Assembly: GCF_052425735.1 (NCBI RefSeq)
Contig: NC_135763.1
Span: forward strand, 19,716,001 to 19,780,000
DNA length: 64,000 nt
Reading direction: 5' to 3'
Source of the DNA: Oculina patagonica
Taxonomy: Eukaryota
In this document: piece after piece, positions 1 to 64,000 of the stretch
How the letters are laid out: each line of letters starts with the position of its first letter
How positions within the stretch are numbered: the stretch's first letter is position 1
Notes under the pieces: model-generated
Seen by the model: the letters and a program-made list of their open reading frames with translations, nothing else
What the model was told of the DNA's origin: nothing
Database searches by the model: none
Position numbers and translations under genes: made by a program

Positions 1-199
1 ACAAATACAGAGCCAACACAAGAAGTATAGGTTTCCATGCAGGTTTTCTTTAGTTTCAAGCCATGGAATACAAGAGCTCAAGTCTGTCGCTGTAAATAAA
101 AATACGCCAAAATATGTCAAAACGATGATTGAAGAAGCTGGTATCAGTCTGTATCAGTTCCGCCATCTTGAAAATCTCGCCACTAAAATCCTAAAACAA

Positions 200-480
200 T
201 GGCACCGGAGGAACAACTTGACAAGATCAGTTCTAACCTGAGGTCAAAAAAGGACGGAGATTATTACGAGCCGGAAGCCCGGAATCCCTTTTAAATCATG
301 TAGAGTGCCATAAAACGGCATTTGACGGAGAAAACCCATCCACTACTGACCTGATCGAGACCTGAGCATCGTGCGATCGAGAGAGTTTCACAACTCACAA
401 GAAATCCTCAACACGATTAGGTTGCACCATTTTCTTCTCCAAAGACAACGATAAGTCTCAACCACAACCACAGAAGAAAC
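200..480 (+). pseudogene. Degenerate Crypton-type (DUF3504-like) tyrosine recombinase fragment
   Basis: Frameshifted translation gives EQLDKI..EVK/KDGDYYEPE (~210-276) and SIVRSREFHNSQEILN (365-412). These are homologous to ELDANLRLFYAEARTKDGGNYSRS..IATDPAFQQSNQML in the element at 51.2-53.5 kb. It points toward the terminal hairpin at 741-894. Confidence 0.65.
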
Positions 481-740
481 AATGGGGTTACATCATTGAG
501 TCAGCTGACGAGGATTGAACGTTGAAGTACATAAAAGTGTTTTTGTTCTAGCTTGAGAACTGCACGAGTTTCCTTCACTGAAAGATGTTTTTCCTTCGTT
601 ACGCTCGACTGAGTTTTTGACATGACGTCTATCTGTTTTAAAATGAGATGTAAAGCGTTTCCGGTTCCGCTTTCTTACCAATCGGCTACTGGATATTGGT
701 ACTGACTAAAATCTAAATTGTGCGATTTCAAAATAGATGT

Positions 741-894
741 AATAAAGTGGTAATTGAACTTCGTGTCGTGCAATTTTGGTCTGAAATCATACTTGTGATT
801 TCAAATCAAACTCGCGCTACGCGCTCGTTTGATTTTGAAATCACGCGTATGATTTCAGACCAAATTGCACTCCACTCAGTTCAATTACCATTAT
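741..894 (-). mobile_element. Long imperfect palindrome (GA-mismatch hairpin 1), probable Crypton terminus
   Basis: Arms GGTAATTGAAC..TCAAA and TTTGA..GTTCAATTACC. Minus-strand apex CGAG-CGC-GTA-GCG-CGAG (811-827), with two further tandem GA mismatches (TGAG/CGAA, GGAG/CGAC). Confidence 0.8.
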
Positions 895-896
895 AT

Positions 897-2350
897 ATTA
901 GCTCCGCGCTCTCAAATGACGCTTTAAGATTTCTTTTTATTTTAACTTACCCTTTCCATCTCAAATGACGTTTTAAGATTACATGTTATATAAGCCTTGC
1001 GATAACTAATGACGTCTAAAGGTTACATGTTATATAAGCCTTGCGCTCACAAATGACGTCTAAAAGTTACTTGTTATATTTTTCTTGCGCTCACAAATGA
1101 CGTCTAATGGTTACTTGTTTTATCAGCCTTGCGCTCACAAATGACGTTTTAAGATACTTGTTATGTTAGCCTTGCGCTCACAAATGACGTCTAAAGGTTA
1201 CTTGTTATATAAGCCTTGCGCTCACAAATGACGTTTGAAGGTAACTTATTTTATCAGCCTTTCTCTCACAAATGACGTTTTAAGATTACTTGTTATATAA
1301 GCTTTGCGCTCACAAATGATGTTGAAAGGTTACTTGTTATATTAGCCTTGCACTAACAAATGACGTTTAAAGGTTATTTGTTATATTAGCCTTGCGCTAA
1401 TAAATGGCGTTTAAAGGTTACTTGTTATATTAGCCTTGCGCTCATAAATGATGTTTTAAGATTACCTGTTATATTTGCCTTGCGCTCACAAATGACGTTT
1501 TAAGGTTACTTGTTATATTAGCCTTGCGCTCAAAAATGATGTTTAAATTAAAGGTTACTTGTTATACTTGTATTTGCCTTGCGCTCACAAACGACGTTTA
1601 AAGGTTACTTGTTATATAAGAATTGCGCTTAAATAATGAAATAACGTTTAATGGATACTTTTTATATTAGCCTTGCGCTCACAAATGACGTTTTAAGATT
1701 AGTTGTTATATTGGCCTTGTGCTCACAAATGACCCCTTAAGATTACTTGTGATGTAAGGCTTGCGCACTGCAATGACGTTTGATGTTTTTTTATGTTATA
1801 TAAGAATTGCGCACACAAATGACGTTTTAAAGTGACTTGTTATTTAAGCCTTGCGCTCACAAATGACGTTTAAAGGTTGCTTGTTATATGAATTGCGCTC
1901 CAAATTGCCGTTTTAAGATTACTTAAAAGTGCGAAATTATAGGAGTGTTTAAGTGCACAATTTAAGAAAAGTTTCAGCAAGATACGTATAAACAATAGGC
2001 ATATTTACAGAAGGCATTTGAAGGCAAATTTTTAAAGGTTTTACAAAGAAGACTTGGCTCAGCTACTGATAATGATCCGCTTGTTATATACGCCTTGCGC
2101 TCACAAATGATGTTGAAAGGTTACTTGTTATATTAGACTTGCGCTCACCGATGACGTGTAAAGATTACTTGTTATATTAGACTTGCGCTCACCGATGACG
2201 TGTAAAGGTTACTTGTTATATTAGCCTTGTGCTAACAAATGATGTTTTAAGATTACTTGTCAAAGAAGCCTTGCGCTCACAGATGACGTTTAAAGGTTAC
2301 TTGTTATCATTCTTGCGATCACAAATGACGTTTTAAGATCACTTGTTTAT
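897..2350. repeat. 44-bp satellite array (copy 1)
   Basis: Monomer ~ATGACGTTTAAAGGTTACTTGTTATATTAGCCTTGCGCTCACAA; ATGACGT recurs at 1184 and 1228 (period 44). Confidence 0.95.
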
Positions 2351-3129
2351 GCGCCTTACTTGATTTATCAACTGAGACGCAATACAAGTTGACTTACTCA
2401 TTTAAATTCTTACTACAGAATAAACGAGACATTCAGGACATTCTTTTAACAAATGACAACGACTGTTATTCTGGTTGAAATGTTGCGTCATTTTTTTTCT
2501 GAAAACAGCGACAAATGCATGAAATATATCATTTAATTATGTCAGATGCATTGTATGTAAAAAGTGAATTTTACTGTACTAAAACTGCAGTTAGTTATGA
2601 ACTGTTTCTAACATTCTTTGTTTTTTTGTTATAACAAACATGGTAATGAGAATCACGAAGCAAACAAGATTGTCCTGTCTGGAAATGGAATCATGGTTTT
2701 TAGTCTCTGGTATGTTGAACCTTTTAGGATGTATTTGTTGTCATTACCAGCTTAGTTGTTGTATCTTTTCATGTCAACTTACTAAATTGCGGACGTTTAT
2801 ATTTCAGTAACTCAAATGAGGATAACAGTGATGTAACATTCACAAACATAAGAGTCATATCATATTATATTATATCATTTCAATGAATGCATCCATGATA
2901 ATTAAATTGGAAATTCTTTAAATTTTGTTTAACTTACAGGTGTTTTCAAGGTGCAGTGGTTGTAAGATGTAAGAGCAAGGTGCAACATATTTAAGATGTC
3001 TTTTTAATCTTTCAATCATCTTAACATTTGCAGGTAGGAGTCATTGTCATTTGTTAACAGCAATATAATTATTCAGAGAATGGCTTTATTTTTGTATTAA
3101 GAATAATGATGGTGTCCTTATACATTGTT

Positions 3130-4800
3130 GGCACAGCAGCTCAGTGAAATAGTAGGGTTAGGTGCTTTTGCTGTTCCTGGTTCACGCAACACTCTTCCTG
3201 GATATTTGGTAAGGCCACAGAAGGTGTTCTTTTGCTGCGTTTTAAAAGCTCGATGATTATTTTATGTTTATATGAAAACCAGACTTGGTTTATAAAAGCA
3301 ACACGAGAGTAGATGAGAGTCCAAAATTACTGGTGAGTAGTATCCCATGCAAAGGGTTTGTGTACACCTGTTTTAGCCAAATTTTACCGTTCTGTTGACC
3401 CGTTCAAGTGAATGTTCGTCAAACACCGTTAAGATAGCAAGGTTTCTCTAGGCAATTTTGATTTTCGTCGGAGTTCTCATTTTCGTTGGTATTTCACGCG
3501 ACTACTTAATTCGTCAACTGACCAGCAGTACAAGTCGATCCTCGCATTGTCCTTGTTTTTTTAGTTGTAAGCACAGCAGGTCAGTCAATTAGGATTAGGT
3601 GGATTGGCTCTTCCTCGTTCATGCAATACTTTTCATGTGGATATTTGGTAAAATCACCAAAGGTTTTCTTCGGCTGCGTTTTTGGGCTCGATGATTATAT
3701 TCCTTTATTTGAAACCCACGTGGTTTACAAGAGAGTCGATTAGAGTCCAAAATTCCTGATCACCAGTATCCCATTCAAGGGTTTGCGTGCACTTGTGGAA
3801 TCTAAACTTTCCACCGGCTTGTTAACCGCTTCAGGTAATTGTTCTCAAGTTTCTTCTAGGCCATTTTAATTTTCGTCCGAGTTCTTATTTCGTTGGTATT
3901 TCAAGCGATTACCTGATTCGTTAACTGACCTACATTACACGTTGACATTCGCAATCTCCTGTTTTTTTTTTCAGTCGTAAGCACGGCAGGTCAGTGAAAT
4001 AGGGTTAGGTGGTTTGGCTCTTCCTGGTCCATGCAACACTCTTCATGTAGATATTTGGTAAAATCACCGAAGGTGTTCTTCGGCTGCGTTTTTTGGGCTC
4101 GATGATTATATTCATTTGTTAAAAAAACCGCTTGGTTTAAGAGAGAGTCGATGAGAGTCCAAAATTCCTGATCATCAGTATCCCATGCAAGGGTTTGCGT
4201 GCACTTGTGGAATCTAAACTTTCCACCGGCTTGTTAACCGCTTCAGGTAATTGTTCTCAAGTTCCTTAAAGAAAACAAGTTTCTTCAAGGCCATTTTAAT
4301 TTCTGTCCAAGTTCTTTTTTCGTTGGTATTTCACGCGATTACTTGATTCGTCAACTGACCTGCATTACACGTTGATGTTCGCATTCTCCTTTTTTTTTAG
4401 TTGTTAGCACGGCAGGTCACTGAAATAAGGTTAGGTGGTTTGGCTCTTCCTGGTCCATGCAACACTCTTCATGTAGATATTTGGTAAAATCACCGAAGGT
4501 TTTCTTCGGCTGCGTTTTTTGGGCTTGATGATTATATTTCTTTATTTGAAAACCGCTTGGTTTACAAGAGAGTCGATGAGAGTCCAAAATTCCTGATCAC
4601 CAGTATCCCATGCAAGGGTTTGTGTGCACTTGTGTGATCCAAACTTTCCAGTCATGTTAACCGCTTCAGGTAAAAGTTCTCAAGTTCGTTAAAGATAACA
4701 AGTTTTCTCTGGGCCATTTTAATTTTCGGATGACATCTCTTTTCCTTTGGTATTTTACCCGATTACTTGATTTGTCAACTGACCGGCATTAAAAGTCAAT
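3130..4800. repeat. ~410-440-bp tandem repeat, about 4 units (further units at ~10045, 10482, 10912, 12365)
   Basis: Units start with GCACRGCAGGTCAGTGAAATAGGGTTAGGTGG-like sequence at ~3130, 3570, 3980 and 4406. Confidence 0.9.
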
Positions 4801-6163
4801 CTTCGTCTTTTAAAATCTTATTAAGGAAGAAACGAGACATTCAAGACGTTCTTTAGTATTGTTTAATAAATGACAACGACTCTTATTCTGGTTGAATTGT
4901 TGCGTCATTTTTGTTTGGAAAACAGCAACAAAAGCATGAAATATATCAATTAATTATGTCAGATACATTCTATGTAAATTAGACAATTTTTATGACAAGC
5001 TTTAGTAGGAAGTGAATTTTACTATACCAAGACTGTAGCTAGCTATGAACTGTTTTTTAACAGTCTTTGTTTTTGTGTTATAACAAACATGGCAATGAGA
5101 ATCACGAGGCAAACAAGATTGTCCCGTCTGGAAATGGAGTCATGGTATTAAATCTCCGGTATGTTGAATCTTCCAATATGAATTTGTTGTCTTTACCAGC
5201 TTCTTTGTTGTATCTTTTCATGTCAACTTTCTAAATTACTGACAGTTTGTATTTCAGTAACTTAGAATGAGGTTAACAGTGACCATCTCTGGTATGTTGG
5301 ACTTTACAAGATGAATTAAGTAGTATTTGTTGTCATTACTAGCTTCATTGTCGTATCTGTTCATGTCTTGATTACATGTATTGACAGTTTGTATTTCAGT
5401 ACAAGAAGGTTAACAGTTATGACATCACGAGTTTTTACATTTACAAACATGTATAGATGATAATTTTTAAAATTCTCTTCAATCTTGTTTGACTTAAGGT
5501 TTTTGCCTGTTGCGTAATGGAAAGCGAAGTTTGCGGCTTCCCCGAGATACTTCTTTAACTCTCTAATGACGTTTAAATTTGCAGGCAAGAGTCATTGTCA
5601 TGTGTTAACAATAACTTGAATTATTCACTGAACGGCTCTATTGCTATTCAGAATTATGACGCTCTGCTTTCACAAATGACTTTATAGCTAATTTATTACA
5701 GTTTTCGAGCGATAAGAAATGACGATTATTAACCTAATTTTCACAGTTGTTATGTGCTCAATAATAGCGTAATTTGGCTCAATTCTTAAAAGTGACGTTC
5801 CTCCAGAAATGAAGTTTTTAGCATACTTGTCACAGTTGCTGTTCGCTTAAACATGACGTTTGCAGCTTTCTTGTTATAGTTGCTGCGTACTCAAGGGAGA
5901 CGTTTGTTTTTTCTTTTTTTCAGTTACCGTGCCCTTACTAATGACCTTTTTAGCTTACATATTGTCTGCGTTGCTGTCACATATAATGCTTTTAGGTTAC
6001 TCTCCACAGTTGCCGTGCGCTTGCAAACGAGGATTTTAACTGATAATATTTCCTGTGCACTCACAAAGGACGTTTTTAGTTTACTCTTCACAGTGTTCGT
6101 GCATTCACAAATTTCGTTCGCAAAAGACCTTCGAAGCTTACTTGTCATATTTGCCGCGGGCTT

Positions 6164-6372
6164 ACAAATGACGTTTTTTTGCGTTCGCAAATGGCCTTAA
6201 GGTTACTTGTTTTATTTGCCGTGCGCTCACAAATGACGTTTTTTTGCGTTCGCAAATGGCCTTAAGGTTACTTGTTTTATTTGCCGCGCGCTTACAAATG
6301 ACGTTTTTTTGCGTTCGCAAATGGCCTTAAGGTTACTTGTTTTATTTGCCGTGCGCTCACAAATGACGTTTT
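6164..6372. repeat. 65-bp tandem triplication derived from the satellite
   Basis: ACAAATGACGTTTTTTTGCGTTCGCAAATGGCCTTAAGGTTACTTG repeated three times at ~65-bp spacing. Confidence 0.9.
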
Positions 6373-6404
6373 TCAAAAAAACACTTTTCTAACCTACTTG
6401 TTGT

Positions 6405-6685
6405 TGTCGATATGCGCTCACAAATTACGCTTTTGGCGTACTTTTTAAAATTGCTGCGCGCTTACAAAGATTTCTGGCTTTCTTTTTACTGTCGATATGC
6501 GCTCACAAATTACGCTTTTGGCGTACTTTTTAAAATTGCTGCGCGCTTACAAAGATTTCTGGCTTTCTTTTTACTGTCGATATGCGCTCACAAATTACGC
6601 TTTTGGCGTACTTTTTAAAATTGCTGCGCGCTTACAAAGATTTCTGGCTTTCTTTTTACTGTCGATATGCGCTCACAAATAACGT
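6405..6685. repeat. 85-bp tandem triplication (satellite dimer)
   Basis: Identical ORF starts at 6412, 6497 and 6582 (period 85). Confidence 0.9.
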
Positions 6686-6919
6686 TTTTCAATCATATAT
6701 TAATGCAAACGCTCAAATTAGTTTTTACCATATTTTAACATTGCGTAATAAAAAAACTGACGGTTTAGCAAATTGCCGTGCCCTCATAAGTGACACTTTT
6801 TAGACCACTTGTTATTGTTATTTGCTGTGCTCGCAAATGTTTTTAGCGTACTTGTTACAGTATCTGTGGGCTTTTAAACATACTTTTGAAAATTTAAGGT
6901 GGCTCTGAAACCGCTTCTG

Positions 6920-9260
6920 CAAATGACGTTTTAAGATTACTTCTGAAATTAGCCTTGCGCTCACAAATGACGTTTTGAGGTAACTGGTTATATTAGCCTT
7001 GCGCTCACAAATGACGTTTTGAGGTAACTGGTTATATTAGCCTTGCGGTCACACATGACGTTTTAAGGTTACTTGTTATATCAGCCTTGCACTCGCAAAT
7101 AACGTTTTAAGGTTACTTGTTATATTAGCCTTGAGCTCACAAATGACGTTCAAAAGGTTATTTTTTTGTTTTATTAGCCTTTTGCTAACAAAAGACGTTT
7201 CAAGGTTACTTGTTAACTTACTCTTTCCATCTCAAATGACGTTTTAAGATTACATGTTATATAAGCCTTGCGCTTACCAATGACGTCTAAAGGTTACTTG
7301 TTATATTTGCCTTGCGCTCACAAATGACGTCTAACGGTTACTTGTTTTATCAGCCTTGGGCTCACAAATGACGTTTTAAGATACTTGTTATGTTAGCCTT
7401 GCGCTCACAAATGACGTCTAAAGGTTACTTGTTATATAAGCCTTGCGCTCACAAATGACGTTTGAAGGTAACTTATTTTATCAGCCTTTCTCTCACAAAT
7501 GACGTTTAAAGGTTACTTGTTATATTAGCCTTGCGCTAATAAATGGCGTTTAAAGGTTACTTGTTATATTAGCCTTGCGCTCATAAATAATGTTTTAAGA
7601 TTACCTTTTATATTTGCCTTGCGCTCACAAATGACGTTTTAAGGTAACTTGTTATATTAGCTTGCGCACTCAAATGACGCTTTAAGATTTCTTTTTATTT
7701 TAACTTACCCTTTCCATCTCAAATGACGTTTTAAGATTACATGTTATATAAGCCTTGCGCTTACCAATGACGTCTAAAGGTTACTTGTTATATTAGCCTT
7801 GCGCTCACAAATGACGTCTAAAAGTTACTTGTTATATTTGCCTTGCGCTCACAAATGACGTCCTACGGTTACTTGTTTTATCAGCCTTGCGCTCACAAAT
7901 GACGGTTTAAGATACTTGTTATGTTAGCCTTGCGCTCACAAATGACGTCTAAAGGTTACTTGTTATATAAGCCTTGCGCTAACAAATGACGTTTGAAGGT
8001 AACTTATTTTATCAGCCTTTCTCTCACAAATGACGTTTTAAGATTACTTGTTTTATAAGCTTTGCGCTCACGCACAAATGTATTGAAAGGTTACTTGTTA
8101 TATTAGCCTTGCACTCACAAATGACGTTTAGAGGTTACTTGTTATATTAGCCTTGCGCTAATAAATGGCGTTTAAAGGTTACTTGTTATATTAGCCTTGC
8201 GCTAATAAATGGCGTTTAAAGGTTACTTGTTATATTAGCCTTGCGCTCATAAATAATGTTTTAAGGTTACCTGTTATATTTGCCTTGCGCTCACAAATGA
8301 CGTTTTAAGGTTACTTGTTATATTAGCCTTGCGCTCAAAAATGATGTTTAAATTAAAGGTTACTTGTTATACTTGTATTTGCCTTGCGCTCACAAACGAC
8401 GTTTAAAGATTACTTGTTATATTTGCCTTGCGCTCACAAATTACGTTTTAAGGATACTTGTTATATAAGAATTGCGCTTAAATAATGAAATAATGTTTAA
8501 TGGATACTTGTTATATTAGCCTTGCGCTCACAAATGACGTTTTAAGATTAGTTGTTATATTGGACTTGTGCTCACAAATGACCCTTTAAGATTACTTGTG
8601 ATGTAAGGCTTGCGCACTGCAATGACGTTTGAAGTTTTTTTTATGTTATATAAGAATTGCGCACACAAATGACGTTTTAAAGTGACTTGTTATTGAAGCC
8701 TTGCGTTCACAAGTGACGTTTAAAGGTTGATTGTTATATGAATTGCGCTCCAAAATGCCGTTTTAAGATTACTTAAAAGTGCATATTTACAGAAGGCATT
8801 TGTAGGTAAATTTTTAAAGGTTTTACAAAGAAGACTTGGCTCAGCTACTGATAATGATCCGCTTGTTATATATGCCTTGCTCTCACAAATGATGTTGAAA
8901 GGTTACTTGTTATATACGTCTTGCTCTCACAAATGATGTTGAAAGGTTACTTGTTATATACGTCTTGCTCTCACAAATGATGTTGAAAGGTTACTTGTTA
9001 TATACGCCTTGCTCTCACAAATGATGTTGAAAGGTTACTTGTTATATTAGACTTGCGCTCACCGATGACGTGTAAAGATTACTTGTTATATTAGACTTGC
9101 GCTCACCGATGACGTGTAAAGGTTACTTGTTATATCAGACTTGTGCTAACAAATGATGTTTTAAGATTACTTGTCATAGAAGCCTTGCGCTCACAGATGA
9201 CGTTTAAAGGTTACTTGTTATCATTCTTGCGATCACAAATGACGTTTTAAGATCACTTGT
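6920..9260. repeat. 44-bp satellite array (copy 2)
   Basis: Same monomer as 897-2350. From ~7657 the order of variant monomers parallels copy 1. Confidence 0.95.
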
Positions 9261-11770
9261 TTATGCGCCTTACTTGATTTATCAACTGAGACGCAATATA
9301 AGTTGACTTACTCATTTAAATTCTTACTACAGAATAAACGAGACATTCAGGACATTCTTTTAACAAATGACAACGACTGTTCTTCTGGTTGAATGTTGCG
9401 TCATTTTTTCTCTGAAAACAGCGACAAATGCATGAAATATATCATTTAATTATGTCAGATGCATTGTATGTAAAAAGTGAATTTTACTGTACTAAAACTG
9501 TAGTTAGTTATGAACTGTTTCTAACATTCTTTGTTTTTGTGTTATAACTTTGATGGTAATGAGAATCACTAAGCAAACAAGATTTTCCTGTCTGGAAATG
9601 GAGTCATGGTTTTTAATCTCTGGTATGTTGAACCTTTTACGATGTATTTGTTGTCATTGCCAGCTAAGTTGTTGTATCTTTTCATGTCAACTTACTAAAT
9701 TGCGGACGTTTGTATTTCAGTAACTCACAATGAGGCTAACAGTAATGACACCAATAGTTTTAACATTTACAAACATTAGAGTCACATCATATTATATTAT
9801 TTCAATGAATGCATCCATGATAATTAAATTGGAAATTCTTTAATTTTGTTTAACTTAAAGGTGTTTTCGAGGTGGTTGTAAAATGGAAGAGCAAAGTGCA
9901 ACTTTTTTAGATGTCTTTTTAATCTTCCAATCATCTTAACATTTGCAGGTAGGAGTCATTGTCATTTGTTAACAGCAACATAATTATTTAGAGAATGGCT
10001 TTATTTTTGTATTAAGAATAATGATGGTGTCCTTATACATTGTTGGCACAGCAGCTCCGTGAAATAGTAGGGTAGGTGATTTGGCTGTTTCTGGTTCACG
10101 CAATACTCTTCCTTGATATTTAGTAAGACCACAGAAGGTGTTCTTCTGCTGCGTTTTCTGGGCTGGATGATTATTTTATGTTTATATGAAAAACAGACTT
10201 GGTTTAAAAAAACAACACGAGAGTAGATGAGAGTCCAAAATTCCTGATGACTACTATCCCATGCAAAGGTTTGTGTGCACCTGTTTTAGCTAAATTTTAC
10301 GGCCCTGTTGACCCCTTCAAGTGAATGTTCGTCAATCACCGTAAAGATAGCAAGGTTTCTCTAGGCAATTTTGATTTTCGTCGGAGTTCTCATTTTCGTT
10401 GGTATTTCACGCGATTACTTAATTCGTCAACTGACCAGCAGTACAAGTCGATCCTCGCATTGTCCTTGTTTTTTTAGTTGTAAGCACAGCAGGTCAGTGA
10501 AATAGGGTTAGGTGGTTTGGCTCTTCCTCGTTCATGCAATACTTTTCATGTGGATATTTGGTAAAATCACCGAAGGTTTTCTTCGGCTGCGTTTTTTGGG
10601 CTCGATGATTATATTCCTTTATTTGAAACCCAAGTGGTTTACAAGAGAGTCGATGAGAGTCCAAAATTCCTGATCACCAGTATCCCATGCAAGGGTTTGC
10701 GTGCACCTGTGGAGTCTAAACTTTCCACCGGCTTGTTAACCGCTTCACGTAATTGTTCTCAAGTTCCTAAAAGAAAACAAGTTTTTCTAGGCGATTTTAA
10801 TATCCGTCCGAGTTTTCATTTTCGTTGTTATTTCACCCGATTACTTATTCGTCAGCTGACCAGCATTACACGTTGACATTGGCATTCTCCTTGTTGTTTT
10901 TTTTTAGTCGTAAGCACAACAGGTCAGTGAAATAGGATTAGGTGGTTTGGCTCTTCCTCGTTCATGCAATACTTTTCATGTGGATATTTGGTAAAATCAC
11001 CGAAGGTTCTCTTCGGCTGCGTTTTTTGGGCTCGATGATTATATTCATTTATTTGAAAACCGCTTGGTTTACAAGAGAGTCGATGAGAGTCCAAAATTCC
11101 TGATAACCAGTATCCCATGCAAGGGTTTGTGTGCACTTGTGTGATCCAAACTTTCCACTTATGTTAACCGCTTCAGGTGAAAGTTCTCAAGTTCGTTAAA
11201 GATAACAAGTTTTCTCTGGGCCATTTTAATTTTCGAATGACTTCCTTTGGTATTTTACCCGATTACTTGATTTGTCAACTGACCGGCATTAAAAGTTGAT
11301 CTTCGTCTTTTTAAATCTTATTAAGGAAGAAACGAGACATTCAAGACGTTCTTTAGTATTGTTTAATAAATGACAACGACTCTTATTCTGGTTGAATTGT
11401 TGCGTCATTTTTTTTTGGAAAACAGCAACAAAAGTATGAAATATATCAATTAATTATGTCAGATACATTCCATGTAAAGTAGACAATTTTTATGAAAAGC
11501 TTTAGTAGGAAGTGAATTTTACTGTACCAAGACTGTAGCTAGCTATGAACTGTTTCTAACAGTCTTTGTTTTTGTGTTATAACAAACATCGCAATGAGAA
11601 TCACGAAGCAAACAAGATTGTCCCGTCTGGAAATGGAGTCATGGTTTTGAATCTGTGGTATGTTGAATCTTCCAAGATGAATTTGTTGTCACTACCAGCT
11701 TATTTGTTGTATCTTTTCATGTCAACTTGTCAAATGCTGACAATTTGTATTTTCAGTTACTTGCAATGAG
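7657..11770 (+). repeat. Segmental duplicate of ~897-5280
   Basis: Collinear matches, e.g. CAAATGACGCTTTAAGATTTCTTTTTATTTTAACTTACC at ~913 and ~7671, and CAACTGAGACGCAATA at ~2369 and ~9283. A third diverged partial copy spans ~11780-13460. Confidence 0.9.
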
Positions 11771-11800
11771 GTTAGGAACATTAAAGTCACATCATATTAA

Positions 11801-12083
11801 AGGGACATGGTCAGCGTTCTTACCGTGCTGACCTGGACACTAGTTTTCACGTTTTGAAAAAAGTCCACCATGGACTTTTTTCTATACGAACCTTCAGAAA
11901 TCTGCTTCGATCTTCTCAGTGTTTCACTAAATGGGGAAATTCAGAAAAAAAAAACTGAGAAGATTGAAGCAGATTTCTGAAGGTTCTCTACGCGTATTTT
12001 TGATTTCGGGTTAAGGTGGACTTTTTTCAAAACGTGAAAACTAGTGTCCAGGTCAGCGCGATCTGAACGCTGACCATGTCCCT
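11801..12083. mobile_element. Foldback MITE with TTAA target duplication (Kolobok-like)
   Basis: TTAA|AGGGACATGGTCAGCGTTC ... GAACGCTGACCATGTCCCT|TTAA. The paralogous site at ~9781 lacks the insertion. Confidence 0.85.
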
Positions 12084-13026
12084 TTAAATTATTTCAACAA
12101 ATGTATCCATAATAATTAAATTGGAAATTCTTTTAATTTTCTTTGAATTAAAGGTGTTTACCGGGTGCAGGATGGAAGAGCAAGGTGCAACCTTTTTTAG
12201 GTGTCTTTTTAATTATTCCAATCATCTTAACAATAATTTTGCAGGTGGGTGTCATTATAATTTGTTAGCAGCAACATAATTTTTCACGGAATGACTTTAT
12301 TTTGGTATTATGATGGTGTCCTTATACATTGTTAGCATTGTCCTTGTGGTTTTACTAATCGTTGGCAAAGCAGTTCAGTGAAATAGGGTTAGGTGGTTTG
12401 GCTGTTCCTGGTTCATGCAACATTCTTCCTGGATTTTTGGTTAAAACACTGTAGGTTTTTTTTTCGGTTGCGTTTTTGGGCTCAATGATTAGATTCGGTT
12501 ATTTATAAACCACTTGGTTTACACGAGAGTCGATGAGAGTCCAAAATTCCTGATTACCAGTATCCAATGCAAGGGTTTTGTGCGCACTTGTGTGATTTCA
12601 AATTTGCGTCATTTTTTTCTGAAAACAGCCACAGAAGCGTAATATATATCAGTTAATTATATCAGATACATTCCATGTAAAGTAGATGAATTTTTATGAC
12701 AAGCTCTAGTAGAAAGTGAATTTTACTGTTACAAAACTGTAGTTAGTTATGAACTGTTTCTAACAGTCTTTGTTTTTGTGTTATAATAAACACGGCAATG
12801 AGAATTTCGAAGCAGACAAGATTGTCCCGTCTGGAAATGGAGTCATGGTCTTAAATCTCTGGTATGTTGGACCTTCCTGGGTGAAATTATTAGTACTTGT
12901 TGTTATAACTTGCTTCATTATTGCCTCTCTTTATCTCTTAATTACATGTATTGACAGTTTGTATTTCGGTACAATGAGGTTAACAGTGATGATATAAAGA
13001 ATTGTAACATTTACAAACATGTATTC

Positions 13027-13054
13027 ATAATTATTATTACTATTATTATTATTA

Positions 13055-13110
<56 letters not shown>
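13027..13110. repeat. (ATT)n microsatellite
   Basis: Direct reading; it produces the poly-Ile ORF 13011-13235. Confidence 0.95.
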
Positions 13111-13471
13111 TTAATTTTGTTTGATTTAAAGGTGTTTGCCTGTTGCATTGTGGAAAGCAACGGTTGCAGATTCCCTGAGATGCCTTTTATAAGTCTCGAA
13201 TGTCGTTTAAATTTGCAGGCAGGAAATGTTATCATATGTTAACAGCACATTTTGATTATTCATTGAACGGCTTTTTTTGGTTCTTCAGAATTATGATGCT
13301 CTGCGTTCGTAACTTTTTCAGCTAATTTGTTACAGTTTTCGTGTGCTAAGAAATGACGATTTTTAACCTAATTGTTACAATTGGTATTGATTAAAATTGT
13401 CGTGCGCTTAAGGGAGACGTTTTTTCAGTTACCGTGCCATTGAAAATGACGTTTTAAGGTTACATGTTATA

Positions 13472-14017
13472 CCTTATTACATGAAATTTCCGCGACACGT
13501 TAATTTCGCGAATTTCTCGATTCCAAAAAAATCGCGAAATTCAAGTGACGCGAACAATAAGAATCGCGAACATAGCATGACGGGAAAATTAAGTGACTCA
13601 CATTATGTCAATAATCAAGATAGAATAAGTTTAGTACCCCTGAAGGAAGGAATTATCAATTTAAGTGGATGTTGTCGTCAATTGACTCAAGAACAATAAC
13701 GCATGCATGTACAAGCATAACCTACTTGTAGACATTGTAAGAACTGCTCTGCTGTTGCTTTTGCCGAGATTTAGCCCCGCCCTTGCGTTTTTGTTAATTT
13801 TGACGTTATTTTTCCTTTGAATAAATCGTTTTATTCAATTCAATGGAATGTTAAATAATATTGCCAAGGAAATGTAAACTGTGTCTTACTCAAAAACGCG
13901 AAATTAAAGTGATTCAAAACACAAAATTTTCGCAAAATCGCGAAGTTTAAGTGTCGCGAAATATGCCAACCTCAAAATCGCGAAATTAACATGTTGCGAA
14001 AATTTGATGTAATAAGG
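13472..14017. mobile_element. MITE with TA target duplication (Tc1/mariner-like) inserted in a satellite monomer
   Basis: TA|CCTTATTACATGAAATTT ... AAATTTGATGTAATAAGG|TA. Removing it restores GTTATATTTGCCTTGC of the satellite. Confidence 0.85.
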
Positions 14018-14019
14018 TA

Positions 14020-15100
14020 TTTGCCTTGCACTCACATATAACGCTTTTAGTTTACTTGTTACTTTGCCGTGCGCTTACATAGTAAGGTTTTGACTTCGTG
14101 TTACTCTTGTTGTGCGCTCACATTTTCGCAGGTGTTATTGCTGTGCTATTGCAAATGACGTTTTTTAGCCTGCTTGTATTAGCCGCATGCGGTCACAACT
14201 GTGCCATACCTACTTTTCACAGTTGACATGCGTTAACCTATTCGTTACATTCATTTTAAACATCTGCCGTGAGCTCACAACTGGTATTTTTTAGCCTGCT
14301 TGTTACAGTTGCCGTTCGCTCCCAAGTGTATGTTTGTAGCTTACCTGTTCAAGTCGACTTACGCTCTCTAGTGAGCAAATAGCAAAGCATTTACAAACAT
14401 TTTTAAGGCTATTGCTGTGCTCTTACAACTGATGTTTCTAGCCTACTTTTATAAGTTGTCGAAGTTTTGTAGCCTAGTTATTACCGTTGCCATGCGCTCA
14501 CAAGTGACGCGTTTCAGAGTTCTTGTTTCCAGTTTCCGTACGCTTACAGTTAGTTAACGTTACAATGGAACTTTTGTGACCTTATTTTTTAAGTTGCTGT
14601 GTGCTCGCAAATGACTTTTTCAAGCCAACTTGTTGAACATTCTGTGCGGTCACAAACGATGTTATTTCGCCTACTTGTTACGTAGAGGAACCATTAATAT
14701 ATCATTGCCGTTTGCTCATTAATAAAGTTCTGTAGTCTTCCTTTTTATTGTAAGCATGCATTCAAACATATCTCTTTTTCTTTTATATAAAAAACAACTT
14801 TTTTTAGTAAACTAAGGTACGTTCACAAGTCACGTTTTATAGCCACTTGTTACAGTTGCCCTTTGCTCGCAAATGACGTTTTTTAGTCTACTCTTTGCAG
14901 GGGGCTGCAAGCTCACAAATGACGTCTTAGCTTTCTTGTTACAGTCGCTGTGTGCTCAAAAAGGACGTTTTTAATCTACTTTTACATTTCCTATGGAATA
15001 TCATGCGAATTTTCTAGCCTTGTTGTTACAGTTCCTTGTTATAGTTGTCTCCAAATGATGTATTTTTAGCCTACTTGTTATAGTTGCTGTGCGCCTACAA
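14020..15100. repeat. Degenerate ~42-44-bp satellite (similar tracts at ~5660-6160 and ~16290-16760)
   Basis: Recurrent GCTCACAAATGACGTTTT..CTACTTGTTACAGTTG variants. Confidence 0.75.
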
Positions 15101-15139
15101 AATGGCAAGGTTATAAAAAAAGTAGTTAATAGCCTACTG

Positions 15140-16025
15140 ATTGCACATATTACACCAGTTTTAAACTTTTTACGTTGGCTACCGGTCAAATTTAAGATAG
15201 ATTTTACTGAAAGCTATTTTATTAACGTTTAAAGCAATTTGTGGCCTTGCCCCAAAATACATCTGTCAACTGATTACCATTAAATGTAGAAACGTATATG
15301 ATCTTCCATCTTCAAGAGGTTTGTGTCTGCAGCCGCCAAAATGTATGACTAAAAATGACTAGCAGACCGTGCTTTTTCGGCGGCTGCTCCGAAATTATGG
15401 AACAATTAACCCCAAGCGTTGCGTAACTAGGCTTTTATAGATTGTGCTCCTAAAAGTGGCATATTATGCTACTAGCAGTGCTCAAAATTTTGCCAAATTA
15501 TGCAAAAATTATGCCAGAATTCCCAAATTATGCTTCTGATTTCCGAAATTATGCTCACAAAATGACGTAGATTCTATACATAGAGGTGCGCAATAACGAC
15601 ACCAAATTATGATGTTTTTTAAATAAACTGTTGTTGTAAATTTATTTGTGTTTATGGCAGTTTATCACGGCCGTCAGCTGTCCAAATTAGCTGCTCGCAT
15701 CTCTAAACCGTTTGTAAAATGCCTCCAACGACTTAACAATCACAATTGTATAGCTAAAACACGCATTGCAAGAACAAACTACCTAAATTTCATTTATTTC
15801 TGTGGAAAGTACACCATATTTACTACATTTTATGAATTTATGCTCCAAAAAGTGCTAAAAATTGCTAATTATGCCGTGGCAGTGCTCGTTTCACAAATTA
15901 TGCTTTTTAGCTCCAATTATGCCAAAAATTCTGCTAGCACAATCTATAAAAGCCTATGCGTAACGAGAGAAATATTAATAGCTTCAAATCATTGTTAAAG
16001 ACATACTTTTTAGAAAAGCGTATAA
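15140..16025 (+). mobile_element. 3' fragment of a CR1/L2-group LINE, interrupted by a hAT MITE
   Basis: Degenerate translation HITPVL..WLPVKFKIDF..GLAPKYICQLI..ADRAFSAAAPKLWNN..NSFKSLLKTYFF, typical of the ORF2 C-terminus. Confidence 0.75.
15428..15956. mobile_element. Non-autonomous hAT element
   Basis: TIR TAGGCTTTTATAGATTGTGCT / AGCACAATCTATAAAAGCCTA, with 8-bp TSD TGCGTAAC at 15420-15427 and 15957-15964. Confidence 0.9.
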
Positions 16026-16769
16026 ATAGATTTTATTTCACTTGATATTTACTTACCCTTAGTTTCATATTTGTTTTCTTGTTAAATTTTTATATACTTT
16101 CTTTAGATTTTTTTTCTTTAGATGTTTTAGTATTTTTAACGTCGTTTTCATCAATTTGTTTAACTTTGTGATGCGCATTTGATCATTTTTACATGTATAA
16201 TTTGCGCACGAGAAAATATCATTATTATCATTATTATTTTTATTTTTTATTATTATGATTATTATTATTTTATTGATGTGCAATTACGAAAAACGTCTTC
16301 TACCTACTTGTTAAAGTTGCGTGCAGGCACAACTGTATTTTTTGTAATTTATTGATTACAGCCGTTTGGTCAACCAGCCATACGCTCTAAAATGATATTT
16401 TTAGACTACTTGTTACAGTTTCCCTGCGCTGACAAATGATGCTTACCTTACATTTGTGGCGCTCATAAATGACGCAGTTGCCGCGCCTCAAAGAAGACGT
16501 TTCTACACTGAGGGGCCGTTTTTAGCAAAGTTCTTACTGTGGCCGCGCGTTTAGAAATGATGTTAAGGGCTGTCTAGTTATCACAATGTTTGCGCTTGCA
16601 TGAGGGTGTAAGCTTAATTTTTAGAATGACCTTCTCTCGCAAATGACGTTTTCACCCTACCTATTTTTCCTTCCGTACGCCTCTGAAAGCCCACATGTTA
16701 TTGCCTTGCACTAGGAAATGCCACTGCAAGCCGACTTATTACAATTTCCGCACGAACAATAGAGAGTTT

Positions 16770-19700
16770 ACAAATGGCGCATTACCCAACTTGTAACAGT
16801 TCATGCGCACACAATAAAGAGTTCACAAATTGCGCATTACCCTACTTGTTACAGTTCCTGCGCACACAATAAAGAGTTCCCAAATGGCGCATTACCCTAC
16901 TTGTTAAAGTTCCTGCGAGCTCAATAAAGAGTTCACAAATGGCGCATTACCCTACTTGTTACAGTTCCTGCGCATTCAATAAAGAGTTCACAAATAGCGC
17001 GTAACCCTACCTGTGACAGTTCCTGAGCGCTCAATAAAGTGTTCACAAATGGTGAATTACCCCACTTGTTACAGTTCCTGCGCGCTCAATAAAGAGTTCA
17101 AAAATGGCGCATTACCCTACTTGTAACAGTTCCTGCGCGCTCAATAAATACTTCACAAATGGCGCATTTCACTACTTGTTCCACTTCCTGCGCTCTCAAT
17201 AAAGAGTTCACAAATGACGCATTACCCTACTTGTTGCACTTCCTGCGCGCTCAATAAAGAGTTCACATATCCCGCATTACCCTACTTGTTGCAGTTCCTG
17301 TGCGCAAAATAAAGAGTTCACAAATGGGGCATTACCCTACTTGTTGCACGTCCTGCGCGCTTAATAAAGAGTTCACAGATGGCGCATTACCCTACTTGTT
17401 GCACTTCCTGCGCGCTCTATAAAGGGTTCACTTATCGCGCATTACCCTTTTTGTTACAGTTCCTGCGCGCTCAATAAAGAATTCACAAATGGCGCATTAC
17501 CCTACTAGTTGCACTTCCTGCGCTCTCAAAAAAGAGTTCACAAATGGCGCATTACCCTACTTGTTGCACTTCCTGCGCGCTCAATAAAGAGTTCACATAT
17601 CCTGCATTACCCTACTTGTTGCAGTTCCTTTGCGCAAAATAAAGAGTTCACAAATGGGGCATTACCCTACTTGTTGCACGTCCTGCGCGCTCAATAAAGA
17701 GTTCACATATCGCGCAATACCCTAAATGTTACAGTTCCTGCGCGCTGAAAAAAGAGTTCACAGATGGCGCATTACCCTACTTGTTGCACTTCCTGCGCGC
17801 TCTATAAAAGGTTCACTTATCGCGCATTACCCTTTTTGTTACAGTTCCTGCGCGCTCAATAAAGAGTTCACAAATGGCGCATTACCCTACTTGTTGCACT
17901 TCCAGCGCTCTCATTAAAGAGTTCACAAATGGCGCATTACCCTACTTGTTCGACTTCCTGCGCGCTCAATAAAGAGTTCACAAATGGCGCATTACCCTTC
18001 TTGTTGCACTTCCAGCGCTCTCAATAAAGAGTTCACAAATGGCGCATTGCCCTACTTGTTGCACTTCCTGCGCGCTCTATAAAGGGTTAACAAATGGAGC
18101 ATTACCCTACTTGTTGCACTTCCTGCGCGCTCTATAAAAGGTTCACTTATCGCGCATTACCCTTTTTGTTACAGTTCCTGCGCGCTCAATAAAGAGTTCA
18201 CAAATGGCGCATTACCCTACTTGTTGCACTTCCAGCGCTCTCAATAAAGAGTTCACAAATGGAGCATTACCCTACTTGTTGCACTTTCTGCGCACTCAAT
18301 TAAGAGTTCACAAATGGCGCATTACTCTACTTGTTACAGTTCCTGCGCGCTCAATAAAGAGTTCACAAATGGCGCATTACCCTACTTGTTACAGTTCCTG
18401 CGCGCTCAATTAAGAGTTCACAAATGGCGCATTACCCTACTTGTTACAGTTCTTGCGCGCTTAATAAAGAGTTCACAAATGGTGCATTACCCTACTTGTT
18501 ACAGTTCTTGCGCGCTTAATAAAGAGTTCACAAATGGTGCATTACCCTACTTGTTACAGTTCTTGCGCGCTCAATAAAGAGTTCACAAATGGCGCATTAC
18601 CCTACTTGTTGCACTTCCTGCGCGCTCAATAAAGAGTTCACATATCGCGCATTATCCTACTTGTTGCAGTTCCTGTGCACAAATTAAAGAGTTCACAAAT
18701 GGGGCATTACCATACTTGTTGCACGTCCTGCGCGCTCAATAAAGAGTTCACATATCGCGCATTACCCTACTTGTTAAAGTTCCGGCGCGCTCAATAAAGA
18801 GTTCACAGATGGCGCATTACCCTACTTGTTGCACTTCCTGCGCGCTCTATAAAGGGTTCACTTATCGCGCATTACCCTACTTGTTGCAGTTCCTGCGCGC
18901 TCAATAATGAGTTCACAAATGGCGCATTACCCTACTTGTTGCAGTTCCTGCGCGCTCAATAAAGAGTTCACAAATGGCGCATTACCTACTTGTTGCACTT
19001 CCTGCGCGCTCTATAAAGGGTTCACTTATAGCGCATTACCCATCGTGTGACAGTTCCTGCGCGCTCAATAAAGAGTTCACAAATGGCGCATTACTCTACT
19101 TGTTACAGTTCCTGCGCGCTCAACAAAGAGTTCACATATCGCGCATGACGCTACTTGTTACAGTTCCTGCGCGCTCAGTAAAGAGTGTACATATCGCGCA
19201 TTACCCTACTTGTTACAGTTCCTGCGCTCTCTATAAAGAGTTCACAAATTGCACATTACCCTACTTGTTACAGTTCTTGCGCGCTCAATAAAGAGTTCAA
19301 AAATGGCGCATTACCCTACTTGTTGCACTTCCTGCGCGCTCAATAAAGAGTTCACATATCGTGCATTACCCTACTTGTAACAGTTCCTGCGCTCTCAATA
19401 AAGAGTTCACAAATGGCCCATTACCCTACTTGTAACAGTTCCTGCCCGCTCAATAAAGAGTTCACAAATGGCGCATTACCTTACTTGCAACAGTTCCTGC
19501 GCGCTCAATAAAGAGTTCACAAATGGCGCATTACCCTACTTGTTGCACTTCCTGCGCTCTTTGTAAAGAGTTCACAAATGGCGCATTACCCTACTTGTGG
19601 CACATCCTGTGCGCTCAATAAAGAGTTCACAAATGGCGCATTACCCTACTTGTTACAGTTCCTGCGCTCTCTATAAAGATTTCACAAATGGCGCATTACC

Positions 19701-20020
19701 CTACTTGTTACAGTTCCTGTGCTCTCAGTAAAGAGTTTAAAAATGGCGCATTACCCCACTTGTTACACTTTCTGCGCGCTCAATAATGAGTTCACAAATG
19801 GCGCATTACTCTACTTGTTACAGTTCCTGCGCGCTCAATAAAGAGTTCACAAATGGCGCATTACTCTACTTGTTACAGTTCCTGCGCGCTCAATAAAGAG
19901 TTCCCAAATGGCGCATTACCCTACTTGTTACAGTTCTAGCGCGCTCAATAAAGAGTTTTCAAATGGCGCATTACCCTACTTGTTACAGTTCCTGCGCGCT
20001 CAATAAAGAGTTCACAAATG
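16770..20020. repeat. 55-bp satellite array (~59 units)
   Basis: Monomer GCGCTCAATAAAGAGTTCACAAATGGCGCATTACCCTACTTGTTACAGTTCCTGC in head-to-tail tandem with no unique spacers. Confidence 0.97.
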
Positions 20021-20343
20021 TTTTTTTTATTTTTATTTTTGTTTATAGTACTAGTGTCACGCATCACTGGGAATTTTTCTTACCCGCCCTTTTCATCCTT
20101 ATATGCAAAAGTTTTAGATATACACAAGCAAGTGAAAATATCCGATAAAATCGAAAGACGTATCGGAGTCGTCATGGTACCATTTTCAAGTTCTAAAATA
20201 AAAAGAATAAAATGTCAAACTATTAAAATTTTCTTGGAAGAACAGTTTGAGTCAAATATAGAAATTTTAAGTAATCAAATAATTCAAAAGGCTTTTTTAT
20301 TACACGTTGATTTAAAAATTTGGATTGAGTTGTTCAAGACAAT

Positions 20344-20932
20344 GGCTGCGGTCATATCTACGACGTAACTAAATTTCAACTATAGTTAGTCTCAAGTTAC
20401 GTGACGTCATACCTAACTATTGTACACTCATGCAGTTAGCTTTAGCTAGTTCTGATTAGCTTTTGAATAATTTCGAATTTAAATTAGTTCATGACAGTCC
20501 TTTTTGTTGATCTGTGTCTAGTTGTTCCTCTTTTTTTCTATTTTTGCACGACATCTCGGCGTTGAAGAAAATAAAATGAAGTAAGGATGCTAGAAGCCGA
20601 AGAATTCAAGCTTTATTTTTGCTACTATTGGTTATTTTATGTTATTTCTTTTTCCTTCCTTCCCCCCCCCCCTTTTTTTTTCATATTTATGTTTATCTCG
20701 CACGTGCGAAAAGAACTGTCGCATTGTGATTGGGTTTTCGTTTGTAAAGTTAAGACAAACCCATGAGCTCTGCTTTGGTATAACTATAATTAGTCTGTAT
20801 TGTTTTGGATCAGCGAGGCGTAAATTTTCTAACTATAGTTTGGGTGAACAGAGAAGCGGTCACATTACCGAAATAGCTAACTATAGTTAACGCCGTCTTA
20901 ACTATAGTAAGCAGTCTAGATGTGACCGTAGA
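20344..20932. mobile_element. Possible degenerate MITE
   Basis: Imperfect TIR GGCTGCGGTCATATCTA / TAGATGTGACCGTAGAC and repeated subterminal AACTATAGT motifs. Confidence 0.45.
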
Positions 20933-21273
20933 CAAAAACTTTTGTCCTTTCTTGGGTTGAGTTACTCATTATAATTTTCTTTGTTGCATATGTGTGTGTG
21001 GATAAGTACATTTTAATGGAGACATGTTTTCCAAGAGTTTCTTGTTATTGCCAACTAAATGTAAAAAGAGCACTTGGAATGTTTTTGCAGCATCAACATT
21101 CTTTATTCTCAGTTAGTTTTCTCAGTTAGGAATCTGATTGAGTTAAGTGCTCAATTTAAGTAAACAACACTTAACAAAAACGTTTATGAAGCTCCAGACT
21201 AGACGTTATGTTTTTTAATCAACAAGCTCTGCATTTAGTCTTTTGAAAAGTTAAATCACGCGATAAGAATATT

Positions 21274-23617
21274 TCATTGCTGCTCAGTTATCATTTTTTC
21301 CTGTACTTGAATAACACGCGCATTGCGTTGATTGCCTCTTATGGCGTTTGCAACTGATCTTATCCCCGTCGGGCCTCTCTTTTTTCCATCAGCAGAGTCA
21401 CTTTGATTTTCCACCTGGAACTGAGTAACACGGGTGCTGCGTTGTGCACCTCTCAAAGCAAGTGCCACTGATCTAAACCTCGCTAAGCCTCTCTCGTTTC
21501 CATCGGTAGAATCTCCTTGATTCTCTGCCGATAATTGAGTGACACGAGTATTTCCCTGTTTACCTCTCAATGCCCGTGCAACTGACCTAAACCTCGCCAG
21601 GCCTCTCTTGTTTTCATCAACAGCTTCGCTTTCTTTCGTCTCATGCGCATTGCGCTGGGCACCTCTCAAGGCAAGCGCTACTGATCTAAACAGCGTCAGC
21701 CCCCTCTTGATCTCTTGAGCACCGTCGCCTTGATTATTAGCCGGTGCAACTTTGTTGTTAGCCAACAATGCCGCACGCATGCGCTCAAGCTGTTCGGGCG
21801 TGTGCCTCTCAGTGCTGTGATCTACGGCGTGTTCACAGAAGTCAGCACCCAGTCTCTCCTCGTACTCAGAAAACCGGAAATGGATAAACTTGCCGATGAT
21901 GTAAAATTGGGCAAACGCGATAACCGCCGACCAGAGTCCAATCGTTAAACAAGCCAGAAGCTGTACTCCAAGAACCTTTATATGACCACCTTTGAAGACA
22001 CCGTATGTTTCGGAGAAATCCTCCAGGCGGTCTTGCTCGACGAACAAGCCAACAGCCAACATACCCCATATGGACGCGCCAGCATGGGTCGAAATAGCAC
22101 CAACGGGATCATCAATCTTCAGCTTTTCTAACATAAGCCATCCCATCACCGAGATCACGCTGCCAATAAAACCTATGAAAATGCTCTCCCCAGGCCTAGC
22201 AACGGCACAAATGGCTGTGATACTAACCAGGCTCCCCAGTATACCCGACATGAGAGTTGGAACATCGACACGCTTGAAATAAAACACACCGAACAAGTGA
22301 GCAAAGATTCCCCCGCCAATAGAAGCATTCAAGGTGCAAACGGCTGATCGAGATGCAAGTTTCCATTTGCCGCCGCTAACTCCAAACGTGCTGCCGCAGT
22401 TGAAACCGAGCCAGCCCCACCACAGCATGAATGTACCCAGGATAACATTTGTTGGACAGGCCATCTTTTGTTTCATGCCACCGCCAGTAAATTTGTTTCT
22501 ACGCGGTTTTAGTATGATGGTCCCCACTAAACCAGCAACACCACCCACCAAGTGCACGGGGCTGGCTCCACCCACATCGATCACTCCAAGCTCCTTTAGC
22601 CAGCCGTGATTACCCCAAACCCAGTAGGCGGGAAAACAGAAAGCCAGCGTGTTTGTGAACGAGAACACCATGTACGCCTGCAAATTCGCGCGTTCAGCGA
22701 TGGCGCCTGATACGATCGTAGTCGCTGTTGTTGCAAAAGACGCTTGAAAGAAATACAAGGCGAACACACTTCCCATTTTTGACTGGCTTGCGTCGGCAAA
22801 AAAGTTACTTGATCCTGAAAACGAACCATGATCGTCAGATTGTCCCCGACTGAAAGCGAATCCGAACATCCAATAAGACAACCCGCCAAAAATTACATCT
22901 AGGGCGTTCTTGACCATTATGTTGGTCTCATTTTTCTTGGATACCATTCCTGAAGGTAGAAATACGAAAAGCTATTTAGACGTGATCAGTAAGGCAGGAG
23001 GCAACTGACAAAAATGACCCACTTGGGTGTTAAATATTTTCATTTTATTCGACCAAAACCAGAAATGAGACCGGAATTGCATCGGTACCTGTTTGAACAC
23101 ATCAAAGATAATAACTTTGACAAAAAATCACGACGTTTCAAAGACATTTTGTTCTTCAACATCTATTGCCGGTTGTTGAAGAGTGATCAACAAAAATGGT
23201 GTCACGAAATAAGGAAAAATACTAAGCCGGTGCGCATTTAGATGAGACTCGATTGAAAATTATGTTGTGAATGACTACAGTAGCAATATAGAGAACCCTA
23301 AAGGAGAACCCTATGTTTGATTCGGGACCATAATCCCCATTAAAAGGTTTAATAAGCACATTTGCTATGAAAATAAATTATATCTTGTATCTAGTTTTAC
23401 TGAAGTTTTACTGAAATTCTTCACCTAAAGATCTCTTTGTGAACACAGGAATTTTACCTGATTCGACGAGACCAAATCCAGAGATCATGGTAAAAATGAT
23501 GAACGCGCTTGTCAAAATCCACACTGCATCGCCCGGGCCAACTTCACTTGTGCTTGCGGCGATAGTAGAAGGAACAAATGATGGTGTGACATTTGTGGAT
23601 GATATGTTAGTGGCCAT
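21274..23617 (-). CDS. amt: Ammonium transporter A (Amt/Mep family), 2 exons, ~611 aa
   Basis: Exons 23617-23458 and 22949-21274 with a GT-AG intron. Motifs FTMISGFGLVESG, FFQASFATTATTIVSGA, SPVHLVGG, WWGWLGFNCGS and DDPVGAISTH (both pore His present). Confidence 0.95.
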
Positions 23618-25628
23618 CCTGGTTATTTAACTGATCAGGAAAAAAATACTACTGATTTCACGGATTCTGATAATCGCTTCTCTGTATTAACAACACGGTA
23701 AACATGCTATGCCGGTCACCTTGAGTTATTGACTACATGAATTTTTTATAATGTTTTTCGCAATGAGACAAATTTGTTAATTTCTCAAATCACAGTTTGA
23801 CTTGCATATAAGGTTTTCCAACTTTATGAGTTCAAGTTTTGAGTTTTGAAATTGAGTTTCGAACTGTCAGATTGCTGCGCATCCAAAGTGGTCGCTTCTT
23901 GTTTTTTCAGCCTTCATATCGTACTGAAACTAGGCAATTTTAGGGCTGGGAACTTAGAGGATAATTAAGATGCTGCATGGGTCAGCCCTATTTCCTATTT
24001 GAGTCATGAAGATAATCCAATTATTTCTGTTTTTGTTTCCTGCTATCATAAGTCTGTCTCAGAGGGAACAATGGTATATTTTAGCAACAATGAAACTATT
24101 CTTATCGATCGTGAGCCCACCGTTTATTTTAGTCAATGGTATGAAAAGCTTAACAGGAATTCTCGACATTGAGCATATGGTATTCAGCCGACGTCTGTCT
24201 AAACCTTAGTTCAACTCTGTCATTTAAATAATTTATTTATGTGCTTCTCGTGTTTTGTTAACTCAGTTAACTCTCCATAGTGACTGTTTATAAACAACTA
24301 CAGCATGGTAGACAAGCAATTATCATTATTATAATCACTTTGAGGAAAGCAATGGCGATCGATAATACGCTTTATTGTTATTATTTTTCCATTTTTTGAC
24401 TTTAAGCTATATACATATAAACATTTAGCAAACTAGGCTATGAAAAAGTAGGAGATTTGGAAACACATGTGAAATGCTTTGTGTTCTTTGGCATACAAGT
24501 ATTTTTCAAACAGAATTAACGAGCAAGAAACTCGATTTTCTTTGCTAAAAAGCATTTAAAATAATTGTTACGAATTATGGGTAGATTGTTTCAACAAACT
24601 TGCTTTAATAATACACAATTACCACTTTTGTATGAACTCGACGTTAATAACGATTTCTTCTCATCACGAAAATACAAACATTTTTGTATCTTATATACTG
24701 AAATTAACTATACAGTTGAGACGAAAAAATAAATACATCGAATTCGAAAATTAGTCAGAAGAGCCTCTGTCTACGCGATATGCAGAAAATACATAATTCA
24801 ATAAATAAGTCTTTCAATCGTATCCCTTTCAGGTTTTAATGATGATCTCTCACAAAAAATGTTCAGTATTGACTTAATCAATCTTCACCCTTGGAGATAA
24901 TTTTGCCAATAAAAACAAAACTATTCACACGAAAACAAAAGTATCAAATTGAAAGCACAATTATACAAACGATTAAACTGTTCTGTGATATTTGAAATAT
25001 TGTGGCTAATTTTCAGTCGAAGGTTAATATACGAAGCAATGATGTCCTTAATTTGATTCTTGATGCTTATCAAGTTCTTGTAATTGGATGTAAAATAACA
25101 TTGTTACACACTTATATCTTAAAATACGTTGTACATAATTTAAAAATGTTTCTTGTTGATAAATTAAAAGGTTAATTATGTACACTTCGAATGAACGATT
25201 GAAACGTAACCAAGAACGCTGTTTTTCCAATTTACATTTAACTAAATCTCTAAAAAACCTTTAATGAAAAGATATCATTTCGAAAGATTTTTATTTTACT
25301 TGCGTTTTAGAGTTTAGAGTTACGATAAAACAATTAACAGTAGGGGAACATAAGCACGGCATTGCTTGTAAATTGCCTTAAAACATAATGCCTCAAACTG
25401 TTTAAAATACAAAATCACGCATTGCTGTTATCAGCTTTTTACATAGCTTTATTACAAAACATTTTAATTCAAAACGACAAACAATGTGCCCGTTTCCAAA
25501 ACAATATCAAGAAAAGAAAGATAAAAAATATGTCTATTATTAGAAGAAGCCGGAGCACCAACTTTACTTGAAAAATAAGCGTCGAAATCCTGATTTTCCT
25601 CCCAAGGGGACGGCGTTTAGAAAACATA

Positions 25629-27090
25629 ATGACTGAAGCAAGTCCACCAACGGAATTTCCTCTGGAAGGACTCACAGGAAGACCAATAGGTTATGAAGAT
25701 GCTACATGGATCCTTACAAGTGCATTTATTATTTTCACGATGCAGTCTGGTTTCGGTCTTATAGAATCAGGTTAGTGATTTTCAATTTCAGAAATTATAT
25801 TGCTGGAAAAAATTAATTGGTTAGTCAAACCTGTAATGTCCGAAAAACTAAACAATGCTACAAGCTTGAAATCAAATAAAAATACAGGTTTGAGAAATAT
25901 TCGGAGTTCCTTCGAATTCTAAACATGTTATTTCATGCATTTTGAGAACAGGAAACAAAATTATAAATAGAATATATGTTATTATCAAGCTTAAGTTATA
26001 GTTATAATAACGTTTTGGCCAATGATTTGATCTGGCTAACGTTTTAAAGTATGCTATCTCTGAATTTAGCTTGTAAGCAGTACGTAACAGATTTGAACTT
26101 TGTGAAGCATGATAATTCTTAATTCTTGAAATTGTCTTACTCATTTTAAAATAATGACGTCTTATGACGTCTCTTAGCCTGAGAATTTCACAAAGAAAAA
26201 AATTCAGTATGATTTTTTGGCTAAAACATTAAGACCCACTTGAGAAGAAATGGTACAGGTTCTTTTAGAAATATTTGTTAAATAAAACCCCAAAGGATCC
26301 TATCTGCAGTTTGTTGGTCAAGGCTTGCAGTCTTGTTCCCGGTATCATGTCAAAACGTTTCGCATCAATCTTATAAACATAAAAATAAAAATAAAATTGA
26401 AAAAATTAAACCACAGTATAGTCAGTCCATGTGATGTTATTAATTTAAAGAAGTTAACAAGATATTCGGTATTTCCTCCTTGGAGTTTTGAGACATTTTT
26501 AAACTATTTTTTACGCGAAGTTTCTTCCATGTTACTGATAATTAAATTTTTACATCGCAAAGATCCTCAAAAGACAAATTAAATGATTAAAAGAAATACT
26601 TGAGCATTTTACAAGACGTTATGCTTAAAAATATTAAAATTATATTTAACAATTGGCCATGTTCTAAACGAGCAGGGGACTGGGTACGAACATATTTTTT
26701 CTTGGTACGAATATTCAATATCGATTGAATTGAATATGGGGCACGTCATCTGAAAGAGCATCCAAAAATTAGTAAATTTACCGAATTTGATGGTTATTGG
26801 TTTAAACACAAAGACATGGTGCACTTTTAAAATAAGAGAGCTTAGTATGGATTGGAGGACGCCTGTCCCTCCAATCCAAACTAAGTATACCATGCCTTTG
26901 GGTTTAAACCAATAACCGTCAAATTTGGTAAATTTACTAATTTTTGGATGCTCTTTCAGATGACATGACTCATTTTTCAAATCAATCGATATTGAATGTT
27001 TGTACTGAAGAGAAAATATGTTCGTGCCCAGTTCCCCGCTCGTTTTGAACATGGCTAATTAGACTACGAGCCCGAGTTTTCTATGAGCAA

Positions 27091-27126
<36 letters not shown>

Positions 27127-27127
27127 A

Positions 27128-27163
<36 letters not shown>

Positions 27164-30100
27164 GAAACTCTAAAGGATTGCAGTCCAAAACCTACAATAT
27201 TGTGCACTTTGAAGACAAAAGTCAAGAAAATTTACCGCTTAAAGAGCTACGCGCGACTGTTTTCTTTTGGCGAATAGAAAACAGTGGGAGAACCAATCAG
27301 ATTCGCAAATTTCCAATAGAACACAGCTGAGTTTCTATTAAATACAGATAGAAATAAGTCATGCACGTTACATTTAAATAATGCTGTTTCTTTTCCTAGG
27401 AATGGTTACAATAAAAAATGAGACTAATATAATGGTTAAGAATGCTATCGACATCATCTTCAGCGGTCTGTCGTTCTGGCTTTTTGGTTTCGGATTAAGC
27501 TTTGGTGTGGATGAAGGTACAAATGCTTTCACAGGGGTCGGGTATTTTCTCACGGAGGTACCCATCGAAAAGGGGCAAGTTTATTCAATGTATTTCTTCC
27601 AAATGGCGCTGGCTTCAACAGCAACAACAATTGTCTCTGGAGCAATGGCCGAGCGGACGAATCTCAAGGCATACATGTTATACTCATTTGTGAGTACGTT
27701 CTCGACATGTTTTCCAACTCATTGGATTTGGGGAAAGAACGGACTTCTCAAAGAACTCGGGGTCATCGATATCGCTGGGTGCTCTGGGGTGCACCTGGTT
27801 GGCGGTGCCGCGGGGCTGGCTGCTGCTGTCATGTTAGGGCCCAGACTAGGGCGCTTCGACGACAACAAAAAACGACCCCAGCCGTGCTCCATGACAAATG
27901 TGATGCTTGGGACGTTCATGTTGTGGTGGGGCTGGCTCGGGTTCAACTGTGGGAGCACCTTTGGCATCAGTGGAGGTACGTGGTTACTAAGATAAGATAA
28001 AGATAAAAACTTTATTACCGTGTCTGTGTGTTTAGCCCTTATGGACTAATTGGGGACACAATTAAAATACCTAAAATACTATTAATAATGCTAAGCTAAA
28101 AATATTTAAAATACTTAACTAAAAACTAATATTTACAATGTCTTAAGCGCAACAGAGTTTGCAACAGTTACTATTGTTGTCCACGTAGTCCGATAGATTG
28201 AGTTGTTTAATTTTAGTTTTGAATGCAGCCACAGTCGGCGAGTTTTTCAAGTCTTTGCTTAATTTTGACCATAGAAGGGGTCCGAGATATCTGATACAAT
28301 GTTTCCCGTAGCGTTTAGTATCAAAACGCGGTAAGACAAAATCACTGTTTCTGAGCGAGTGTGTAGTGTCTTTGCGGACAAAAAAGGCAGAGACGTTGTC
28401 TGGCGCAAGCCCGTTTTTGACCTTATACATAAGCGTTGCTGTATCTTGTAAACGCCTATTATATAGTGTGGGCAAATCTGCCCGTCCCGTTTCGGCGTGG
28501 GATCTGAATATAGCTCTTAATGCGCGTTCCTGAATTCTCTCGAGTTTCCTTTTGTCCGATGACTTACAAAACTGCCATGTTAGATGGCAGTATGTTAGGT
28601 GAGGTAAAATAAACGTCTTATACAGTAATAGCTTAGCCCGTGCAAGATATTAAATTGCGAAGACGAGAAAGTACTCCGACATTCTGGCTGGCCTTAATGC
28701 ATAGCGCACGGATATGCTCGGTGAACTCAAGATTATCGTCGATGTGAACTCCCAGTAGCTTGATTTGTTCTGTTTTTGTAATGTCTATGTCATCGATGTT
28801 GAGGACTGTATCGCTCTTGTCTGCTGATTAATAACAGCATAGGAATAAGTGGAGTCCAATTCTGTCTGTCGGGAATAGTGTCTCCATGTGAGACCAAATT
28901 CTTACAACTACCATTAAAGTAAATGTACGACAATCATTTAGGAGATTTGATATTTCAAGATTGCGTCTCACTGATGACGGCAAAACGTGCTAAGTACCAC
29001 CAATGGTTCAATATAACTGCATTTTCTGTCGTTATACTTTTTAAGCTTCTTGTTCCCCTTATGTATATTTTCAGCAAAATGGAAGTTAGCTTCTCGGGCA
29101 GCGGTCATTACCCTAAATGGCTCAATCGGTGGTGGAATCTTGGCTATTGCGTACAGCTACATTCAAGATGAAGAGACACTGGATGTTCCGACTTTCGTAA
29201 CGGGAATCCGCGGGGGCCTGGTAGCAGTCACTGGCATTTGTGCTCTGGCGAAGCCGTGGGAAGGACTATTGATAGGAGTTTTTGGTGGGCTGTTCGCATG
29301 CCTGCTTTCCGACGCCATGATCAAACTGAAAATTGATGATCCAGTGAACTGCGTTTCTACCCATGCTGGGTCAGCGGTATGGGGCATGATTGCTGTGGCG
29401 CTGTTTGTGGAGCAAGAGAAAGACGAAGGCTTTGCTGAGGAGAAAGGGCTTTTTAAGGTGCTGCTTAAATAAGTGTGTGCAGATAGAGTTTTCATTTCGT
29501 TTTTTCTTCCATTTAGATTAATTCACCCTATTTCCATTATACTAATGTTAGCGTTTTGAACAAAGTTAATTTAGTTCTGGCGGTGAACAAATGCCTGGTT
29601 TTTACTGGCAACAGAAGCATTAAGCAGGCTGTATAATGAATAAATGTAATGATAAATAAATGAATTGATGTATAAATATCCAGAGTCAATCTAGATTTCG
29701 AGAAAATCAGACGTGTTCGAAACAAAAGAAAACGACAGTCGTTGCTATGGCAACCTTTGTGATTAAGTGACCAGTAAAAAAATTAAACGTTGGTCATATT
29801 TGATCATTATAGCGTATTTTGGCTCAATCACGTTTATTTTTTACAAGTATGCAGCATGCATTTAACCGTTTAGTCCTAGCTGTAGCGAATTAAGTTCTTT
29901 TTACTGGTCCCCAATCTTTGGTGTAGTAGAAGCTGAGAGATGGAAGAGCTTATTAAAGAAATTTCTTGCAGGGAGGTAGTTGGCGACTGCTTGGTGTTCA
30001 GTTACTAGCCTGCGTGGTGACAGCTGCTTGGGGAGTCATAACAACAGTTATTTTGCTTTACGCGATAGAGAAGACGGTCGGTATACGACTCACACGTGAA

Positions 30101-30676
30101 GAAGAGCAGCAGGGCTGTGATTTGGTGGAACATGGCATCGGCGAAGAAGACGAAGACGAGGACGGAGACAAAGGGGAAGTCGACACGGGCGAACAAACGA
30201 AGAGACCAAGTGCGCTAAAAAGAAGCACACTAACTGAAGTAGAAAAGTTCAGCAATGAAGGATCAGAGGCGTCAGGGGAAAGAAAATTCACAGGAGCGTT
30301 TGTGATGAGGTTGCCGTTTATTGCTCGCGCCCTCAGACTCAAAAACAGGAACACAAAACCACTTAAAGAAGAACTGAGTGGCGCTCAACCTACTCGCGTT
30401 GAGAGCTCAGCTGATGCACGAAAGAATAAAGAAGATTCACCAACGCCCGACGATTCAAGCCCACCTCGTGTTATGAGCACCAAAGATATACGAAGGGAAA
30501 ACGACGACACGCGGGTATCTGACGATGTGCAATCAATCTACAGTATAGAGACAGATATCGAAGAGCTCTTAAGAAGGGATGGGGAAACTTCATGCTATGT
30601 TATGAATGCAAAAAAGCCAACTATGGACAAATGCACACAAGTTGCCTGTGAACATGGCATGCTTTTTGAGTTGTAG
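25629..30676 (+). CDS. amt: Ammonium transporter B, 4 exons, ~601 aa
   Basis: Exons 25629-25770 (MTEASPP..FTMQSGFGLIES, absent from the ORF track), 27400-27975, 29075-29457 and 29972-30676. All introns GT-AG; total 1806 nt in frame. Motifs SGVHLVGG, WWGWLGFNCGS, DDPVNCVSTH. Confidence 0.93.
26655..27056. mobile_element. Foldback MITE inserted at AATT into the left arm of hairpin 2
   Basis: AATT|GGCCATGTTCTAAACGAGC ... GCTCGTTTTGAACATGGCT|AATT; nearly the whole element is an inverted repeat. Confidence 0.8.
27057..27345 (+). mobile_element. Non-coding element beginning with GA-mismatch hairpin 2 (27057-27154)
   Basis: TAGACTA-CGAG-CC-CGAG-TTTTCTATGAGC..ATAGTCAA-CGAG-GC-GCA-GC-CGAG-TTGACTAT..GCTCATAGAAAA-CGAG-GG-CGAG-TAGTCTA; CCAATCAG near the distal end (~27293). 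The right boundary is approximate. Confidence 0.75.
27988..28825 (-). mobile_element. 5'-truncated CR1/L2-group LINE in Amt-B intron 2
   Basis: ORF 28143-28475 (LPTLYNRRLQD..SLRNSDFVLPRFDTKRYGKHCIRYLGPLLWSKL) is an ORF2 C-terminus; short (TAAGA)n-type tail at 27988-28005. Confidence 0.85.
29679..29787. mobile_element. Fragment of the MITE family seen at 44856-45649
   Basis: AGAGTCAATCTAGATTTCGAGAAAATCA..GTTGCTATGGCAACCTTTGTGATTAAGTGAC matches ~45482-45585. Confidence 0.75.
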
Positions 30677-31757
30677 ATAGAGTGATTTCAGTTAACCCGT
30701 GAAATAGTTATTACACTTTTAGATACTATTAGACACAAATTCCATTGTTTTCTTTTGTTTCCGCACAAACTATTACGCACAAACTGCTAGATATTGTTTA
30801 CTGTTCATACATATACGTACAATAAACGTATTGTCAAACATTTTTATTGCTATAGAAAGAGGTCACAGTGCAAACATTTTATGTGCAACGTCAACCTTTG
30901 GTGTGATTTCACATTTAACAGTTTATAAGAGTAAAAGATTAGTTGGGCAATAGAAGCTTTGCTTGTCTGTCATTTTTTTTAACGTCTCTAATTGCAACCC
31001 ATAAACTAGCAATGAAAACGATTTAAAACAGGATAGCTGTTTTCTAGTACTGTTATTTCATTGTATCTTTATCTCTTCTGTTTTGATCATGTTGGCACAG
31101 AATTACAACAGAAGAATCCAACTATTCATACTAATAAACATGTTTTGCTCCTACTGCAAACCTTCGTACGTAATATTATTTAATAACTAGCTATAACATA
31201 CATCAGTATAATATCACTCTATTCAGCATGCATTTTTTCTTAATATATAACCAAGAGACTAAGATTTCAAACCACTCCTTTTCTTGAAGTGAAGTTAAGG
31301 TTCCTGACAATGGCTTCCAGCACTTTGAAAAAAATTCTACCACTCTATCATGATCAGATACTGCTACAATAATTGCATCAAACATATACCTTATCATTGG
31401 TGAACAAGTTGTGGTCACTTTTGTGACAACAGGTTACCATAACAACAATATAACCTGTTAAAAACACCCGTAATGTAAGCTTTAAGTGCTTATAACTTAA
31501 TAGCGAGCTCTGTAAACCCTCCATTTTTATTATCAAATTGTGATAGGCATTAACATTTCAAACATTTAAGGTGTTTCTGAGCCCCCTAAGCAAAATATAT
31601 TTATACTTTGCAAAGAATTGTATCTTACCATGCTAAACCCAATGGGGGTCATTACGTTATCTCACAAGAAAATATCGCAACAAATTTGCTGCCATGATTA
31701 AAATGCTTTTTTTGTTCAGGTCGGCTCCCAAAACTAAAAGTGATTTTCAAAGCACCT

Positions 31758-34700
31758 CTACTTCTTCTTGTTGTTCAAGTCACTAAAACTCAGTCTAATT
31801 TCTCTTGCGTCATCCGCTGGTGTAAGGGTTATGATCACAGGCACTTTCATTTTGGGAAGGGTGGAGCCCCTGGGGACTTTTTTTCCCTCATTGCCCGAGA
31901 GAAAACCCGACTTTCTTTTGGATGGCAGAACTTTATCCCACTTGAATTTGGTTTTCGCTGAACTGCTGATATTGTTGGAGAAAACATTTTCGTTAGCTTC
32001 CTGGAGTGACGGCTGTCGTTTATTGGTTGAGGTAATTTGGCGATCCTGTGATACATTATCGCTTATAGATTCGGAATCAGTTTGCTCACAATCTTGTAAC
32101 TCAGCGTCACCATTCGTGTTTTCACCCTGTGCCATACGACGGTTGTTATCATTTAAAGTTGTACCTTCAGTTTTACCTCCACTGGTCGGGAACACTCTGT
32201 TCTGAGATCGTGGGACAGGACGCACACGACTCTCGGTCTTTGCTTGTGATTGGTCAATCCCATGCTCGCAAGCGTCCGCACCCAGAACTTCTTCCTCTAA
32301 TGGAAATCTCAGCCCAACAGATTTGTCGATGAGGTAAAGCTGAATGAAAACTGTAATGATTGTCCATGCGGTTATGGAAACGCATGCCAAGAGCTGGACT
32401 CCGAGTATTTTAACATGGCCTCCCTTGAAAGCACCATATGTGTCTGAAAATGTATTCTCAAGCGTGTCTTTTTCGACAAACAGCCCAACAGCTATCATTC
32501 CCCAGATTGAGCCTCCCGCATGTGTAGATACAGCACCGACAGGGTCATCGATTTCGATTCTGTTTAGAAGTTGCCAGCCGATGATTGAAATCGCCGAACC
32601 AATGAAACCAATAGCAAGACTCTCCCCAGGCCTCACAACACCACATATGGCAGTGATGCTGACCAGGCTACCAAGCACTCCAACCATGAAGTAGGGAATG
32701 TCCAACCTAGCGAGGAAACATTGTCTATCAGTACTCCTGACAGCACATATACACGTTGAAGCTCATTTACGTCAGCCACCTTTCATATTGTCTTTTTTCT
32801 TCAACGTTAAACATTTATAGATCTTTCCCAGTTTCTAACGTCGCTCTCACCTCATTGGATGAGAGCACCTAGGACCGAGATTGCACTCGGCTAACCTACA
32901 GTGCTAAGATAACTTGGTCGTGGTTAACTATCGTGTTTAAAAGCTTATTGTCTGGGCTCCATAAAATCTCACCTGTTACATTTAATATAACTGTAAAACG
33001 TAGCGAACACGCCACCACCGCATGAGGCATTTATAGTGCAGACCGCTGACCGAGAAGCAAGCTTCCATCTTCCACCGCTGACCCCAAATGTGCTGCCGCA
33101 GTTGAAGCCAAGCCAGCCCCACCACAGCATGAACATGCCTGCAATGAAGAATAAAATCAATTACAAACATTATTCCTGAAAGCTGTGTAGAATAACCAGA
33201 GTGTCAATCTTGTTCAGTGTTAATCTAACACCCCGAGCCTGCTTTTCTCTTGGTCAGCAGGCTGCTCTGGCCAGTTCCAATTTAAAAGTCGGCGATTAAC
33301 GCACTTCTGCTAGAATCTGACTGGCTGACAATCAAAACTGCGGCGCATGCTCAAAAATCAGACTTGGTCAGAGTGAGAGCTCTTGATGCTGACCCAATAG
33401 CGGGCTCGAGGGACGAGGTTGATATGGTGGCGTGTAAAAATAGATTAAAAACTTGAAACTACATGTATCAAATTGTGTGTCGGGAGTAGGGATATGGCCC
33501 ATTGTTGAGAGCGCTCGCCTCCTAGCTATCAGTGTGGCCCGGTTTTGAATCTGGACCTGAATTTGGACCTGGTGTCATATGTGGGTTGAGTTCGTTGTTG
33601 GGTCTCGTCCTTGCTCCGAGGGTTTTTCTCCGGGTTTACGGTTTTCCTTCCTCCACCAAAAATAAAAGTTTAATTCCAATGCGATCTTTGACGGATGCAC
33701 TTACATTTTCTAACGAGCTCCTTGGGACTTTTTCGTGTTACATGGGTATGCAAAGTACATTAATTTCATAACTTGTTTTACATTTTGTGATTAAAAAAGC
33801 GTTTTCCCTCAACAGAAAAAAAAGAATAACAAGCAAGCAAAAAAACAACAACAACAAAGCAAACAAACAAAAAAACAAACAAACAAACAAACAGAACCAG
33901 TCAACGTACTTACCAAGCAACACATTGGTCGGGCTTCCCATGTTATGTCTCATGGGTGCACCAACACCTGAAACACTTTTGAACCTTCCCACTCGAGGCT
34001 TCAGCATGATAGTTGCGACCAGTCCTGCTACTCCTCCAACGAGATGCACTGGGCTGGCCCCACCCATATCGACCACGCCCATGTTTTTAAGCCACCCGTT
34101 GTCTCCCCACACCCAGTGAGCAGGAAAACAATAGGTCAAAGTATTCGTGAAGGCAAATATGATGTACGCTTTTAAGTTCATTCTTTCGGCAACTGCTCCT
34201 GACACTATAGTCGTTGCGGTGGTTGCAAAAGATGCTTGAAAGCAGTAAAGTGCAAAGACATCCCCCATGCGCGTTTCTTCTGCATCAGTGAAGAAGTTTC
34301 CGTAGCCAGAGAATGCATTAGCCCCGTCGTCGTTTCCAAACGTGAAGGCAAAGCCGAACATCCAGAAACCCAAGCCACCAAAAATAACATCAACTGCGTT
34401 TTTTACCATTATATTCGCCTCGTTCTTCCTTGAGACCATACCTTAAATAAAATCGACAAGTAAATAACTATTACACAGCATTGAACAAAACATACTGGTT
34501 TTTCAGTGAAAAAAAATCGATAATCTGTCGATATTGAAGGGAGAGGTCACAATATTAATCTGTGATCCATGCAGCAACATATGACACTTCTTTTTAGTGT
34601 AAAGCGATGATTTACAACGGCAGTCATCTTGCCTTGCCTTCTCTTCCTATATTTGCCTATTTTGTAATAACACAACCGAGTTATCCGAGTTATCATACTA

Positions 34701-35731
34701 TCATGCTGAATAACTGTTTTACAGATCAAGCTTTTGATTTTTTTTTTATAACAGCGTTAAAAACTGTGCTGGGTGGGCGCGCTGCCTTTGTGAATTGTTT
34801 CCTTTTGTCCCCTTATGTGACAGAATTGTGTTTGAAAAGAACATCAAATGAATGCTGTTACTTGCAGCAAAACAAACGTGGCGCATGACTGCACACGAAC
34901 ATTATATTTGTATTAAATTAGTTGCAGGTGACGTAATGATCTCTGAGCCAATCAAAATGAAAAAACTCTGTTGATAAATAATACAAGCTCTTTTTTCGAG
35001 ATCTGTTTCTAAGGGAAATATAATTTTCAAGATGCTGATTGATACTTGATTTTCCACCACTGATGAAATCGTATATAGCGAAAACCAGATTATGAATGTT
35101 TATAAACGGGGAAAAAAATAAATTCACTTGCAGTGACAGCTTCGAAATTAACTCGTTTGCGGGAAAATGACGGATACTGATAAATGATTTGGAGGGTAAA
35201 TTGATACAAAGTCTGTTTCCGTTGGCGCGCCTTTCCTTTGGCTATACATAACAATTCAGTGGCGGAAAATCTTCAAAGTAAACTTGAAATGTGCGTTTTG
35301 ACCTTGGGGATATTGTCAATGATATTTATTACCGGTAGTCACGAATGAAGTTTCTTAAAATGGTAAATTAGTAAAATGACAGTGGATTTAGGGTTGCAGA
35401 TGCAGAAAGTACGGAAAAGCTTCTATGCAAATAAAAAAAAAACACGATTTCGAAAACAAGATATACAGTATTGGTATAAAACAAAACAATTACTGAGAAA
35501 AATAGAAATGTCACAGATTCCCAGAATAGTACTTAAAATAAACCTACCGGATTCCACCAGTCCAAAACCTGAAATCATTGTGAAAATTATAAAAGCACTG
35601 GTTAATATCCACACGGCATCTCCTGACCCATCCATGGTTCCTCTACTACGTGGGGTTGTCATCAATTCACCACTTATAACGGACGAAACAGTCTCGTTTA
35701 AAACCGAGGAGTTGGTTGGCGGGTCTGCCAT
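31758..35731 (-). CDS. amt: Ammonium transporter C, 4 exons, ~608 aa
   Basis: Exons 35731-35548, 34441-33914, 33138-32973 and 32706-31758; GT-AG introns; 1827 nt in frame. Motifs FTMISGF, GASPVHLVGG, WWGWLGFNCGS, DDPVGAVSTH. Confidence 0.94.
33482..33760 (+). mobile_element. tRNA-derived SINE in Amt-C intron 2
   Basis: Degenerate tRNA-like head followed by a GTGGGTTGAGTT..GGTTTTTCTCCGGGT..GGTTTTCC central domain that I recognise from metazoan SINEs. Confidence 0.7.
33830..33895. repeat. (AAAC)n-like microsatellite
   Basis: Direct reading. Confidence 0.85.
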
Positions 35732-38700
35732 TATGGGTCACTCAAAAACTGCAGCAGGTTTCTCAAGCCAGTGAAGATTGCTCTAACGATTTGCTCCTAG
35801 TGTTTATCTGAAATTAATAAAAGTGGTTTTACATTGTAAATAAGAGAATATTGTGCTTATCTGAGAGAGATCTCCTGATAGGTTGTAATGTATATCTTTA
35901 AGGGATCTGAATTTAAAAAACTGCAACATTTGGTATAGGTACAATGTGCGGCAGTAGTTTAAATATGTACATGTGCAGGATATTATAACTGTAACTGCAC
36001 TGAAAGGACTGAAAGCTTGATTTATAACTATACTTATATCAAGTATCAGATACATTATCCATTTCCGAATCATGAAGTATTGTTCCGAGAACATGCCACA
36101 CTTTTATTTAAAGGCTTAAAACAAATAGATAGTAATTCTCTATAACGAAGGAGGACTTTGAATTAAAACGTTCGTTTAAAATGATCGATTTTAAGTTTAA
36201 ATTACCTCGACGACCATTTGCTTTTCGTGGACAGCCTTTGGCAAGATAAGAAGTCGGCAATTAACTAAGCATGTTAAATTAAGCTCCTGAATTTTTATAT
36301 ATATACTTTATATTTTTGGCTTTTAAAATACTGGATGCTTAATAATTACGCTCACCTAAACGACGTCGACGTTTGCCTCTTACTTAACACTTCTGTTTTG
36401 GTCCAGCTGAAATTAGTATGTGATAGGTTTCCCGCCGCTCTTTAGACCAACTAAAAACACATATAATTACGCCGTCTTTTTTGCTCACTGCTCATGTTCT
36501 GTGACGTTGTCGAATTCCCTTTTTGTGGTTACTTAGGAGTCATTCAAACAAGACAAGCGAACTGCGTCGAAAAGAGTTGGTCTTCCGCTGAATAAACCTC
36601 TCATGAAAATAACCGGCGTATATGACAATATGCAGTAAATACTGCCTGCGAGATCCACCGGTGAATTAATCAATATGCAAAACTCGTTGAATGTGCTTGA
36701 ATAATTAAGCAGTTGCACCGAAAAATACCAAAAATACCGGTAAAATAAAAGCGATAATGGAACCTTCACAAAGCGTTAGTCGATGTTTTCATTTAGAGTG
36801 CTATCCATTGTGGCGCATGTGGCGACAAAATAATGTAATTTTTAAGCTACAATAACTTAGAAAGCCTCGTTTATTCATAAATAATTTTTTGTCCCAAAAC
36901 AGTTTTTATAATTTTCACCTGTTTGGTGAAATTGTATGGAAATAGATAAAATGTGACATTTACAACATGAAATAAACGTTATTACCCAATTCTTATTTCA
37001 CTGAATCCAAAGTAGCAATAATTTTGTGAAATTAAATAAAATACTAAGTATGACATTTAATTTTCCGTTTTAAGAAATTATAGCAAATTATAAGCGGTAA
37101 AAAATGATGTAAGGTTTATTTTTATTTTTGAATTTCCATTTTCTCATTGCCTGTTTATAACAGTTTCAAATCGCAAAGTTATGCGAATAAGGAAAATGGT
37201 CACCTTCTGAAAAGGAAAAAGGAATATCGGTTAAAAACCAAATTCTTGCTGGGTAAACTTGAGGAATAAATGAAAAATCTAATGGGAAAATTGATTCTGA
37301 TTTCCAAGTAAGGGTAAGGGGATAGGTTCACGGGCGCGTTGCGCAAAACCATTCTAACAAGCACGTAATTTAGGAAAATTTAGTGGAAATGTTTTAAACT
37401 GGTGAATGAGCCGAGATCAGTGGAGTGAAAATGAAACGACGTTCATAAAGGTGTAACGCGCGAGTCGGATTTTGGCATTACGAAGTAAACAATAACTCCT
37501 TCTCTATGACACTCAGCAGATGTTTGCTTTTATTTCGGCGAATGTTTAGTTATTAGTTCGACGTTCGGTGACGAACATTTCTTGAATGGAAATATCGTTA
37601 AGACTTACATCATTTAAACGAAAAACAAACTGCCTAAGGTCAGATACAGTTTTGCACAAGAGGTCATACGCAATTTATCCAAAGGTGACAATTCAAGGGA
37701 AAGATAGCCTCGATCACACGCTCCCCTGGTAGCGTTCCTCATGTAGCTAGAAAATAGCGTTTACCGACAATAAGACACGAACCGCTCTCTTGCAAAAAAT
37801 ATATTTATTTTTCCTATTGTCTTCGGTGGCTCCGTAGTTATTTCGGGGTTTCTGGGGGCTTTGACGCGATGACTACAAAACTTTACGAAAACGTTACCGA
37901 TAATTCGGTAATATGATAGAATTCGATTTAAGTGGAGTAAAATAATATTAATTAATGCGATGAGAATTTCACTGTAGTCTATACTTTTTAACAAAATCGC
38001 ATCCAGTGAAATATTTTGCTGATATATTTTGAAAAAAGATATATCAGAGAAGAATTGTATAAGTTTGTATAATAAGTTTAGATATTCCCGTCTCTACACC
38101 TGTAATGTTAAGGTTTATCTTTCAAAACATCCTTGTAAAGGTTTTACTAATGAACAAATTGGACTCCCTTACGTCAAAATTCGTTGCCATGGCAACTACA
38201 AACGTGGTCACAGAAACCTTATTTTTGTCCGTTTGAGGCTTATTACTCTTAAAAACTAGGCGGTAAATGTTTTGTTTTTTCATATATTTTTGCCTAAATG
38301 ACAAAATAAACGATCCGACAATGTTTTAAAAAATTCTGTCAGAAATGCTCAGAGCCACTTTATGCAAAAAATAACGTAGCTCCGAATAATTTTGACAGAT
38401 TTCTCTTAAATTTTGCAAAAATGTTTTCTTGTCGGTTAAATAAAAATATGTGAAAAAAGAAGAACTTTCACCTAGTAATTTTTAAGTAATTAGCCTCGAA
38501 AGGTCCAAAATAGTGTATATTTAACCTCATATAATGTTGCCATGAAAACAGATTTTGACGTCAATATAATCAATATGAACTCAAATTGTTCAGTGGTTTA
38601 TCTTGCTTACGTTTGGGCTAAAAGATTTTCCTTAACCTTATTGGTATAGCTGTGATAAATACGAAAGACGGGCATATCTAATTCTGACTAAACTATAACG

Positions 38701-39754
38701 AGCCACCTTTAATAAATACTAAACAATTGGACACTATTTCACACTTATTCCATGGTTTTCTTTTGTTTGCTTTTGACTATCAGATACTAATTGTTCGACA
38801 TTGTTTCACGGGTTAAGTAATACCACTCTAGCTGAAATCAGTTCGTATCGCCAACTGACTGTAACTTGTGGGTTTTTAATAAAGTGTCATTTTTAAGTGC
38901 CCTGAGGTCCTTTCTTGCCTAACCCAGGTCAGTTAGAAAAAAGCGAGAAAAATAAGGAAAAGTGGAAAATGGTGGAGGAGAAAGAATGAAAGGATGATTG
39001 TTTTCTCTCAAAATGGGAAGACACTGTATACGGCCAGAAAAATTGGGGAAAATGCATTGCTTATGGAAAGAGCTTAAGGATAGAAATAATGCCGTTTGTC
39101 AGATAATTTAAATAACTCAAATACCACCCAAGCAAACATTTCGTCGTCAAGGTTTTTTCTTTCTTTTAACATGAATTGAGATAAGCTCCCCAGTGAGTGT
39201 AAAATTATCGACACCGGTGAAACAAAAATATTTAATATAAAGTTTGATAATTTTAGTAAATTGACGCCGTTGTTGAATAGCAAGGAAATAAGATTGAAGA
39301 AGAAAATATGTTTAGAAGAACGGCGAGTTTGTGCCGCCTTTTGCAGGGAACATATTTTTGATATAATTGCTCTGCTACGCTTAGTTCATCGCTGTTGTAA
39401 AGCACTACAAAACAACAAGCGTTTATGAGTTTGTTTAAGGCACTAATCGATTTTTCTGTTGCAAGATTTCGAAATCCATTCATAGACAATGCAATTCATA
39501 GGCAATGTGTGAGGAGTTTAAAGACATTTCATGAAAAGAAATAAAGCTTGAATCTACTAAGAAAAACCTCGCTTGACAAGGATTTATCGTCCTATAATTT
39601 TTTTCTTTCTTTCTTTGTTTGCATTTACTCATTGTAAATCGCGATGGGAGTTATTTGAAATCTAAGCTATAAAATCTGAAAAAAAAGTGTCCAAGCTTAT
39701 TATGCGTGAAATGCAAAATAAGCTTAAACAACCTGAAAGAAGAATTCTTGAGAA

Positions 39755-42700
39755 ATGAATTTTACTCAAAACGTTTCCAACGCTGTAAATGTAAACGGTA
39801 CATCGAGTGAACCCGTTCAGCTGAATTCGGATGATGCGACATGGATTTTAACAAGTGCTTTCATTATATTTACAATGCAGTCAGGATTCGGACTCGTAGA
39901 ATCAGGTTTGTATATCGTTGTCTTCAAAGTATGGGTCAGTAAGATATTGAAAGTTTCCTTTAATGAGAATACTTCATCCGTGGAATGTATAACACTGTAT
40001 CCGAGCAACGGACAAATACTGTAGCTTTGCTAAGACGAGTTAAGATTAATGAAGTAATTAACAAATTTCGCATACCGAGCTACAAATACCAAACTACTTT
40101 GAAGACTGTGTCCCTGTTCCAATCATTTCTGTTTAACAGCTATCATGGCAGTGCGACATTACATCATTGTTTAAATTTTGGTCTGATTTAACACAGGCTT
40201 AAGATTTAAGACAGGCGGTACTCATAAGATCCAGAGCTTAACCGAGAGCAAGAGCTGATTTGTTTAAAAAAAATTAATATAGAAAAAATACAAAACGACT
40301 GCTGATATTACAGTTTAAAGTCATTTTGAGCTATTGACATTCTGAGTGAAATCTTCACTTGGCTTATTCGCCTCATGAAATATTAATCAGTCTATTTCAG
40401 TCAAACAATCAAGTCGATTCCAGCATATACAGCTTAGTTCTTTGGTAAGGCTCAAAAATTTGAAAACGACGAAAATAAATGCAGTCAGGTGCAAAAATAT
40501 CACGAATGAACTTTTGTTTGTTTTATTTTAATTAAAGAAACCTTCGAAAAAGAAATATCAGTTTCTGGATTTACCATAATATTTTCACAACTAGAAACAG
40601 ACATAAAGGGTTATTAAAAACAATTATATTTAGAGCTAGGCTATATTCTAAAAGCGAGTTTCCTCGTAATGTGATCATTGTGAAAGAAAAAGCAAAAGAA
40701 ACTTAACATAAACATTATGAAAATCATAAACAAAAAAGCAAAGAGACAAAATATAAACTACATCACTTAGTATGCAAGAGTATAAGAAATACATGGCTCC
40801 AACTTCAAGTGTGTTTTGAAGTGTACATAACATTGAAAAAAATGCCGATGAACTTCTTTTCATTTGATAATTTCTTCAATTTTATATTTCAATGTTATTA
40901 ACTGAATTTCAGACAAACATGACTTCAAACTAGCTTTTTTATATTAGAACCTTTCATTGTTTCAGATTTATTACCATAATTTCTAAATAAATTAAGAGAA
41001 ATATACAAATCAACTGACAGTTTGAAAACATTTTGACCGGACATTGGTTTAACCACAACATCAATCTTTCTAGGTTTAGTTTCCCAGAAAAATGAGGTTA
41101 ACATCATGGTTAAAAACGCTGTTGACGTCATATATGGAGGACTTTCCTACTGGTTATATGGATTTGCCTTCAGTTTCGGCACCGATGAAGGAACGAACGG
41201 ATTCTCTGGAATAGGTGAGTACTTTTGTCGTAGACTTAGGGAAAAAAATGCCACATGAACACGTAAATTAAACTGAACGCTTGCCCATATGTTGTTAAGG
41301 TTCATTTGTTTAAATCAGTCACTGTTGCATTACCGTGCAGGTTACTTTGCGATGGACGTGGAGGCCGAGCAAGGAGATGTGTTCGCATTGTATTTCTTTC
41401 AGATGTCGTTTGCCACAACTGCTACAACTATTGTATCAGGCGCGATGGCGGAGAGAACTCATTTAAATGCGTACACAATTTACTCTTTCACCAACACTAT
41501 ATCGTACTGCTTTCCTGCGCACTGGCTTTGGGGTGAAAAAGGCTTTCTCAAGGAACTTGGTGTTATTGATGTCGCAGGTAAATGTTCAAATGTGACCGAA
41601 GTTGACAAGGTTCACGTAAATGCGAAGAAAATTCAATGCAGACAGTTTAAGAAAATTAAGCTCTGGCGGTGTTATTAAAATTGTAGAGAAAGATCTGAAC
41701 GAACGAATGAACGTTTTACAATATCTGTCCAATCAAGAACAACAACAACCTGGAGGCCATGTGTTTTTAAACTAAACAAAACAGTTGAGCAGCGATATAT
41801 CAGTATTTTTTATGTTAATTACGCGGTTCTTCTAGTCTTCTGATAATAGCATCGCAACATTTCTTTCAAGCGTATTTTTTTTTTTAGTTTTCTTTCTGGA
41901 GAAATTTTCGCACAACACATATTTCCACCCATTGCACATGTAATACCAAACGGTAGTTTGGGAAAGTGAACTCTTTTTTCCATGAACATTTAGTGCCAGA
42001 TCTGATTGCTTTACACTTCTTTTGATATTTGGTTTTACACCAAAACAATATCCCCTTGTTGACGTGTATATCTATTCTTGTTACCAGTCTGCTAAAAACG
42101 CATTGAAAGAGCACGAACAAAACTGGTACTTATACCTAATCGTACCTTTTTGGTACGCTTCGGCGGCAAATCAGGCGAGTTTGGTCGAGCCATGGTTTGT
42201 ATTTTGGCGAGACGCAGTCGAGCCAAGATACCCATGGCGAGACCAAACGAGCCTGATATGCCGCCGAAGCGTACCAAAAAGGTACGATTAGGTATTTACC
42301 GTACCCAAATTCAGCCAAAAATCCGGTAATATTATTCGCTTTGTTGAAGCCATGCTTGCCATGTACGTAGCGCAAAATGTGTTGACCTGCTTGTATTGAT
42401 ACTTTTTTGGTCTTCAACACTTTTATCAAGTCCTCTTCTCACATTTTTTACTCTTTCGTTTGGAGTTTTATTCTCTACATTTTCAAAATCCAAATTTAGC
42501 TTAAAATGTGGAAACTCCGACTCCAGACCACTGTTTCAGTCTTAATGTTTCATTATTATATGGCTACAATAGTACGCGCGCTCTGATTGGCTGCTGAGCT
42601 GGCATTATTTTCTTGTAATGACCGGACAATAAATACCGACAAAATGTAACTATCTAGTCGACAACTGAAAGAAAAATATTAGCATACCGATACTTCTTTA

Positions 42701-45700
42701 GTATGAGCGACGAAGAGAGCCACAGAGAGCAAGAGCGAGTTTCACCTCGGTGTTTTTTAGATATTTCAGTTTAAAATAGCGCTAAAAGGCCATATAATAA
42801 ATAAATTATTAACCTCGTCCGTTCGGTCATTACATGGGGAATCTCAGACCTCGGCCTTGATGTATTGACCTCGCTATCGCTCGGTCAATACATGAAGGCC
42901 TCGGTCTGAGATTCCCCTGTAATGACCTCACTCTCGGTTAATAAGTAGTATTTACTCGTCGGCAAACATCGCGCCATTGTCGAGCGCGCTCAAGTTTAGT
43001 TTTGGCGGGAAAGATTTTATCATTTTACGACCGGTAAACACCAGCTAATTAAAAATACTAGGTTCCGTTTTATTGGTAAAACCTTTTTTCAATTCATCGT
43101 ACTGTAACACTACTTTACTTCAAAGTGACCGTGATATGGTGGCATATCAGGTCAGTGACTCGATATCGTAGGATATCAGGACAGTAGATCGCGCTTTTGA
43201 TTGACTACTTGCGTATTTGGGTACGGTAATGATCAAAATGGCATGTCTTGTTTCTATAGGATGCGCAGGTGTTCACTTAGTTGGAGGTGTGGCAGGTTTG
43301 GTGGCCGCGATCATGCTGGGACCAAGACTTGGACGATATGACAAGTCAGTCAAAAAAGGCAAGCCGGGTTCACTGACTAATGTGATGCTTGGGACGTTCA
43401 TGCTGTGGTGGGGCTGGCTGGGGTTTAACTGCGGTAGCACATTTGGCATCAGCGGAGGTATGTAATTTACATCTCTATGGAATTATTATAGATTACCAAA
43501 GTGGCTTATTGTGTAAGCATAATTTTTCAGATTTTTCCAATGACTACATTCCGCAAGGCTAGAGTAGGGGTCCAGTAATCCTGCACCGATCCAAAGCGGC
43601 TCCGTGATTGGCCTTTTTGTCCACTTCCGTAACGAAATGTACCGAACCAATCAAATGCAAGGTTTGGCTTGTCATGAAAGTTGGCCAACAAGTAAGTTGG
43701 CGGTTGTCCTGCGCCGATTCTATTTAAAGCAGCTCCCGTGATTGTCTATCCGCGAGAACAATAGGAAATAATGTTCATAAAATATGTAACGAGCATACCG
43801 AATGTACCGAGTCTACAGATCGTACCGAGTGTTTCGAGGGTACCAAGTGTACCGAGGGTATCGAGTGTACTGAGTGTACCGAGTGTACCGCGAGTGTACC
43901 GAGACAGTTTTAAATTAAAGTTCTTAACAAAACACCAATTATCATAGAGATTAAACTATTGTTTATTTGACATTCTGTCTCCAGTTAAATCAGTTCCTAA
44001 ATCACATTTTGACCAAGTGAAGAAGTGTTTGAAATAAAAAGTGATTACTGGCGGCCATCGTGGCCAAACAGTTATTGCGTTTTTTTTTCGAATGGCTACA
44101 GAACGATTCTACAACAAAAAAGACAAAAGTTTACCCTGTATACACAGTGAAAATACATCAATATCCTTGATCGTATATGCAGCTTCGCTAATTAACATAA
44201 CCGGAAAAGGGCAAGGTTAAAATTGTGAAACGATACGGAAACATTTACATATTAAAAATGACAAGATTGCTTGCGAGTTCGAAATTTCAGTTCCCTGGTT
44301 GATAAGTAACGCAAGACGCAAATAAGTAAGGTGACGGGAAACGAGGTTAAATTCCAACTACAATCCAGAATTGAAGATGCTAAGAAATACACTGAGACTT
44401 AAAGAATACTTTAGCCAAAAAGGAATGGGTTCTCGTGTTGTGTCCCGTTTTCTGCTGATAAAAAACTGTTCAAACGACTTCGCGCGCTTCCTCTAGCGAA
44501 CGCGAAGAGAGTTTTGGGTTTCAATCTCGGCCATTTGTTTTCCTGTTTGTTCATGAAACCACATTTATGAACAAAACTTCTGATCAACAACCGAACTGTC
44601 GTTGCACTTGAGCGAACACTTCTGTACGTCTACTGAAAATGAAAAGAGCCACAATCAGACGCGAATTCTGCAGAACTTAACGAGATAATAAAAACTCTAC
44701 TCAATCCAAAAAATCTTTAAATATCTCAGTCTATATTTATACCATTTTAAATAAGTCTCTTTTGACGGGTAACGAACAAAAAGTTTGCCTTGTAGAAAAT
44801 GGGACTAACAATTCTTTACCAGGATCTGGAGACAACAGGAACCCACCTGTCTTAAGGAGGCTCGATGTAGTTTTTTTAGCCGAAGGGTGGTTGTTTTGAA
44901 AATTTACATTATCTAGGAAGCCAATGTTCGATTTTTGCCAAAATACACCTATAATGATCAAATATCACCAAATTTTAATTTTTTACCCGTCAGTAAGCCA
45001 CAAAGGTTACCATAGCAACGATTGACGTTTTCTTTTGTTCTCAAACAAGCTTGATGTTCTCGAAATCTAGATTGACTCTTGGTGTTTATTTTTTGATATG
45101 TTAATGTTTAGTAGATTGACTAACTGTTGACGAAATTTTAGAAAAATCTGTAAGAGCACTTTCAAGTAAATGAAGAATGAAATTTTCAGAAAAACGCCGT
45201 TTTAATATAAAACAGGCGCTTTTAAATTGTTTTGTATTATTTTAGCGCAGTTACTCTCACTGAAATATAAATACTTACACCATCAAAAACCATTCACTAA
45301 AAGCGAAAGAGTTTTTGCTTTATTTTGTAAAAATATATCGACTGCCAATTGTAGGAAATTATAAGAAAATAACAAAAACTTCATTCTTGATTTACTCTTA
45401 AACGCTCTTACAGATTTTCCTAAACATTTTTGTACAGGTAGTCAATTTACTATACTTGAACATATCGAAAAATGAATACCAAGAGTCAGTCTAGATTTCG
45501 AGAAAATCAAGCTTGTTTGAAAACAAAAGAAAACGTCAATGGTTGCTATGGTAACCTTTGTGATTAAGTGACGGGTAAAAAATTAATTTTAGATAATTTT
45601 AATTTTCAAAACAACCACCCTTCGGCTAAAAAAACTACATCGAGCCTCCTTAAATCCAAGTTCTATTTATTGTAAGATCACAAAGGTAACTACACTTCAA

Positions 45701-48700
45701 ATACTAACATCAGTTTATGATAGAGTTTTAACTGTTTCGTGGGTTGCTCTGCGCGCCTGATTGTTCGTTTTCCTGATAGCTCTTACAGTCAAAACAAAGA
45801 ATACTGCATTGAAAGTTAAGAAAAAAGCAACCGGCAAAACAAAAAAATACAAATTTGCAGTTGGCTTGTTAATCCAACACCCCTTAATACCTCCATAGTG
45901 AATAGCAAACGCGTTGGACTGGTCAAGAGCAACGCACACTACAACAAAAACAAAGGCAGGAATCCAACCAATTGTTATCCTTCACAATAATTTCAAACAC
46001 GTTTTCCCTCTCCTTGTATTTCTGTGTTGGACGCGGGTTTTGGAAAATACCTTCCAAGTCTCAAAGGCGATCATTGACATCCACATGAAAGAGACAAGAA
46101 AAAAGTAGTGCAACAAAATGGCAATCATTTTACATGCAAATTTAGCTTCGACGTACCCGGTCGCGAGATAAAGCAAGTGAACCATTAAATGTGCCAAAGT
46201 GAGATTAATTAGATTAATTCCAGGTAAAGTGCGAAGTTCCTTAAATAACGAATAGGTCACTAAGACCAAAATTAAGCTTAAAATAGACGGAGAGAGTCCA
46301 ACATAGGTAATTACTATCAAAAAAATATTATCCTTTCTTTCACTTCGGCGACCAACCTCGTCTGTATATGGTGCTTCGTAATTTGATGAACTGTGTACAC
46401 ACCCAGGTTGTGTCATTAATGAAGATAAACCTTCCAGGTTGAAATAATTCTCGTGAAATGTTCCTATACAGTGAACCGTTTGATAAGACAACGTACTCAC
46501 TTTCGTTTAACCCAACTAAAACCCCAGAACAGTTTAACTGTGGTTGTTTACAGACTGTTAGGATGCCGATAGGAACAACAGACCCGTTTCTCCATTCCGT
46601 TTCGTTCGTATAATAGTACCCAGTCGCGAGATAAAGCAAGTGAACCAGTAAATGTGCTTTTTCTCTTGAAATAGTTGTCCTGTATCTCTGATTTTCACTG
46701 CGTTTCCTTCAAACTTAAATGTGCTTGGGTGGAAAGTTTCAACTTTGGTTAATTTAGAATGATTCGAAAGTAAATCTATTGCAGTTATAAGAGTTGAGTA
46801 GAGACGTTTTTCTGTACGCTCGGCACAGTACATTCAGTACACTCGGTACATTCGGTACAGCCGGTACAATTAGTACAATCGGTATAGTCGGTACACTCGG
46901 TACACTCGGTACACTCGGTACACTCGGTACACTCGGTACACTCGGTACACTCGGTATACTCGGTACACTCGGTACACTCGGTACACTCGGTACACTCAGT
47001 GCGCTCGATACAGTCGGTACAGTCAGTACACTCGGTATGCTCTTTACACTTCCTATGCTCTGTACAGTCGGTGCCATGGTTACCTTGGCTATTTGGGATA
47101 CCCATAGTAGTCATGGTACGGCTGGAATGGTTCTTTGGATATGGGATGTAAAATTAGCAAGCCACTCCCAGAGAAAAAAAATCACCACAAAACATGCATG
47201 GTTACTTATTTAAAGATTATGTTTTCGAATTAGCCAATCAGAGAGCCACTTTGGACCGGTGCAGGACTGCTAAAAAATATTGACTCCAGGGATTTAGTTC
47301 TCAAACTGTTAACTCATGCCGATGGAGTGAAGGCATTCTTCATATGAAAAAGTGAAATGCTGGTTTGGAAGTCTTTGGGTATGCGTTAAACCAACCTACT
47401 GCCGGAACTATCAATTCTGAGAGGATTCTGTATTAGTCGGTCTTTTGAAAAATGGGATCGGAAGATTACTTCTTCTTTCCGATAAGGTTATTGCCTTGAA
47501 ATATAAATTTGGTGGGTTTTTTCTATCGGCCACTTGTAGCTAATGGTGGTGACCTTTTTTCCCCAACTGATCATGTCACCACATTCAATGAGTAACTTAC
47601 TGAAATATTGCTTCTTTGAAAGACGAGTTAATCTCGAAACGGTAGCACTATAAGATAACAAGGAGTTTCCTATTTATTGTTTTTAACCTAAAAAATTTTT
47701 ATGCAACAACTTAGTTACTCAATAAATTCAATTCAACAGCAAAGTGGTTGCTAGCCTCCAGATCAGCTGTAGTGACGTTGAACGGTTCCATTGGAGGAGG
47801 CATCCTGGGAGTGATTTACAGCTTTCTGTTTCGAAAGCGGAAGCTGGATGTAGCCATATTTATAACTGCCATCTTGGGAGGTCTGGTTGGTATCACCGCT
47901 ATCTGTGCCGTGTGCCGTCCTTGGGAGGCCTTCATTATTGGATTCATTGGAGGGCTGGTGGCCTGTGGCAGTTGTGACATTATCGACAGGTTTGTTTTGA
48001 AAGTTTAACTTATTCAGCTGTATCGGTCTAACCATACACTGCCGGCGCCACTATTATTTCATGGTAATTTAACTAGTGTTTTAATCACATTTGGTCATAA
48101 GTTATAAAATTGTTGTATAGTTTATTGTCGCACATGAAAGTTTGTAATTAATTACTTTAGTAGTTTTAGAAGGCAGAAAACAGCCCTTTTATCCATATGT
48201 CATTTTATATGTCTTGTATGTTTTCTTTTTCTATTATTGTCAACGAACACGCACAAGGGTAAGTACGTTCTTTTTTAAAATACCATTTCTTCCCTTGATG
48301 CAATAACTACCATTCACAACGAAGCAAAAAGTTGATAGAATTGCTACCACTCAAATATGAAACAAAATTGATTCATTATGTGATTATCTTCCGTCTAGGT
48401 TCAAAATCGATGATCCAGCAGGTTGTATAGGAACTCATGCTATGGCGGGCATCTGGGGAATGATTGCAGTGGGTCTGTTCGTCGAAGAGGAACCGCTGGA
48501 AGGATTTTCTCAAGTCCGTGGGCTCTTCAAAGGTGGTAGTGTCAAACTGCTTGGTGTCCAGATCCTCGCGTGCGTGGTTATTGCTGCTTGGTCAGGCGTT
48601 ACAACGTGGCTGCAGCTTTTTCTCATCAACAAGATTTTACCACTCAGGCTAAGTTACGATCAGGAGATGATGGGTGAGATTTATTAAATTTATTTCATTT

Positions 48701-49907
48701 CGCAATTTATTACATTTATCGACGTCAAAAGTCAAATATAAACCAAAGTGCATTGCTATCGGCCGTTGCCTTACTAAATAAAGTTACCATCATGTCATTA
48801 TTATAACTATCACTATCATTATCATGCATTGTTACCAATTTCGATTGTGTCACCAAAGAAGGGCTAATGATATAAAGCTCGAAATGTCAAGCATCAAAAA
48901 GTTCTGGCTTTCTCATTCACGGCTTTAAAGGTATAAAGGAAAATCTTAAAGTAATCTTCTCCTGTAGTAAGACGACGACTAATGGATAGTAATGTTAATG
49001 ATAATGTTAATTATAATGATAAGGAAGACGACGACGATGACGATAAATGTTTTATTCTTGAGTAACTGGTGGATACATTTTTGGAATAAACTGTTGTCTG
49101 TCTTTGTGAAAGCAGTGATGCCTGTGGTTAGGGCTCTGCGCTTGAACTCTGCCATTAGCTCAATTTTTCTCGGTAACCCGAGCTTTACAATCCGTCCACC
49201 TATGTAAACAAGCAAATTGTCAATTATCCTGCAAACAGGACAATTGCGGTAATAAGCACTGGGCTTAAACAAGTTCGTAAGGAGTTTTGGGTGGGCTTAT
49301 ATACGAAAGGCTGGGGCTTAATTATATCCGGGGAGAGGCGTATAAGCAGAATAAATACAGTTTGGAAACGAGCCATGTCTTTAAGTTTAAATTCGTAAAA
49401 AGCAACAATTTATACCCTTGTTCAGTACTGTCATCCAGCAGAGGGGGGCTTATAACCGATGTATTTTTTGTTTCCAGGTAGATAGGCCTATAACCAGGGG
49501 GGGGGGGGGGTCTTCTAACGGAAATTTCCCGGTATTTGTTTGAGTTGCTTAATTGGCTGATATGCCTTAAAAGAAGCAGTAAAGGTTCCACCTATTTCCT
49601 TTCAGGGGCGGACAAACTTGAACACGGCATCGACTGCAACGACTCTGAAGACAACTCGTCTGACCTTGAAGATAACGTACTGCAGGCGGAGGAGGATGGA
49701 ACGGACAGTTACCGAGGATATATCACAAGTGATGCTCCGGTTCACGGCTACAGCGCCGAAATGGAACATATACTATCCATTCAGAATCTTCCAGGATGTG
49801 TCAACTATGGTCTTGAGCCGGGCGAGACAGGAAGTGTAACGCATAGAAAGATAAAGAGTGAAGTTGGAATACAGGTGGATCTGGATGATCCAGAGTCGTT
49901 TTGCTGA
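39755..49907 (+). CDS. amt: Ammonium transporter D, 7 exons, ~517 aa
   Basis: Exons 39755-39905, 41074-41214, 41341-41577, 43260-43457, 47740-47989, 48399-48673 and 49606-49907; all GT-AG; 1554 nt in frame. Motifs FTMQSGF, FFQMSFATT, AGVHLVGG, WWGWLGFNCGS, DDPAGCIGTH. Confidence 0.93.
42132..42295 (+). mobile_element. GA-mismatch hairpin 3 in Amt-D intron 3
   Basis: Near-perfect 164-bp palindrome interrupted by three CGAG/CGAG pairs (42176/42248, 42186/42238, 42208/42219); apex CGAG-AC-GCA-GT-CGAG. Confidence 0.85.
42553..42950 (-). mobile_element. Non-autonomous Crypton-like element with GA-mismatch hairpin 4 (42806-42944)
   Basis: The minus strand has four tandem GA pairs and apex CGAG-C-GATA-G-CGAG. 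The distal end carries CCAATCAGAGCGCGCGTACTATT (42590-42568), nearly identical to 53514-53536. Confidence 0.8.
44856..45649. mobile_element. Foldback MITE with TTAA TSD (Kolobok-like)
   Basis: TTAA|GGAGGCTCGATGTAGTTTTTTTAGCCGAAGGGTGGTTG ... CAACCACCCTTCGGCTAAAAAAACTACATCGAGCCTCC|TTAA plus long internal inverted arms. Confidence 0.9.
45715..46810 (-). pseudogene. Class B (adhesion/Methuselah-like) 7TM GPCR pseudogene fragment
   Basis: ITYVGLSPSILSLILVLVTYSLFKELRTLPG, CKMIAILLHYFFLVSFMWM, GW and GCWI..FFVLPV..NAVFF motifs; at least two frameshifts, a stop at 45982, truncated after TM5. Confidence 0.85.
46820..47075. repeat. 9-bp minisatellite (ACTCGGTAC)n
   Basis: Direct reading; source of the TEC, PSV and GTL low-complexity ORFs. 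Confidence 0.95.
49235..49534. mobile_element. Degenerate MITE with GGGCTTAT subrepeats in Amt-D intron 6
   Basis: Repeated GGGCTTA(T/A)A motifs; right end GGAAATTTCCCGGTA. Confidence 0.5.
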
Positions 49908-50241
49908 CTGTCGTTTGTTCTACACTATTTTGTCTTTTTTTAATTGAAATCAAATAATCCGCGCAACTTAGGTCAAAATTGCACAAACATTTTGTAAACT
50001 TTTGCAATCTCTAAGTTACGTGCTAAAAGTAACAAAACTTTTGTTTTGTATCAAAGCTAACTAACAGACACATCTCTTTCAACACTGTTTGTTTGTAAAG
50101 ACGCCTCGATTGGAACGTGACTCTTTAAGGCCTTTATGGCTATATATTGAGGAGGTGTTCATTGGCACTCAATCGACGTTACTACATTAATTATTATGGA
50201 GAATAAACTTACGCATAATAAAATCAAGTTAAAACTGAGCC

Positions 50242-50580
50242 GTTAAGGCCCAATCCACCACTACTATAAAGTGTATAATTGCGCACTTAACCTACAATTT
50301 GAGATTTTTGTGATTGGAATAAATGTTTTGTCTCAAAATCTTTCTTGTTGCTCGTTTTTTTTTAAGTAAGTAATAAATGTTTGTTTGCACATACAGAACT
50401 ACATAAATTGATGGCCAAGAACGCACGCTATATATCATCCACTGTGCGGTACAGCTCGCGGCGAGACAAACAAATACGCAATAAATGAAATGCGCTGTTG
50501 ATGTGACTTTTGTTCAAAATATATATATCAAAAACAAAATCCGCGGGTCTGCAAAGTTTGGTTGACACGTATGATGTCCT
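50242..50580 (+). repeat. Dispersed duplicate of ~55155-55428 (51115-51200 also matches ~55555-55640)
   Basis: TTAAGGCCCAATCCACCAC..ATAATTGCGCACTT and CTGCAAAGTTTGGTTGACACGTATGATGTCCTG occur in both places. Confidence 0.8.
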
Positions 50581-50764
50581 GCTTACTCTTTATGCAACAA
50601 GTCCCCGCAATAGCGTTAAAACTAAAAAACGCAAAGTGACGCGTTATTACCCGGCAGTTAGTCTCCCATGTGACCAGGTAAGGAGAACCGAGTCTCATAT
50701 ATGATTCTGCATACAAAATTAAAATTTAAAAAGACCTTGTTAATGATTAGTCTGCGTTCTCTAG

Positions 50765-50980
50765 TCCTAGTGGCCAATCATGCCAAAGGTTAACGCATTT
50801 TTCGCAGCATTAAGCGACTAGGAGTATTTCTACCCCTCCCTGGATGGGATGCTAGTTCATCGCAGAGTTACCACAGCAGTAAATTCACCGGTACCTTTTT
50901 ATACACCTAGGTGAAGGGGGCACTATAAGTTAGAGCCGAGTGTCTTGCCTAAGAATAACACCACGCAGTGACCAGCCAAT
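50765..50980 (-). mobile_element. SINE fragment (second piece at ~53650-53735)
   Basis: CCTGGATGGGATGC..CATCGC..GTTACC..CAGTAAATTC.CCGGT is shared by both pieces and is typical of a metazoan SINE central domain. Confidence 0.65.
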
Positions 50981-51204
50981 ACGGAGTCCGTAGAGCTTGT
51001 GCTAGACATTATGCCAATGCAGTAAACAATAAATAGTAACATCAATACATCTCCCACTGGTTACGTGTTTATATAAACAGGCGAAATAAAACGTAAATAT
51101 GCGTTCTATTTCTAAGAGAGGTAATAGAAGAACTGAATAGAAAGCACACCCAGCTACAGAATGGACGGCTTTCCGCTCGCGAAGAAACACCTATATCTCT
51201 TGCA

Positions 51205-53552
51205 ATTAAGCAATGGAGGACTTTTTCCGTGCTTACATAGCCTCATCTAAACACGAGGGGGTTGGGAGAATTCGAGACAGTTATGCAAACCCTCGACTAC
51301 GTCTCGGGTTTGCATAACTTTCGAGAATTCTCCCAACCCCCCGAGTTTAAGTGTTTAGATGGGGCTATGTAAGCACGGAAAAAAGTCCTCTATTGCTTTT
51401 ATAAAATATTTCTCAAAAATAATTAGACAAATGACGGTAAGTATTTATTTACTGCTTGATTGAAATACATTTTCTCAATACCCGCGCTGGACAATCGCAT
51501 TTGCTTCTAGCCAATCAAAACGCGCTTCTGACAACACATGAACCAATCAAAATTCTTGTTACAAAAGTGAAAATCAAGTTGAAGTGGCAAGCGCTTGTGA
51601 GCGCTGTGTAGACGAAAGCGATTTCAGCTTTGAATCCTCGTTGAACTTGCACAAAAATACCGAAAGATCGGCACAAAATAGAAAAACTGTCAAAATACGG
51701 TTCTTTAAGGGAAATACTTCAAAATGAGGAGTTAAACTGAGCTGAAAGTCAGTGTTACTGTGACTGATCGCCCTTGAAAGTGATGTGCACTTGGCCGATT
51801 TGGCAGCCCGAGAACATGGTTGAGAAGTTGAGTCGTTCGTCGTGCCTTGTGAAGTTCTGCTGGCTAGGAACCATAGCACAAGCAGCGGATCCAAAATGTT
51901 GACGTTGTTGCTGGTTACCTTGGAAGATTTGCATCTGCTGATCGGCTTGTGGGTTTAGGGCAGATGAGAGAACATTGCTGCACGCCTGGAGCTGCTGAGA
52001 CGATGGACGAGCATTCTAGCTCTTGAGGGAATTTTCATTCCTGTGGCCAGACAGCGTCATGATATGGCGATTCGACCACAGTGTAATAGCAGATTCGATT
52101 CGACCACAGTGTAATAGCTGTTGCTCCGATGCAGTGGTTAGTATACACTTGAGAAAGATTGGCCGCTTTGCTGAGCTCTTTCATCATGCTCCCGAGCTTG
52201 TTTGTGCCGACACGTCGATTTTCGAACCACACGGATTCCTCTGGCCTCTTCCAGAATCGCTTCGGGAACTGGAAAAGAGCGCTGCAATTAGGGTTGAGCT
52301 TTCTGCAGTACAGTTGCAAGGCATTAAATCCGTCATTCCGGTGCTCAGTCTGGTACATTCTTCCAAGCTTCTTGTAATTTGTGGCGGTGTCATCTATCCC
52401 GCCTTGGCGTGTTTTGCTTGACTCGTTGTGGGCCATGGTAGCGTACCATTTGTTGTTTTCATCCTGGAGGAATAGGAAACTGGACTTCGTCAAGTTTCTC
52501 TGCCCTTCCCGTCCACGTCGACAGAAATACAGGGTGACATGAAACCAGACATTGTATAGGAGGCCTTGAGGAGTTGTTGGACTGATAACGTCGCTCTCTT
52601 TCAGACTCCGTAAATCCTCACGCTCGATGGCAGGTTTGTGTTTGACATTTTGTTCCCCGTGCTTCTTCATATCTTTCAGTTTGGCGTCTAACATTTGGTT
52701 GGACTGCTGGAAAGCTGGATCAGTTGCAATGTGTATGCCTTTCTTGTGTGGTGGATTGTTCAGATAGCGCTCTCAGAACCATTTCTGAATCCCAGTAGTG
52801 TGCTTCGGCTGTAGTTTCCGCCGTCTTTGGTCCGTGCCTCGGCATAAAATAGCCTTAAATTGGCATCCAATTCCTCTTTGCTTTGCACAGCAATATCACC
52901 ATTAATTCTTCTGGCCGAAGCCCATTCTGAATGAAAAAAGTTTACAATTTTTATTGCCAATGTAACATCAGAGTTTTAAGCTGAAAAAGTTTCAGAGAAA
53001 ATATATTGTATGCATATTTGACAGAAAAAAGACGGCAACCGACCGGCCGTTCAAAGCTTGTTTTGAAACATTTACAGTGTAGATTATAGTTTGGTATGCA
53101 TTTTCTTGTCCATGTTTAAATAAAGAATGTCTTCTATACAGTTTTATTGTTCTACTTTTATGCAGTTTTTACCTTGAATAACGTTTAAGGCGTATTTTGT
53201 CGCATATTTTGTGGATTTGGCTTGTGCTCCCTCGACGAGGTCGTCCAGTTCACGATCATCAAGTTGGACAAAACGCTCGGAATTTTCTTCTTTCTTTTGC
53301 CTTTTCTTCTCAGGCTCAGTGGAAAGAAGACAGTCAAACCCCAAATCAAAACAGGGCAAAACTTCCTCCATTTCTTAGCATTTATACTGTACGATAATTT
53401 TTTCTACGAGGCTTTAGGCGAAAGCTTAAAACATTTTCAAATTGAGCCGGGAAACAGAGAAAGCGTGACGTCACAACTGTGTTCACATACTCTTATTTAA
53501 ACACACCTATCGACCAATGAGAGCGCGCGTACTATTTTAATTTTTTTATAAT
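51205..53552 (-). mobile_element. Crypton-type tyrosine-recombinase DNA element
   Basis: Terminal hairpin 5 (51208-51398), spliced YR gene on the minus strand, distal motif CCAATGAGAGCGCGCGTACTATT; AATTAA at both boundaries. The paralogous region ~55555-55680 lacks the insertion. Confidence 0.85.
51900..53371 (-). pseudogene. DUF3504-like tyrosine recombinase pseudogene
   Basis: Exon 53371-53173, GT-AG intron, exon from 52926. Motifs FCRRGRE, YTNHCIGAT (HxxR Arg replaced by Gly) and SGHRNENSLKS* (expected catalytic Tyr is TAG, 52018-52016). Frameshifts at ~52775 and at a duplication ~52068-52118. Confidence 0.85.
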
Positions 53553-54276
53553 TAATGGTAGATATGCTGTCCTTACCAGCTGACATCTAATTCTTCAGTA
53601 TTTTTTCCTTTTTAATTTTAAACATTCGAAATATTTTTCATGAAGTTAGCTAGTATTTCTTTTCCCCCCTGGATGGGATGCAAGTCCATCGCGGGGTTAC
53701 CCCCCGCAGTAAATTCGCCGGTTCCCCAGGTGAAGAGCTCCTGTTCTCGCAAATTCTGCGTTATCCCTCAGTTTGATTCAGTTGCAATCAGCTTTTCCAT
53801 AGTTTGAGCGTTTGCGCACGATTGATTTAGTGGAAGACCTTAAAACAAAGCTGTTATAAATGCGATGAAGCTATACTTAAACTACTTATGCCTTCGACTC
53901 AAATGTTTAGTTCTCAGGGCTAACTTAAAACTTTCAACGAAATGTTTTAAAACCAATTGTTTTACACGCTTTTGTATTTCTCTCAAATTGGGTGAAAACA
54001 ATGTAAATTGGCTCCCCAAAATTAATTTATGTTTTGCTAAACTAGAGTGAATAAATAAAATATTTCCGAGAAAGGATTCAGTGCATTGACACCTTCGGAC
54101 AACGCCACGAAAGGCGAAGGCAGGCGAAGTTTGTACACAGCTGTTTCAATGCACGTTTTATTTTCCATATTATATGCCTTTTTATTCGGCTTTCAACCTG
54201 TGCCAATTTTTTTTTCGGGCAAAAAAGGTCTCCGCACCCCCAGGACCGAAGGTGCCCGTACGCCTATGACGATTAC

Positions 54277-55154
54277 GAAGTTGTGTCTGTAATACCGGTC
54301 TGGCCGATATGGCTTGTAAAACTGATTTTGCTCATTTCTTGTGTGATGCAAGACTGTCATGTACTTATACTAAAACCACAATTCGCTTGACCGGATCATT
54401 CATTTTTTTCGAGTTTTTAAGGATTTTCGGGTCACCTGAACGAGCGCTCGTAACGACCACTGTCAAGGCTTAAATTTACCACAACTTTGAAAATTAATTA
54501 AAAAAGAACTAACAACTTCTGTACCAAACAAACATCACAGCCAATTACTATCATGTCTTTTTAATTTATCACACCAACTTTCATGAACGTTGAGCTCGAA
54601 TTTAGCCAGCAGCAAAACATTAAAGACACCCCTATAACACACCTTAATTGATGAAACACTTGAAAACGGCTCAGATTCAAACTTTTATTTTTGCAGCCAT
54701 TTTGAGGGACTCGTCAGGACGAGGCGTTTCATCAACTGGCTTCGCAGACATACCTTAAACCATCAGAAATAAATAAAAAATAGATATAAATGCATTGCAG
54801 TTCAATTGAAAGAGAATAAATCGTGTTTAAAAATGGAAGCTCGAGTTACATTTTGATTGTTACGGAGGTAAGGTTGTTATTGTTCGAATTTTGCTCGATG
54901 ATTCCACTAGAAATAACAATATTTGACATACAAACTTCGACTTGATGTAGTCTATAAATCAGGTTGGGGTAAATTTAAGCCTTGACAGTGGTCGTTACTA
55001 GCGCTCGTTCGGGTGAACTCGAAGAAAATGAATGATCCGGTCAAGCGAATTGTGGTTTTAGTATAAGTACATGACAGTCTTGTAACACACAAGAAATGAG
55101 CGAAATCTATTTTCCAAGCCAGATCGGCCAGACCGGCATTACAGACACAACCTC
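54277..55154. mobile_element. MITE with ~200-bp inverted arms (Kolobok-like)
   Basis: 54277-54482 is the reverse complement of 54967-55154; the right end is followed by TTAA, the left TTAA is degenerate. Confidence 0.75.
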
Positions 55155-56587
55155 TTAAGGCCCAATCCACCACCGCTATAAATTGCATAATTGCGCACTT
55201 CACAGAAACCGTGAGATTTTTTGTGATTGAAATATATGTTTCGTCTCCAAATCTTTCTTGTTACCTGTGTTTTTTAGGTAAGAAATACACGTTTCCTTGC
55301 ACAAAACTACATTAAATGATGTAGTACAGCTTACGGCGAGACAAACAAACACGTAATGAACTACGAGCGCTGTGAAACCGGCAAAATCCGCGGTTCTGCA
55401 AAGTTTGGTTGACACGTATGATGTCCTGGTAAAAATGCGATCTATTTCTACGTCCGTAAACCATTCTCTCGTGTGTTCTTCGTGGCATTATCTCTTCCTC
55501 ATCCGCGTTACACTATGGTGATCTATAGCTAATTCGACGCTATTAAACAGGAGCGAGAAGTAATAGAAGTACTGAATAGAACGTACACCCAGCGCTACAG
55601 AATGGAAGGCTGTTTCGCTCGCGAATAAGCACCTATCTCTTACTCTCCGTAATAGCTGATATTTAATTCTTTAGTATTTTGTTTAAGCTCTTGCAATAGG
55701 GTATTCGAACATGCGACTCTCCATCTACGGCTAGAAGACCATCTTAATAAGAAATCATGGAAAAACTGACATGGATTTTTAAAAGCGGTAAACAGTGAGA
55801 CCCGTTACGAATTACGTTAAGTTAAAAATCTGGACACAGTTATATATTGCAAAGTTATTATTTTAATCAAGGAATAACTTTCTACTAATTTCAAGTTAAC
55901 GCATTTTTCTTCTAGTCACCCATACAGCGACGGTGGTAAAGTAATTTCGGTTGTAATGTATACTAATGTTACTGAAGAGCTAACATATCAACAAAACAAA
56001 CAAGCCATGGCACCCCTACTTATTTTAAATTAACTTATCTCTCTGCAAGATACCTGCCTGGCGGGGCAAGGTACTTCTGGTGCGCCTAGACCAACATTGA
56101 CTTCTACAACTATTTAAATAGTCATATGGACATTTTTTTAAAATTTATTTCTAAGCAACAAGCTGTATTTCACTTCTAGACACTGTAATGTACTGAGTGA
56201 CTCACAGATTGATATAGGAGACAGCCTCTAACAGTCCTACTCATCAGTTTCAAGTCACCTTATTTCTCTGCTAACCACTCACCAGCCCGCAGGCGTGGCA
56301 AAATACTTCTTGTACGCTTCGAGCACTTCTTACGCTTCGTGTCGCAATTTTCGGTTCATCCATTATCTAATAATTACACGTAAAGCACGGACCAATTCTA
56401 ATATGAATTTTGAGGAACAAGTTACACTATAATTTTGCACGGATTAAAAGCTAAAAAATGTTTAGTCAATGAATCTCATAGTGATCTTACTCAATTCAAG
56501 TCAAGTTATTTCCGTCCCTGTTAGCAAGCCACTCACCCATGGAAGCCAAGCACTGCTGGTGGGCCTCAAGCTTAAGCAAGACGTACG

Positions 56588-56675
56588 TACGCCCTCGGGT
56601 TTCGTAACGGATGAATATATCACATACCCCCTCGCTCCAGGTGAACAGGTGAATAACCCTTTCTTATATCATTAT
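56588..56675 (-). mobile_element. Half GA-hairpin truncated at its apical loop
   Basis: Minus strand ..CCT-GGAG-CGAG-GGGGTATGTG..AAACC-CGAG-GGC-GTA, then unrelated sequence. Confidence 0.45.
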
Positions 56676-57093
56676 TATCTCGAGATCTCCCAACTTTCCG
56701 CGTCTGTCCGTAACTCAATAAACGGACGCTTTCCAAAGACCACTCGTTTAATTCATGGATTGTACTGTACTGAACTGCTAATTAACTGCGAAACAACACC
56801 CGTATTTCTTTAAAAGATTCGCGATCATACGATAGATCACAAACACCCAGGGCATGGCGTCCTTAATAAACACACGTGTGCATGTTAAAACAATGATTGA
56901 AAAATATTGAAATATTTTACCACTAATTGTGGGAGTGTCCCGCCTAATAGATAATCTGGAGGAAAGGAAATAATATGATTGGTATAAGTCACACTACGAA
57001 TAAATAGAACACAAGCAAAAATGCATTACATAACAAGGCAGATATCTGAAATTTTCAAGCGAGCCAATAAATACCCGAGAAGATTGATCAAAC

Positions 57094-57940
57094 TGTCACG
57101 AGAGGAAATAGACCCCTATCTAAGTATAAGGAAAGGAACTTAGCAAATACCTCAGAACCAGGAAATAACTATGAATTTGCACATGAATAGACTAAAGGCA
57201 GTACTTAACACCACGTCTGTCATATTTTCAATAGAAATCATGTTTGTACAATGTCAGTAGTTTTCAATAGAACACATGCTCGTACATTGTTAGTTAAGAA
57301 ATAGTTTGCATATCAAAAGAACATCTGCCTCGCTGTAACAATACGCAGTAGACAACACGTGCGTTTTCAATAAGGTAACTTAGATATTCGTAGAGAAACT
57401 GCACAGATGTACGCTTTGTTACTTTATGAAGATTGAGATTTAGCCAATCAGATGTCCTGTAACTATCAGCCAACACGTGTGCTAGTGTTAAAAGTCTTTG
57501 TAAACCTTTGTATTAGCGGGCACCTGTGTAAACATTGTATGGTATATAAGTAACGCGAAAACTGTTGTAAATCGATTACCTTGAGGATTACCTACGATTG
57601 TCCATAACGAGCTGTGAAATGCTGAGAAGTTTACTCTACAATAAAGAAGTCTGATGTGAACCAGAAGAGTTTCAGTGATTGCTGCCGCTTCCTCGCTTCT
57701 TGGGACGTAGAAACTAGACTCTGTACTTCTGGCAAACTGTAACGAGTGCCGGCTGCAAAGCGGTTAGTTCTACCGAGCTATTCCCCGTCCCCGTACCGAT
57801 CAAGTCTTCGTTAGCAAAACCCTGTTTGCTAACCAATTCCGTCTCGCGCCCACGCGAAGAATTCATCCCGTCAAGTTCCATATTTGCCAAGCTCGCTAGT
57901 GTTGGCAAAGCGCTCTACAGCCCTAAAACTTATCGTTACA
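57094..57940 (+). repeat. 5' LTR
   Basis: Matches 62123-62969; I saw one mismatch by eye (57215 G vs 62244 T). TATATAA and AATAAA lie inside. Confidence 0.96.
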
Positions 57941-57941
57941 T

Positions 57942-57958
57942 TGGTGGAGAATCACGGC
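57942..57958 (+). promoter_or_regulatory. Primer-binding site, probably tRNA-Ala
   Basis: TGGTGGAGAAT is complementary to the ..ATTCTCCACCA 3' end known from tRNA-Ala(AGC). Confidence 0.65.
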
Positions 57959-58312
57959 TGTTTCTACAGTTCTCACAGCGACCGAGAAGACGGAAAATCA
58001 CTGGACGATCGCCTGGACTACACTACTTTCAAGGTAATCCCTCGGAAACGAAATCTTTCCGAGTATCCGTTGTTTATCATTTCGGAATCGCTTATTTAAA
58101 CATTAAGTGATCGCACGGAGGTTTAACGCCTCGTGTTTATCCACGCAGTTAAATATTGCGTATTTACCCACGAACTCTGTTCGTTTACAAAGCAGAAATT
58201 AAACTGTTTTTGTCCGTATATATCGCATTTTCGTAGCTTTAAGTTAGAGCTTTGTTATCGAAAGATAGCAACCTTTACTTACGAACATTACGCTTACTCG
58301 CATGACGTGCGA

Positions 58313-60422
58313 ATGACAAAAGGGAAGCGTACAACTCGTTATAATCTACGGAAAAGAATCAAAGCCCTTACCAGATCAAGCAAAAAGAAAAGTAGAAAAA
58401 CCGTCGAAACTACAGACTGTCCCTGTCCACCGGGATATTTTGACTCACAAACCGGAATTTGCCATTGTGATTGTCACCGCCACGACAACACGGAACCCAT
58501 CCACGAACTTAGCGGATCGCCCCGCCAAAATAGTTCAGCTTCGCCCAGTATATTACAACAAGAATATTTACGTCAACTCAACCACGAAACCGCCTCCCAG
58601 GCCGGACAACCCAGTCCATCCACGAGTTTCTTACCCGCCACCCAGGCCGGACAACCCAGTCCATCCACGAGTTGTTTACCCGCCACCCAGGCCGGACAAT
58701 CCAGTCCATCCACGAGTTTTTTACCCGCCACCCAGGCCGGACAACCCAGTCCCTCCACGGCCCTTCACGCCGTTTATACTCCAGAGGAAAGCTCGTCCCG
58801 TAGTACTACACCGGACCTCGACGAAGAAAATAGCAATTCAGAGAACGAGTCTGAACAAGACGAGGACGAAACCACACCCCTTTTACCCTCCTCGTCCCGT
58901 AAAAAGACAGTTTCTATACCCCCTGAAATAGAAACAGAAAAAGCACACACCGATAAAGGACACATTGCCTCTATATCTTCTGGCTCGCCGATCAATTCTA
59001 GTCAAGAAAGTTTAAACGATCTTACAATGGATTCAGACGACATGACCGATCTTCAACGACAAATGGTCAACCTTCAACACCAAATGTGCAGACAACTTGA
59101 AGCAGCACAAGCTTCGTTACAAATCCCTACTGTGGCCGAGTCTACAGTGGCCAAACCTACTCCATTTCACGGACGAGAAAACGAAAATGTCGACCGCTGG
59201 CTACAACGCTTTGCTCTTTACCTTGCTAATAGAAAAATACACCCAGACAGCGATCAAGCGGCCGTTCAGTTGGCCTTACACCTATCTGGCCCAGCAGAAT
59301 CGTTTTATTACAACCTCTCCAACACAGTACAAGCTTCCTATGATGCACTTAAAGAAGCACTAAAGGAACGTTTTTCTCCTGCACATCGCCATCTCAGACT
59401 CCGACAAGCACTCTCCACTAGACGCCAAGGACCTAACGAGTCCATTGAAAACTTTCTCGCAGATTTAAACGAGAAATTTAGCTGCCTAGATTTACGTGAT
59501 GAGGACAAACTAAGCTATCTTATTCAAGGTTTACGCGCTGATATTCAAGCTGACGTTTTAAAGAAGGAACCCAAGACTTATGCAGCGGCCGAAGATACTG
59601 CAAGATTAATCTATTCCATCCAGCAATCATTGCAACAGCGACGGGAAGAGGATATTTCACGTCTCGTTCAGAACGCAAAGCCTGCCACAAGCTCAGACAA
59701 CACCAGAATGGACAAGCTTGAGAAAAACATTGAAAAACTAATGTCCCGACTAGAGCAAAAGCCGCAGGATCTTCAGACCTCCCCTCAAAACCCTATGGAG
59801 AGTAAAATCGCCGCATTTCAGCCGATGTTGACACAGCCCTCAGAAGCTGAACAGTTAGCAAATTTACAACAACAAATGCACCAACTCCAACACATTATTT
59901 TTGGAACTCAGGCTATTGCAGCCTACCAACCCACACCAAGAGAGAACGTTAACCGCGACACTACGAACAACAGCGAAATTCAGCGTTTACGAGAGGAAAT
60001 TCGCCAATTAAAGACTGCCCAGAGAGATTTTCAACCTCAGAGAGAAAGAACCGCTGATAACTATGACAGAAATAGAGCCTCACCCGATACCACCTCTGAA
60101 TTATCCCGTGCATTAGAGGAAATTCGCAGAATGCAAGTCCCGCATGGATGGATTTATGCGTACTTATGCATCCCGAAGATCCATTTGTGACATTTGTGGG
60201 AAAGCTGGTCACGTGAGACAAAATTGCTACCATAGATTCCAACAGAGTCCAAGCTATCGCCAGCCCCAAGCAGTTCACACTAACAGCAACACTCAAGAAA
60301 ACGAGCCCAGAATCGCTGCCTTTGCGCAAGGAGTACCCTCGCCTAATAATCAGCCCTTCAGCGAATCAAATACGCAGAATGAGCAAGTTGAACGTGTGTC
60401 ACCCGATATCAAACTCACCTGA
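58313..60422 (+). CDS. gag: Gag (capsid-like domain plus CCHC zinc knuckle reached by a +1 frame change near 60140)
   Basis: KPTPFHGRENENVDRWLQRF..HLSGPAESFY..LKERFS..RRQGPNESIENF..LIQGLR; CDICGKAGHVRQNC lies in the next frame (60144-60422). Start placed at the first ATG of ORF 58133-60190. Confidence 0.85.
58596..58760 (+). repeat. 45-bp coding tandem repeat (~3.5 copies, ATQAGQPSPSTSFLP)
   Basis: CCCAGGCCGGACAA at 58596, 58641, 58686 and 58731. Confidence 0.9.
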
Positions 60423-61653
60423 GAGTTCAGAAGTTCCAACTATTAGCACTATTGATACCATCACAGTCAGCAGTCCATCTGAGACGAATGCAAACGAGAA
60501 GCAACCGAGTGAAACTAAGACGGACCTTGTCACCATTTCCAAGCATCATGCCAAAGCTGCCTCTGTAAAATCCCTTCGCAACAATAGCAACCAAGAGCTA
60601 GTTATTCGAATAGAAGTTTGTACCACAGACAGGCCCAGTGACATGAAGAGCAATGTAATTCCTACCGTGCCTGAAGAAAATCTGGCATATGAAGAGCTGA
60701 CCTTACCAGAAAGTAGCAACTCAAAACTGGAACCAAACCGAGCAGCCAAGGCAAAAGTGCACCACGACAATGCCCCTTCGCAGAACCAAAAACGGAAAAA
60801 GAAAGATCGAACGTCTACAGACTTTTCAAAAGGCGAAAGTCTACCTTCCAAACAAGAGCAACGCAATGCCTTCGTTACATCCAAAATACATGGTTGTCCC
60901 GTTGACCTCTTAGTTGATTCAGGAGCCTGTATCTCCGTAATAGACGCCGCATTCTTACAAGAAGCTTTTCCCGAAGGGACCTCACCCATCATTGTCCCAA
61001 GCACTTATTCACGAGTGGATACAGTTAGTGGCGAGAAACTACCGACAGCTGGAAAGATCGAAGTCCCCTTGTCATTCAACGGAAGAGAATTTCCCTGTCA
61101 GTTCCACGTTATAGAAAATATGACCACCAACGCTGTTCTTGGTCGAGATTTCCTATTGACCAATGATGCGATTATTAATTTTGCAGACGGAACACTGAAA
61201 CTTGACAACACTCACGCCATCACGTTGTCTCTAAAAGCAACACCTGCACGACCTTTGGCCACTTTAACAGTTCAAACTAGTCAACGACAAAATAACGACA
61301 AACCAGCACCGACCTTTTCCAACTTTGCTCGTGGTCCATCTATTTTCCAGTGTAAGAAGACAGCTATCTTCTTTCTTAAATTCCTCATCATTTTGCTGTT
61401 GCTGTCCCCTCATGGACATGCTAGAGGTCAGGACCTGAAATTATCGACCGAAATCACCACAAGCACCGCAGTCTACATCTGTCCAGATTCTTCAAGTGTC
61501 CACAGCGAATGTTCACTGGATAACGTCCAACCTAGTCCAGTTCCAAGTCCAAAGTTACTGTTTGTCATCACACCCGTCCGCCTGAAAAGACACATCTCCG
61601 TTTCCCGCTCTGCGATGGTCACTGAGTTTCATCACAAGATGCTGCCAGGATAA
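60322..61653 (+). CDS. Retropepsin aspartic protease ORF with hydrophobic C-terminal extension
   Basis: LLVDSGACISVI and VLGRDFL motifs; no RT, RNase H or integrase motifs before the PPT. Confidence 0.85.
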   Translation: MRKEYPRLIISPSANQIRRMSKLNVCHPISNSPESSEVPTISTIDTITVSSPSETNANEKQPSETKTDLVTISKHHAKAASVKSLRNNSNQELVIRIEVCTTDRPSDMKSNVIPTVPEENLAYEELTLPESSNSKLEPNRAAKAKVHHDNAPSQNQKRKKKDRTSTDFSKGESLPSKQEQRNAFVTSKIHGCPVDLLVDSGACISVIDAAFLQEAFPEGTSPIIVPSTYSRVDTVSGEKLPTAGKIEVPLSFNGREFPCQFHVIENMTTNAVLGRDFLLTNDAIINFADGTLKLDNTHAITLSLKATPARPLATLTVQTSQRQNNDKPAPTFSNFARGPSIFQCKKTAIFFLKFLIILLLLSPHGHARGQDLKLSTEITTSTAVYICPDSSSVHSECSLDNVQPSPVPSPKLLFVITPVRLKRHISVSRSAMVTEFHHKMLPG

Positions 61654-62122
61654 CGTTATCAATCCGAAGATAGCTTACGAAGAGGCCCATATTTACGGAA
61701 AACGAAAGGACCGGACTTCCACACAAGAATTATCTCTGAGAAAATGAACACTTATGAACATATTATACGACAAGTATCCTTCGGCGAGTTCCCGCCACAG
61801 TCCGTCAATACAAGTCATTTTACGATTAAGCCGACTAGCTCCCAGCGATGTATTACCACTAAGTATAGTACAGTTATAGCATCCTTATCAAAATATATTT
61901 CAAAATTGATCAAGTTTAGATGATACCAAGTTAAGCAGTCTATTAAAAACGTCGAAATATTAACAAAATCTCCACGTTAATTGATCCTCATTTTATTGAA
62001 ATACATGTATCAGTGAAACATATCCAATTTTACAATCGTCTTGCTTACCAAATTAAATCACTTACCAGTAACCATTTCTGAGACTTTCGAAAACCAGGAG
62101 GTTTTCATTTTAAGGTGGGAGG

Positions 62123-62969
62123 TGTCACGAGAGGAAATAGACCCCTATCTAAGTATAAGGAAAGGAACTTAGCAAATACCTCAGAACCAGGAAATAACTA
62201 TGAATTTGCACATGAATAGACTAAAGGCAGTACTTAACACCACTTCTGTCATATTTTCAATAGAAATCATGTTTGTACAATGTCAGTAGTTTTCAATAGA
62301 ACACATGCTCGTACATTGTTAGTTAAGAAATAGTTTGCATATCAAAAGAACATCTGCCTCGCTGTAACAATACGCAGTAGACAACACGTGCGTTTTCAAT
62401 AAGGTAACTTAGATATTCGTAGAGAAACTGCACAGATGTACGCTTTGTTACTTTATGAAGATTGAGATTTAGCCAATCAGATGTCCTGTAACTATCAGCC
62501 AACACGTGTGCTAGTGTTAAAAGTCTTTGTAAACCTTTGTATTAGCGGGCACCTGTGTAAACATTGTATGGTATATAAGTAACGCGAAAACTGTTGTAAA
62601 TCGATTACCTTGAGGATTACCTACGATTGTCCATAACGAGCTGTGAAATGCTGAGAAGTTTACTCTACAATAAAGAAGTCTGATGTGAACCAGAAGAGTT
62701 TCAGTGATTGCTGCCGCTTCCTCGCTTCTTGGGACGTAGAAACTAGACTCTGTACTTCTGGCAAACTGTAACGAGTGCCGGCTGCAAAGCGGTTAGTTCT
62801 ACCGAGCTATTCCCCGTCCCCGTACCGATCAAGTCTTCGTTAGCAAAACCCTGTTTGCTAACCAATTCCGTCTCGCGCCCACGCGAAGAATTCATCCCGT
62901 CAAGTTCCATATTTGCCAAGCTCGCTAGTGTTGGCAAAGCGCTCTACAGCCCTAAAACTTATCGTTACA
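62123..62969 (+). repeat. 3' LTR
   Basis: Matches the 5' LTR; followed by TSD AAAC. Confidence 0.96.
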
Positions 62970-63046
62970 AAACAAACTGAAAGCATCTTTCGACAAAGAA
63001 ATAACAGTTTGCCGCCAAAAAGTGCCTTTATCAGGAGCGAAGAACA

Positions 63047-63134
63047 ATGAAGTTTGTTGTGATCCTTTGCCTTATTGCTTTGATGGTTTCCGATGCCAAT
63101 GGGAAACCAAAACATGATGAGAATCACGATAAAG
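63047..63134 (+). CDS. Probable first coding exon of a secreted protein (gene continues beyond this exon)
   Basis: ACAATGA start context, MKFVVILCLIALMVSDANG-KPKHDENHDK signal-peptide-like sequence, strong donor AAG|GTGAGT. Confidence 0.65.
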
Positions 63135-64000
63135 GTGAGTGCTTGTTTTGATTTTTGTTGTGAAAGTGAAGAGCATTTGAAAATTACAATGTGTACGTAT
63201 ACTTCAAACTTGAAAATTGGTCGGTCCGCATGGTCAGTTTATTTGAAGTTTTCTTTCCCTCTCCCACTCTTTAATTTCGGCATTACCACAGTTTCATGTC
63301 TTTGAAAAAGTGAACGTTTATCAAGAAATCATGATAAAACTAGCGGATATCTGGGAGAAAGAGAAAAGCGAGTTGTGAAATACGAGCCGTCGGTGAACAT
63401 TTAAGAAGCTCTAAAGTAACAAGAAGAACGTTTGTTGTATTTTGCGCAGAAAAATAAAATACTGTTTACTATGAAATTTTCAGCGAAGTCCGTTTTTTTA
63501 TAATTATTGGTCAACGCTTTGTTTCTGCAGTCCATCTGACTAATGATGAGTTTTAATTTTTTTCTGTGTCTATGTGACTTTTACCTCAGTTTTCATTTTA
63601 ACTCTATGAGAATACTGTTTACGAAAACCTGGCGAAACCTGGCAAGGTGTGATGCAGCTCAAACTGACAAAACATAAGGTTACAATATTTTATTCCCTTC
63701 AAGTGATGGGGACCTCTGCAAAACCGCCCTTTTCACAAAAATTGATGCAGTTCCACAAGAAAAAGCCTTCTTAATATAAAATTCAACATGGGTGTTGTAG
63801 AACGAAGGGGGGGGGGGGGGGGGGACAATGTCTGAAATACCCAAGGGAATGAACGGGGGTGATAACTACTTTTCAACGAAATCACACGGCTACTTTTTTT
63901 GTTATATAAAATGTATGTAAAAAAAGAGAGAGTATCGCCCAGGTGATTATGCCATCTTTTAGATTGGTTTAACTTTTATCAGTTCTGAGCATTTTCTGCC

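Follow-up and report, generated by a model that had tools for sequence, protein, structure and literature searches.

Why do four ammonium transporter (AMT) genes lie side by side in a coral genome with their orientations alternating, and do they form two functional pairs or simply record an old tandem duplication? We asked this of a window of 64,000 nucleotides (the whole stretch of DNA that was analysed) from Oculina patagonica, in which proteins C and D were 100% identical to the deposited ACROYT_G022251 and ACROYT_G022252. Ammonium handling matters to corals in two ways: it bears on how the growth of symbionts is controlled and, as published work on SpiAMT1d has it, on pH at the site of calcification. 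Expansion of the Amt1 family in robust corals is reported in Table S10 and Figs S29-S30 of Noel et al. 2023 (PMC10236652), with counts of 4 in Orbicella, 5 in Stylophora, 3 in Porites, 2 in an anemone and 1 in corallimorpharians, and a figure of that paper deals with genomic localisation. These data concern the same protein family and host group, and the counts fit a cluster of this size. One coral AMT1, SpiAMT1d of Capasso et al. 2022, has been placed in calcifying cells by published work. The expansion of Amt1 in corals and its genomic localisation are already in print (Noel et al. 2023; Capasso et al. 2022), and the novelty of the present locus is modest.

Four AMT genes in 29 kb

For the four Amt genes the preliminary description had given the order A(-) B(+) C(-) D(+), and this arrangement was borne out by a six-frame motif scan, tblastn and splice models. 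Exactly four genes in the window carried PF00909; tblastn with protein A as query matched all four and found no fifth Amt gene in the window, and every exon-sized piece of genes A-D that was tested matched PF00909. The gene models were as follows.

21274..23617, minus strand: gene A, X-type AMT, 611 aa (splice model; PF00909, E=3.5e-97)
23617-23458 and 22949-21274, minus strand: the two exons of gene A
25629..30676, plus strand: gene B, Y-type AMT, 601 aa (splice model, PF00909)
25629-25770, 27400-27975, 29075-29457 and 29972-30676, plus strand: the four exons of gene B
31758..35731, minus strand: gene C, X-type AMT, 608 aa (splice model, PF00909)
35731-35548, 34441-33914, 33138-32973 and 32706-31758, minus strand: the four exons of gene C
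39755..49907, plus strand: gene D, Y-type AMT, 517 aa (splice model, PF00909)
39755-39905, 41074-41214, 41341-41577 and 43260-43457, plus strand: exons 1-4 of the seven exons of gene D
47740-47989, 48399-48673 and 49606-49907, plus strand: exons 5-7 of gene D

All four reading frames were open and intact, with GT-AG introns. Exon 2 of gene A covered positions 24-395 of the 399 in the PF00909 profile (E=3.5e-97), the exons of B, C and D together tiled positions 24-395, and exon 1 corresponded to TM1. The model of C was identical to ACROYT_G022251 at 585/585 residues and that of D to ACROYT_G022252 at 517/517; the deposited ACROYT_G022251 begins at an inner Met of gene C. Intron 1 of A (skipping 22949-23456) and intron 1 of B were each backed by a spliced contig from run X1, with the 5'UTR of A extending at least to 23734 and that of B starting at or before 25523. 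The two-exon layout of A was common to its Orbicella and Desmophyllum orthologues, the tail of B was colinear with the B genes of the same two corals, and the seven-exon layout of D was also present in the Stylophora and Porites D genes. The cluster is bounded by the stop codon of A at 21274 and that of D at 49907.

The start codons lay at 23617(-) for A, 25629(+) for B, 35731(-) for C and 39755(+) for D, giving ATG-ATG distances of 2,012 bp (A-B) and 4,024 bp (C-D), in agreement with the gaps of about 2.0 and 4.0 kb described at first. The 529-Mb genome contained about 8 AMT-type loci, a count that includes the C55 locus, possibly a haplotig copy, together with about 6 weaker PF00909 loci. 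Four of the approximately 8 AMT-type loci were packed into this 29 kb, indicating that the clustering is not due to chance; no additional AMT-type loci were found near the cluster on the same contig. Real as it is, the arrangement is for the most part an ordinary one.

Subtype motifs and pore residues

The proteins had been divided into two subtypes on the basis of short shared motifs, which the six-frame scan of the window placed as follows.

23474-23494 and 35564-35584, minus strand: FTMISGF in A and in C (six-frame scan)
22552-22572 and 34044-34064, minus strand: GGASPVH in A and in C (six-frame scan)
25734-25754 and 39869-39889, plus strand: FTMQSGF in B and in D (six-frame scan)
27777-27794, plus strand: AGCSGVH in B (six-frame scan)
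43259-43276, plus strand: GCAGVH in D (six-frame scan)

In D the last motif is interrupted by an intron, exon 3 ending in ...VIDVAG and exon 4 starting with CAGVH. The motifs were thus present as described, but those of B and D proved to be no mark of kinship between these two genes: FTMQSGF and AGCxxVH were also found in bilaterian outgroups and represent the ancestral animal state, so that they are uninformative on B+D kinship and were rejected as a subtype mark. The derived motifs are only those of A and C, in which TM1 carries Ile in place of Gln and GGASP precedes the first pore His.

The X-type Ile aligned with Ile of E. coli AmtB and Val of Af-Amt1, and AMT1-like structures have Gln at this position. 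All four proteins retain the Asp before the first His (D..xxxVH), the pair of pore histidines and the segment WWGWLGFNCGS, suggesting that all four are probably working transporters; on the same residues, subtype-specific kinetics are also probable. The context of the second pore His was STHAG, or GTHAM in D. The structures closest to A-D were the AMT1-like bacterial 6EU6 and 8QJ3, with whose pore His and Asp residues those of A-D aligned. The twin histidines and Asp are likewise conserved in E. coli AmtB and A. fulgidus Amt-1 (1U7G, 2NUU, 2B2F), although the similarity of these proteins to A-D is much lower (E ~1e-25). We take the X-type Ile to occupy the position of Q57 in plant AtAMT1;1. 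In that protein the Q57H substitution changes Km and Vmax (PMC3355798). Two residue differences between the subtypes, Gln or Ile in TM1 and AGC or GGA ahead of the first pore His, are concrete test targets. Transport by the Aiptasia protein AipAMT1 has been assayed by mep-null yeast or oocyte currents (PMC10017044).

Origin of the cluster

The grouping of A with C and of B with D that had been predicted was recovered in a maximum-likelihood tree with support of 100/100 and 100/99, respectively. Order and orientation, checked in related genomes as had been proposed, were conserved in four other stony corals, each seen in a partial view that took in two or three members of the cluster. Among the robust corals, the order was C(+) B(-) A(+) in Orbicella and identical in Desmophyllum, and B(+) C(-) D(+) in Stylophora; in the complex coral Porites lutea it was a B-position tail(+), C(-) and D(+). 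This shared order in robust and complex corals indicates that the cluster is older than their split. Among the named records gene A was detected in robust corals only, the fetched flanks of Porites and Stylophora ending before the A position. In Nematostella and Actinia a C-like gene was solitary and lay between the same two neighbours.

Together, the A+C/B+D tree and the conserved alternating order favour the earlier suggestion of a duplicated divergent two-subtype module, since the alternating order and the orientation are both to be expected if a pair of genes was duplicated in tandem. We consider it reasonably probable (about 75%) that the four-gene cluster is shared by stony corals and arose, most economically, by one tandem X(-)Y(+) duplication before the robust/complex split. 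An ancestral divergent X(-)Y(+) unit would have been duplicated once in tandem before robust and complex corals separated, leaving two head-to-head pairs, each with one X-type (A, C) and one Y-type (B, D) gene. The Y-type proteins would have retained the ancestral animal state, and the X-type proteins would have gained the pore-adjacent changes. As to the date of the duplication, the tree leans to a time before the coral/sea anemone split, with putative later losses in anemones. The single event, like the kinetic difference between the subtypes, is what we infer.

The anemone X-type genes complicate the dating. They grouped with C, inside A+C rather than outside it (100/99), and forcing A together with coral C cost 26 lnL units, a borderline result (p-AU 0.053). 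On this evidence the A/C split may predate the corals, and the A/C and B/D duplications may not be of one age. The B+D clade contained stony corals only. Introns also distinguish the genes. The exon boundaries of C were identical in its Nematostella and Actinia orthologues, and two introns kept by C and the anemone genes were lost from A, implying that A and C have had different histories. These observations could be attributed to a stepwise origin, in which single genes were duplicated and inverted separately and not all at once (A/C might have split before corals and anemones diverged, and B/D later), and the alternating order is a by-product. We regard such an origin as unlikely. At least two duplications plus rearrangements would be required to produce perfect alternation, whereas one duplication of the unit suffices, and the B-D distance was not smaller than the A-C distance: path lengths along the ML tree were 1.55 for B-D and, by manual summation, roughly 1.2 for A-C, indicating two splits of similar depth. 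An anemone orthologue of B or D, by which the B/D split could be dated, was looked for and none was found.

The remaining intron positions fit alongside the tandem duplication of one unit, as do two tests on the tree: grouping D with the anemone genes without B was rejected (p-AU 0.002), and X and Y as sister groups were not rejected (p 0.37). Intron 1 (phase 1, following L[VI]ESG) was confined to A-D and the anemone X-type genes; three further AMT genes of Oculina and four Y-like genes of anemones lacked it. An intron at GISG^ (phase 1) was common to B and D and lay seven codons later in five other paralogues. Head-to-head partners gave no sign of recent gene conversion, as 8-13 of 28 third positions in exon 1 matched for every pair. 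Stony corals have kept a fixed cluster of four AMT genes that fall into two sequence subtypes, and in one subtype a pore residue is changed; from the viewpoint of comparative genomics, these are tidy, ordinary retained tandem duplicates.

Spacers, transcription and the possible pairing of subunits

The regions between the genes were compared within the cluster and among corals.

23618..25628, no strand: divergent A-B spacer of 2,011 bp, present once in the genome
30677..31757, no strand: B-C tail-to-tail spacer, 1,081 bp, from the gene models
35732..39754, no strand: C-D divergent intergenic region, 4,023 bp, compared by blastn
38094..38726, no strand: dispersed repeat of about 0.63 kb within the C-D spacer

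The spacers were AT-rich (32-34% GC). The A-B spacer contained blocks conserved with Orbicella and Desmophyllum at approximately 24247-24305, 24591-24690, 24778-24979 and 25064-25257, unlike the introns of A and B, which did not align with those of the same two corals; its length was 2,098 bp in Orbicella and 1,993 bp in Desmophyllum. The C-D spacer of Stylophora was 2,112 bp long and that of Porites 3,056 bp; blastn detected no similarity of either to the Oculina C-D spacer, nor between the A-B and C-D spacers.

Co-expression from bidirectional promoters had been proposed for each pair. In one bulk run (X1), A and B contigs were spliced and of similar depth (16 and 18); run X2 contained A without B and run X3 contained B without A, both at a very low depth of 2-4; a poly-A raw-read run (X19) gave zero reads on A or B exons. 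The outermost contig ends, which mark minimum UTR extents only, were at 23734 for A (23983 at low depth) and 25523 for B, leaving a gap of about 1.5-1.8 kb. Two genes are usually said to share a bidirectional promoter if their transcription starts are under about 1 kb apart. The A-B and C-D pairs resemble classic animal bidirectional promoters in the divergent orientation of two genes, but the gap is wider, at least about 1.5-1.8 kb for A-B and as much as 4 kb for C-D, whose ATGs are 4,024 bp apart. The A-B transcript ends are therefore too distant for a classic bidirectional promoter, and that part of the proposal is weak. Shared regulation of the pairs is putative, and the single-copy 2-kb A-B spacer is a defined target for tests of it.

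On a functional explanation, the pairs would owe their retention to co-regulation of X and Y through the shared spacer and to their assembly into mixed trimers, in which the derived X pore would modulate the complex, by analogy with plant AMT1;1/AMT1;3. We think this improbable. In its favour, three families of robust corals have kept both the pairing and an A-B spacer of about 2.0-2.1 kb, the short blocks of the A-B spacer are conserved where introns are not, both genes were spliced at similar depth in one run, and plant AMT1 heterotrimers with trans-inactivation are documented (PMC7279009). Set against this are the distance between the A-B transcript ends, the 4.0-kb C-D spacer with its transposon insert and no detected conservation, the runs with one partner alone, and the fact that tandem paralogues often remain neighbours without functional coupling.

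The plant heterotrimers (AtAMT1;1/1;3, LeAMT1;1/1;2) are regulated through the C-terminal tail. A-D share with them the PF00909 fold and an expected trimer architecture, the Y-type genes also sharing the Gln TM1 motif, and all four have long cytoplasmic tails (120-190 residues). The plant heteromers, unlike A-B and C-D, are not known to be encoded by head-to-head neighbours, and the position that we take to be that of the plant regulatory threonine (T460) is apparently Cys, Val or Leu in A-D. Docking at the conserved trimer interface would probably succeed for any two AMTs, and a predicted complex would therefore not tell neighbours from other paralogues.

It is more doubtful still that X-Y pairing has been kept since before the robust/complex split for the reason that a co-expressed X subunit, with its AmtB-like Ile, tunes or gates mixed trimers. 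If this were true, such trimers would be a regulated ammonium valve, serving the pH of the calcifying fluid or the supply of nitrogen to symbionts. A link of A-D with symbiont nitrogen is uncertain: published work assigns SpiAMT1d to calcifying cells and names Rh-type transporters in alga-hosting cells. AMT entries were absent from the available part of the Stylophora cell atlas supplements.

The insert in the C-D spacer (38094-38726) belongs to a repeat with at least 40 copies at 79-86% identity and reverse-strand matches at 66-71%. That both strands of the copies are matched suggests a MITE or hairpin element.

Gene content and gene models

A six-frame motif scan and tblastn with the provisional A protein detected exactly four ammonium transporter (Amt/AMT) genes in the window. 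Together with GT-AG intron models, they bore out the order A(-) B(+) C(-) D(+) given in the preliminary description, and every motif named there was present. The start codons, estimated to lie ~2.0 kb and ~4.0 kb apart, were separated by 2,012 bp (A-B) and 4,024 bp (C-D).

GT-AG models of the four Amt genes (window positions)
23617-23458, 22949-21274, (-): gene A, 611 aa
25629-25770, 27400-27975, 29075-29457, 29972-30676, (+): gene B, 601 aa
35731-35548, 34441-33914, 33138-32973, 32706-31758, (-): gene C, 608 aa
39755 to 49907, seven exons, (+): gene D, 517 aa

Every exon-sized piece of A-D matched PF00909 in a profile search. Proteins C and D were residue-for-residue identical to O. patagonica ACROYT_G022251 and G022252, so these two models are independently validated. 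The AGCAGVH motif of D is interrupted by an intron. The GC content of the window is 32-45%, and spliced genes are present.

Oculina patagonica is a facultatively symbiotic stony coral. About eight AMT-type loci were counted in its genome, one of which, on contig C55, may be a haplotig copy, along with some six weaker PF00909 loci; apart from A-D, all of these lie away from the cluster. The sequence around FNCGS in the AMT gene on C55 (locus L010, 7.4 kb) matches a gene at C5:3125xxxx, and the C55 gene is more likely a haplotig or collapsed duplicate than an additional locus.

Relationships, synteny, and origin of the pairs

Pairwise identities were 56% for A-C, 55% for B-D, and 45% for both A-B and B-C. 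The predicted groupings A+C and B+D were recovered with support of 100/100 and 100/99, respectively, in a careful IQ-TREE analysis of 50 cnidarian and bilaterian AMTs (493 columns). The motifs used to define two subtypes held for one of them: FTMISGF and GGASPVH, carried by A and C (X-type), are derived and mark an X-type clade that also takes in Nematostella, Actinia, and Actinostola genes. In contrast, a motif alignment placed FTMQSGF and AG(C/S/A)xxVH, the B and D (Y-type) forms, in all other cnidarian clades and bilaterian outgroups as well, indicating that they are ancestral and uninformative on B+D kinship. Independent support for B+D came from a phase 1 intron at GISG^; the corresponding intron lies seven codons later, at KLASR, in three other Oculina paralogues and two Exaiptasia genes.

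Intron 1 (phase 1, directly after L[VI]ESG) is common to A-D and the anemone X-type genes; neither the other Oculina AMTs nor four anemone Y-like genes have it. This intron and the V/I residue in L[VI]ESG hint that the X and Y types may be sister lineages from a local inverted duplication, an arrangement compatible with the tree (p-AU 0.37), though the tree does not itself recover it. A has lost two introns that are common to C and anemone genes. Synonymous sites were saturated in all pairs, indicating that A-D have undergone no recent gene conversion.

Synteny in related genomes, suggested earlier as a check, was also retained: order and orientation were alike in 4/4 other stony corals examined.

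Amt clusters in other stony corals
Orbicella faveolata: C(+) B(-) A(+)
Desmophyllum pertusum: end of C, then B(-) A(+)
Stylophora pistillata: B(+) C(-) D(+)
Porites lutea (complex coral): Amt tail at the B position, then C(-) D(+)

The orthologues have matching exon layouts which, with the order and orientation shared by robust corals and Porites, imply that the cluster predates the robust/complex coral split. The C-like gene is solitary in Nematostella and Actinia, flanked in both by a 7tm GPCR gene and a CUB/peroxidase gene, and anemone Y-like genes are solitary or in direct tandem; thus, among the corals and anemones compared, head-to-head X-Y pairing was seen in stony corals only. 7tm_1 GPCR genes adjoin the Porites AMT locus after D (L005, 20749-26087) and precede the C-like gene in two anemone loci (L004, 7523-8650; L007, 6673-7734); their orientations differ, and they may be left over from an older synteny.

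The best explanation of A-D, to which we give roughly three chances in four, is a duplicated two-gene unit. If an X(-)Y(+) unit was duplicated once in tandem, the gene order, the orientation, and the two sister pairs all follow. The unit may have duplicated before the coral/anemone split, A, B, and D then being lost in anemones, or it may have duplicated in the coral stem, A being misplaced by the tree. Anemone X-type genes clustered with C (support 100/99), and constraining A with coral C gave a p-AU of 0.053. A topology uniting D with anemone genes and leaving B outside was rejected (p = 0.002), and one joining B+D with anemone Y-like genes was allowed (p = 0.15). Path lengths on the same tree were 1.55 for B-D and roughly 1.2 (hand-summed) for A-C.

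Expression, spacers, and other elements

In RNA read run X1, one contig linked exons 2 and 1 of A (depth 16) and one linked exons 1 and 2 of B (depth 18), precisely at the predicted splice sites, indicating that both genes are transcribed. Two further runs contained only one partner of A/B (depth 2-4). The contigs ended at 23734 on the A side (23983 at low depth) and at 25523 on the B side, leaving a gap of about 1.5-1.8 kb. The A-B spacer is single copy in the genome, measures about 2.0-2.1 kb across three robust families, and shares short conserved blocks with Orbicella and Desmophyllum, while the introns of A and B fail to align. These blocks are compatible with promoter or enhancer elements, and are not proof of sharing between A and B. 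The C-D spacer contains a 0.63 kb repeat and showed no detectable conservation. With the A-B gap and this C-D spacer, the arrangement is not that of a classic bidirectional promoter. Plant AMT1s are known to form heterotrimers (PMC7279009). For A-D, what the preliminary description proposes on promoter, heterotrimers, and symbiosis is so far unsupported.

Other elements in the window
26514-27448: multi-copy transcribed repeat in B intron 1, as judged by contig depth in the thousands in all runs versus 16-18 on exons
26609-27052, (-): ORF in B intron 1, no Pfam match
38094-38726: dispersed repeat (~0.63 kb, at least 40 copies) in the C-D spacer; copies match on both strands, suggesting a MITE or hairpin element
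45982-46500, (-): ORF with a 7tm_2 fragment (first helices of a secretin-family receptor, E=2.8e-12), antisense in D intron 4
46754-47213: minisatellite encoding VPS/CTE repeats, adjoining the 7tm_2 fragment in D intron 4
52035-52694, (-): DUF3504 ORF (E=1.3e-8); this domain often occurs in transposon-derived proteins
58133-61653, (+): two long ORFs (Retrotrans_gag, gag-type aspartyl protease) that form part of an LTR-type retroelement, to the right of the cluster

Biological role and protein features

Noel et al. 2023 (PMC10236652) give Amt1 counts (Orbicella 4, Stylophora 5, Porites 3, Exaiptasia 2, corallimorpharians 1) that fit the A-D cluster, and include a figure on Amt1 genomic localisation. 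Because the expansion of the coral AMT cluster is already published, the novelty of its Oculina copy is modest. SpiAMT1d is described as a calcifying-cell transporter; Aiptasia AipAMT1 is induced in symbiosis (PMC10017044); and for alga-hosting cells, the transporters named by a recent single-cell study are of Rh type rather than AMTs. On this literature, A-D could act in calcification, in supplying symbionts, or in both.

In each of A-D, the Asp, the two pore histidines, and the WWGWLGFNCGS segment are conserved. In the TM1 alignment, the X-type Ile falls at a position occupied by Ile in E. coli AmtB, by Val in A. fulgidus Amt-1, and by Gln in AMT1-like structures; we take this position to be Q57 of AtAMT1;1. 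In that transporter, Q57H raised Km 65-fold and Vmax 10-fold (PMC3355798), so it is reasonable to infer from these residues that X and Y kinetics may differ.

The B tail (about 30296-30361, (+)) contains one motif (FVMRLPFIARALRLKNRN), a segment missing from the B-like database protein P0045, that is similar to four tandem basic repeats of ~38 aa each (KRGLARFRSVALALRGAQR...) in the cytoplasmic tail of A (21315-21735, (-)).

Follow-up and report, generated by a model that had tools for sequence, protein, structure and literature searches.

The hairpin at 51208-51398 of the window, the 64,000-nucleotide stretch of Oculina patagonica DNA analysed here, carries a tip that is inverted relative to its arms, and such inversions recur independently among the genomic copies of its family. 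Three results are new here: the crossover has been mapped, the flip rate has been estimated, and there is modest evidence that a flipped copy is a dead end. The flip itself most likely belongs to a known type of mutation. The observed copies and our analysis of them point to a template-switch inversion, probably made in place in the chromosome, between the two 14-bp halves of the inner stem. The analysis also gives a spacer-inversion rate per hairpin in an animal genome.

A terminal hairpin with an inverted tip

The hairpin comprises the following features.

51208..51398, plus strand: terminal hairpin, with the tandem GA/GA mismatches of its arms on the plus strand, which is the non-coding strand of the recombinase gene
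51279..51292, plus strand: left half of the 14-bp perfect inner stem and left crossover interval; C51278 has the family state and TC at 51293-51294 is flipped
51293..51305, minus strand: inverted tip (13 nt minimum), reading GA, 3-bp stem, GTA triloop, 3-bp stem, GA on the minus strand
51306..51319, plus strand: right half of the 14-bp perfect inner stem and right crossover interval; T51320 and GA at 51323-51324 have the family state

Direct reading of the plus strand placed CGAG in the arms at 51254, 51273, 51322 and 51342, and CTCG-AC-TAC-GT-CTCG at the apex (51292-51306), so that the CGAG/GTA form of the apex is on the minus strand. A scan of the window for GA-stem-GNA-stem-GA apices recovered this one at 51287-51311 on the minus strand. 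It also recovered the other hairpins, with apex and arm GA pairs together on the plus strand (27094-27118 and 42132-42295) or together on the minus strand (42865-42888 and 806-832). The initial annotation had described the apex as inverted relative to the arms and the other four hairpins as carrying all motifs on one strand; motif coordinates and strands were reproduced for the former, and the apex scan agrees with the latter. In the family majority the same tip lies on the plus strand. Since the hairpin ends a dispersed family whose majority has apex and arms on the same strand, its inverted apex is not a chance arrangement. Among canonical copies, the median identity of the hairpin to a reference copy was 99.5%, versus mostly 85-96% in the body.

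Tandem sheared GA pairs are stable. Likewise, d(GNA) triloops with a C:G closing pair are described as very stable in DNA (PMC3201870). DNA energies computed with ViennaRNA differed little between isomers or between strands and were given no evidential weight. The window copy shows signs of decay after insertion, with a 6-nt insertion in the right arm (51347-51352) and a short tandem duplication within the recombinase gene (52063-52118). Elsewhere in the window, satellite arrays at 962-2347, 6920-9261, 16757-20020, 3131-4791 and 10046-11230 are built from related 44-nt and 55-nt units and from a 426-430-nt unit.

The element that carries the hairpin

Judged from its sequence, the hairpin is the end of a CryptonA-type transposon with a DUF3504 tyrosine recombinase, to which the following features belong.

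51206..53551, minus strand (that of the recombinase gene): whole decayed CryptonA-type element of about 2.35 kb, whose ends match those of a 1.4-kb family
51390..51408, plus strand: reverse complement of the joined right end and left end, with the geometry of a DIRS internal complementary region
52016..52975, minus strand: disrupted tyrosine recombinase gene spread over several frames (52760-52975, 52035-52772 and 52016-52180), with damaged catalytic positions
53478..53551, plus strand: right end, which terminates in TTTTATAA and contains a sub-terminal repeat similar to the outer arm of the hairpin

In thirty aligned copies the left boundary falls sharply at the hairpin, and a common body ends in TTTTATAA, for a total of about 1.4 kb. 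This derivative family has both ends in common with the 2.35-kb window element, whose left end (TT-AAGCAAT) and right end (TTTTATAA) both match. Where both ends are present, the hairpin is preceded by TT in 53/53 copies and a T occupies the eighth base past the right end in 49/53. The end-junction complement at 51390-51408 sits right after the hairpin, a layout also found in the families represented by the hairpins at 27057 and 42132.

Five frames of the 2.35-kb element were compared with Pfam. The scan gave a DUF3504 match (E 1.6e-8, 35.2 bits versus a cut-off of 29.7) and a weak QRICH1 match (E 0.007), and found no Rep/HUH domain and no reverse transcriptase. Over 214 aa, the recombinase remnant shares 57% identity with the DUF3504 region of P0002, in which the R-H-R-Y motifs are visible; the window copy is broken. 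A search of the same genome for an intact copy found none, its sole yield being a truncated sibling at 96% (L032/L255) in which the outer hairpin arm is joined straight to the recombinase part and the tip is absent. A protein search among longer proteins for an intact recombinase returned two chimeric matches. A hairpin acting at the RNA level is disfavoured, since the GA/GNA motifs and the reading frame of the recombinase lie on opposite strands.

Two solo hairpins were found without a body (L061, G000:C1:4753895; L111, G000:C6:14346781). Both end in CTATTGCTT-AA followed by host DNA, with a T at the eighth base of the flank, as at the right flank of full copies, and the internal junction may be an alternative right end of the element. 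Two public runs have loose ends at 51398, which suggests further solo hairpins. Two copies (L020 and L022) occupy one and the same site within another repeat, two others of the same family (L023 and L091) form a tail-to-tail pair, and L163 is an end-to-start tandem of the 42132 family; in these arrangements, the elements target each other's ends.

Both tip orientations occur in the family

The genome searched comprises 529 Mb in 1951 contigs. Similarity searches favour query-like copies and were therefore not used for isomer counts. Instead, a pattern that fixes the left arm and leaves the tip open was applied, which gave 109 exact matches genome-wide; a first look had yielded 187 candidates. 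Among the first 100 of the 109 matches, 13 carried a flipped tip, one of them with a point change, a proportion far from 1:1 (p=1.3e-14). Matches to the pattern lay 70 on the forward and 39 on the reverse strand, perhaps by chance, versus balanced numbers in the sister families (318/328 and 169/181).

Classification of 102 distinct body-anchored copies, the window copy included, at 10 asymmetric markers revealed 71 copies canonical at every marker and 14 tip-only flips (window copy counted), all exact inversions. The remainder consisted of 3 longer inversions, 4 one-sided conversions and 10 damaged or unclassifiable copies. One more flipped copy (L121) was found without a body anchor. The initial annotation had proposed counting apex orientation across the genomic copies and mapping the crossover interval. 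The count found both isomers, which rules out the inverted apex as a fixed family trait. As for the interval, the marker pair C51278/T51320 keeps its state in tip-only flips, with the exception of L007, whose left marker is converted. Both crossovers thus fall inside the 14-bp perfect stem, 51279-51292/51306-51319.

For the window copy, neither an allele nor a duplicate in the unflipped state was seen. Every isomer count comes from one assembly. Contigs from four public runs over 50900-51750 leave the tip unphased relative to the arms, hence provide no independent read support for the flipped form; the flanks of the locus are covered in two of the runs, and strand-change joints occur inside the arms in all four. 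The single assembly and the unphased contigs would be compatible with an assembly or polishing artefact at the palindrome. We nevertheless consider such an artefact very improbable, given that the flips are exact, occur on both strands and in many contigs, differ in rate by family and are accompanied by copy-specific mutations. In addition, a read spanning the tip would also span the arm markers 15 nt away and should map correctly.

Flips recur independently, and one occurred in place

A tree was built from the bodies of 92 of the 102 copies, leaving out the window copy, six copies with short bodies and another three that were diverged or damaged. The 12 flipped copies in this tree occupy 12 separate tips, and 12 changes are needed to account for them, compared with a mean of 11.5 after shuffling. 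Constraining the flipped copies to one clade lowered lnL from -12927 to -13577, a cost of 650. A single ancestral inversion founding a subfamily is ruled out by these two results: flips recur independently, and no clade descends from any of the 12 flipped copies.

Were orientation neutral for transposition, internal branches should carry 2.1-3.6 flips; none was observed, with a probability of 0.03-0.12. The absence of clades founded by flipped copies (0/12), together with the five hairpin families of the window that keep tip and arms on one strand, constitutes modest evidence, suggestive only, that transposition depends on the polarity of the tip. The tree could be distorted by gene conversion between copies.

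L016 and L123 have a flank in common. Over longer stretches, a single insertion was found in three duplicates of host DNA, 95-97% identical over 2.5-3 kb, of which one is flipped (L297) and two are canonical (L298 and L299). The host gene, present as three duplicates on contig C8 (G000:C8:18.84-19.06 Mb), carries the insertion in an intron. The coexistence of one flipped and two canonical duplicates of a single insertion indicates that a flip occurred in place, after insertion. The insertion is located just inside the intron, and an exon of the duplicated gene resembles, by eye, a tyrosine-kinase domain.

The initial annotation had cited the flip/flop isomers of parvovirus and poxvirus termini. 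Both isomers occur in about equal amounts at these termini, where the isomer is set while a free hairpin end replicates and not in place within a chromosome, and hairpin isomers exist in poxviruses. The existence of two inverted-complementary isomers of a terminal hairpin recalls these systems, yet the analogy did not hold: the flipped fraction is 13/100 and not about 1:1, the tip alone turns and the outer mismatches are unmoved, the hairpin is embedded in a chromosome, and both forms occur among duplicates of one insertion. According to the model presented in PMC1131931, AAV resolution involves a nick at a fixed site and copying of the whole terminal repeat, so that, by inference, it could not turn the tip alone while keeping the arms mismatched; nicking and copying would turn all of the sequence within the nick and remove any mismatch beyond it. 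With no Rep/HUH domain in the five frames scanned and an in-place event contradicting it, obligatory hairpin resolution of the viral type appears extremely improbable.

Sorted by terminal branch length from young to old, flips numbered 1/29, 4/29 and 7/29, and median terminal branches were 0.012 for canonical and 0.022 for flipped copies. A model in which flips depend on time only, at about 10 flips per substitution per site, fitted 87 copies better than a constant fraction (lnL -31.8 versus -34.9, a gain of 3.1). When the two oldest copies were left out, the gain fell to 0.7 (p=0.066), and with the trend thus weakened some flips may arise during transposition. Most flips might even be made at that stage, by copying or resolution of a folded single-stranded intermediate, with in-place events a minor class. 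Along with the weak trend, a flipped and very young copy (L003, terminal branch 0.003) and the position of the hairpin at the element end, adjoining the end-junction complement, are consistent with this alternative. It is nonetheless quite unlikely in view of the triplicated insertion that flipped after insertion, the better fit of the time-only model and a flipped fraction so far from 1:1.

Flip rates in sister families and foldback controls

Isomers were counted in three hairpin families, those of 51208-51398, 27057 and 42132, the last two grouped with the first by their layout. In the 27057 family, which has a 9-bp inner stem, 10 of 646 matches showed the flipped pattern, 5 of them true flips and 5 canonical copies with a converted arm, for a flip rate of 0.8%. 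The 42132 family, with a 10-bp inner stem, yielded 4 flips and one partial event among the first 100 of 350 matches, confirmed in the loci (4%). Arranged by inner-stem length, flips amount to 5/~641 at 9 bp, 4/100 at 10 bp and 13/100 at 14 bp (first 100 matches listed for the latter two). The sister families are older, with median terminal branches of 0.043 (27057) and 0.027 (42132), yet less flipped, which indicates that the flip rate rises steeply with stem length. Within 42125-43100, the 42132 family contains a stretch also present downstream of the hairpin at 42836-42917, which suggests nested hairpin-ended elements.

As a first control, 40 copies of the non-Crypton foldback element at 26651-27060 were examined. 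Four had a symmetric centre, and 0/36 informative copies were flipped. This element has an 18-bp perfect inner stem, a 9-nt loop and a similar age (median branch 0.017); at the rate of the 51208-51398 family, about 4.4 flips would be expected among 30 copies (Fisher p=0.02). Stem length alone therefore does not set the rate. The 95% upper bound on the 0/36 result is 9.7%. A second non-Crypton foldback family (11797-12087) showed 0/30 flipped among copies biased to the most query-like. The foldback controls exclude the rate of the 51208-51398 family and are compatible with 1-4%. The element at 26651-27060, whose arms are about 200 bp long, directly adjoins a small hairpin-ended element (27057-27400) at the left end of the latter and has a sister subfamily with a fully palindromic centre.

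These rates bear on whether the two hairpin heads of an extruded cruciform could be swapped in place, as a side reaction, through strand exchange in the inner stem by the tyrosine recombinase of the Crypton or by a junction resolvase of the host. An enzyme would agree with the single interval common to the 14 tip-only flips, with the DUF3504 recombinase gene in the element, and with flips in all three hairpin families of the same layout and in neither set of non-Crypton controls (0/36 and 0/30). However, the upper bound of the first control accommodates a rate of 0.8-4% and the second is biased to query-like copies, the rate varies about 15-fold among families of one design, tracking stem length, and the longer or incomplete events either include deletions or lack reciprocity. 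We therefore regard such an enzymatic swap as unlikely. As regards a site-specific invertase, which would make a reciprocal crossover at a fixed position, the tip-only crossovers are not placeable within the perfect stem, and the longer events are non-reciprocal.

Probable template switching in place

Template switching between the stem halves, the reading that we prefer, could proceed in three steps. The nascent strand would depart from its template in the first stem half, the opposite strand would then serve as template for the tip, and the nascent strand would rejoin its original template in the second stem half. A stable GA/GNA tip on a long perfect stem would make the hairpin a hot spot for such a switch, and the flipped copies would serve poorly as substrates in any later round of transposition. 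Inter-strand switching is reported to invert spacers recurrently over short times, in yeast only where the arms exceed 9 bp (PMC8604942), and loop inversion through template switching is likewise described (PMC8794818).

Several copies preserve other outcomes. L044 and L045 carry long inversions with part of the left arm deleted, and L126 is non-reciprocal, its right-arm markers being copied leftward and retained on the right. In L010 and L148 the right GA alone is turned into its complement, in L059 and L254 the loop and one side are flipped, and in L073 one mismatch is repaired. Such non-reciprocal inversions, deletions and one-sided conversions favour template switching over resolution of the parvovirus/poxvirus type. 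Of the two origins offered by the initial annotation for the inverted apex, nicking and resolution or recombination between the arms, crossover between the arms was retained, localised to the 14-bp inner stem and with both isomers in existence, and resolution of the viral type was not. Against template switching, tip-only flips (14) exceed one-sided conversions (4). The high rate, about 10 per substitution per site, could reflect either a stable GA/GNA tip that nucleates folding or a contribution from an enzyme.

More tentatively, the Crypton recombinase might read the folded terminal hairpin strand-specifically, including its GA/GNA tip, with flips, whether made by the enzyme on the cruciform or by polymerase slip, switching a copy off. 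This remains doubtful; if true, the genome holds a ready-made on/off set of isomers that would reveal Crypton movement via folded single-stranded DNA. As a natural experiment, canonical and flipped ends provide matched substrates on which the movement of Cryptons could be tested.

Comparison with known systems

The element resembles CryptonA elements (Kojima and Jurka 2011, PMC3212892; Glomhopper, PMC13465315) in that a DUF3504-type recombinase is its only recognisable domain, in its animal host, in its abundant non-autonomous derivatives with ends in common, and in its lack of long terminal repeats. DUF3504 is itself reported to derive from Crypton recombinases (PMC3212892). Unlike the animal Cryptons described there, for which no terminal repeats are reported (PMC3212892), the 51208-51398 family has a conserved 190-nt terminal hairpin with a one-strand bias, and an internal end-junction complement. 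The words hairpin and palindrome are absent from the main texts of PMC3212892 and PMC13465315 (Glomhopper), and in the literature searched we found no description of Crypton ends with a hairpin, palindrome or stem-loop. Crypton transposition was described as unstudied as of 2011 (PMC3212892).

With DIRS elements, which combine an ITR with an ICR (PMC13465315), it shares a tyrosine recombinase and an internal sequence complementary to the joined ends. It differs in having no reverse transcriptase match in five frames and a recombinase of the DUF3504 type, which DIRS recombinases are reported not to match (PMC3212892). Membership in DIRS is ruled out, as no reverse transcriptase/RNase H gene was found in five frames of the 2.35-kb element.

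Like the flip and flop forms of AAV/parvovirus ITRs (PMC1131931) and the poxvirus isomers, the terminal hairpin exists in two inverted-complementary forms. In contrast to these viruses, it shows no 1:1 ratio, a tip-only inversion, a chromosomal setting, a change in place and no Rep gene found.

The closest parallel is with template-switch spacer inversion, in which, as here, a tip is exactly inverted between perfect arms of more than 9 bp, recurrently on terminal branches (PMC8604942; PMC8794818). Arm homogenisation and non-reciprocal events form a further likeness (L010, L148, L059, L073, L007, L126, L044 and L045; L254; and the 5 arm conversions of the 27057 family). Unlike those cases, the flipped unit here includes a tandem GA mismatch and a GNA triloop within a longer imperfect hairpin, it lies at a transposon end, and its rate is measurable over 100 copies.
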